From contig OZ245768.1 in assembly GCA_965227835.1 (NCBI GenBank), positions 1,230,001-1,262,000 of the forward strand: a stretch of DNA of 32,000 bases, given 5' to 3'. The position numbers were made by a program, and so were the translations under genes. The notes beneath the pieces were generated by a model. That model was not told where the DNA came from and ran no database searches. It worked only from the letters and a program-made list of their open reading frames with translations. Source of the stretch: Candidatus Saccharimonadota bacterium. Its GTDB lineage: Bacteria > Patescibacteriota > Gracilibacteria > BD1-5 > UBA6164. This document shows, one piece after another, positions 1 through 32,000 of the stretch (its first letter is position 1; every line of letters begins with the position of its first letter).

Positions 1-963
1 TATATCTCATCATTCTTCTAGAAACTTATCAAGTCTTTCTTCAAACTCTTCAAAACTATTTTTACCGTTTATATAAGACATTTTAGCTTGTATAGGATTT
101 TCTAGATTATACTTTTTTCTTTCTTCTTCTTTTTTTCTTTTATCACCTTCAGGATCAAAAATATGTACTAGCCTTGATGATTTTTTGTCTCAATTTATTA
201 ATAATATATTTGCTTCTCACCCTCTTTTCGCTACTACATATCAACCATCTGTTATATCTATTATTTCTGAAGGATATTCTTTGTCTTCCATATAGTTAGG
301 TCATATACACTTTTCAGAAACATAACATTGCTCATAAAAATTTGTTCATAGTTCTTTAGGTAAAGGTCTTATAAGTCAGTCTGTATATAGACCATAAGGT
401 GTTATTCTTTCTTTTTGTCATACCATCATATATAAAGGTTTATTATGCCATTTTAATACTGGCCCAAAAAGCACTGATTTTAGTTTTGCTATACTTTCAT
501 CTGGTTTTTCCACTAAAATTGTTGCTGTATTTGATTCTTTAACTACAAGCTTATCATTTTCCAACACTAAAAATCTTAAATAAAAAGAAACATATCCTCA
601 ATGTTTTTTTGATAAGCTAAATTTATATGTATCTTTTCTTTCTATATCTATTTCTCTGTTATTCATTCAATTTAAAACTGTTACAAACCTATATCAACTT
701 TCTTCATAGAAATATATTTTATCTTTTAGTTCATTAATTTTAAAAACTACTTCTTCTCATGGTTTATATACTTCTTTATCTGTTGAAATTTCTACCCAAT
801 TATCTTTTTTGTTATAATCTTTTTCTATAGAATCTAAATCTAAACTAAATTCATTTTTGATAATTTTGCCACTTTGAGAAAAAATACCTTTATTATTTCA
901 ATCATAGGAACTACATCAATTTAAAATAAAAATTAAAATGAAAACAAATATTGTTTTTTTCAT
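1..963 (-). CDS. putative lipoprotein; 3' end runs off the window
   Basis: ATG at 963..961. N-terminus MKKTIFVFILIFILNGCSS is a signal peptide plus lipobox L-N-G-C, and the lipobox Gly is a TGA codon. The frame stays open to position 1 only if TGA is sense. No family recognised. Confidence 0.6.
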
Positions 964-1007
964 GAATTAGGATAATTATAAAATAAGTTGTTAGTTATAG
1001 TTTATTT

Positions 1008-1680
1008 CAACACATCGGGATAAAAACCCCTATCTTTAGATAGTTAAGACACCGAAGGTGTAAGTGATAGAAATTGAATAAATGAGATGTGTTGTGACAT
1101 AGGGTTTTAAACCCCGTTGCCTTCAGGCCGATTCTAAAGAAAAAAGTGTAAAAAATCAATAGAATAAATAAAATAGTGTTAAAAACTAACACTAGAGAGA
1201 ATGAAATACCAAAAAAGTAGTCATGCGACATATGATGTCAGATACCATATAGTATGGATAACAAAATACAGAAATCCATTCATGACAAAAGAGATACAAG
1301 ATAGATTGGAAAAGATCATAAGATGAATAAGTAAAAAGCTATGAGTAATAATAATAAAGATATGAATGGAAGAAGATCATGTACATATGTATTGTAGGAT
1401 ACCGTTAACTAAACCAATATCTACAATAGTATGACATATAAAGTGAGAAAGTTCTAAGGCAATAAAGAGGTATTTTTACAAAGAAATTAAGAGATGGTAT
1501 TGGAAGACATGAAATATATGGTGAGTATGATATTTTGTATCTAGTGTATGAGAGATAAATTGAGAAATAATATCTAATTATGTGGAACAACAGTGAGAAG
1601 AAGAGAATAAGATTGAAGAGATAGAGCTTTAAATTTCAGTACAAATAAAAGCCCCGTGCCTTCAGGCCGGGGTAGAAGAA
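1008..1680 (+). mobile_element. IS200/IS605-family insertion sequence (tnpA only); ends approximate
   Basis: Y1 transposase flanked by related subterminal hairpins: left ccccgttGCCttcaGGCcg at 1112..1130 and right CCCCGtGCCttcaGGCCGGGG at 1652..1672. The ~0.67 kb size is typical of IS200. Confidence 0.6.
1201..1632 (+). CDS. tnpA: IS200/IS605 family Y1 (HUH) transposase TnpA
   Basis: 143 codons with TGA=Gly: MKYQKSSHATYDVRYHIVWITKYRNP...EEDHVHMYCRIP...GHIKGESSKAIKRYF...GVGYFVSSVGEINGEIISNYVEQQ. Shows the HxH (HUH) motif and the catalytic-Tyr region. Stop is TAA. Confidence 0.85.
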
Positions 1681-1819
1681 AAGCTAAAACTTTTTACTTT
1701 TAAAGTGTTTTTGTCAAATTTGTGAATTTTGAATTAGATGCTAAGATATAAAATTTAATTTTTAAAACTAGGATTGTTAACAAATAAAGCAATAAAAATT
1801 TTTTATTTATAAATGAAGC

Positions 1820-3178
1820 TTAGAAATTATCTTCAACGTACTCTATTAACAATAGATAAAATAATCATATATCTCCTTTTCAAATACCATCTTTTTCTAA
1901 CTTTATATATTTTCAATCAATTTTAAATATAAAGTCTTTATATTTATGTGTAGTGTTATTACTTAATTCAATTTTGTAGTTAAGCATATACAAAAAATAA
2001 TTAAATAGTTTTACATCATAATCATCAATTTTTTCTTTTATAGACTGAGAGCTCTCTAGTACTTTTATAAATCTATTTTTATCGTTTCAAAAGATAGAAA
2101 ATAATATATTTATAGATTTTTTTATAACATACTCTTTAGAGTCATACATGTATATAATTTTTTCTTTTAATTGTTTCATGTCATTATCTTTCCAGCAAAG
2201 TAATTCTCTCAATCCAAGTTTATACTGAGAATTTAACGAGATAGCACTAGATAAAACTATTTGTAAAAATAGGCTTATGTATCAACTTTCTTTTAAGAAT
2301 AATTTTAAACTTTCATCACATCTAAATCTCTCAATTATTTCCTTAATTTTCTCTTTTATAATCTTTTCATTATTGAAAAGAAAAACCTCTGAAGTATAAA
2401 ATTTGTTTATATATCAATTAAAATCTGTATCTTCTCAATATCTATGATGAAATATACTTTTTAAATTATTATAATCTCACACAAATATAATTTTATCAAA
2501 TCAAAACTTGTTTCACCCTAAATTATCAAAGTGTGCTCAAAAAATATTTAATAATCTAAATGTGTGTTCAGGATCAATTCTATCTAGGTCATCAAATATA
2601 AGTATACTTTTTTTATTTCACTTATTTTCCGAAACTTTATTTTTTATTAAGGTACTTATTAAATCTTCTTCATTAATATTTTTATTTTTAATTTCTTTAA
2701 GAATATTTTCATAAATTCATTTTTCTCACTTTTTAATATCTTCTGAAAATTCTTTGAATTTTTGAAGTAAACAGAATGTTTCTCACAAAGATTTTCATAT
2801 TTTTGGTATATAGGAAGCTATATTTCTAATAATATCTACCTTGTTTTCGTTATAAAACATATTAACTAAAGAATAAATATCTATAAGGTTTTCTATTTTT
2901 AAATCTTCTAGCACATTACTATTTTTTTTAAGAACTTCTACTAATATGTCATATTTTATTAAATTTATAATGTCTTCATTATTATTTATTTGATAATTTA
3001 TAGGAAATAAATGATATATATCATAGCTTTCTTTTGGAAGTTTCTTTAAAAAATATGTTTTTCATATTCAAAGCTTTCAAGAAAAAAGAATAGAAAAGTT
3101 ATTTTCTTGCTCTAAATGCTCTATAAATTCTTTTTGGATATTTTCTATAGATATAGTTATTTCTCATATTTTTTCCAT
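1820..3178 (-). CDS. KAP-family-like P-loop NTPase
   Basis: 452 aa with TGA=Gly. Walker A is FSGKLGIGKTYFL; Walker B is SILIFDDLDRIDPEHTFRLLN, matching the DDLDR-x-P signature of KAP NTPases. Stop is TAA. Confidence 0.65.
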
Positions 3179-3259
3179 AAACAAACTGATATTAAAAAAA
3201 TATTAAATTATATATTATTATTTTCATATAGTTAAATTTGCAATTTAGTTTACTATACC

Positions 3260-4804
3260 TTAATCTTTTTCACTTTTTCTAAAACTCAAAGATTCAAGCA
3301 CGTGTTTTTTTTCTATTTTTTCTTTTCATTCCAAATCAGCTATCGTCCTAGATAGTTTTAATATTCTAAAATAAGCTCTAGCTGATAAATCCAGATTATT
3401 AACAGCTTTTTTTAAAATCTCTTCAGTTTCTAAGTCAAGTTTACAAAAATTGTTTATATTTTCACTAGACATCTGTGAATTTGAACTAATTCCTTTGTCT
3501 TTAAATCTCTCTATTTGTATATTTCTAGCTTTTTGGATATTTTGTTTTAATTCCAAAGAAGATACATTTTGGGAATAATCATTTCACACTTTCAGTTTTT
3601 CCGTTTCAATTTTTGGAACTTCTATAAATATGTCTATCCTATCAAGAAGAGGTCAAGAGAGCCTTGATTTATAATTTTCAACCTGCTTTTTAGAACAAAT
3701 ACATTGTTTTCAAGGATCTGTTAAATATCAACAAGGACAAGGATTCATAGCTCAAACTAGAGAAAAATCAGCAGGATAATTATAAGTAGCATTTACTCTA
3801 TTTACTGTTATTTCTCAATCTTCTAAAGGTTGTCTTAAAACCTCCAAAACAGATTTTTCAAATTCCAAAATCTCATCTAAAAACAAAACTCATTTATGAG
3901 CTAGACTTATTTCTCACGGTTTTGCATTTCTTCATCAACCTATTATTGATATATTTGATGCTGTGTGATGGATAGATCTAAACGGTCTTTTGTTTACTAT
4001 AGGTATTTTTGAATTTAAAAGACCAGAGATACTATATATTTTAGATACTTCTATAGACTCTTCTATTGTTAAGTTTGGTAGTATTCCAGCAAAAGATTTT
4101 GCAAGCATAGTTTTTCAGCTTCATGGAGGACCACTCATAATTATGTTATGTCATCCTGCAGCAGCTATTTCTAAAGCTCTTTTTGCATGTTCCTGCCCCA
4201 GGATATATTTAAAATCATATCTACTTTCTAAAATCTTTTTTTCTTCTTCAAAATGTCTTGTAAAATCAAGTTTTTTTTGAGTCTTTAATTCTTTTTCTCA
4301 GTTTAAGACAGATATTAATTCAGATAATGATTCTACGGGAATTATATCTATATCTGGTATTATAGAAGCTTCCAGCGCATTTTTCTTTGGTATAAAAATT
4401 CTTTTAAATCATTTTTCTCTTGCTAATATAGTTGAAGGCAATATTGAATCTATTTCTCTAAGTTTTCAATCCAAAGAAAGCTCTCATAAAAAAATAGAAT
4501 CTTTTGTAAGATCATTTATTATATCTCATCTATTTAATAACACTCAAACAGCTATAGGTAAATCAAAACTTGGTCAGCTCTTTTTTATATTTGCAGGAGC
4601 TAGGTTTACCGTTATTCTGTTTGTTGGCAGTTTATTTCATGAAGATTTGAGAGCAGATCTTAGTCTTTCTTTACTTTCTTGTACACTTTGGTCAGCAAGA
4701 CCCACTATTGAAAAAGAGGGAAGTCAATTATTTATATCTATTTCTACCTCAACTAAATTAGAATTTAAGCCATTTGTAGCTATACTTTTTACTTTTACTA
4801 TCAT
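3260..4804 (-). CDS. comM: Mg-chelatase-like ATPase YifB/ComM
   Basis: 514 aa. Lon-like N-terminal domain, Walker A GPPGSGKT (cct cca tga agc tga aaa act), Walker B GVLFLDE, CPCGY zinc motif, and C-terminal LSARAYFRILKLSRTIADLE. Confidence 0.9.
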
Positions 4805-5091
4805 GTTTTATCGCTTTAATATGTAATGTTTTATTTTGAAGGAGGATTTATTTTTATATACAAAATATATCTATATATTATATCTTTTTGTTTTAAGTCA
4901 AAAGTTTTTTGAAAAATGCTTTTATAGGAACTTGTAGTAAAATTAACTCATGCAGAAAAAATAATCTTTTTTGCTAATTTTCAATAAAGAAATTTTTAGC
5001 TTAAAATAAGTAAAAAAAGTTTATTTGTAAAAATTATCTAAAAAATCTATATTTTGTCATAACAAAGAAGTTTTACCATAGTCTCCTATAA

Positions 5092-6384
5092 TTATTCAAA
5101 AAAGCTATCTATAACTTTTTGTATTAAAATATTTATTCTTAAATTTTCAAAGTTTTTTGTTCCGGGTTTATACATATCATCAAGCCTTTTTAATACCTCT
5201 TGGCTTAAATAGTTTTCCTTTATTTTATTAACTCTTTCTAATACATCATCATCAGATACTTTAATTTTTAATATTTTTGTAAGTTCTAATAATATTAATT
5301 CTCATTTTACTTTTTTTATTGCATCTTCTCTGATATGATTTTTTTTGTATTTTTCTTCATCCATTTTCAAACTTCCTAGATAATCTTTCATCTTTATTCA
5401 CTGGTTTCACATGTTTTCTTTTATATCTTTAAAAATACTCTCTTGTTTTTCAAAGATTAGTTTATCTCAGAGGTCTATTTCTGATATTTCTATTAATTTA
5501 TCTATAAGTTTATTTTCGTCGTCTATATTTTGATTTGACTCTTTTGTTTCATATATTTCTTTTTTTATAAGTTCTTTAAATCAATCAAAATTTAGTCTTT
5601 TTCATCTTATTTTTTCTATAAACTCTTCATTTATTTCAGGTTTTACAGCACTTTGTACTGATAATATTTTTACTTTGAATTTCACTTTTTTAGAAGCAAA
5701 ATCTTTGTTGTGATAATCTTTTGGAAACACAATATCAAATTCTTTCTCATCTCAAGCTCAATATCAAACAAGTTCGTCTTCAAATCCTTTTATAAGTATA
5801 CCAGAACCTATTACTAAAGGATAGGATCTCATAGAAGTAGATTCAAGAAGATTGTTTTCTAAATCATAACCGTCAGTATCAATTTCCACCTTGTCTCATT
5901 TTTTTGCTTTATCTTGGTTTTCCTCAAATTTTGTAAACCTGTCTTCTATTTCTTTTATAGAAGAATTTACTTCTTCATCTGAAACTATTATTTCAGCTTT
6001 TTTCAGTTTAATTTTTTGTAGTTTTTTTTCATCTATTTTTACTTCAGGCAATATTTCAACATGTATTTTTATTTTAAGTGGATCTTGTGACACGATTTCT
6101 TTTATTTCTCATTGAGCAAGAGGCATTAATTTATACTCTAAAAGAGCTTTTCTATACATTTCATCAACCGCTAGTTCCACTATAGTCTCATTTACTGCTC
6201 ATTCTCAAAATTGAGAAACTATAACATTTTCAGGAATATTTGATCATTTTCTAAAACCTTTTATTTCTTTTTCTTCTGAAATCTTTTTTAATGCTTTTTT
6301 TCTGTATTTTGAAACCTCTTCTACATTAGCTTCAACTATTAACTCAACAATAGATTTTTCTAAATTTTTTCTTGAAGTTTTCAT
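5092..6384 (-). CDS. tig: trigger factor
   Basis: 430 aa. N-terminal ribosome-binding signature GFRKGSNIP, a central FKBP-like segment (GDKVEIDTDGY...VKFKVKILSV) and a C-terminal helical domain. Confidence 0.85.
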
Positions 6385-6426
6385 TTTATATTAATTTAAG
6401 TATATAATGTTTTTTAAACGAAAAGA

Positions 6427-6453
6427 ATTATATAAAAAACTCCTTTATGCCAA
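6427..6453 (-). promoter_or_regulatory. promoter-like TTGGCA-N15-TATAAT upstream of tig
   Basis: The minus strand reads TTGGCA (6453..6448), a 15-nt spacer, then TATAAT (6432..6427), about 45 nt upstream of the tig ATG. The same architecture and flanking sequence recur at 7204..7230. Confidence 0.4.
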
Positions 6454-6521
6454 AACTTTTATTTGTTACAATTAATGAAAACGGTAAAAGGCTTGTTTTT
6501 ATATTTTATCTTTTATACTTT

Positions 6522-7166
6522 CTAAAAAATTCTTTTTTTACCAAACCTACTCTCAAAAAAATTAATTTGATCTTCAAATTCTAATTTAAAATCATTATCG
6601 TTTGATTCAAATACATATTTATTTGTTTTTTTTGAAATATATAGGTTTCTTATCGGCACGAAAATATCAAGTTCTCCTTTAGGTTTATCTGTCAAAATAT
6701 ATTCTCTTTTAATAGATTTAGTTTCAATTTTTCCATTTATTAAAATTGAAAAACAATCTTTGAAATAAAAATTGATTTTTCACCCATTCTCTTTTGCTAA
6801 ATTTCTATAAAAGTTGTTCATAAGTTTTCCAATTTCTTCTTGACTCAAATCATCTTCTTTTTTTCAAATTTTCTCTAAAACATTTCTTTTCGGTTTTAAT
6901 GGATCTAAGTTAGTTCCTTCAATATACATTCCTGTATCTAAACCTATTATAGGGTAGTCATATTTTTTGTTTAAATAAGGTTTTAGTTTGTCTCTTGAAA
7001 TTTCTTCTAAACTTTTTCAATTCTCTTCTACATCAATATAATTTGGTATTTTTAATACTTTGAAATCTTTATCAAAAAGGCTAAATGTCTTTTGAAGTCT
7101 TTTAATTTTTGCTTCATTTGAAGTCGAGAAATAAACTATTTTTTGTGTTTTTTCTAAATTTTTCAT
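6522..7166 (-). CDS. Ham1/ITPase-like non-canonical NTP pyrophosphatase (tentative)
   Basis: 214 aa. The pattern IVYFSTSNEAKIKRL...VEENGKSLEEISRDKL...IIGLDTGMYIEG resembles RdgB/Ham1 (TxNxxKxxE, EExGxT, DDSGL). Confidence 0.45.
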
Positions 7167-7203
7167 AAAAATATTTAAATATGGTTTTTTAAAAACAAAA
7201 AGA

Positions 7204-7230
7204 ATTATAAAAAATTTTTCTTGTTGCCAA
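7204..7230 (-). promoter_or_regulatory. promoter-like TTGGCA-N15-TATAAT upstream of the Ham1-like gene
   Basis: The minus strand reads TTGGCA (7230..7225), a 15-nt spacer, then TATAAT (7209..7204). It is followed by TCTTTTTGTTTTTAAAAAAC, as in the tig leader. Confidence 0.4.
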
Positions 7231-7293
7231 AAACTTTATTTAAATTAGTACGACAAAAACCTTTTGCTAAATTTTAATTTTTACAAAAAATTA

Positions 7294-9003
7294 CTAAAAG
7301 CTAAATTTGAATGAATGTTCTCAGTAACTGAAAAGAAATGAAACCAACATATGTATTATAAAAATAGTCCCTATTATAAGTAATACTAAAAATATATAGT
7401 TTAACCAATTTTTTCTATTTCTAATTAAAGCATATATTCATAATAAAGAAAATATTATTAATGTTATTTGAAAATATATATTAGGAATAAATCAAAATAA
7501 ATAGATTTTTCAGTATGTGTTATAAGCAACAATACTATTCATAGGAAATGTTGGAAAAATTACATACTCTCAAAATAAATCACTTATTCAAGATAAACTA
7601 TCTTTGCCTAATCTTTTTTTATCTGTAATGGCATAATTATAGTACCAAGTCAGTCAAATACATAAAACAAACATTGTATATATATAATATAATATATTTA
7701 TAATATTTCCTCTTATTTTTATTGAAAAATAAGTAAGTAATAAAAATCAAATTATTCATAATGCTAAATATACATAATATGAATAGTCAATTTTAGCAGG
7801 AAAGCCTAATCATAATTCATCAAAACTTTTTCATTCAATTTTTGATACCTCTCTATGACTTATAATTCAATTTTTAGTATATCATCTATTTTTGTCAGCT
7901 AAAATATCATAGGATACATTTGTAACCGAATCATAGTCAAATTTTACATTTAAGCTATTAGTTCAAACATATAAATTTTCTTTATCTGCTCACCATAAAC
8001 TATTTAATGCTTTAAAATCTTTAGTGTTGGCTCATTCTATAATAATATCATTATAAAATACATTATTTTGGTCTTTATAATGCATTTTACTAAGTACCTC
8101 AAATCATTTTGCTGTAACGTTTTCAACTAATTTAATTCATCTATATACAAATTTATCCAATAGTTTTGTTCATCTATATACTTTATCTCATATTGATATA
8201 TATTTAGACTTTTGTCTTTCTCAAATAAATTTAAAATTACTTACTGATATTCCATTAAACTCTCCTCAAGAACAGCTTGAATTTTTACTACATATATAGA
8301 GATTAGATGTTTTTCTCAAGAATCATTCCTTTTCTATTAAAGCACTATTTAATAGACAAAGTACTCATTTATCTGAAAAGAAACCATTTCATAAATCAGA
8401 CATTCAACTATTATTTTTGTCACAAAATCTATAAGCAAACTTTATTTTTTCTTTTCAAAAACAAAATAGGTTACCAATATTATAAAATCATTTTCCCTCA
8501 TATCTAAATCAGTTTCATGAATCATTTATTCAATCTTGAAAGTCATACACACATGTTATATTATTTGATACTTCGTAATCTGATATATTTATCTTTTTTA
8601 TGTTTAAATCAAAATCTCCCCTTTTTAAAATATCTAACTTAAAGCTTTTGTTGTCTACTTGAGATAATAATTTTATTCAAAATGTTAATCTTTCTCATAA
8701 GACTCTATATCCATCTTCTGACTTCATTGATCACTTTCATTCAGGTAGTAGAAAAGTGCCTAAGTGTCTATAAAAATTATTTTCATGTCAATAATATATA
8801 GTTATGGTAGGAGCTAATCATCAATTTAAATAACCATTATTTTTTTTAAAACTATCTGCTTTGATAATAGATGTATCTCATCATCATGTAACTAAATAAG
8901 AATCTCATATTTTGAATTCAACTATTTTATTGCTTGTTGTTGCAAAGGTATTATTTAATGGTATTAAAACCAATAAAAATATAAAAATAAAAATTTTTTT
9001 CAT
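7294..9003 (-). CDS. secreted/membrane protein with DKNYY-like repeats and a C-terminal multi-TM region
   Basis: 569 aa. Signal peptide MKKIFIFIFLLVLIPLNNTFA. Repeats include YKDQNNVFYNDIIIEGANTKDFKAL, ADKENLYVG and LADKNRGYTKNGII. The C-terminal ~150 aa are strongly hydrophobic. Confidence 0.5.
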
Positions 9004-9023
9004 ATCATTTTTATTATAAATAA

Positions 9024-9045
9024 AAGAACCATTTCTTTGGTTCTT
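9024..9045 (-). terminator. hairpin downstream of ftsZ
   Basis: AAGAACCA-tttctt-TGGTTCTT forms an 8-bp stem. On the minus strand it is followed by TTTATTTAT. Confidence 0.4.
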
Positions 9046-9120
9046 CTAATTTTAACATATTTTTATGTTTTTTTAAAATTTTTAATTACAAAACTTACAC
9101 TTTTCTTTAAATAAACTCTT

Positions 9121-10296
9121 CTAAAGCTTCTTTTTTCTCAAAAAACTAGGAACATCTAAATCTTCTTCTGCTGGAGCAGGTTTTGCTGGAATAACTCTTG
9201 AATCAGACACAACCTTTCTACCAAAAGGACTTACTTTAGAAATGGTCTTGTCTTCTATAGCTTTTTTATTTGTATTTTCATCAAATCAAGTAGCAACCAC
9301 AGTAATTTTAATTTCTCCCTCATAATCTTCCCTTATAGTAGAACCAAAAATTATATTAGCATCAGGATCTATACTTTCTGTTATAACCTTTGCAGCTTCA
9401 TCCACTTCATACATACTCAAATCTGTTCATCAAGTAACATTGAATAAAAGACCTTTTGCTCAAGCTATTGAAAGCTCTAAAAGAGGAGAATCAATAGCAC
9501 TTCTAGCCGCTTCTATTGATCTATTCTCTCAACTACCATAACCAATACCCATTAAAGCTGATCAAGCATTTCTCATTACAGATCTCACATCAGCAAAATC
9601 TACATTAATCAAACCAGGTTGAGTAATAAGATCAGATATTCACTGTACTCATTGATTTAAAACCTCATCTACTATTGAAAATGCTTCCAAAAGAGGAGTT
9701 TTTTTATCTATTATAGATAGAATTTTATCGTTAGGAATTGTAATCAATGTATCAACTTTTTCTTTCAAAGCCTCAAATCAATCAATAGATTTTCACATTC
9801 TATTTTGTCATTCAAAAGAAAAAGGTTTTGTAACTACTCATACAGTTAAAGCTCAAAGTTCTTTTGCTATTTCAGCTATTACTGGAGCAGCTCATGTTCA
9901 AGTTCCTCATCATAAACCACAAGTAATAAAAACCATATCTGCTCATTCAAGCACAGCTTTTATTTCCTCACTTGATTCTTCAGCTGCTTTCTTTCATACC
10001 TCAGGATCAGATCAAGCTCAAAGACCTCAAGTAGCTACTTTACCAATATTTAATTTTACACTAGCTAAACTGCTATAAAGAGCTTGAGAGTCTGTATTCA
10101 TAGCTATAAACTCTACTCACTCAAGGCCAGCTTCAATCATTCTATTTACAGCATTATTTCAACCTCAACCAATTCAAACAACTTTTATTTTAGCTACAGG
10201 AGAAATACTTCAAGAAATATTTACCTCCTGGGCTGAAGAAGTATTGGAAATCTTACCAGATAATAGGCTTTTTAGTTTGTCTTCTCTTCTTGTCAT
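9121..10296 (-). CDS. ftsZ: cell division GTPase FtsZ
   Basis: 391 aa. Contains GIGGGGNNAVNRM and the tubulin signature GLGGGTGTGAAP, with most Gly encoded by TGA. C-terminal peptide is [13 protein letters not shown]. Confidence 0.97.
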
Positions 10297-10331
10297 ATGT
10301 TATTTTTTAAAATTTAAATTAATTAATTATT

Positions 10332-11570
10332 TTATGTTTTTGGCATTATTTTCTTAAAAAGTTTCTTAATAGAATCAAATATTCATGATAAATTTATGCT
10401 AAACTTTTGAAAATCTTCTCAATATCTGTTTGCAAAAATCATATTTCAAATTACTGAAACATAACTAGGATCGCTAACTGTTTTATCAACAAATTCATCA
10501 TTTATATTTGGAAATCATATAAAACTTGGAAGTCTAAGTATATCTTTTGAAAGCTCTATTAATCATTTTTGCTTAGCTCATCATCATACGAGAATGGCTC
10601 ATTCAGGAAGCATTCATTGCTTTCATATATTTATAAGTTCTCTATTAACAAACTCCAATATTTCTTCATATCTAGCAGTTGCTATTTGACTTAAATATTC
10701 TAAATCAATATCTCAATCAGCCATATCATATACACTTGATAGAGATAAATTTTTACTTTTTACAACTACTTCTTTTGATGACAATGTAGAATATTGTTTT
10801 TTTAATTTCTCTGCTATATCTATAGAAACCCTTGCTCAAAGAGCTATATCATTTGTAACATTATCTCAACCAAAAGGTATAACACAAGAGTGAATTAAAA
10901 CACTTTCTTCATATACAGATAATCAAGTACTAGCTGCTCAAATATCTATAAGTGCTACACCCAACTCTTTTTGTCTTTTTGTAAGCACTCACTCAGAAGC
11001 AGTTAAAATATTTGGATATATGTCAGATATTTCAATTCAAACATCGGCAATAGCTTTTTTTATATTATTTAAAACATTACTATTTATAGAAAATATATGA
11101 GCCTCTACTTCTATTTTTCTTGCTGACATTCAAATAGGATTTTTGATTCATGGTTCTAGGTCTACTGTAAAATGTTCTGGTATTACTTTTAGAATATCTT
11201 TATTTGGCATATCAATTCAGCTTTTAGCCATATCAAGGACTCTATCTACATCATCACTTGTTATTTCACTTGAATGAGTTGCTGTAATTCATTTGTTTAT
11301 AATTACATCAAAAGAAGAAGAGTTAAATGATATATAAGCACCACTTATTTGTTCTCAAGACATTTTTTCAGCTTCCAAAAGAGATTTATCTAAATCATCT
11401 TTAAATGATTCCATATCAAGGATATTTCATTTTCTTATAGACTTAGATTCTGATTCTCAAATTCATAAAACTATAAAATTTCCTTCTTCTTCATTTAAAA
11501 AACTTCAAATTACAGTTCTTATTTTATTACTTCATATGTCAATGGAAGTTATGATTTTATCAAAATTCAT
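10332..11570 (-). CDS. ftsA: cell division protein FtsA
   Basis: 412 aa, actin-like ATPase. Contains SIDIGSNKIRTVIG, LIDIGAASTGLSVY, IPFGGDNVTNDIA and ILVGGGAKQKGL. Lies immediately upstream of ftsZ. Confidence 0.9.
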
Positions 11571-11929
11571 TTTAAAATTTTTGTTTATTTTTTATAAAAC
11601 GGCTAAATTTTTTGTTTGTGTTCAAATTTGTTATACGAGTTTTTTTTGATTTTAAAGGTAAAAGTCAACAAAAACAGCTCTTTACATATATATAAATTAT
11701 ATTTAGCAAAAAATGTTTTTCCAATATTGTTGCCAAGTCTTTGTTAAAAACTGTTAAAAAACTATTTCTTATGAAAAATATTATAAAATTAAAGGGCTTT
11801 TAGTTGCTAATAAAAAATTTTTATGATAAAATTATTCTAGATTATAGAATTGTTAAGATATTTCTTATCAAAATTATCATATACAAAAGATATATGCTTC
11901 TATAAAATTAAAATTTAAATAACTAAAAA

Positions 11930-13117
11930 ATGGTAGTTTTTCTGATAATAATTTTGGTAATGAGCTTGAATTTATTTGTTTTGCATTTGTTTTGAGAGAG
12001 TTTTATCAAAAGTAGCGATAATATAAAATATGCTTATGCTACACTTCTTTTTTTGATTGAATCAATACTTATAGTTTATTTTATATGAAAGTTTTATGAT
12101 ACCCCTATAAAACAATTAAAATATTTTATACAAAAGTTATATACTGGTCAGTTGAAATGAGAAAAAATAGAGGTTTCTAGATCTGTAAATAGAGATTTAA
12201 ATAACATAAGTGATAGTATAGTTGATATACTTAAAAGGCTTAGAAATATAAAAGAAGAATTTATTCAAGGTAAAGCCATAAAATGAGAGGTAGAGTTAGC
12301 AAAAGAGATACAGTGAAGAACATTTTTAAAAAAACTTACAGAAGTTCCTTCTTTGAATGTAATAGCAAATTCTAGACCAGCATGAGAAATAGGTTGAGAT
12401 TCTTATGATATAATAAAGAATTGAGATAATTATTATATATATGTGTGAGATGCTACATGACACTGAGTTTGAGCTTGATTTATAATGATGATGGTAAATG
12501 CTCTTATAGCTTGATTTTCAAATATATATATAAAATGAAGCCAGATAATGGCTTCAGCAAATACTGTTTTAAAACCTAGAGTAAAAGCTAATCTTTTGAT
12601 GTCTGTTTTACTTTTAAGATGGAACGAGGAAGAAAAAAGGTTATTTATGACTGGAGCATGACATGAATATTTAATGGTATATAAGCAATCTAAAAATAAA
12701 TGTTATAACATAAAATCTGGTTGAGTTGCTCTTTGAATGATAAAAGATATTAGTAAACTTTTAAAAGAAAAAGAAATATCTTTTGAACCTGGAGATATTG
12801 CAGTTTTGTATAGCGATTGAATAACAGAGGCTATAAATAAACCTAAAAGAGACGGTTCAGAAAAGATGTTTTGAGAGGATAGGCTTATAAAATCTATAGA
12901 GCAGTCTCCTAATATGGAGGGTAAAAATTATAAAACTGCCAATTCAGTATACAATAATATTACTATAAATTTATCAAAATTTATGTGATATAAACCTGTT
13001 CAATTGGATGATGTTACTTTGTCTGTAATACAGTATAAACCTGAAGATTACATAAAAGAAAAAGATTTTTCAGAGAAAATACCTGATGATTTAGTTACTG
13101 AGTGGAATTGGTCTTAG
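11930..13117 (+). CDS. membrane-anchored SpoIIE/PP2C-family serine phosphatase (RsbU-like)
   Basis: 395 aa. Two N-terminal TM helices plus a linker, then GGDSYD, VGDATGHGVGAG, LYSDGITEA and DDVTLSVIQY. Confidence 0.8.
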
Positions 13118-13167
13118 TAGATATCTTGCTAAAATTGGATTTTAGTTTTAAAAAAACAAAAATAAAT

Positions 13168-13195
13168 TTGACATATATTTTTTATATATTATAAT
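13168..13195 (+). promoter_or_regulatory. near-consensus sigma70-type promoter TTGACA-N16-TATAAT
   Basis: TTGACA at 13168..13173 and TATAAT at 13190..13195. It points rightward into the IS30 left end, about 33 nt away. Confidence 0.45.
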
Positions 13196-13227
13196 CCACA
13201 TAATTCAATTTACCTGAATTAAACCCC

Positions 13228-14381
13228 GAAGTGCAATTTTTTAAATGAACTTAAAGAAGAAAATATAGCATTAAGAAATTTTTTATTTTTGAGATTATAA
13301 AAAATTTTGTTATAATTCCAAATACAACATTAAGATTGTGAAAAGTGTGCTTGATTAGGGGAAATAAATCAAAGTATTTCTCTAGGAGTATTTGCTAATA
13401 TATCGCAAATACTTTTTATTTTTTCATCACTTACATAATCAAATATAGTTCATTTAGGAAAAAATCTCCTGATAATCCTATTTAAATTCTCAATACTTCA
13501 CTTCTGCCAAGAAGAATAAGGCTCACAAAAGTAAGTATCTATTCATATATCATTTAATAAATAATGCTTAGCAAATTCCATTCAATTATCAAAAGTAACA
13601 GATTTAATTCATATATCATCTTTAACTCAAGCTATTAGATTAATTATATTTTCACTTGATTTATCTTTTATTTTAAAAATTTTAGGTAACCTAGTCTTTC
13701 TATCAACCAATGTAAGTATAGCTCATTTAAATCATTTTTTAGAAACAATTAAATCAGCTTCAATATGTCATTTTTCTTCTCTGTTATTTATTGTTTCAGG
13801 TCTATTTTTAATACTAACTCTATTTTTAATTTTCACTCTTTCTGTTTGTTGTTTTTTCTTTCTATAACCTTTATGTTTATATAATAATAGTTCTTTATAT
13901 TTATTTCACATACCAGTTTCTAGCCAAGAATATATACTTGTATGGGAGATATGTTTCTTTTTATCTGTTTGAGTATTATTCCGTTTCTTAGCAATTGTTT
14001 TTGGGGACATTTGTATTTCTGTTATTGATAGTTGTTCTATTATGAAATTTTTCATATTAGTATTCATATTTATCTTCATTGATTGAGTTTTTGTTAACCA
14101 TCGTCTTTGATATGATTTGATTTCTGCTTCTAGTGCTAAATATACTTTTTTATTGTTTCATCGTTTTTTTACTGAATTTCTGTATATCTCTCTGCTTATT
14201 GTTGATTCTGATCTTTTTAGTATTGATGCTATATCTTTTTTCTTTAATCATTTATTTAAATGAAATTCAATACTTTCTCTCTCTTGGAATATTAATTGTC
14301 AGTACATATCTTATTATATTAGAAAATAATGTTATTACCCTACGGGGAATACTATATTTTCTTCTCTTTTAATTGCACTTC
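13228..14381 (-). mobile_element. IS30-family insertion sequence (~1.15 kb)
   Basis: 11-bp terminal inverted repeat: GAAGTGCAATT at 13228..13238 and AATTGCACTTC at 14371..14381. Both ends also share the subterminal 14-mer AGAAGAAAATATAG. It encloses a single transposase ORF. Confidence 0.75.
13330..14307 (-). CDS. IS30 family DDE transposase
   Basis: 325 aa with TGA=Gly. HTH region is ERESIEFHLNKGLKKKDIASILKRSESTISREIYRN. DDE region includes GHIEADLI, FDNGMEFA and EPYSSWQKGSIENLNRIIRRFFPKG. TGG=W and TGA=G occur side by side in the conserved motif. Confidence 0.88.
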
Positions 14382-14461
14382 ATTTCTTACTTTGGGTTAC
14401 TGTAATTTAAATTGAAGAGGCCCTTAACATTTTAACAACACTACATTAGAGAGGTAAAATT

Positions 14462-15955
14462 ATGGTTATGTTGTGGATTCTTTTAGGGATAATTTGTGTT
14501 ATAGGTGTTGTGTATATCTCTATACGCAAAACTAAACATGAAAATGAAAACAAACGTTTGGGTGAGAACAGCCAATTTCCTATTCCCCCAAGAGTACGTC
14601 ATGTTCTTATAGGACTTGCTATGCTTTTTATGGGATTGGGAGCATTTAACGCAAACTTCTTTTATGCTGAACCTGGTTACATTTACCATGTTCGTACAAT
14701 AATTGGACAAGAGCGTGTGATTGATTCTGTTGGTTATAACTACTATTTTCTTGGTCGTATCAATCAATGGAAAAAGGCCATGACTGTTCAAGCTGTTTCT
14801 TTTAGTGATACAAGTGGAGATGAATCTCCTGATAGTGTAAATGCAGAAGGTGAAGGGGGAGCCCAAACTTCGGCTTCATTACCTCCTCTTTCCGTAGTTA
14901 TGCTAGATCAGGTTGACTCTAAAATATCAGCTACTACTCGTTTCCGTATTCCTAGTGATAGGGAGACTTTCCTTAGGATGGCTCATGAGTATCGCACACC
15001 TGAAAACTTACTTCGCACAGCACTGATTCCTGCTTTTAAGGAAACTTTGCAAGCTACTGGTTCTTTAATGGCTGCCGAAGAGTATTACAGTGGTCGTCGT
15101 ACTGAGTTTAATGCTGAGTTTGAGAATCAGATGCAAAATGGTATTTATCTTGTATCTCGACATCAAATAACTGTTGATGATCCCACAGCCCAAGCAAAGG
15201 CTTCTGCCGCAGCTAATCTAGGTGATGATCAAACTAACTTTGGTGAGGCAACAAAAGTTAGATGGGTTGTCAAAAAAAAGATGAGAGAAGATGGTACTTA
15301 TGAGCGTAAATCTCAAAAGTTCACTGAATATGGTATTGCTGTTATTGAAGCTCGTGTTACAGATTTGATTCCTAATTCCAAATTTGTAGAACGTATGCAG
15401 CTTAAACAACAAGCTGCTGCTGATCGTGCTATAGCTCAAGAGAAACGTGTTCAAGAAGAAGAGCAACGTTTGTTAGCAATTGCCAAAGGTGAACGCGAGG
15501 TTGCTGAAGAGCAAGCTGCTGCTAAGAAAGTTCAAATCAAACAGACTACTGAAGCTGAAACTGATAAAAGTCTTGCTCTAATTGCGGCCTCTAAGCAGTT
15601 AGAACAAGCTGAAATTGACAAGCAAACAGCTCAAATTCAGAAAGAAAAAGCTGATATTGATGCTGCGAGAATCAAGGTTTTAGCCGATGCTGATAAATAT
15701 GAGCGTGAAGCTCGTATTGCTGGTGATAATGCATTACAACAAAAATTGGATGCAGAAATTTCTATTCAACAAGTCTGGGCAGATGCTTATTCAAAAAGGC
15801 AGGTTCCAACCTATGTTTTTGGAAATGATTCTGGTCAGGGAGGAGCTCCTGTTGGTTCAGACTCGGAAGTTAAAAACTTTATGCAGCTCATGACTATAGA
15901 TGCTGCAACACGTTTGAACTACAATCGAGGTCTTGAATTTAACACTAGCAAATGA
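14462..15955 (+). CDS. SPFH/Band-7 (prohibitin/flotillin-like) membrane protein; apparently foreign and written in standard code
   Basis: 497 codons open under table 11. Two N-terminal TM helices, an SPFH-like core (VVMLDQVDSKISATTRFRIP...LLRTALIPAFKETLQATGSLMAAEEYYSGRRTEF...YGIAVIEARVTDLIP) and an Ala/Glu/Lys/Gln coiled coil. SD-like GAGAGG lies 7 nt upstream. No in-frame TGA. Ends in TGA followed by a terminator. Confidence 0.75.
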   Translation: MVMLWILLGIICVIGVVYISIRKTKHENENKRLGENSQFPIPPRVRHVLIGLAMLFMGLGAFNANFFYAEPGYIYHVRTIIGQERVIDSVGYNYYFLGRINQWKKAMTVQAVSFSDTSGDESPDSVNAEGEGGAQTSASLPPLSVVMLDQVDSKISATTRFRIPSDRETFLRMAHEYRTPENLLRTALIPAFKETLQATGSLMAAEEYYSGRRTEFNAEFENQMQNGIYLVSRHQITVDDPTAQAKASAAANLGDDQTNFGEATKVRWVVKKKMREDGTYERKSQKFTEYGIAVIEARVTDLIPNSKFVERMQLKQQAAADRAIAQEKRVQEEEQRLLAIAKGEREVAEEQAAAKKVQIKQTTEAETDKSLALIAASKQLEQAEIDKQTAQIQKEKADIDAARIKVLADADKYEREARIAGDNALQQKLDAEISIQQVWADAYSKRQVPTYVFGNDSGQGGAPVGSDSEVKNFMQLMTIDAATRLNYNRGLEFNTSK

Positions 15956-15977
15956 TTCAGAGTAAAATCTGAAGTGA

Positions 15978-16005
15978 GAGCCCCCATATGGGGGCTCTTT
16001 TTTTT
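15978..16005 (+). terminator. rho-independent terminator of the SPFH gene
   Basis: GAGCCCCC-atat-GGGGGCTC at 15978..15997, followed by eight T at 15998..16005. It begins 23 nt after the TGA. Confidence 0.85.
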
Positions 16006-16021
16006 ACCTTTAAATATATTT

Positions 16022-16777
16022 TTAGCTTTTTATACCTCTTCCTCTCTTAATCAAAAACAAAACTAATAAATACAAAGAAACGAGAAAAAATAATAATATT
16101 GATAAAGAAAATCAAACATCCACATCACTTATTCATATAAAAGAATATCTAAGTCAATTTATCATATAAAGAATAGGGTTAAATTTACTTACTTCTTGCC
16201 AAAAAGGAGATAACACAGATATAGAATAAAAAACTCAGCCTAAATATATCAAGGGGGTCATAATAAAACTAGGTATTATATTCACGTCATCAAAATTATT
16301 TGCAAAAATTCAGTTCAAAAGGCCTGCCAAAGAGAAAACTGCCGAAGTCAAAAATATAAAGAAAAACATATAAAGATAACTATAAACTTCTATATCTACT
16401 ATGAAAGATGAAAAAATAAAAACCAAAACTCAAACCATTATCCCTCTAAACATTCAAGCAATACAAAATCATATTATAATCTTGTTATAAGACATAGGAG
16501 AAACCAAAATCTCTTCCAAATTTCTAAACATTTTTCAAGCAAGAAAATTAAACGAAGTAAGAGAATAACTTCACATAATTATAGACATCATCAAAAGACC
16601 AGGAAATATAAAACTCATATAACTAACTCAACCTCATATATTTATCTGAGTTCAAAGAAATTTTCAAAATATTAAAATATATAAAATAGCTGTAATTACA
16701 GGTGGAAGCAAGGTTTGTTTCCAAATTTTCAAAAACCCTTTAGATAGTTTTAAAACAAGAGTAAAAAGATCTGTCAT
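16022..16777 (-). CDS. ABC-2 type transporter permease
   Basis: 251 aa with about 6 hydrophobic helices. Directly downstream of the ATPase gene (3-nt gap) on the same strand. Confidence 0.7.
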
Positions 16778-16780
16778 TTT

Positions 16781-17689
16781 TTACTTTATTAAACGTGTAA
16801 ACAATTGTTCAAGCCTAGAAGATTCATTTTTAAAGCTAGTTATTATAATTCAAGTATTATCAAAATCTTTTATAAGTTCATTTATAAAATATTTTCTATT
16901 TAAAGTTACTCTAATCTCATTTGCATCTAATATCTCAATTTTATATTTTTCTACTAGACTTTTCGGTAATTCTCACATTTTCTTTTTAGTATCCAAAATA
17001 ATAGTTTCTTCATCCAAGCTTTTCAAAAGTTCTTTTGTTTTCATTTGTTTTATGATTTTTCATTGACTTATAATAGCTAAGTTATCACAAAGGGCTTCAA
17101 CCTCTTCTAAATAATGGGTTGTTAAAAGTATCGTTGTTCATGTATTGTTTAGTTTTTTTAAAAACTGCCACGTGTTTTTCCTGAGCTCTACATCTATTCA
17201 TGCTGTGGGTTCATCAAGAATTAAAAGTTTTGGTTCATGTATCAAAGCCCTAACTATCATAAGCCTTCTTTTCATTCATCAAGAAAGTTGCCTTGCCTCA
17301 TTTTCTCTTTTATCCCATAATCATAACTCTTTTAAGTATTTTTCTGTTCTAATTTTAGCTCTTTTTGCTGGAATACCATAATATCATGCTTGTTCTAGAG
17401 GTATATCTTTCACTTTTGAAAACATACTAAAATTATGCTCTTGAGGTACTAAACCTATATATTTTTTAGCTTCTCTGAAATTCTTATCTATGTTTTCTCA
17501 AAATACCTTTACAATTCAACTATTTTTTCTAACTAAATCTGTTATTATTCAAATTAAAGTAGTTTTTCAGGCTCAATTATGACCCAAAAGAGCAAAAAAA
17601 TCTCATTTTATTATATCAAAACTTATTCATTTTAATATTTTTTTATCTCAATAGGTTTTTTCTAATTTTTTTATTTCTAATGCTTTCAT
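16781..17689 (-). CDS. ABC transporter ATP-binding protein
   Basis: 302 aa. Walker A GHNGAGKTT, signature LSGGMKRR, Walker B LLILDEPT, and H-loop TTHYLEE. Confidence 0.9.
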
Positions 17690-17699
17690 AATTTTTTAT

Positions 17700-18743
17700 T
17701 TATTCTTCTATTTTTAAGATTTTATCTCAAGTTATTTTAAATATATCTTTATCAATTTTTTTAAATTCTTTTCAAGCATTATTATAATGGTTCATGCTTG
17801 TATTTAAACTATTTCATAGCTTATAAAAATATTCTTCATAGGCTCAAAGGTGTCTTGCTAAATTTCATATTTGTTTTTTTATTTCTTTAGCTTGGTTTTC
17901 TATTTGTAATGCTCTAAGACCTTGCATAACTGTTTGTAGATAAGCATAAAAACTTGTTGGACTTACAATTATTACTTTTTTTTCTTTAAAAGCATATTCG
18001 ACTAAATCTATGGTATTAATATCAAGAGTACCAACTTTATTTATTAGTAGGTCATAATAAATTCATTCACTAGGAATAAACATAAATGCAAACTCCATAG
18101 TACCCTGTTCTGGTTTTATATATTTTGAAGTTTCATCTATTCTTTTTTTCAAATCTTTTCTTAATTCTCATTCATATTTTTCTTTTTCTAACTGGGTTTT
18201 TGATGCAAGTATTTTATTATAATTTTCTAAAGAAAATTTTGAATCTATGGGAATAATTTTTTCATTTATAAATATTGCGGCATCAACTCTTTCTCCAGAT
18301 TTAAATTTATATTGTAAACTATAGTTTTCTGGTGGGAGAATATTTTTTAAAACTGATTCTAGAAAATATTCTCAAAGAATTCATCTTTGTTTCGGATTTT
18401 TCAAGATACTTTCAAATCATTTCAATTGTCCTCCTATTTCTTTTATTTGATTGTTTGTTTCTTCTAAGCTGGCTAGTTTTTTGGTTATGTCTTCTATCAA
18501 TTTATTTGATTTATTAGATATATTTGAGTTAGTTTTTAAGTTTTCTAACAGGTTAGTATTTATGATTTTATTGTTTTGGCTTAGTTTTTCATCAAATATT
18601 TTTGAAAGATTAAAAATTTGATCTTGAATAAGTTTAGAAGAATTGTTACTAGAGTTTTTTTTTGTAACCAAAAAAATTGTTACTATAAGAAGGGCTGATA
18701 TTAAAAATAAAAGACTAAAAAGTAGTAATTCTTTATCCGACAT
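17700..18743 (-). CDS. rmuC: DNA recombination protein RmuC
   Basis: 347 aa. N-terminal TM helix, a coiled coil, then an RmuC-like core (RGILGEYFLE...VDAAIFINEKIIPIDSKF...FMFIPSEGIYY...IIVSPTSFYAYLQ). Confidence 0.75.
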
Positions 18744-18778
18744 AAGATTTTAAAATTTTATTATTTGTATAACTATAG

Positions 18779-19309
18779 TTATTCAGATTTCTCGGTTTTT
18801 GTTTCTATTTTATAGACAAGATAGTTTTTATCATCAAAATCTTCTTCAAGTTTTTTACTCAATACACCAACAAAATCTTCTCAAGTCATCAAACTACCTG
18901 ATATATTTGGTAAAATAGTAGCTGATTTTTCATAATCTGCTTTTATTACTAATACACCAAATTTAGACGGATCTATATTTTTTATTTCACCATCATTTAG
19001 AGGTTTTCATCTATCTATAATTTCATCTATTCTAATATTTATTTTTTCTTTTTCTTCTAGTTTTATTTTTTCAAATCTTGGATCATTTAATGCATTTATA
19101 ATATTTTCTATAAGTTCTAAAACTATATTTTCTTCTATTTCTTTTATGTTACCAGAACTTCATCTAATTTCTTGGGAAACATATAAACTAACAAAAATAC
19201 TTGCTTTTCTTTCTAAAAGAGATTTGTCTTTTATTTCAATTTCATCCAGTTTTGGGGTTCTTAAATTTTTAAAATAAAAGTCTATTATTTGTTTTGCTAA
19301 ATCAAGCAT
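18779..19309 (-). CDS. AMMECR1 domain protein
   Basis: 176 aa. SIFVSLYVSQEIRGSSGNI...NALNDPRFEKIKLEE matches the AMMECR1 pattern (FVTL..LRGCIG...DPRF) with Cys replaced by Ser. Confidence 0.55.
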
Positions 19310-19370
19310 GGTTTTTTTGTTAAAAAATATTTTTAAGGTTTTTTATAAACAATATTTTATAATCTTTTTT

Positions 19371-20495
<1,125 letters not shown>

Positions 20496-20525
20496 AATAA
20501 CAAAATTAGTATTAATTTTGTTATT
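20496..20525. repeat. perfect 13-bp inverted repeat abutting the ATPase start codon
   Basis: AATAACAAAATTA (20496..20508), loop gtat, then TAATTTTGTTATT (20513..20525). Confidence 0.6.
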
Positions 20526-20622
20526 ATGATATTATTTTTTTATAAAAAATGCAACTTTATTTTCAATTTATATTATATAAATATAAATTGTCTTCCTTTT
20601 TCAATAATCTTTTATCTTTTCA

Positions 20623-21375
20623 TTAAATACTATTTTTTTCTTCTTCTTCAGCTAATTTTTCTTTTTCTTCATTTTCTATTTGATAAAAAATATCTCCTAT
20701 TTGATCTTGATTTGTCAGCCTATTGTAATGAAAATATCAAAAATCAAAAAGGCCCTTAAAAAATACTTGAGAAAGGTTTATTATAGGCATTAAAAAAAGA
20801 AGGGAGATTAGTTTAGCATTGCCAGACTCAAAACTTGAAAAAATAAGTCCTGTTATAATCATAGAAAAAAATATTCAAACAAAACATCAATAAACAGATA
20901 CAAGTACATATCTATAATTGTTTAATATTTCAAGAATTAGACTTGTTCCAAAAATAACTATGGTTGTATGAAATAGGAAGGTTATCATTATGTAATCATA
21001 ATCTATTAATCCTACATATATATAGACAGGAAGAACGAATAGATAGGTTAGAAATGTGAAAAATGCAATTTGTCCAAATATTACTATGTTTTTTTTATAT
21101 CTTTCGGGTGCTGCAAAATTTAGAAAAAAGTAGTTTACAAAAACGGTTAGACTCGTAGATAGAAATGTTATTACAGACAGGGTTAAAGGAAATATTGCGC
21201 TTTGTTCTCATGCTCAAGTTCTTGCTACACTAAAGGCACTTCATACATTCATAAAAGACGAAATTGAAAAAATCAATATTAAAAGAATTATTGATCAGAT
21301 AATAGCACTAACAAATGCTCAAAGTGAAATAATCCCCAAGTCTCTTATTTCTATTTTTTCTGGTCAAAAGCTCAT
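20623..21375 (-). CDS. hypothetical multi-pass membrane protein with an acidic C-terminal tail
   Basis: 250 aa with TGA=Gly and about 6 hydrophobic segments. C-terminus is ENEEKEKLAEEEEKNSI. No family recognised. Confidence 0.5.
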
Positions 21376-21386
21376 ATTTTGGTTTT

Positions 21387-21830
21387 TTAACGAATTAATT
21401 TTAAGTTTCTCATCTCTGAGATATGAATATATAGATAAATCAATGCTCAAATTGTTATAAAAATATCTGCGAGATTAAATATAGCAAAATATTTAATTCA
21501 TATAAAGTCTATAACTTTTGAGTTTAAAATTCTTTCAAGCCCGTTTCAAATAGCTCAAGCCAATATTAATCAAAAACTTAAATCTAGCAATTTTAAATTA
21601 TTTCTTGCTTTTCTCTCCAATAAATAATAATAAAAAACTAAAATTATAATAATAGCAGTTAAGTATTTCAAAAAAGGTATTTGTATACTAAAGGCAATTC
21701 ATGTATTTTCGCTATACTTTAAAAACAAAAAATCCCCTAGGATATTATATTTTTCTTCTAGGTATTTTGATGCAAGGCTTTTTGTGTATAAATCTAGAGT
21801 TATTCCTGCTGTTATAATGAGATAAAACAT
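21387..21830 (-). CDS. lspA: lipoprotein signal peptidase II
   Basis: 147 aa. Contains NTGIAFS, GAIGNGLERI, VIDFI and FNLADIFITIGA. Confidence 0.7.
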
Positions 21831-21969
21831 TTTTTAGGGGTGGTTATTTTAATAGAATTTAAGAAAAAAGTTTGACTTTTTTAAGTTTTAATTAGAATAA
21901 ATTTTGCTTAGTGAAATTGTTTTACTAGGCAAAAACATTTCCACAACTCAAACAATTTGGAGGAATAAT

Positions 21970-22212
21970 ATGAAAAGTGTGTATTATCAGCTCATAGGAG
22001 TAAAAAGCGAAGAGGCTCAAGCCCTCGTTGATATAACTACAGATGAGCTTTCATCACCTGGTGCTTTAATAATAATTAGCAAAGGTAATGTATATACAAA
22101 CTGCCCATATATATCTAAAACACATAGTGAATCCAGACCTCATGTTACTTCTGTTAAGGAAATAAAAGGGGATATATCTGAATTGACTAAGTCTGAGATA
22201 AAAGGAGGATAA
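21970..22212 (+). CDS. hypothetical 80-aa protein; TGA-free and SD-led
   Basis: GGAGG lies 6 nt upstream of the ATG. All 6 Gly are GGN codons. Sequence MKSVYYQLIGVKSEEAQALVDITTDELSSPGALIIISKGNVYTNCPYISK... belongs to no family I recognise. Stop is TAA. Confidence 0.5.
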   Translation: MKSVYYQLIGVKSEEAQALVDITTDELSSPGALIIISKGNVYTNCPYISKTHSESRPHVTSVKEIKGDISELTKSEIKGG

Positions 22213-22338
22213 TTAAAGAGTAAAAACCTTTAAGGAGGCAATCTACAGAATTATATTAAGCAAAATAAAAACAATTTATCTTTTTTGTATTGATTTTTCT
22301 GTACTTTGCCTTCTAAATATATAAGGCTGTTTGCTCTT

Positions 22339-23649
22339 TTATTTTTTGTAAAACAAATTTCCTGAAACTATCTCATTTTTTCAAACCTTCCCTGAAATTA
22401 TTTCAAAATTGCTATTGTTAGCTTCTATATAATTCTCACTCCAACCTTTCCAACTTCAATCTTTTCTTACCAACTCTACTAAAACTTCAAGATTTTTTCA
22501 TTTATTATCTTTTATAAAATTTTTTCTAATATTTTCAGATACAGATATTATTTTATTCATTCTTTCTTTTTTTGTTTTGTCCGAAATTTGATTTTTGTAA
22601 AATCATGCAGGAACACTTTCTCAAAATTTATGAGAAGAGAAGGGAAAAGCATGTATTTTTGTTATATTACACTTTTTAATTAGAGACAAACTATCTTCAA
22701 AATCTTTTTCACTTTCTTCGGGAAATCCAACTATTATATCAGCTCATATTCAAATTTTTACCCTGTCCTTTCTTTTTATTTTTCTTAAATCTAAAAGGAG
22801 TTTTTTTATGTAATCTCAATCATAGTGCCTTCTCATTTTTTTTAAAATGAAGCTAGAGCCTGATTGAATAGAAAAATGAAAATGAGGAGATATTCTCTTG
22901 TTTTCGAATATTTTTAAGCATTTTTTATCTATAAATTCTGGTCACATAGAGCTTATTCTAATTCTAGGAATTTTTGTGTTTTTCAATAAATATTCCAAAA
23001 GCTCTGAAAACTTAGATTTTCCTATATCATTTGTTGATTCAAGACCCCAAGCTGATAAGTTTACTCAAGTTAAAACTACTTCTTTTCATCAATTTTCTTC
23101 AAAATCATTTATTTCCGAGGCAATATCTTGTTTACTTCTAAAATAATGCCTTCCTCTTTTTTGTACAGTTAAACAAAAAGTACAGAAACTATCACATCCT
23201 CACTGTATTAAAACAAATTTTTTTGTATAAATTCAAGAGTTATTAATTTTTTTAGAAATGCTTGATAGGTCTATTTTTTTCTTTTCTTCTCATTTTCAGA
23301 TTTTTTCATCTGAATCTTCTCATAATACTTCTATAAACTCCTTATATTCTAGTAAATCTTTATACAAATCAAAAAAATCTTCTTGTGCTTTTCATTCCTT
23401 GAAGGCTCCACATCCTGATATATAAACTTTCCAATTTTTAGGAATTTTTAGTTTTTTTTCTTTGCTTATAGAGTTTTCTTGATATTTTTTAAATATGTCT
23501 TTTATAAACTTTATCCATTTTCTTTTTGCTCTATCTGTTACTACACAGCTAGCTATAAATACTCCAGATTTATTTTTTAGATAAGAAGAATTTAACCATT
23601 TGTCAGTGTAATATTTATTTACCTTGCATCAAAAAACCTTGTATTGCAT
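22339..23649 (-). CDS. radical-SAM methylthiotransferase (MiaB/MtaB family)
   Basis: 436 aa. N-terminal MTTase motif VFGCKVNKYYTDKW, radical-SAM cluster GCDSFCTFC, and a TRAM-like C-terminus. Confidence 0.75.
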
Positions 23650-23655
23650 AATATA

Positions 23656-24084
23656 TTATTCAATAGTTTTTAAAAACACTAATTCATCTCCACCGTAAAA
23701 TTTAATAATTCATGATTCTTTAAATCAGCTTTTTTTATGAAAATTTATAGATGTTTCGTTGTTACAAAGTACAGTAGACATTATTTCTTCATATTTTTCT
23801 CTTACTCAAAGATCATTTATAAATTTCAAAATTTCTTTTCCTATTCACTTTTTTCTTTCTTCTTGTTTTACTCTTAGGTATTGTATCATTATTGTATCAT
23901 CCCACATTTTTACAAATGAAAATGATCATACAATATGATTATCTTGAAGAGCTATATAATAAGATTTCTTTTCCAACAAAGATAAAAAAGTATCTTTACT
24001 TGGTGCTCAATCCAATCATCCTTCAGAATGTTTTACTATTTCTTCGAAATCAGTCTCCTTTGGTATTTTAAAGTTAATACCCAT
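23656..24084 (-). CDS. GNAT family N-acetyltransferase
   Basis: 142 aa. Motif A is LRVKQEERKKGIGKEIL; C-terminal FHKKSGFKESG. Confidence 0.6.
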
Positions 24085-24102
24085 ATTTAATTTATTATTA
24101 TA

Positions 24103-24579
24103 TTATTTACTTTTAGATTCTTTCATTCACATAATACTTAGTATTAGAATTGTTATTATTATGGCACTACATATAAGGCAAAGTACACAATAAGTTGATA
24201 CTAAATATTCATTGAATATTATATAAGAATTAAATAATACACCAAGACTAGCTATGATTGTAAGAATTTTATAAATATTTTTTACTTTTCATTTAATAGC
24301 TAGTATTGATAAAATAAGTATTGTAGGGTAAACAATAAGGGCTAAAAGAGAAAAGGGGATTCAAAAAAGCCGTGCAAAATCATGGCTGAAAACTCAAGAG
24401 CAAGAAAAAGTAGAGTTGAAATCACATGCAAATCACATTTTGTTTCCATTTTCTTCTATTCCTACCATATATGAAGGTGTGTTTTTGTCTCATTTTATTA
24501 AATAAGCATTATATGTGAGGTACAATGCATTTAGTCCTGCTACAAGAGCTAATATTGAAATTATTACTAATTTTTTCAT
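24103..24579 (-). CDS. VKOR (vitamin K epoxide reductase)-like membrane protein
   Basis: 158 aa with about 4 TM helices. A loop cysteine pair (ACDFNSTFSCS) followed by FGIPFSL, and a CVLC redox motif in the last TM helix. Confidence 0.5.
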
Positions 24580-24914
24580 TGTTTTCTTTTATAAATTTAA
24601 AATCAAGTTAAAATTATATAAAAATATTTTTATAATACAAATTTTATAAAATTTTAAAACTATTTGTTTATGACAGGTTTTTGCTTATTTTTCTAAAAAT
24701 ATTTACCTTTTTATTTTTTCTCTTGATTATTACAAAAGCTTTATCCAATCTAGGTTTATAAAAACTTTTCAAATTAACTGGAAAAATCAAAAGAATTTGA
24801 TAAAAAATTAAAAAATATATAATAAAAAAACTTTAAGGGAGATATTAGATAATGAACGAAAAATTCATTGATTAAAAATATCGTTTCACCTTTTTATTTT
24901 ATAAAATAATAACT

Positions 24915-25607
24915 ATGTCAAAACACGGAAAAAAATATAGAAAAGCCTTTGAGCTTGTTAACTCTGATATGGCTTATAATGTAGATGAAGCTGTAGAATT
25001 ACTTGAAAAAACAAATACTGTAAAATTTGATCCAACTGTTGAAATTCATATAAATTTAAATCTTGATCCTAAGTATCAAGATCAAATGATAAGAACAACT
25101 TGTAGTTTACCTAATTGATCAGGTAAAAAATCAAAAATATGTGCTATATCTGATGAAAATAAAGATGTTTTAATGGAAGCATGAGCAGATGTAGCTTGAT
25201 GAGAAGACTTGATAAATGATATATCTAGTTGAAATATTTCTCTTGATTTTGACTCTATAGTAACTACTCCATCTATGATGAAACATTTAAGTAAAATAGC
25301 TAGAATTTTATGACCAAAATGACTTATGCCCAATCCTAAAGCATGAACAGTAACTGATAATATAATAGACTCTATAAAAGAAATAAAAGCAGGTAAATTT
25401 GAATTTAGAACTGATAAACATGGTAATATTCATTCTATTTTTGGTAAATTATCTTTTGGTAAAGACAAATTAATAGAAAATTTAAACTATTTTTTAAACC
25501 TTATAAAAGAGGTAAAACCAAGCTGAGCTAAATCAAAATACATAAACTCTATTCATATATGCAATGCAATGGGTCCTTCTATAAGACTTAACATAGAAAA
25601 TTCTTAA
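24915..25607 (+). CDS. rplA: 50S ribosomal protein L1
   Basis: 230 aa. Contains SLPNGSGKK and RILGPKGLMPNPKAGTVT, with the conserved Gly residues encoded by TGA. Confidence 0.95.
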
Positions 25608-25640
25608 AATCTCAAATATTTACTCTTTTAAATTTTTCTT

Positions 25641-25829
25641 ATGTCTGAATTTGCTCCACCTTCTAGAAAAGTAAAGGTTACTAAATCTCAGATGAAAAAA
25701 TACGTAAAGGATATAGAAGAACAAAAGAATAAAGCTAAGAAAAAAATAGACCAAGCTAAAAAATCTGGTGAATTTGATAAAGAAGAAAAAGATTTAGAAA
25801 AACTTGAAAATTTAATTGATGATTTGTAG
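25641..25829 (+). CDS. hypothetical Lys/Glu-rich 62-aa protein
   Basis: Open ATG..TAG ORF 33 nt after rplA with host-like composition. No family recognised; it is not L10. Confidence 0.35.
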   Translation: MSEFAPPSRKVKVTKSQMKKYVKDIEEQKNKAKKKIDQAKKSGEFDKEEKDLEKLENLIDDL

Positions 25830-26158
25830 AGACTAAATTATTTTTGTTGTAAATTAAATTTTTCAAATAATTTTTGATTTGATCTTGGGATAATATAAAA
25901 ACTTAATTTGCAATTTAGTTTTATATACTCATTACTAAATAACAATCAAAATTAAAATCATTCTTGGTGTAAACCGTGGGCTTTTTCAAAAATAGAGATT
26001 TCTTACAAGTGCAAAGAACTTTAGCTCTTTGCCTAAAGAAATATATTAATTTTGGTTTAATTTGAAATAGGATTTATTTTGCAAAAATTGTGCTATCCAA
26101 AATGCTGAAACCTTCTGTTGACAGACCAAAATAGTTTCAGAATAATTTATTAAAATTA

Positions 26159-26572
26159 TTAACCAAAAGCATTTTTTATTTTTACCTTACAATAAGGGCA
26201 ATACTTAAATTCCTCTCTTATTTTTTCTCCACATTTTATACATACTGTTTCACTAAAATTTTTTTCTCATATCTTTTCTGCTACATCTTCTCATAAACAA
26301 TCCAAATTATTTTCAACTTCCATGTAATATTTTTCAAAAAGAGTTTTTGCAGGTCTTATAATAAGATATAAAAAGATTCAAAAGGGAGTAAATACAAAAA
26401 CTGTTAGAATAGATATGATTTGTAAAAATATATTATCCGTTCTATTTTTTATGTCTTTTATAACCCAAATAATAATTGACATCCATATTACAAAAAAGTA
26501 AAGCAAGAAAAATATTATAACATTTTTAAGTGTTACTATTTCTATCGCGTAATTAAAAGATAAATCAAACAT
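26159..26572 (-). CDS. membrane protein with a C-terminal zinc ribbon
   Basis: 137 aa. Two N-terminal TM helices, then CIKCGEKIREEFKYCPYC. Confidence 0.5.
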
Positions 26573-26581
26573 AGATATAAA

Positions 26582-27245
26582 TTTATTTTTTTAGATTTCT
26601 CATTTTCCACCTTTCTATTTCTTGATGATTTCAAGATAATAGCACCTTTGGAACTTCCAAGTCCTTAAAATTCTTTGGTCTTGTATATAAAGGATATTCT
26701 TTTCTTCTATTTAGTTTTAAAGAAAAACTCTCTTCCTCTAGGCTTTTTTCATTTCAAATTACTCCTGGTATATGCCTAAGGATAGTATCAATGAATACTT
26801 GGCTTGCCAATTCTCAGCTAGATAAAATATACTCTCAAATACTTACTTCGTAATCCACATACAAATCTATTATTCTTTGGTCTATTCATTCATAGTGCCC
26901 ACAAATTATTATAAATTCTCAAAAGTCTTTAAGTTTACAATAATAATTTTCTACCTTTTCTTGACTCAACAAATCTCAAGAAGGTGACATATAAAAAACA
27001 GGTATTTTTTTGCTAAGTTTTTTGAAAATATGTTCAATATTTTCTGCCAAAGGTTTTGGGGATATCACTTGACCATGCATTCCATATGTTTTATCATCTA
27101 CATGTTTAAATTTTTTATCTGAGAAATCATTTAGCTTGTAAAGTTCATACTCAAAAAGTCATTTTTTATTTGCCCTAAATATGGTTGAACTTGAAAAGTA
27201 ACCACTAAAACTTTCGGGAAATATCGTTATTATATGAATTTTCAT
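26582..27245 (-). CDS. trmD: tRNA (guanine37-N1)-methyltransferase TrmD, interrupted by a 1-nt frame disruption
   Basis: N-terminal frame 27245..27114 gives MKIHIITIFPESFSGYF...KLNDFSR then TAA. The C-terminal frame runs to 26582: DKKFKHVDDKTYGMHGQV...IICGHYEGIDQR...SIGEYILSSGELA...LLSGNHQEIERW. Total length is 664 nt, which is not a multiple of 3. Confidence 0.8.
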
Positions 27246-27822
27246 ATTTTTTTATTATTTTTAGAACTTCTTCTAATACTTCTTTTGGTGTTTTATTTCA
27301 TGTATCTATAATATGGTTACATATTTTTTTAGCTTGTTTTTTTTCATATATAATGCTTTTTTTTCTATTTTCAAGCTCTTTTCTGCATATATCTTTTTCT
27401 CTTTCTAATATTCTTTTTTCCAATGTGTCTTTTGGTATATCAAGAAATATAGATATTATATGTTTTTTTAACTGGGGATTATTTTTAAATATGTTTTTAA
27501 GTCCTCTGATATCTACTTCTTTTATTAAATTTTTTCATCTTTTTAATCAGTTTATTATATCTTCTTTTTTGGTTCAATAATAATTCAGCTTATGTACTAA
27601 TTCATATTCTAAAAACTCTTCTTTTTTTATGGATTCTTGGAATTCTTTTTCTGATAAAAAATAATAAACGTCTCCGTTTATTTCATTTTTTCGCATATTT
27701 CTAGTGACATATGATTTTATAAAGCATAATCATTCTATATTTTTATTCTTTAAATTTCTAATTAAAGTTCATTTTCCAGAGCCAGAGACTCACATTATAA
27801 AATATAGACATCTTTTTGTCAC
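27205..27822 (-). CDS. gmk: guanylate kinase
   Basis: 205 aa from GTG at 27822 (alternative ATG at 27795). Contains GVSGSGKGT, SYVTRNMRKNEINGDVYYFLSEKEF and FLEYELVHKLNYYGT. The 3' end overlaps the trmD start by 41 nt. Confidence 0.7.
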
Positions 27823-27980
27823 TTTTGGTTTAATGTATTGTATAAAATAAAAAAATTTGATGGATTATAAGAAAAAAACAATAAAAATCTATTTTTTATT
27901 TATAAAAATTTGTATAAAGTAGTGTGTTGAGGCTATTTTTAATATTTTTGCAGAAGTATATTTTTTAAACTTTTTGATAA

Positions 27981-28637
27981 ATGAAACCCTTTTTAAAAAT
28001 TCTTCCTTTTTTACTTATTTTTTTTCTTTTATTATATTTTTGTATTTGATTTTCTAAACCTTATGAGATAAATATAAAAAGTTCTGTATTTCAAATTTTA
28101 TTGAAAAAAAATATAAATCTTGACTCAAAAGAACTAAAAACTCACAGCTATAAGAATATAGAAAGTTTTTTACCCGTTTGAAAGTGATTTTTAATAGATG
28201 AAAAAGGTTTGTTTCTAACTTCAAAGCATATATTAAATCAAGATATTTGACTTTATTTTATAAAAATATGAGATAGAAATTATAGTTTTGATTTATTGAA
28301 TATACATGATGATAGGGATATTTTGGTTTGAAGAATAAAAAATTTTTGAAGTAAAGATTATATTATACCAAATTTTCCAAAAGATTTAGAAGTTTGAGAA
28401 AGAGTTTTTTATATAAAGGATTGAGAAAGGGTTTATTGAGAAATTACAGGTTTGGATGAAAATATAGATGACTTAAAATTAAAAGGTCTAATAAAAACAA
28501 ATTTAAAATTAGGCTTATGAGATAGCTGAACTCCTTTGATAAGGCAAGATTGATCTCTTATAGGTATTAATTCTGCTATAGATGAATATAGTTGATTTTC
28601 TTTTGCTCAAAAACTAGACAGGGATTATTTTGAATAG
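27981..28637 (+). CDS. secreted trypsin-like (S1/HtrA-type) serine protease without a PDZ domain
   Basis: 218 aa. Signal/TM N-terminus. Triad contexts are LTSKHIL, DRDILV and GDSGTPLI. Confidence 0.6.
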
Positions 28638-28658
28638 ATAACTAAAAAATTCAAAAAA

Positions 28659-28689
28659 ATAGCCACCGGAAATTATTTCTGGTGGCTAT
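28659..28689 (-). terminator. rho-independent terminator of the 102-aa ORF
   Basis: ATAGCCACC (28659..28667) pairs with GGTGGCTAT (28681..28689). On the minus strand the hairpin is followed by ATTTTTTTGAATTTTTT. Confidence 0.75.
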
Positions 28690-28699
28690 TGTAAAGTAC

Positions 28700-29008
28700 C
28701 TACAATCCAAAATTTGGATCATTAAAGTGTTTCCAAAACTCCAATACTTCATCATCTGATAAGGGTAAACAAAGTCTTGGAATTGAATTTTTGTCATGCA
28801 CAATCTTTCTTGAATAACAAAAGTCTATTTTTATTTCAATAGTATAACCACCATCATTTAAATAAGATTTTATCAAACCTTTCACTGATGAGTAAAGATT
28901 ATTAATTTCAGAAACTATTTTAATAGGTCCTTTATTAGTTTGTATACAGTAACGATTTGTTATCTCATCTTCTGTAATAAAGACTTTGCAAACGCTAATA
29001 TTAAGCAT
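28700..29008 (-). CDS. hypothetical 102-aa protein; TGA-free and SD-led
   Basis: AGGAGG lies 5 nt upstream of the ATG. All Gly are GGN codons. Sequence MLNISVCKVFITEDEITNRYCIQTNKGPIKIV...LPLSDDEVLEFWKHFNDPNFGL belongs to no family I recognise. Stop is TAG. Confidence 0.55.
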   Translation of the reverse strand: MLNISVCKVFITEDEITNRYCIQTNKGPIKIVSEINNLYSSVKGLIKSYLNDGGYTIEIKIDFCYSRKIVHDKNSIPRLCLPLSDDEVLEFWKHFNDPNFGL

Positions 29009-29073
29009 TTTAACCTCCTAGTTTTTTAAAAAAGAGAAACTACTATAATCTGCTATAAAAGACAGAGTGTTTA

Positions 29074-29102
29074 TATATAATAATTTATTATATGTTTGTC
29101 AA
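29074..29102 (-). promoter_or_regulatory. sigma70-type promoter TTGACA-N17-TATATA for the 102-aa ORF
   Basis: The minus strand reads TTGACA (29102..29097), a 17-nt spacer, then TATATA (29079..29074), about 65 nt upstream of the ATG. Confidence 0.45.
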
Positions 29103-29170
29103 ATAAATTTTTTTTGAAAAAGGCATTAACTGATTAATATTTGTTTTAATTTTAAATATAATTTTAAAAA

Positions 29171-30508
29171 ATGATAGATTTAAAACCTGCTTCTTGATTT
29201 GAAGAAAAACTTCCAGAAGCTTATTTGGTTGAAGAGAATTTCAAAGAAATAATTAAAAAAAACTACTCACTTTCTTGATTTACATCCATAGATACTCCCA
29301 ATATAGAAAAAATAGAAACTCTACTAGCTAAATGAGTAGAAGAAAATGAAATATATTGAGTTAAAAGACTAAAATCGGAAGACAAAAATGAATTTGAAAT
29401 AGGTCTTCGTTTTGATTTAACTGTACCTTTAGCTAGGTATGTTTCAAAATATAAATGAGAAATAAGTTTTCCTTTTAAAAGACAGCATATATGAAGAGTT
29501 TATAGATGAGAGAGACCTCAAAAATGAAGATATAGAGAATTTTATCAAGCAGACATTGATATAATATGAAACGGTTCTCTTCCTTTATTTGCAGATGTTG
29601 AAATAATATCTACCTTGTATAATAGTCTTTTAAAACTAAATTTTTGAGAATTTGTAATAAATATAAACAATAGAAAACTTTTATGAGGATTTTTAGAGGC
29701 TATAGGTGTTAAAAATATAGAAAAAGCTATATCTATACTTGATAAAAAGGATAAGCTAAATTTAGAAAATCTTGAAAAAATGTTTCAAGATGAGAATTTA
29801 TTATCAGAAGAAATTAAGCAAATATTTAATTTAATAGAATTATCTGAAAAAAAAGACTGAATAGATGTGTTGTTATTTTTTGAAAAATTCAAAAAATTAA
29901 GCTGACCTAATTTACTTTCTGAAGGAATTGAAGAGTTAAAATATATTTATGAAAATTTATTAAATATTTGAGTTGATAAAAGCTACATAAAAATAAACCC
30001 CACAATATCAAGAGGTTTGAACTATTATACATGAACCGTAATGGAAACTTTTATAGTTTGAGCTGAAAATATATGAAGTATAGCTTCTGGTGGTAGGTAT
30101 GAAAATTTATGTTCTAGTTTTTCTTGAGACAAATATCCTTGAGTATGATGTAGTATTTGATTATCAAGATTAATATCAATATTATCAGGTTTGTGAAAGA
30201 TAAATTATGATATTAAAACTGTAAGTAGTGTTTTGGTCTTAAACACATGAAAGGAATTTCTTCAAAAAAATTTAGAAATAGTTAAATATCTAAGGGAAGA
30301 GTGAATAAATACAGAGTTTTATTTAGATAGTGAGACAAAATTAGCCAAACAAATTAAGTATGCTGATAAAAAATGAATAAGGTTTGTGATAATCAATTGA
30401 GAAGATGAAATGGAGAAGAACCTAATGAGTATAAAAGATTTAAAAAAGGGTGAACAATACAGTATGAAAATAAATGAAGTTAAAAGTGTAATTTTAGGCA
30501 CTAAATAA
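29171..30508 (+). CDS. hisS: histidine--tRNA ligase
   Basis: 445 aa. Contains [57 protein letters not shown] and ASGGRYENL, plus a C-terminal anticodon-binding domain. Confidence 0.9.
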
Positions 30509-30576
30509 AAACATATTAACATATACTATATATAAGTAGTTTTATTATGATATGTATAAATAACAAGTAAAATTAA

Positions 30577-30606
30577 AAATATCCTCATTATAAACTGGGG
30601 ATATTT
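30577..30606 (-). terminator. hairpin between the convergent hisS and AI-2E transporter genes
   Basis: AAATATCC, a 14-nt loop, then GGATATTT. The minus strand follows with TTAATTTTA. Confidence 0.35.
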
Positions 30607-30681
30607 CTTCAAAAATAGAAACTTTTTAGACTTTTCATAAACCTTAATAGCAAAAGGCTAAAGTCCTTTGTTGACAAAAAA

Positions 30682-31842
30682 CTACTTCTTACTAGCTATA
30701 GCCTTTTTCGTTTTTAGCTTACTTATAGCTCCATCAAAATCTTTTAATAGCTCTGCTATAAAATAAAACAAACTTACTCATATAAGAAGCCCTGCTATTC
30801 AAAATAGTCTTTCTCAAATAAAAAGTATCAAGAAAGTCAAGCTTAGAGGAAGTTTTAAAAAATTAGAAAATATTTTAGGGTTTAGGTAATATGCTTCTAT
30901 GGTGTGTATTATTATTATAAGAAGTATTATTGCTATTACCATAGCAATTGATCCAGTTGAAGAATAAGCTACTATCAAAATAGGTATACTAGATAAAAAC
31001 ACTCAAAGTACAGGTACAAATCAAAATATAAAAACAACTAGTCAAAGTGTCAGTAAATAGGGAAATCATATTCACTGCATAAAAACACTTCATATTATAA
31101 ATAAACCTATAGATGTTAAAACAGTATTAATGAGAGCAATTAATGATTGAGCTTTTATTATTAATCCAAAACTTCTTATTATTTTGTCAAAAATAATCTT
31201 GTACTCATTATATAAAAAAGAGAAGTTAGATTTTTTTATTCATGATAAATAACTTTTTAATCTTTTTCTATCAAGTAAAAAAACCAAACTTAAAATCAAA
31301 GAAAAAACTATTTGCAAGAGTACTATTCAAGCACTTTTAGCTCTATTAAAAATTTCTATAAAGAGTTTGTAGTCACTACTTGAAAAAGCCTCTTTCAAGG
31401 TAGAACCTATTTCTGTATAATCCTTGTTTATATTTCATAAAAAAGCTTTTATATTGTTAAGCTGGTCTTGTAGTATGGGTATAGTATTAGCTAAACCTGT
31501 TAATTCTGATTGAATTTTTGGTACAGCCCCACTTATTATAGAAATAAAAATAAGTAAAAATAAAAAGTACTCTATTACTATTATTAGGTTTAAACTGAAA
31601 TATTTTTTGAAAATTGTTTTACTTGAATTACTTTTTAATTTTTTACAAATTATATCTTCTACTTTCTCTTTTAAAAATTTAGCAATAGAGTAAAAAAGGT
31701 AAGCAAATATAAATGTTAGAAAAAATATTATTATAAAATCACTAAAAGAAAACAAAATCAGTAATAAAATACCATAAGATATAGCTTTGTAGTAAAAAGA
31801 TTTTGTGAAAATAAGCGATGTGATTTTATTTAATTCTTTCAT
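30682..31842 (-). CDS. AI-2E family (PerM/YhhT-like) transporter
   Basis: 386 aa with TGA=Gly and about 8 hydrophobic helices. The overall layout resembles the AI-2E/UPF0118 family. Stop is TAG. Confidence 0.55.
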
Positions 31843-32000
31843 ATTTAATTTAAATATTCTAATTTAAAAAATTATTTTTTGATATATTTCTTGATTTATA
31901 GAATGAGAAATTTGAAATAATAAGTTTTTTGCCTAAACATAATAAAACAAAAATTTAAAAAAACTTAATTTTATCTGCATTTGGATGTTCTTTTAATTTT

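Follow-up and report, generated by a model that had tools for sequence, protein, structure and literature searches.

The DNA studied here, a 32,000-nt segment of a Gracilibacteria chromosome (positions 1–32000, GC content 25.2%; hereafter the window), almost certainly uses NCBI translation table 25, in which UGA encodes glycine, UGG encodes tryptophan, and only UAA and UAG act as stop codons. Open reading frames (ORFs) and Pfam matches reveal around 30 genes that are readable only if TGA is taken as a sense codon (Gly), and the assignment to glycine is supported, at the level of sequence analysis, by four independent tests: the residues aligned with TGA in proteins of known structure, the ranking of Pfam scores, codon interchange between orthologs, and amino acid composition. 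The recoding itself is already known, and there is nothing scientifically new in it; what the window adds is small and consists of a putatively imported SPFH gene. This gene lies in an island that most likely was acquired recently from a source using the standard code, a T4-like phage being the likeliest one. An earlier note had assigned the whole window to code 25, which holds for the host genes and fails for the SPFH gene (14462–15955), written in the standard code.

Coding density and amino acid composition

Re-calling ORFs with tables 11, 4, and 25, as the earlier note had suggested, showed that non-overlapping ORFs cover 10 to 22% of the 32-kb window under table 11, compared with 82 to 84% when TGA is read as sense; tables 4 and 25 give identical ORF structures. 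As controls, TAG was read as sense, which gave a coverage of 16 to 31%, and TAA was read as sense, which gave 44 to 72%. Both of these codes were rejected, the high coverage in the latter case resulting from AT richness and not from genes. With TGA as glycine, the genes tile the window, in line with the claim of about 30 contiguous genes. Under table 11, the reading frames of ftsZ, ftsA, and hisS contain no ORF of at least 60 amino acids and are thus as invisible as had been claimed, and the only ORF of at least 150 amino acids in the entire 32 kb is the SPFH gene.

The 28 host genes contain 404 in-frame TGA codons, which correspond to 69% of their glycine codons. Of these genes, 27 lie entirely within the window, and every one of them terminates at TAA (19 genes) or TAG (eight genes), as the note had said of “host-like” genes, a wording that already hinted at an exception to code 25; the sole TGA-terminated gene in the window is the SPFH gene. 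Glycine makes up 6.6% of the window proteins when TGA is counted and 2.0% when it is excluded, and tryptophan would amount to 5.0% under table 4 versus 0.39% from TGG alone. The composition is normal only under the UGA = Gly code, which supports table 25.

In-frame TGA codons and conserved glycines

Pfam searches, for which X was put at each TGA, confirmed the identities of FtsZ, FtsA, ComM, trigger factor, L1, HisS, TrmD, Gmk, an ABC transporter, RmuC, LspA, and others. Every DNA string quoted in the earlier note was found in the window, all on the minus strand. The ftsZ gene (9121–10296, minus strand) has 27 in-frame TGA codons, 24 of which fall on glycines of Bacillus subtilis FtsZ (Protein Data Bank [PDB] entry 2vam); its tubulin-loop string, GGTTTATGATGAGGAACTTGAACATGA, lies at 9892–9918 (GLGGGTGTG), and a second string, TGAATTGGTTGAGGTTGA, at 10159–10176 (GIGGGG). 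The comM gene, which encodes a Mg-chelatase-like AAA+ protein (3260–4804, minus strand), has 23 TGA codons and carries the Walker A string GGTCCTCCATGAAGCTGAAAAACT at 4109–4132 (GPP-TGA-S-TGA-KT). For rplA, encoding ribosomal protein L1 (24915–25607, plus strand), seven of nine TGA codons fall on glycines of B. subtilis L1, and both motifs claimed for this protein, LPN-TGA-SGK and L-TGA-PK-TGA-LMPNPKA-TGA-T, are present in the translation, where they align with LPNGTGK and LGPKGLMPNPKTGT of the B. subtilis protein. In hisS (29171–30508, plus strand), 20 of 26 TGA codons match glycines in the HisRS chain from PDB entry 3net. The ftsA gene (10332–11570, minus strand) has 28 in-frame TGA codons and was covered by Pfam, a PDB alignment, and ortholog codons.

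Taken over homologs of FtsZ, L1, HisS, ComM, the ABC ATPase, FtsA, TrmD, and MiaB in the PDB, a single homolog per gene and all of them solved structures from standard-code organisms, in-frame TGA aligned with glycine at 97 of 137 positions (71%) and never with tryptophan. Glycine accounts for 8.4% of the target residues, which gives a binomial p of ∼9e-72. The GGN codons of the window align with glycine at the same rate (43/58, 74%), and the 29% of aligned TGA codons that are not on glycine can thus be ascribed to divergence. These alignments bear out the claim that TGA falls on invariant glycines in FtsZ, L1, HisS, and ComM, and the pattern named in the note as a possible refutation, TGA mostly on tryptophan or on nonconserved sites, was not seen.

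Pfam scores, ranked by the residue placed at TGA, followed the order G > X > W. With G, X, and W, respectively, the scores were 173, 127, and 108 bits for FtsZ, 127, 96, and 80 bits for HisS, 311, 279, and 267 bits for ComM, 184, 167, and 154 bits for L1, and 114, 81, and 68 bits for the ABC protein. Codons were also compared for eight genes with orthologs from two other Gracilibacteria. In 198 comparisons, TGA in the window stood opposite TGA in 119 cases, opposite GGN in 59, and opposite TGG in none, and GGN in the window stood opposite TGA in 38 cases. TGG was conserved as TGG in 11 of 12 cases, a small check that comprises these 12 ortholog codons and four TGG codons in the PDB alignments. 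Alignments, Pfam scores, codon interchange, and composition thus all agree with the original assignment of UGA to glycine.

Alternative codes

Plain code 25 would be an incomplete description if CGG and/or CGA additionally encoded tryptophan, as predicted by Shulgina and Eddy for Absconditabacteria and some Gracilibacteria (PMC8629427). These codons are very rare in the window (CGA 4 and CGG 2 among 8770 host codons), and a test based on six codons has no statistical power. We regard this variant as unlikely here. The single CGG in a conserved context (VKOR) lies opposite an arginine of human VKORC1 in a weak alignment (E = 0.01), and relatives show TGG, never CGG, at the TGG columns of the window.

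Table 4, in which UGA encodes tryptophan, is the code of Mycoplasma and Spiroplasma and of some insect endosymbionts. It resembles the code of the window in having UGA as a sense codon in an AT-rich genome, it yields the same ORF map, and a public protein collection places tryptophan at TGA for the source contig and many relatives. The difference lies in the amino acid. Not one of the 137 aligned TGA codons is on tryptophan, Pfam scores with W are below even those with X, TGA and TGG do not interchange in orthologs, and the implied contents of tryptophan (5.0%) and glycine (2.0%) speak against this code as well. The earlier argument that table 4 does not fit, TGG being kept for tryptophan, therefore stands, and we reject table 4, to which we assign a very slim chance, on the PDB alignments, Pfam scores, and ortholog codons. 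The least probable reading of all, that the standard code applies and the TGAs are true stops in pseudogenes, sequencing errors, or selenocysteine or read-through sites, has nothing but the almost empty table 11 ORF track in its favor and is rejected on the same three lines of evidence, with 404 in-frame TGAs in 28 genes, including conserved glycine sites of the essential ftsZ, rplA, and hisS, with TGA or GGN at the same positions in other genomes, and with no SECIS element or other RNA family in the window according to Rfam (at the gathering threshold or E ≤ 0.1).

Decoding machinery

ARAGORN detected no tRNA genes within the 32-kb window, and a tRNA scan of the flanks of three related contigs (L002–L004) found no tRNA(UCA). 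Glycine identity in a tRNA(UCA) is reflected in the acceptor pairs G1:C72, C2:G71, and G3:C70 and in U73. A genome collection was scanned with a tRNA-Gly(UCA) pattern that itself imposed this acceptor identity, giving at least 120 loci that were then analyzed with ARAGORN. Among the matches listed, at least 44 proved to be tRNAs carrying the anticodon UCA, some 27 of which came from Gracilibacteria-labeled genomes other than the source; the 1,489,121-bp source contig was not among the loci listed. A further 76 were chance matches that had no UCA-anticodon tRNA at the site. Both tRNA-Gly(UCA) and the status of release factor 2 are markers expected for the recoded clade, this factor being reported only in nonrecoded “Gracilibacteria” (PMC8629427). 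By analogy with characterized members of the clade, UGA would presumably be decoded by a tRNA-Gly with the anticodon UCA, release factor 2 being absent.

Lineage and strain-specific segments

The top-ranking FtsZ matches that bear organism names are all Candidatus Gracilibacteria (74–84% identity), which places the lineage in BD1-5 and not in SR1; the earlier placement in Gracilibacteria/Absconditabacteria (SR1) is thus retained in its first part only. The window is syntenic with the Gracilibacteria contigs L002–L004, and L002 is 96% identical. A strain-specific segment at 1008–3255, absent from L002, contains an IS200-type tnpA (1201–1632, plus strand) and a KAP P-loop NTPase gene (1820–3178, minus strand), both rich in TGA = Gly codons. 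An AAA_14/DUF4143 ATPase gene with 16 TGA codons (19349–20612, minus strand) is also strain-specific and absent from L002.

IS30 element and adjoining SPFH island

An IS30-family insertion sequence occupies approximately 13215–14398 (minus strand), with no copy at the same site in L002. Its transposase gene (13330–14307, minus strand), which includes the string TCTTGGCAGAAGTGAAGT at 13495–13512 (SWQK-TGA-S), contains 14 TGA = Gly codons and is thus native to the UGA = Gly code; translated accordingly, the protein scores 222.7 bits against NF033563 (cutoff, 80). The ends of the element share GAAGTGCAATT in inverted orientation, and one end has a 99% copy in L002.

Directly adjoining IS30 is a foreign island of 1.6 kb (14399–16018, plus strand), with a GC content of 40% versus 25%, which is absent from the syntenic L002. 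Inspection by eye of its right edge (15950–16060) showed no second IS30 end and hence no sign of a composite or one-ended transposon. SPFH/Band-7 proteins are stomatin/prohibitin/HflC-like. The SPFH gene in the island (14462–15955, plus strand) is of the phage type, has 497 codons, and matches PF01145 (Band_7) with 46.6 bits (cutoff, 23.6). All 30 of its glycine codons are GGN, it has no internal TGA, and it ends at a TGA (15953–15955). Among its arginine codons, CGT predominates (18/31), compared with AGA (221/275) in the host genes. An intrinsic terminator with a 10-bp GC-rich stem and a T run (15976–16006, plus strand) follows 20 nt past the TGA.

More than 1000 SPFH homologs were found, all annotated with PF01145, and 37 of 39 end at the same place as the TGA of the SPFH gene. 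The closest ones, with 67 to 72% amino acid identity, are in T4-like phage contigs; homologs from Gammaproteobacteria show 55 to 62% identity, and those in cultured phages are distant only (35–41%). In three of three T4-like phage contigs, the SPFH homolog directly follows a gene for a CCA-adding enzyme, and a tRNA array and a Gp23 match were each seen in individual contigs. L001, the phage contig examined for stops, reads TGA as a stop in 12 of 35 genes. The direct donor of the island is unsampled, the best match having 72% amino acid identity.

Because the SPFH gene lacks internal TGA, a host that reads UGA as glycine can still translate it correctly. Its native stop would be read as glycine and, with the stop codon reassigned, the predicted product carries 37 extra residues, GFRVKSEVRAPIWGLFFLPLNIFLAFYTSSSLNQKQN, a partly hydrophobic extension. 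The putative read-through region (15953–16066, plus strand) runs to a TAA and overlaps the 3′ end of the convergent ABC-2 permease gene. The product in the database has 534 residues.

The island abuts the IS30 end, insertion sequence copies are classic points of misassembly, and its composition is foreign, as would be seen if reads from another organism had been joined to the contig at the IS30 repeat. We nevertheless consider such an assembly artifact unlikely. Host sequence is collinear with L002 on either flank of the island, the right junction is intergenic, in unique DNA, and lies 3 nt from the stop codon of the ABC-2 permease gene, the source contig is 1.49 Mb long, and a chimeric assembly would require two exact joins separated by only 1.6 kb. 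With modest confidence, we favor very recent capture of the SPFH gene of a T4-like phage beside IS30 in a UGA = Gly Gracilibacterium, the gene keeping its TGA stop and terminator so that the host must read through 37 residues.

Discussion

The code of the window does not differ in kind from table 25, the Candidate Division SR1 and Gracilibacteria code, for which PMC8629427 cites Campbell et al. 2013 and Rinke et al. 2013; glycine as the meaning of UGA in BD1-5 has been shown by proteomics (PMC4032931). The window shares with this code a sense UGA on glycine, UGG for tryptophan, the stops UAA and UAG, a low GC content, and Gracilibacteria neighbors, and UGA is here the majority glycine codon. 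All annotation of the window hinges on table 25: table 11 reveals almost nothing, and table 4, as used by the public protein collection, replaces conserved glycines by tryptophan in hundreds of places, with lower homology scores as a result.

Gracilibacteria and Absconditabacteria are the predicted hosts of code-11-compatible phages (Liu et al. 2023, PMC10746230). The standard-code genes of these phages lack in-frame TGA and can yield correct proteins in a cell that translates UGA as glycine, and the SPFH gene is alike in this respect. Unlike those phages, which avoid TGA stops, the SPFH gene keeps its TGA stop, as do genes of the related phage contig L001, and what we see here is one chromosomal gene beside IS30 and no phage genome. 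With the SPFH/Band-7 proteins of large myophages and marine Gammaproteobacteria, the gene product shares the Pfam Band_7 domain and an N-terminal membrane anchor; it differs in being encoded on a Gracilibacteria chromosome and in its predicted 37-residue extension.

If true, the import would be a natural example, and a datable one, of a gene passing between organisms with different genetic codes, and it would hint at uptake by Gracilibacteria of DNA from standard-code phages or their gammaproteobacterial hosts. It would indicate that the code change is no barrier to incoming genes free of internal TGA, and that the immediate cost to such a gene is the loss of its stop codon and the gain of a C-terminal extension.

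Amino acid specified by TGA in the host genes

Eight proteins encoded in the window, with each TGA masked as X, were aligned with solved structures from standard-code organisms, and the residue facing each X was tabulated. Glycine stood opposite TGA at 24 of 27 aligned positions in FtsZ, 7 of 9 in L1, 20 of 26 in HisS, and 14 of 23 in ComM, the four proteins for which the earlier note had suggested this comparison, and at 10 of 13 in the ABC ATPase, 11 of 19 in FtsA, 7 of 8 in TrmD, and 4 of 12 in the MiaB-like protein. In total, 97 of 137 TGA codons (71%) fell on Gly, compared with a Gly background of 8.4% in the target residues (binomial p ~9e-72), and none of the 137 fell on Trp. Because the ordinary GGN codons of the window fell on Gly at a rate of 74% (43/58), TGA behaves as a glycine codon. 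The DNA strings quoted in the earlier note were all found, on the minus strand, at 9892–9918, 10159–10176, 4109–4132, and 13495–13512.

Pfam bit scores obtained with G, X, or W at the TGA positions followed the order G > X > W for all domains scored, with values of 173, 127, and 108 for the FtsZ Tubulin domain, 127, 96, and 80 for HisS, 311, 279, and 267 for ComM, 184, 167, and 154 for L1, and 114, 81, and 68 for ABC_tran. In the 28 host genes, TGA makes up 404 of 8,770 codons and 69% of Gly codons; Gly content is 6.6% of residues when TGA is counted and 2.0% when it is not, whereas Trp content would be 5.0% under table 4 (UGA as Trp) versus 0.39% from TGG alone. Of the host genes, 27 lie entirely within the window, and all of these end, as had been proposed, at TAA (19) or TAG (8).

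Eight orthologous genes were codon-aligned with contigs L003 (GCA_028696815.1) and L004 (CP042461.1, strain 28_42_T64), both from other Gracilibacteria. Window TGA codons (198 comparisons) faced TGA 119 times, GGN 59 times, TGG never, and other codons 20 times; window GGN codons (90 comparisons) faced TGA 38, GGN 43, TGG 0, and other codons 9 times; window TGG codons (12 comparisons) faced TGG 11 times, another codon once, and neither TGA nor GGN. TGA and GGN thus exchange freely, and TGA and TGG never do in these genes and contigs, which, together with the absence of TGA on Trp in the structural alignments, bears out the claim that TGG still encodes Trp and that table 4 does not fit. In the best 120 FtsZ matches, the 27 TGA columns of the window contain G (2,218) or W (853), the W being TGA codons put through table 4 by public pipelines. 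Public protein sets (P0001, P0121–P0240) apply table 4 to the source contig and to many Gracilibacteria relatives: as many as 27 conserved glycines of an FtsZ entry appear as Trp, and the FtsZ of P0121 is “93% identical” solely through W-for-G.

Coding density and gene content

The window has a GC content of 25.2% over 32 kb. Stop-to-stop ORFs, counted from 100 aa upward, sum to 13,381 aa with TGA as sense, compared with 2,652 aa for table 11. By a stricter measure, the best nonoverlapping set of start-to-stop ORFs for each stop-codon reading, coding cover is 10 to 22% under table 11 and 82 to 84% with TGA as sense; the control readings gave 16 to 31% with TAG and 44 to 72% with TAA as sense, the latter being due to AT richness and not to genes. 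With TGA as sense, approximately 30 genes tile the window, as previously described, and the near invisibility of ftsZ, ftsA, and hisS under table 11 was confirmed, since none of their frames holds an ORF of 60 aa or more. The sole table 11 ORF of at least 150 aa in the whole window lies at 14462–15955.

Pfam scans with X at each TGA identified an IS200 transposase, ComM, trigger factor, FtsZ, FtsA, a SpoIIE phosphatase, an ABC-2 transporter pair, RmuC, AMMECR1, AAA_14/DUF4143, LspA, a radical-SAM methylthiotransferase, GNAT, VKOR, L1, TrmD, Gmk, HisS, and an AI-2E transporter. The rplA gene lacks its usual neighbors in the window, L10 and L7/L12 downstream and L11 upstream. Between lspA and the MtaB-like gene, an 80-aa ORF (21970–22212, plus strand) is preceded by a GGAGGA ribosome-binding site; it has no Pfam family, is 94.5% conserved in L002, a metagenomic relative, and is unusual in that all six Gly codons are GGN and none is TGA. 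No convincing ORF was seen in two gaps of about 0.5 kb (25608–26158 and 28638–29167), and relaxing the Rfam search to E ≤ 0.1 gave no match there.

Lineage and tRNA(UCA)

The top FtsZ matches with an organism name are all Candidatus Gracilibacteria (74–84% identity), including the closed genome 28_42_T64, and none is Absconditabacteria/SR1; of the earlier placement in Gracilibacteria/Absconditabacteria (SR1), the former part is therefore retained and the latter is not. The metagenomic contig L002 (ENA ERZ25074195) shares about 96% nucleotide identity and synteny with most of 1–22152 of the window, which itself comes from a contig of 1,489,121 bp. Two strain-specific segments missing in L002 encode an IS200-type tnpA with a KAP-family P-loop NTPase that Pfam sees only with TGA as Gly (1008–3255) and an AAA_14/DUF4143 ATPase (19349–20612); their richness in TGA glycine codons points to an origin within the code 25 gene pool.

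The expected mechanistic markers of this decoding would be a tRNA-Gly(UCA) and the loss of RF2. The 32-kb window contains no tRNA gene and no Rfam match. At the clade level, a species-representative genome collection was scanned with a pattern that called for the anticodon UCA, for a T-loop, and for an acceptor of the form GCG...CGC-U73. ARAGORN recognized at least 44 true tRNAs with anticodon UCA among at least 120 pattern loci, acceptor identity being built into the pattern and the source contig not being among the matches listed. About 27 of those among the matches listed are in records named Candidatus Gracilibacteria, and the others are mostly in Altimarinus, “Peribacteria”- or Patescibacteria-labeled records and unnamed bacterial MAGs. 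The Gracilibacteria genes (L011, L018, L021, and other loci) are 79 nt long with a common long, unusual D-arm (gcgggggtaacataaaagagtgagtgtactaaggcttcaaccc...), and that of L018 lies 42 nt upstream of tRNA-Gly(GCC). Proteomics of a BD1-5 bacterium gave 97 unique peptides for UGA as Gly versus 3 for Trp (PMC4032931), and two nonrecoding “Gracilibacteria” have RF2 and lack the tRNA (PMC8629427). Reassignment of CGA/CGG to Trp in Absconditabacteria, and of CGG to Trp in some Gracilibacteria, has also been predicted (PMC8629427); the host genes of the window contain four CGA and two CGG codons, and one CGG faces Arg of human VKORC1 in a weak alignment.

A probably imported gene with a TGA stop

The claim that the whole window is written in code 25 holds for the host genes and fails for an SPFH/Band-7 gene identified by Pfam at 14462–15955 (plus strand). 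All 30 of its Gly codons are GGN, it has no internal TGA, and it ends in AAA TGA, with the stop at 15953–15955, followed 20 nt later by a textbook intrinsic terminator (GAGAGCCCCCATATGGGGGCTC, then a T run). GC content is 40% over 14501–16000, compared with about 25% elsewhere, and CGT accounts for 18 of 31 Arg codons, whereas AGA accounts for 221 of 275 in the host genes. Since 37 of 39 homologues terminate between −5 and +8 residues from this TGA, it is the ancestral stop; the product of this gene in the protein collection has W there. In a cell that reads UGA as Gly, translation would continue for 37 codons to the TAA at 16064–16066, crossing the terminator and entering the ABC-2 permease gene, which is convergent, from its 3′ end.

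The closest homologues (67–72% aa identity) are on three phage-like contigs, one of them an IMG/VR viral genome, always directly 3′ of a CCA-adding-enzyme gene and amid many small co-oriented ORFs; further features, present on single contigs, are a 15-tRNA array, DsrC, an RNA ligase, and a Gp23 match. The island (GC 39.5%, GC3 23.7%) and the copy on phage-like contig L128 (40.2% and 28.8%) are alike in composition. L001, which has the closest homologue, carries its 15-tRNA array, DsrC, and CCA-adding enzyme at 14405–20964; it uses the standard code, as 12 of 35 genes stop at TGA and no in-frame TGA occurs in 5,163 codons. Named cellular homologues belong to marine Gammaproteobacteria (55–62%), and those in cultured myophages reach 35 to 41% at most. 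L001 is a standard-code T4-like phage, with sulfur-oxidizing Gammaproteobacteria as its probable hosts.

In L002, the SpoIIE and ABC-2 genes are 60 bp apart and 13155–16018 is missing, a segment containing IS30 (about 13215–14398) and the adjoining SPFH island (14399–16018). IS30 is native to code 25, as judged from 14 TGA glycine codons in its transposase and 222.7 bits on NF033563. L002 has two further matches to the IS30 end (window 14396–14214), at 305–487 and 19146–19335: a 99%-identical remnant at another site, beside a DUF3750 gene, and a 79% copy elsewhere; the IS family is therefore active in this population. The 60-bp stretch from the end of the SpoIIE gene to the left end of IS30, also missing in L002, contains a perfect sigma-70 consensus (TTGACA–16 nt–TATAAT; 13168–13195, plus strand); this predicted promoter is directed into IS30, antisense to the transposase. 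An assembly chimera at the IS, instead of an insertion, is an unlikely alternative. The most likely reading is that a phage-type gene was captured recently in association with IS30.

Significance of the recoding

UGA as glycine is supported by alignments, Pfam scores, codon exchange, and composition and, as the earlier note recognized, is the known table 25 code in a known clade and not novel. The SPFH island adds modestly to this: it resembles the “code-11-compatible” Gracilibacteria phages of Liu et al. (PMC10746230) but keeps a TGA stop, which those phages do not. Code 25 is a prerequisite for every other reading of the window, and table 4 translations in public databases are to be distrusted for the Gracilibacteria clade.

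Follow-up and report, generated by a model that had tools for sequence, protein, structure and literature searches.

The closest described relatives of the gene reported here, an SPFH/Band-7 gene in a bacterial chromosome, are collected in the phage protein family phrog_11908, which the PHROGs database lists as 'unknown function'. Its members include a hypothetical protein of Alishewanella phage vB_AspM_Slickus01 and a 'membrane protease subunit stomatin/prohibitin' of Sinorhizobium phage phiN3, and no experimental function for phage SPFH proteins was found in the literature. The cultured-phage homologs share 35-41% identity with the protein over 82-91% of length, and each comes from a single gene of a large phage genome (141-207 kb). 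The Slickus01 gene has a tRNA array nearby and adjoins a tRNA nucleotidyltransferase gene, as in the metagenomic phage relatives described below. In contrast to these phages, the gene in the window (the whole 32,000-nt stretch of DNA that was analysed) stands alone in a bacterial chromosome with a different genetic code.

In its predicted structure, the protein resembles HflK/HflC, prohibitin, stomatin, erlin, flotillin, and QmcA: as in these, a membrane anchor leads into an SPFH domain, which is followed by a very long helix and a C-terminal helix. The SPFH identity given by the first-pass annotation was borne out by the Pfam model Band_7 (PF01145), which matched residues 140-333 at 46.6 bits against a cut-off of 23.6 (E 5e-12). 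The match to the phrog_11908 profile was full-length (E = 2.2e-78), with residues 45-489 aligned to positions 7-427 of the 430 in the profile. In the AlphaFold2 monomer model (mean pLDDT 76), the alpha/beta SPFH domain was followed by a 140-residue helix at residues 306-445, and two hydrophobic segments (residues 1-22 and 45-67, Kyte-Doolittle) were modelled as helices 2-33 and 43-65. The protein should thus be a membrane-anchored subunit in which two N-terminal helices precede an SPFH domain and a long helix, and the profile match, the modelled domain with its long helix, and the predicted N-terminal anchor place it in the SPFH superfamily. Subunits of this kind would form ring or cage scaffolds, like HflK/C, prohibitin, and stomatin. 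A sequence search of the PDB returned no match, and the relationship was found by fold comparison alone: the top Foldseek matches, all at probability 1.0, were HflK/C, prohibitin, erlin, stomatin, and flotillin (7vhq, 8rrh, 9o9z, 9cz2, 9z7u, 9bq2). The protein differs from these solved scaffolds in sharing only 10-13% sequence identity with them and in its two N-terminal hydrophobic helices. Further, unlike HflK/C-type systems, the gene is a single one, flanked by IS30 and an ABC permease, with no adjoining HflC-type partner, NfeD, or FtsH gene. The Pfam scan gave no match to the flotillin model, the NCBIfam scan gave noise only, and no family of the PADLOC defence models was matched at E <= 0.1.

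Phage 'morons' are autonomous promoter-gene-terminator units, classically described inside prophage genomes. The locus may be moron-like, since a single gene lies between a promoter-like element and a strong terminator, and the same layout is found at the homologous phage loci; the terminator is clear, and the promoter is a 12/12 match to the consensus, that is, a sequence match only. Unlike classical morons, this unit is found bare between bacterial genes, and no further phage gene accompanies it.

Alternative genetic codes are often seen as firewalls against gene flow and viruses. To our knowledge, natural cross-code transfers that were caught before the gene had adapted are rare. CRISPR spacers of Gracilibacteria and Absconditabacteria target standard-code-compatible phages, which documents a route into such cells; the TGA stops of these phages are reported to be backed by nearby alternative stops, and the integrated prophages of that lineage to be all alternatively coded (Liu et al., mBio 2023, PMC10746230). 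The present locus would likewise represent standard-coded phage DNA, without internal TGA in its gene, that entered code-25 cells. It differs from those phages in that its backup stop lies 37 codons off, past the terminator, and in that its relatives use TGA stops freely (20-34% of the genes of the best-homolog phage contigs). Unlike the integrated prophages, the phage-derived gene is standard-coded yet chromosomally integrated.

We consider it highly likely that this locus records a recent insertion of a phage-type SPFH unit into a code-25 Gracilibacteria chromosome, followed by transposition of a resident IS30 element into it, with predicted read-through of the stop codon and probably poor expression. 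The unit, of about 1.68 kb, would have comprised a consensus promoter, a Shine-Dalgarno leader, the 497-codon SPFH/Band-7 gene, and a G+C-rich terminator, and would have landed very recently where the SpoIIE and ABC-2 permease genes converge, in the short stretch that separates them. The features of the locus are as follows.

11930..13117, + strand: SpoIIE/PP2C phosphatase gene, left host flank, with 21 TGA-Gly codons.
13155..13212, + strand: left arm of the inserted cassette, absent from the relative L019 and cut off from the rest by IS30.
13168..13195, + strand: candidate sigma-70 consensus promoter, TTGACA-16-TATAAT (12/12 match), putative in function.
13213..14396, - strand: IS30-family element of 1184 bp, transposase at 13330-14307 (Pfam HTH_38 and rve).
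14400..14461, + strand: SPFH leader, in which the Shine-Dalgarno GAGAGG (14449-14454) stands 7 nt before the ATG.
14462..15955, + strand: SPFH/Band-7 gene, 497 codons in the standard code, terminal codon TGA (Pfam, phrog_11908, AlphaFold/Foldseek, codon statistics).
15953..16066, + strand: predicted read-through segment, in which TGA (Gly) is followed by 36 codons and TAA (open frame, code 25).
15976..16007, + strand: intrinsic terminator, GAGAGCCCCC-ATAT-GGGGGCTCTT then T8 (fold and window scan).
16008..16018, + strand: right edge of the insert; from 16019, which is 3 nt short of the permease stop, the sequence again matches L019.
16022..16777, - strand: ABC-2 permease gene, right host flank, running towards the SPFH gene; 14 of its Gly codons are TGA.

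The window uses code 25, in which TGA encodes glycine. TGA was found where Gly is invariant, in the GGGTGTG motif of FtsZ, the Walker A motif GxxGxGKT, and the ABC signature LSGGQ, and homologs retrieved with the SpoIIE flank bear the name Candidatus Gracilibacteria. Across the 27 host ORFs of the window, TGA accounted for 389 of 558 Gly codons (70%), in keeping with the earlier estimate of well over half. The roughly 29 Gly codons ascribed to the SPFH ORF were counted as exactly 29, all of them GGN; at the host frequency, the absence of TGA among 29 Gly codons has a probability of about 3e-16. The G+C content of the ORF was 0.395, with 500-nt windows at 0.40-0.42, whereas the flanks stood at about 0.24; GC3 was 0.237 (host, 0.155 +/- 0.033). 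Arginine was encoded by CGT and CGC in 71% of cases, compared with about 1% in the host genes, where AGA made up 81%. GCT, GGT, and GTT were also enriched, so that the G+C richness and codon preferences seen at first reading were reproduced by sliding-window and codon-usage analysis. Among the 27 genes tested, SPFH alone was closer in codon usage to phage models than to the host model (-0.25 bit/codon; the 26 host genes scored +0.14 to about +0.7, mean +0.46). Both composition and codon usage were therefore those of a horizontally acquired islet.

A homolog search with the SpoIIE flank recovered a close relative, L019, with DNA 96-97% identical over about 15 kb. In L019, the SpoIIE gene is followed directly by the permease gene, 60 bp apart; IS30 and the SPFH gene are absent. 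Collinearity breaks at 13154 and resumes at 16019, and L019 holds 20 bp where the window has 13155-16018. This empty site shows the island to be larger than the interval 14382-16010 first assigned to it. The permease gene is syntenic in L019 and in the more distant relative L007, in which no SPFH gene was found within 10 kb of it. A permease scan of genome contigs returned distant relatives only, namely L007 (71%), one standard-code Peribacteria genome, and two others, and a scan of metagenome contigs returned three weak loci. Polarising the SpoIIE/permease junction with an outgroup failed because L007 and L028 are rearranged there, and in the MAG of the next relative the two genes lie in different neighbourhoods; the term 'insertion' therefore rests on composition and phylogeny. 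The insert consists of the SPFH gene and IS30, with no flanking direct repeats beyond the IS duplication, and a prophage remnant was rejected, as apart from SPFH no phage gene (integrase, structural, or packaging) is present.

The IS30 element is bounded by imperfect 26-bp inverted repeats (18/26) at 13213-13238 and 14371-14396 and by a 3-bp target duplication, TTA, at 13210-13212 and 14397-14399; a duplication of this length would arise by accident with a chance of about 3%. Its transposase is host-coded, with TGA in 14 of 16 Gly codons. The right end at 14396 was confirmed by L019, since an independent 183-bp IS30 remnant there, 98.9% identical, stops exactly at this position. IS30 was thus inserted inside the cassette, between the candidate promoter and the ORF, after the cassette had arrived. 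The flanks named by the first-pass annotation, a TGA-Gly IS30 on the left and an ABC permease on the right, were correct as to gene identity and coding, but IS30 belongs to the insert (13155-16018) and the left host flank is the SpoIIE gene. IS30 was rejected as the vehicle of the SPFH gene because the TTA duplication brackets the IS alone, and a composite or passenger transposon was not found, the IS30 copy being single.

The candidate promoter was the sole 12/12 match in the 32-kb window; shuffled windows held 0.16 such matches on average, and one arises by chance in about 15% of them. With the IS removed, a leader of about 72 nt separates it from the SPFH ATG, and the phage relative L005 carries TTGACT-17-TATAAT at -82 of its own SPFH gene. 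If the element served as the promoter, the jump of the resident IS30 into the cassette leader would have moved it 1.2 kb from the ORF. Another promoter, at 14432-14460, was rejected because transcription from it would begin after the SPFH ATG. The GAGAGG motif noticed earlier 7 nt before the ATG made SPFH the only one of the 28 genes of the window with a Shine-Dalgarno motif, and none of the 27 host genes had GGAG, GAGG, or AGGA upstream of the start. The G+C-rich intrinsic terminator was likewise recovered, as a hairpin at 15976-15999 with a 10-bp stem containing 7 G-C pairs, followed by T8. Together with a small upstream hairpin (fold of 15950-16015), it gave -26.4 kcal/mol (z = -4.9), and it was the strongest terminator in the window. 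Phage homologs have comparable G+C-rich hairpins 15-45 nt past their stop codons. No tRNA genes were found in the window, and an Rfam scan of it returned no RNA family.

The best homologs of the SPFH protein (67-72% identity) were encoded in phage-like contigs with the gene order cREC_REC, CCA-adding enzyme, SPFH. These contigs also carry T4-type RNA ligase, DsrC, and SOD, and 7-15 tRNA genes were present in three of the four scanned; one of the contigs is an IMG/VR viral genome. The phage relatives carry a single SPFH copy, and eight IMG/VR contigs with SPFH relatives were found. In a neighbour-joining tree on 448 columns (not maximum likelihood), the protein nested in a 21-member clade with a bootstrap of 98/100, enclosed in a 26-member clade with 94/100, which is the phylogenetic position of a horizontally acquired islet. 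All six clade members whose surroundings were read, five in the 21-member clade and one in the wider clade, lay in phage-like contigs. These relationships narrow the putative source lineage to large, tRNA-rich, standard-code, myovirus-like phages. The searches gave no donor beyond about 71% amino-acid identity; the direct donor is therefore unsampled, and a bacterium or prophage with a phage-clade copy may have played that part. The protein keeps 140 of the 141 highly conserved family positions and hence shows no sign of decay. Together with the empty site and the phage-like codon usage, this agrees with the recent acquisition from a standard-code source proposed at first reading. The donor suggested there, a prey or host bacterium, gives way to the phage lineage.

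A standard-code bacterium as the direct donor, for example a gammaproteobacterial host or prey whose DNA was integrated from the partner cell, is in our judgement unlikely. Chromosomal homologs do exist in the marine Gammaproteobacteria Oceanobacter, Thalassolituus, Aliikangiella, and Parendozoicomonas, and the Oceanobacter copy sits among housekeeping genes. However, their identity is 55-62%, compared with 67-72% for the phage-borne copies, and they fall outside the 98/100 clade in which the window protein nests. The short N-terminal linker of the protein resembles that of P0019, P0020, and P0023, all on long contigs (7.2 Mb for P0019; 0.5 Mb, with a bacterial gene neighbourhood, for P0020), but P0005, a member of the phage clade, shares this linker. 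The layout of promoter, Shine-Dalgarno sequence, gene, and terminator agrees with the phage loci, and the T-ending codons and CGT for Arg fit the AT-rich phage contig L005 best. As to the route by which the DNA may have entered, a ComM-type gene in the window (3260-4804) would be compatible with DNA uptake.

The ORF had been described as free of in-frame TGA, but its own terminal codon is TGA (15953-15955), the sole one in frame. Read in code 25, the frame runs on for a further 37 codons and closes at TAA (16064-16066), for a product of 534 aa; the public gene call of this sequence, P0001, has this length too. Since TGA is Gly in the host, translation should run past it and append 37 residues. 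The predicted read-through peptide, GFRVKSEVRAPIWGLFFLPLNIFLAFYTSSSLNQKQN, contains a hydrophobic stretch (tail, PIWGLFFLPLNIFLAFY), and its predicted specific peptides are GFR, SEVR, and APIWGLFFLPLNIFLAFYTSSSLNQK; the predicted 497-aa product, with TGA as stop, would end in ...EFNTSK. The read-through segment extends into the 3' end of the permease gene, which runs the opposite way. The terminator precedes the first host-readable stop, the TAA about 57 nt past the T-run. Translation would pass through the terminator hairpin to this TAA, and transcripts ending at the terminator would lack any host-readable stop codon, which most likely makes the SPFH gene a poorly expressed passenger. It is probably not an adapted host gene and would bring the host no benefit. 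TAA or TAG was the stop codon in each of the nine homologs checked; the TGA may have arisen later instead of being inherited from the donor.

The idea that being TGA-free let the gene cross the code barrier is not supported: the interior lacks TGA, but because the ORF ends on TGA, the gene does not cross unscathed. The coding region, by chance free of internal TGA, passes the barrier; the TGA stop should fail there, and with it the coupling of the end of translation to the end of transcription. It is rather doubtful that the host uses the altered protein with its hydrophobic C-terminal tail, for instance in phage exclusion or in membrane stabilisation during host attachment; if it did, this would be a natural case of a changed genetic code giving rise to a novel form of a protein as its gene was transferred. 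For the insertion of a phage-type unit, the locus is polymorphic between genomes about 96-97% identical, so that the states before and after are both available, and the donor lineage can be named as large standard-code phages. The SPFH family itself is ordinary, and one locus proves no general rule. In a lineage whose integrated phage DNA was reported to be alternatively coded (PMC10746230), the locus is an instance of a phage-derived gene that is chromosomal yet standard-coded.

An assembly chimera or contamination, in which foreign reads were joined into a Gracilibacteria contig, might be suspected from the abrupt composition jump, from the adjoining IS, which is a repeat, and from the island being present in a single assembly (P0001 forms a singleton cluster, and the close relative L019 lacks it). 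It is very unlikely, because a host-coded IS30 with its 3-bp TTA duplication sits inside the foreign DNA, an arrangement that an assembler could not create. In addition, the outer junctions lie in unique sequence, a few bases from the end of L019 homology, the foreign piece is exactly one promoter-to-terminator unit between two convergent genes, and the contig spans 1.49 Mb. A native or long-resident Gracilibacteria gene, lost in L019 and odd in composition through an Ala/Glu-rich coiled coil or high expression, is contradicted by the data and is the least probable of the readings: the ORF is intact and its GC1 of 0.56 is partly due to amino-acid content (Ala 57, Glu 41), but its synonymous choice is unlike that of the host (CGT rather than AGA for Arg, no TGA-Gly), its Shine-Dalgarno site is of a kind absent in host genes, the code-25 signature of Trp at conserved Gly columns was not seen in the top 120 homologs, and where the island would stand, L019 shows an intact hairpin rather than a deletion scar.

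The window was AT-rich (about 24% G+C), and in-frame TGA codons were abundant in its genes. Because TGA occupied invariant glycine positions of the FtsZ tubulin signature (GLggGTgTg), the Walker A motifs (GHNgAgKT, GPPgSgKT) and the ABC signature (LSgg), it is read in the window as glycine, not tryptophan. As the first-pass annotation had estimated by hand, Gly in the neighbouring genes was mostly encoded by TGA (389 of 558 codons, 70%; 27 host ORFs). Leaders of these 27 genes were nearly pure A/T, and the 22 nt preceding the start codon contained no Shine-Dalgarno-like motif in any of them. Homologs of the left-flank SpoIIE protein carried the name Candidatus Gracilibacteria, and the host is assigned to that lineage on this basis.

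The SPFH gene (14462-15955, plus strand), assigned to Band_7 by a Pfam scan as had been anticipated, showed a foreign coding signature. None of its 29 Gly codons was TGA (P about 3e-16). Arg was encoded by CGT (58%) and CGC (13%), compared with 81% AGA and about 1% CGT in the host, and GC1/GC2/GC3 were 0.56/0.39/0.24 vs host means of 0.32/0.28/0.155. The G+C and CGT-type codon enrichment noted earlier was therefore borne out by counting. Alone among the 27 genes tested, the SPFH gene had synonymous codon choice closer to phage codon models than to the host model (difference of -0.25 bit per codon; 26 host genes, +0.14 to about +0.7, mean +0.46), and its composition was nearest to that of an AT-rich phage contig, L005 (36% G+C; SPFH GC3 of 0.29). 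The two expression signals described previously were also recovered: GAGAGG 7 nt upstream of the ATG, with a comparable motif in 0/27 host genes, and a G+C-rich hairpin followed by T8, the strongest terminator-like site within the window. The protein retained 140 of the 141 family columns of at least 95% conservation and the gene contained no synonymous GGA-to-TGA change, consistent with a very recent arrival.

The originally described flanks were recovered: TGA-rich genes for an IS30-type transposase and an ABC-2 permease. The features of the locus were as follows.

13168-13195: predicted sigma-70 promoter, TTGACA-16-TATAAT, 12/12 consensus
13213-14396 (minus strand): IS30, ending in imperfect 26-bp repeats (18/26) and bracketed by a duplicated TTA
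about 72 nt with IS30 removed: leader, carrying the Shine-Dalgarno site
15976-15999: terminator hairpin, followed by T8

Since IS30 was host-coded (TGA in 14/16 Gly codons) and flanked by the TTA duplication, it jumped into a foreign cassette already present in the cell. Its right end was independently confirmed by a 183-bp remnant elsewhere in L019, a contig from a close relative, which matched the window precisely to 14396. Removal of IS30 and one TTA copy gave a reconstructed cassette of 1,677 bp (13155-13212 joined to 14400-16018), in the order promoter match, leader, SPFH ORF and terminator. The 12/12 promoter match was the only one in 32 kb (mean of 0.16 in shuffled windows). This layout was common to the phage homologs, which had G+C-rich hairpins 15-45 nt 3' of their stop codons and, in one case, an 11/12 promoter-like element beginning 82 nt 5' of the ATG. 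No integrase, structural gene or attachment repeat was found in the insert.

The SPFH protein was a full-length match to the PHROG family phrog_11908 (2e-78). Its best database relatives (P0002, P0003, P0012, P0015 and P0031; 67-72% identity) were encoded on contigs with many small co-directional genes and a conserved order of cREC_REC, CCA-adding enzyme and SPFH. Of the four such contigs scanned, three had 7-15 tRNA genes in arrays. Genes for T4-type RNA ligase, DsrC, superoxide dismutase or a PstS-like protein occurred on various members, and one contig was a 75.7-kb viral genome from IMG/VR. TGA stops ended 20-34% of genes on these phage contigs, which are therefore ordinary standard-code phages. 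The contig of P0029, from the next larger clade, was also phage-like, and relatives were present on 8 IMG/VR contigs. Homologs in cultured large phages of Alishewanella, Sinorhizobium and Pseudomonas showed 34-41% identity, with Alishewanella phage Slickus01 the nearest cultured relative by SPFH identity (41%), and those of Vibrio and Aeromonas phages were weaker (24-25%). In the phage contigs with the closest homologs (L001, L003 and L005), the arrays of 7-15 tRNA genes adjoined the CCA-adding enzyme gene, and DsrC, superoxide dismutase, PstS-like and GGDEF/EAL genes occurred on individual contigs; they seem to represent an aquatic lineage of large phages.

Neighbour-joining analysis of 121 sequences placed the window protein inside a 21-member clade (bootstrap 98/100) within a 26-member clade (94/100), with the named Gammaproteobacterial homologs outside; the Oceanobacter copy sits amid housekeeping genes. 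The source lineage of the SPFH gene is phage. A bacterium as the direct donor is improbable, given the tree topology, the gap in identity and the layout of the cassette. Since the nearest relative was only about 71% identical, the actual donor is unsampled.

A search with the SpoIIE flank protein retrieved L019, a 30-kb ENA contig with 96-97% DNA identity to the window across about 15 kb. There, only 60 bp with a small hairpin separated the SpoIIE and convergent permease genes, and window positions 13155-16018 (2,864 bp) were replaced by 20 bp. L007, a more distant code-25 relative (50-78% protein identity), was syntenic right of the permease and had no SPFH gene within 10 kb of it; its arrangement to the left differed, so it does not polarise the event. 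The island is genuine and a recent insertion, and the earlier reading of it as acquired recently across codes is upheld. An assembly chimera is very unlikely, as the IS30 target duplication sits within the foreign DNA and the two outer junctions fall in unique sequence. A native origin is contradicted by synonymous codon usage, the empty site and the lack of code-25 homologs among the top 120 matches. The gene family and the process of foreign gene insertion are already known, and the locus is a clean natural example, not a new kind of system.

Other differences from L019 were observed. A second strain-specific, host-coded insertion (1008-3255) contained genes for an IS200-type transposase (1201-1632; TGA in 11/11 Gly codons) and a KAP-family P-loop NTPase (1820-3184). 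A segment at 19349-20612 with an AAA_14/DUF4143 ATPase gene (19371-20495) was missing in both L019 and L007, with neighbours syntenic on both sides, and 163 bp of intergenic sequence (4924-5086) was missing from L019. Conversely, L019 15940-16734 held a host-coded DUF3750 gene and the IS30 remnant, with nothing at the corresponding window site (21860/21865). The remnant was 98.9% identical to window 14214-14396, which indicates current or recent IS30 activity in the lineage.

The first-pass annotation had also reported no in-frame TGA in the SPFH gene. This held for the internal Gly codons, but the 497-codon ORF closes on TGA at 15953-15955. The "TGA-free" claim fails at this stop, and nothing else about the locus is as instructive. 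In the host code, the frame stays open for 37 more codons to a TAA at 16064-16066, about 57 nt past the T-run of the terminator. The public gene call (P0001) is 534 aa long, with this TGA rendered as Trp. Read as Gly, it would yield a 534-aa product with a partly hydrophobic tail, and transcripts stopping at the terminator would carry no stop codon. Bacterial non-stop transcripts usually undergo ribosome rescue, and their product is degraded. Further, IS30 now puts 1.2 kb between the predicted promoter and the ORF. Together, the promoter separation, the Gly reading of TGA and the stop beyond the terminator argue against efficient expression, and the intact ORF is thus probably a sign of recency, not of demonstrated use.

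Published work ties standard-code-compatible phages to Gracilibacteria by CRISPR spacers and reports alternative coding for the prophages integrated in such lineages (PMC10746230). The cassette may have entered by injection from a standard-code-compatible phage or with DNA taken up from a neighbouring cell infected by phage; a gene of ComM type was present at 3260-4804, and the data fit both routes.

In an AlphaFold2 model (pLDDT 76), two N-terminal helices precede the SPFH domain, which is followed by a helix of 140 residues and a short one at the C terminus. Foldseek matched the model to SPFH proteins that form cages or rings (HflK/C, prohibitin, erlin, stomatin, flotillin, QmcA and vault); sequence search alone returned no solved structure. 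PADLOC defence models gave no match, and no experimental paper on the role of a phage-type SPFH protein was found in the literature. The protein is most likely a membrane-anchored oligomeric scaffold. Its gene is solitary, without an HflC-type, NfeD or FtsH partner.

Two further ORFs, each of 102 codons, lacked TGA. One (28700-29008, minus strand; 5 GGN codons) lay in otherwise TGA-rich surroundings and had no Pfam match. The other (21904-22212, plus strand; 34% G+C, 7 GGN codons) was 94.5% conserved in L019, with a hairpin on the opposite strand (22008-22027) and no Rfam match, and may encode either a small protein or a structured RNA. Apart from the SPFH terminator, a single intergenic site of the window resembled a terminator, a two-way hairpin of 11 pairs (3 G-C) at 9021-9048 that lies between the gene for FtsZ and the convergent-side gene 7294-9003; it was far weaker than the one following the SPFH gene.

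Follow-up and report, generated by a model that had tools for sequence, protein, structure and literature searches.

A probable recent import of a standard-code SPFH gene cassette into a Gracilibacterium that reads UGA as glycine

The window analysed here is the whole stretch of DNA, 32 kb long, with about 24% GC, from a Gracilibacteria-type genome using genetic code 25. The genes flanking the locus of interest are cellular (SpoIIE-family, ABC transporter and FtsA/FtsZ). Between the SpoIIE-family gene and an ABC-2 permease gene, a strain-specific insertion comprises a promoter segment, an IS30-family element, a leader, a single ORF for an SPFH/Band_7 protein and a predicted terminator. The features are listed below.

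13146 to 16029, no strand: strain-specific insertion of about 2.9 kb, delimited by BLAST breakpoints against the empty site of the related contig L013; similarity to L013 probably tails off near 13158 and near 16012
13168 to 13195, plus strand: perfect sigma-70 consensus promoter, TTGACA-16-TATAAT, insertion-specific and outside the insertion sequence (IS)
13210 to 13212, no strand: left copy of the 3-bp target-site duplication, TTA (chance match about 3% for such composition, estimated from base frequencies)
13213 to 14396, minus strand: IS30-family insertion sequence of 1184 bp, with terminal inverted repeats matching at 19 of 26 positions and the TTA duplication
13330 to 14307, minus strand: IS30 transposase gene, with 14 TGA (Gly) codons
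14397 to 14399, no strand: right copy of the 3-bp TTA duplication, flanking the right end of the IS
14400 to 14461, plus strand: remaining 5' leader of the cassette, read from the sequence, with a ribosome-binding site, AGAGAGG, located 6 nt upstream of the start codon ATG at 14462
14462 to 15955, plus strand: SPFH/Band_7 gene in its presumed donor form, with 497 codons followed by TGA (ORF 14462 to 15952)
15953 to 15955, plus strand: ancestral TGA stop, now a glycine sense codon, as judged from the site where homologues end and from the FtsZ TGA/Gly alignment
15953 to 16066, plus strand: predicted code-25 extension of 37 codons (GFRVKSEVRAPIWGLFFLPLNIFLAFYTSSSLNQKQN) plus TAA at 16064 to 16066
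15976 to 16005, plus strand: predicted intrinsic terminator of the imported cassette, with a 10-bp stem (15976 to 15999, 7 G-C pairs), loop ATAT and T8 at 15998 to 16005
16022 to 16780, minus strand: native ABC-2 permease gene (Pfam PF01061, E = 2.7e-32), with 14 TGA codons and orthologues in Gracilibacteria

Several lines of evidence indicate that the host belongs to the Gracilibacteria and reads UGA as glycine (code 25), with UGA as its main glycine codon. Long ORFs are seen only with TGA as a sense codon; with TGA taken as a stop, no ORF in the 32 kb exceeds 181 codons except that of the SPFH gene. In native genes, TGA accounts for 393 of 8622 codons (4.6%), or 69% of the glycine codons. 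When FtsZ was aligned with that of B. subtilis, 24 of the 27 TGA positions fell on glycine, the GGGTGTG motif included, and none on tryptophan, which rules out code 4 (TGA = Trp). The Walker A motif GHNxAxKT also agrees with TGA = Gly. ORF lengths, native codon counts and the FtsZ alignment thus bear out what the earlier note had assumed about the code. Glycine at UGA has been shown by proteomics (PMC4032931), and prfB, the gene for RF2, is missing in all BD1-5 genomes (PMC6851277). Besides lacking RF2, a code-25 host would be expected to have a tRNA-Gly(UCA). The 32-kb window contains no tRNA genes, Rfam matches or release-factor genes. Placement in the Gracilibacteria by orthologue names draws on one protein, the ABC-2 permease, whose nearest named orthologues (56–69% identity) are nearly all labelled 'Candidatus Gracilibacteria bacterium', with one at 66% labelled Candidatus Peribacteria. 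A public protein collection carries this host's proteins with Trp at TGA, so that about 4.6% of their residues are wrong.

The SPFH protein scores 46.6 bits against Pfam PF01145 (cut-off 23.6) and matches PHROG 11908 over its full length (E = 2e-78). With the membrane scaffold proteins of the SPFH/Band 7 group (stomatin-prohibitin-flotillin-HflK/C) it shares the Band_7 domain, hydrophobic segments near the N-terminus, of which this protein has two, and a C-terminal half that is long, helical and rich in Ala, Glu and Gln. Compared over its full length with 1026 homologues, it retains all family-invariant positions; the ORF has neither frameshift nor premature stop and its branch in the tree is not lengthened, which fits either a very recent arrival or a kept function. 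NCBIfam and PADLOC models gave no match to the protein, so no defence-system assignment is possible.

Composition sets this ORF apart from the native genes. Its GC content is 0.395 against 0.24, CGT makes up 58% of its arginine codons against 1%, and none of its 29 glycine codons is TGA, while native genes use TGA for 69% of theirs (P about 2e-15, far beyond chance). The earlier note had singled it out as the only gene ending in TGA, which is trivially true under code 25; what is informative is the absence of TGA from its glycine codons, together with its being the only ORF of that length to appear when TGA is read as a stop.

The position of this TGA is that of a former stop codon. It closes the sequence AGC AAA TGA at 15947 to 15955 and lies 7 residues past a conserved Y-[DN]-R-G motif, and all 31 aligned homologues end 5 to 14 residues past the same motif. 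This alignment indicates that the TGA occupies the ancestral C-terminus of the SPFH family.

A related genome provides an empty-site control. The L013 contig is 96–97% identical on both flanks, about 40 bp replaces 13146 to 16029, and only 60 bp separates its called SpoIIE-family gene from its ABC-2 permease gene. Because so close a relative has the empty site, the insertion is recent. GC steps from 0.24 to about 0.40 over approximately 14500 to 16000, and no phage genes adjoin the cassette.

The closest relatives of the gene sit in large standard-code phages, which supports a phage-type source. More specifically, the nearest homologues (67–73% amino acid identity) are found in standard-code, tRNA-rich phage contigs, and bacterial homologues reach at most 63%. 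In a neighbour-joining tree, the gene nests within a clade (P0002–P0018) that lies on phage contigs wherever context exists; the long contigs of this clade (an IMG/VR viral contig of 75.7 kb, L002 and L004) carry 7–14 tRNA genes. On these contigs, TGA ends 7–8 of about 30 genes (approximately 25% of stops) and never occurs in frame, and the SPFH gene forms its own promoter-ORF-terminator unit. Because the best homologue is just 73% identical, the direct donor is unsampled, and it could conceivably be a bacterium belonging to this clade.

Taken together, composition, codon usage, the L013 empty site, the phage-clade phylogeny and the TGA at the family's usual C-terminus support the view, put forward in the earlier note, that the SPFH gene was built in a TGA-terminating background, and show that it was then imported. 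Repaired copies, in which TGA has become TAA or TAG, had been suggested as a comparison in related genomes; none was found, and no other copy above 73% identity exists among 5.8 billion proteins. Likewise, no homologue has Trp at the glycine columns.

Under code 25, the frame continues on paper for 37 codons, through the terminator, to the TAA at 16064 to 16066, and overlaps, in antisense, the last 45 nt of the convergent ABC-2 permease gene, which ends at 16022. The earlier note had described this path correctly throughout, from the AGC AAA TGA and the hairpin 23 nt further on with its T8 to the 37 added residues, their TAA and the permease overlap. The 534-residue extended product is present in the public protein set (P0001), with W at the TGA. 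An open run of this length is not unusual: about 24% of random starts and frames in the window stay open for 37 codons or more until a TAA or TAG, and among 22 genes that end in TGA on the related phage contigs, 4 would gain at least 37 codons if read through (median 14, maximum 208).

The added tail had also been described as TM-like, which the numbers make borderline. Its Kyte-Doolittle maximum is 1.84 over 16 residues and 1.62 over 19 residues, with Pro and Asn inside, and about 18% of stop-free 37-codon stretches in the T-rich DNA of the window are equally hydrophobic. The hydrophobicity is a by-product of composition in T-rich DNA and gives no evidence of an anchor. None of the 31 aligned homologues has a tail of this kind, and, unlike the product predicted here, no member of SPFH/Band 7 or PHROG 11908 has a C-terminal hydrophobic extension. 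The peptide APIWGLFFLPLNIFLAFYTSSSLNQK lies within the predicted full extension.

The hairpin crossed by this frame has the marks of a strong intrinsic terminator. The sequence GAGCCCCCatatGGGGGCTC begins at 15978, 23 nt past the TGA, and the full stem begins 20 nt past it. The fold of 15953 to 16012 has a predicted energy of -26.4 kcal/mol (z = -5.4), and none of 200 shuffled sequences was as stable. This is the sole terminator-like site found in 13000 to 18000; seven sites elsewhere in the window have at most 4 G-C pairs each.

The predicted terminator would free the RNA at about 16004 to 16006, 58–60 nt short of the first usable stop (TAA at 16064). Because the TAA comes only at 16064, an mRNA ending there has no in-frame stop, and most terminated transcripts would be non-stop mRNAs. 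On these, translation would continue for some 17 residues (GFRVKSEVRAPIWGLFF), ending ...APIWGLFF, until the ribosomes stalled at the 3' end, where they would be rescued and the product tagged and degraded (tmRNA/SmpB, from the literature and general knowledge). The 534-residue protein would come only from transcripts that pass the terminator. We infer that the default fate of the message is a non-stop mRNA with ribosome rescue and not the 534-residue protein. If, however, a ribosome trailing RNA polymerase kept the hairpin from acting as a terminator, the 534-residue product would dominate, along with antisense transcription running on into the permease operon. Searches of the literature on tmRNA in Gracilibacteria and on non-stop mRNAs arising from terminators after stop-codon read-through returned nothing usable. 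The earlier note, which foresaw a new C-terminal anchor, an impaired protein or an unexpressed gene, had seen that the frame crosses the terminator and had missed this consequence.

Upstream, the promoter at 13168 to 13195 is the only 12/12 sigma-70 match in the 32 kb, and its segment is missing from the L013 empty site; we infer that it was the original promoter of the cassette. The cassette reconstructed in this way has the consensus promoter, then a leader of about 80 nt and a ribosome-binding site ahead of its one ORF, and the predicted intrinsic terminator behind it. In the phage homologues, too, a promoter-like element lies about as far upstream, and a terminator comes directly after the gene.

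Promoter and ORF are now separated by a native, TGA-coded IS30-family element, which had gone unnoticed in the earlier note. Its transposase matches Pfam HTH_38 above the cut-off (35.7 bits) and rve under it (25.0 bits, cut-off 32.6), and its homologues are named 'IS30 family transposase' by their sources. Members of the IS30 family carry a single DDE transposase with an N-terminal HTH and an rve catalytic core; they have terminal inverted repeats, a target duplication of 2–3 bp and a length of about 1–1.25 kb, and in the last three features the element agrees with them. The transposase cluster has 15 member sequences on the same 1.49-Mb contig. The ends of the IS, confirmed through the related IS L028, match the conservation boundaries of L028 and also agree with a 183-bp remnant in L013. 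A scan of metagenome contigs for the IS ends with GAAGTGCAATT-N(5-16)-AGAAGAAAATATAG returned five chance matches only, at 37–43% GC and otherwise dissimilar. Carriage of the SPFH gene as cargo of the IS was considered and rejected: the ends and the duplication are those of a simple insertion into resident cassette DNA, and the locus has one IS copy. The IS could still have had an indirect part in the arrival of the gene.

On this evidence, we consider it likely that a self-contained, standard-code, moron-type cassette recently entered a code-25 Gracilibacterium, where its TGA stop is read as glycine and most of its terminated transcripts would be non-stop. The cassette, made up of the consensus promoter, the leader, the 497-codon SPFH gene with its TGA end and the strong intrinsic terminator, would have landed in the terminator-containing spacer between the SpoIIE-family and ABC-2 permease genes, and the 1.18-kb IS30-family element would later have split the promoter from the gene. 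The import would then most likely be a poorly or non-productively expressed passenger and not a protein with a useful new anchor.

There is some chance, on the low side, that the SPFH gene is transcriptionally silent, a dead-on-arrival import under dismantling by IS activity, which would make the fate of its stop codon moot. The IS30-family element with its TTA duplication does stand between the ORF and its sole perfect promoter, the 15 or more transposase variants that this genome carries point to an active IS, and the gene is missing from the close relative L013. Against silence, no terminator-like site was found on the plus strand between the promoter and the SPFH ORF, so transcription from 13168 to 13195 could read through the IS and still reach the gene. 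A promoter-like site, TTAACA-17-TAAAAT at 14432 to 14460, could also drive some transcription, and the ORF has kept its frame.

We regard it as unlikely that the 534-residue protein is the main product and functional, anchored anew in the membrane at its C-terminus through IWGLFFLPLNIFLAFY. In favour of this, no stop interrupts the frame before the TAA at 16064 to 16066, the 16-residue hydrophobicity maximum of the tail reaches the value given above, the ORF is intact and keeps every family-invariant position, and translation through the hairpin could weaken termination. However, close to a fifth of comparable stretches are as hydrophobic (the 18% noted above), IWGLFFLPLNIFLAFY is just 16 residues long with Pro and Asn, and such a tail occurs in 0 of the 31 homologues. 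A strong predicted terminator lies within the extension, the IS sits between the gene and its promoter, and there is no sign of selection, since a 97% identical relative lacks the SPFH gene.

It is improbable that the cassette comes from a phage or mobile element of the 'code-11-compatible' sort proposed in PMC10746230, one that replicates as a matter of routine in Gracilibacteria and is adapted to both codes, so that the SPFH gene would be no mis-terminated import. Predicted Gracilibacteria phages that lack in-frame TGA have been reported (PMC10746230), and the SPFH clade is phage-borne. However, the phages of that study have backup stops near the TGA, whereas the next stop here is 37 codons off and beyond the terminator. 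In addition, the related phage contigs end about 25% of their genes in TGA, with read-through lengths of up to 208 residues (median 14), all Gracilibacteria prophages use code 25 (Liu et al., PMC10746230) and the cassette has no flanking phage genes.

An assembly chimera or contamination, with a standard-code fragment mis-joined into a Gracilibacteria contig, would account for the abrupt shift in GC and codon usage limited to one gene, but can be rejected as highly improbable, since a multi-copy, TGA-coded native IS with its target-site duplication inside the foreign cassette implies that the cassette already belonged to a code-25 genome at the time of the transposition, and, on this contig of 1.49 Mb, collinearity with L013 extends on either side to within a few bases of the insert.

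The proposed cassette can be set beside known systems. The phage 'morons' of the Juhala/Hendrix concept are autonomous promoter-ORF-terminator units in phage genomes. The cassette and its phage homologues have this layout, whereas the cassette in the window lies outside any prophage, alone between two housekeeping genes of a differently coded cellular genome. It thus appears moron-like by architecture and origin and is not a moron in situ.

Engineered recoded hosts (such as RF1-deleted or codon-swapped E. coli) are barriers to horizontal transfer. As proposed here, incoming genes are mis-terminated there at the reassigned stop, with C-terminal extensions, stalling, rescue and a fitness cost to the transferred element. 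Those systems are experimental, for the most part with UAG as the reassigned codon, whereas the present locus is a case of UGA-to-Gly reassignment in nature, deduced from sequence alone.

That standard-code phage genes can function in code-25 hosts, with TGA stops being read through to a backup TAA or TAG, is a principle discussed in PMC10746230, and the phages of that study (Liu et al. 2023, mBio), predicted to infect Gracilibacteria/Absconditabacteria, share with this cassette standard-code, TGA-free ORFs facing a host in which UGA is glycine. The window differs in holding a single chromosomal gene cassette and not a phage genome, the integrated prophages of that study all being code 25. It further differs in that the distance of the backup stop, past the gene's own terminator, would create the non-stop problem, and in that a native IS splits the cassette. 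The claim of the earlier note that this is a direct example of an imported stop codon after reassignment therefore stands as an example, with less novelty, since the principle is already present in PMC10746230. The locus neatly illustrates, in a natural setting, what genetic-code change is already known to cause, and presents no new mechanism.

A further reading, which we hold as rather doubtful, is that the locus captures a 'genetic-code firewall' in action. The moron would have come from a large phage infecting the standard-code host or prey of the Gracilibacterium, probably a gammaproteobacterium, and would have been neutralised twice, by the lost stop with its non-stop mRNAs and by an IS-uncoupled promoter. 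If this is true, the donor clade would hint at the host of the uncultured organism.

Reassignment of a stop codon has often been put forward as an obstacle to gene flow and to infection by phages, and natural, datable cases of a standard-code gene freshly caught in a recoded genome are rare. Here, a 97% empty-site control, an un-ameliorated gene that retains its ancestral TGA, a terminator apparently set for non-stop messages and a native IS within the cassette are joined at one locus. Such a locus bears on the completeness of UGA read-through, on the function of an intrinsic terminator in a newly translated region and on ribosome rescue of the resulting product.

If TGA is taken as a stop, 19 ORFs in the window reach 100 codons or more, and just one of them exceeds 181 codons. 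With stops restricted to TAA and TAG the window becomes densely packed with genes, including those for a Mg-chelatase-like ATPase, trigger factor, FtsZ, FtsA, HisRS, TrmD, ribosomal protein L1 and others. TGA makes up 393 of 8622 codons (4.56%) in 27 native ORFs, that is 69% of their Gly codons, and the ORFs of this set whose 3' end lies in the window have only TAA (18) or TAG (8) as stop. Alignment to Bacillus subtilis FtsZ places 24 of 27 TGA positions opposite Gly, among them the GGGTGTG signature, and 0 of 27 opposite Trp; the host code is therefore 25 (TGA as Gly), and code 4 (TGA as Trp) is ruled out. Among named orthologues, those closest to the ABC-2 permease come almost exclusively from 'Candidatus Gracilibacteria bacterium'. 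Furthermore, prfB is absent throughout BD1-5/Gracilibacteria genomes (PMC6851277), and UGA as Gly has been confirmed by proteomics (PMC4032931).

Within the window, TGA is densest in a DKNYY-family membrane protein gene (7294-9045, minus strand; 42/584 codons, 7.2%). Three proteins of this genome in a public collection (P0001, the extended SPFH product, P0124 and P0244) carry Trp wherever the DNA has TGA (e.g. ...NTSKWFRVK...); the collection thus used code 4 instead of 25, making about 4.6% of residues wrong. Such calling depresses apparent identity, with truly identical proteins scoring 94-96%.

Against this background, the SPFH ORF (14462-15952; Pfam Band_7, 46.6 bits) is foreign in composition: TGA provides 0/29 of its Gly codons (P about 2e-15), its GC content is 0.395 compared to about 0.24 in native genes, and CGT accounts for 58% of its Arg codons compared to 1%. 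The GC step in the window matches the extent of the ORF plus its terminator. L013, a metagenome contig of a close relative, is collinear on both flanks at 96-97% nucleotide identity across about 14 kb, and has about 40 bp in place of window positions 13146-16029, a short AT-rich hairpin spacer between a SpoIIE-family gene and the permease. This empty site identifies roughly 2.9 kb as an insertion whose age corresponds to less than about 3% sequence divergence. A search of 5.8 billion proteins gives a single identical match, which is this gene itself on a 1,489,121-bp contig, and a runner-up of 73% identity, so that no 'repaired' copy was found there for comparison.

Comparison of window 16000-16030 with L013 9969-10008 (reverse complement) shows that the original AT-rich hairpin (AACAAG...CTTGTT) was lost to the insertion. 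Near this junction the permease ends in KS-TAA in the window, compared to RS-TAG in L013. Past the permease stop, at a distance of 22 nt, comes the imported G+C-rich palindromic hairpin, which may double as terminator of the permease operon, though its minus strand lacks a good U-tract. A second strain-specific insertion (19349-20622; about 125 bp at that site in L013) encodes an AAA_14/DUF4143 ATPase (19371-20531, minus strand); the 16 TGA codons of this gene indicate that, in contrast to the SPFH cassette, it was acquired from a source with code 25.

The SPFH protein nests in a clade of homologues (P0002-P0018, 65-73% identity), whose members with usable context are located in phage-like contigs, among them a 75.7-kb viral contig from IMG/VR. 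Contigs L001, L002 and L004 carry dozens of small co-oriented ORFs, an RNA ligase, 7-14 tRNA genes and a conserved nucleotidyltransferase-SPFH synteny. The phage-like contigs use the standard code, TGA terminating 7-8 of about 30 genes with no in-frame TGA. PHROG 11908 gives a full-length match to the protein as well (E = 2e-78). More distant homologues occur in cultured large myoviruses (35-41%), and bacterial ones (Alcanivorax and other marine Gammaproteobacteria) reach at most about 60% identity. The phage copies of the gene are equipped with a promoter-like site and a terminator of their own, a strong ribosome-binding site and a TAA or TAG stop, frequently tandem, and so form a moron-like unit. 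Because the family is phage-associated, a 6.5-kb contig binned as 'Candidatus Moraniibacteriota' (L005, JAUVJK010000048.1) with a 58% identical homologue could represent a phage fragment binned in error or a further transfer into a CPR genome.

All positions that the earlier note gave for the 3' end match the sequence, whose features there are, in full:

15947-15955, 3' end of the SPFH ORF, AGC AAA TGA
15976-15999, terminator stem of 10 pairs, 7 of them G-C
from 15978, 23 nt past the TGA, GAGCCCCCatatGGGGGCTC
15998-16005, T8 run after the stem
up to TAA at 16064-16066, read-through frame with TGA as sense, 37 codons, GFRVKSEVRAPIWGLFFLPLNIFLAFYTSSSLNQKQN
16022, end of the convergent ABC-2 permease ORF

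For 15953-16012 the computed folding energy is -26.4 kcal/mol (z = -5.4 relative to shuffles). This hairpin is the only terminator-like site within 13000-18000, and the 7 others elsewhere in the window have at most 4 G-C pairs each. In 31/31 aligned homologues the C-terminus falls 5-14 residues past a conserved Y-D-R-G motif; the TGA, 7 residues past it, is thus the ancestral stop at its ancestral position. None of the 31 has a hydrophobic C-terminal tail, or Trp at the Gly columns. From the ancestral UGA, 111 nt separate the ribosome from another in-frame stop downstream, with a canonical terminator in between.

What the earlier note observed is thus correct, and its interpretation holds in part: both the import and the reading of the TGA as Gly stand, its suggestion of a new C-terminal membrane anchor fails, and its list of outcomes was incomplete. 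The hydrophobic stretch of the tail is borderline (Kyte-Doolittle maximum 1.84 in a 16-residue and 1.62 in a 19-residue span, with Pro and Asn inside), and about 18% of the window's 37-codon stretches lacking a stop equal it. Its hydrophobicity comes from the Phe, Leu and Ile codons that arise when T-rich terminator and intergenic DNA is translated. Nor is the length unusual: read-through of 22 TGA-terminated genes in related phage contigs adds a median of 14 residues (range 1-208).

The cassette contains an insertion sequence that the earlier note overlooked:

13168-13195, TTGACA-16-TATAAT promoter oriented towards the SPFH gene, left of the IS, within insertion-specific DNA
13213-14396, predicted IS30-family element, 1184 bp
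13330-14307, minus strand, transposase gene with 14 TGA codons

Pfam places HTH_38 above and rve below threshold in the transposase, source databases label its homologues IS30 family, and a cluster of 15 members maps to the window's own genome. Four lines of evidence support the ends: imperfect inverted repeats (CCTGAATTAAACCCCGAAGTGCAATT and CCCAAAGTAAGAAATGAAGTGCAATT, 19/26 positions matching), the points where conservation with a related IS (L028) stops, an L013 remnant of 183 bp ending on the same base, and a TTA 3-bp direct repeat on both sides. The remnant (L013 305-487, the transposase-proximal end) is 98.9% identical to window 14214-14396, indicating an IS family common to the lineage and active or decaying there. 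Many homologous transposases lie on 1.1-1.2 kb contigs, fitting collapsed repeats. Because the native, TGA-coded IS jumped into the cassette, the latter already resided in a code-25 genome at transposition, which excludes an assembly chimera.

Deleting the IS and one TTA in silico restores a promoter, the only 12/12 match in 32 kb, a leader of about 80 nt, an AGAGAGG ribosome-binding site, the ORF and the terminator, the same architecture as in the phage homologues. The insertion leaves the gene 1.27 kb from its promoter. Transcription from there would cross the transposase gene antisense, and the promoter could also repress the transposase. A second promoter-like site (TTAACA-17-TAAAAT, 14432-14460) overlaps the SPFH ribosome-binding site; a start about 7 nt downstream would fall near the second ATG (14468), making a leaderless mRNA conceivable.

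At intrinsic terminators RNA is set free 7-9 nt into the U-tract, and bacterial ribosomes stalled at 3' ends are usually rescued by tmRNA-SmpB, which tags the product for proteolysis. Release at about 16004-16006 would leave SPFH transcripts with no in-frame stop. With UGA a heavily used Gly codon in this host, ribosomes would add 17 codons (GFRVKSEVRAPIWGLFF) and stall at the mRNA 3' end, presumably to be rescued by a tmRNA-SmpB-type system, with the product tagged and degraded. The 534-aa product would come solely from transcripts escaping termination, as could happen if a closely trailing ribosome melted the hairpin; these would also be antisense to the permease/ATPase operon. Because the IS in the leader adds to the predicted non-stop transcripts, the SPFH gene is most likely a weakly or non-productively expressed passenger. 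No terminator-like site was found on the plus strand across the IS, however, so the gene may not be completely silent.

Predicted Gracilibacteria/Absconditabacteria phages without in-frame TGA have been described, with the argument that their TGA stops are harmless since backup stops follow closely; integrated prophages were all code 25 (Liu et al., 2023, PMC10746230). The SPFH cassette represents the same phenomenon. It differs in being a chromosomal, un-ameliorated cassette in standard code, having no nearby backup stop, carrying its terminator inside the read-through frame and being split by a native IS. The mechanism itself is not new, and the locus is a well-controlled new case of it. With its worth hinging on expression data beyond sequence analysis, the SPFH locus offers a clean natural test case.
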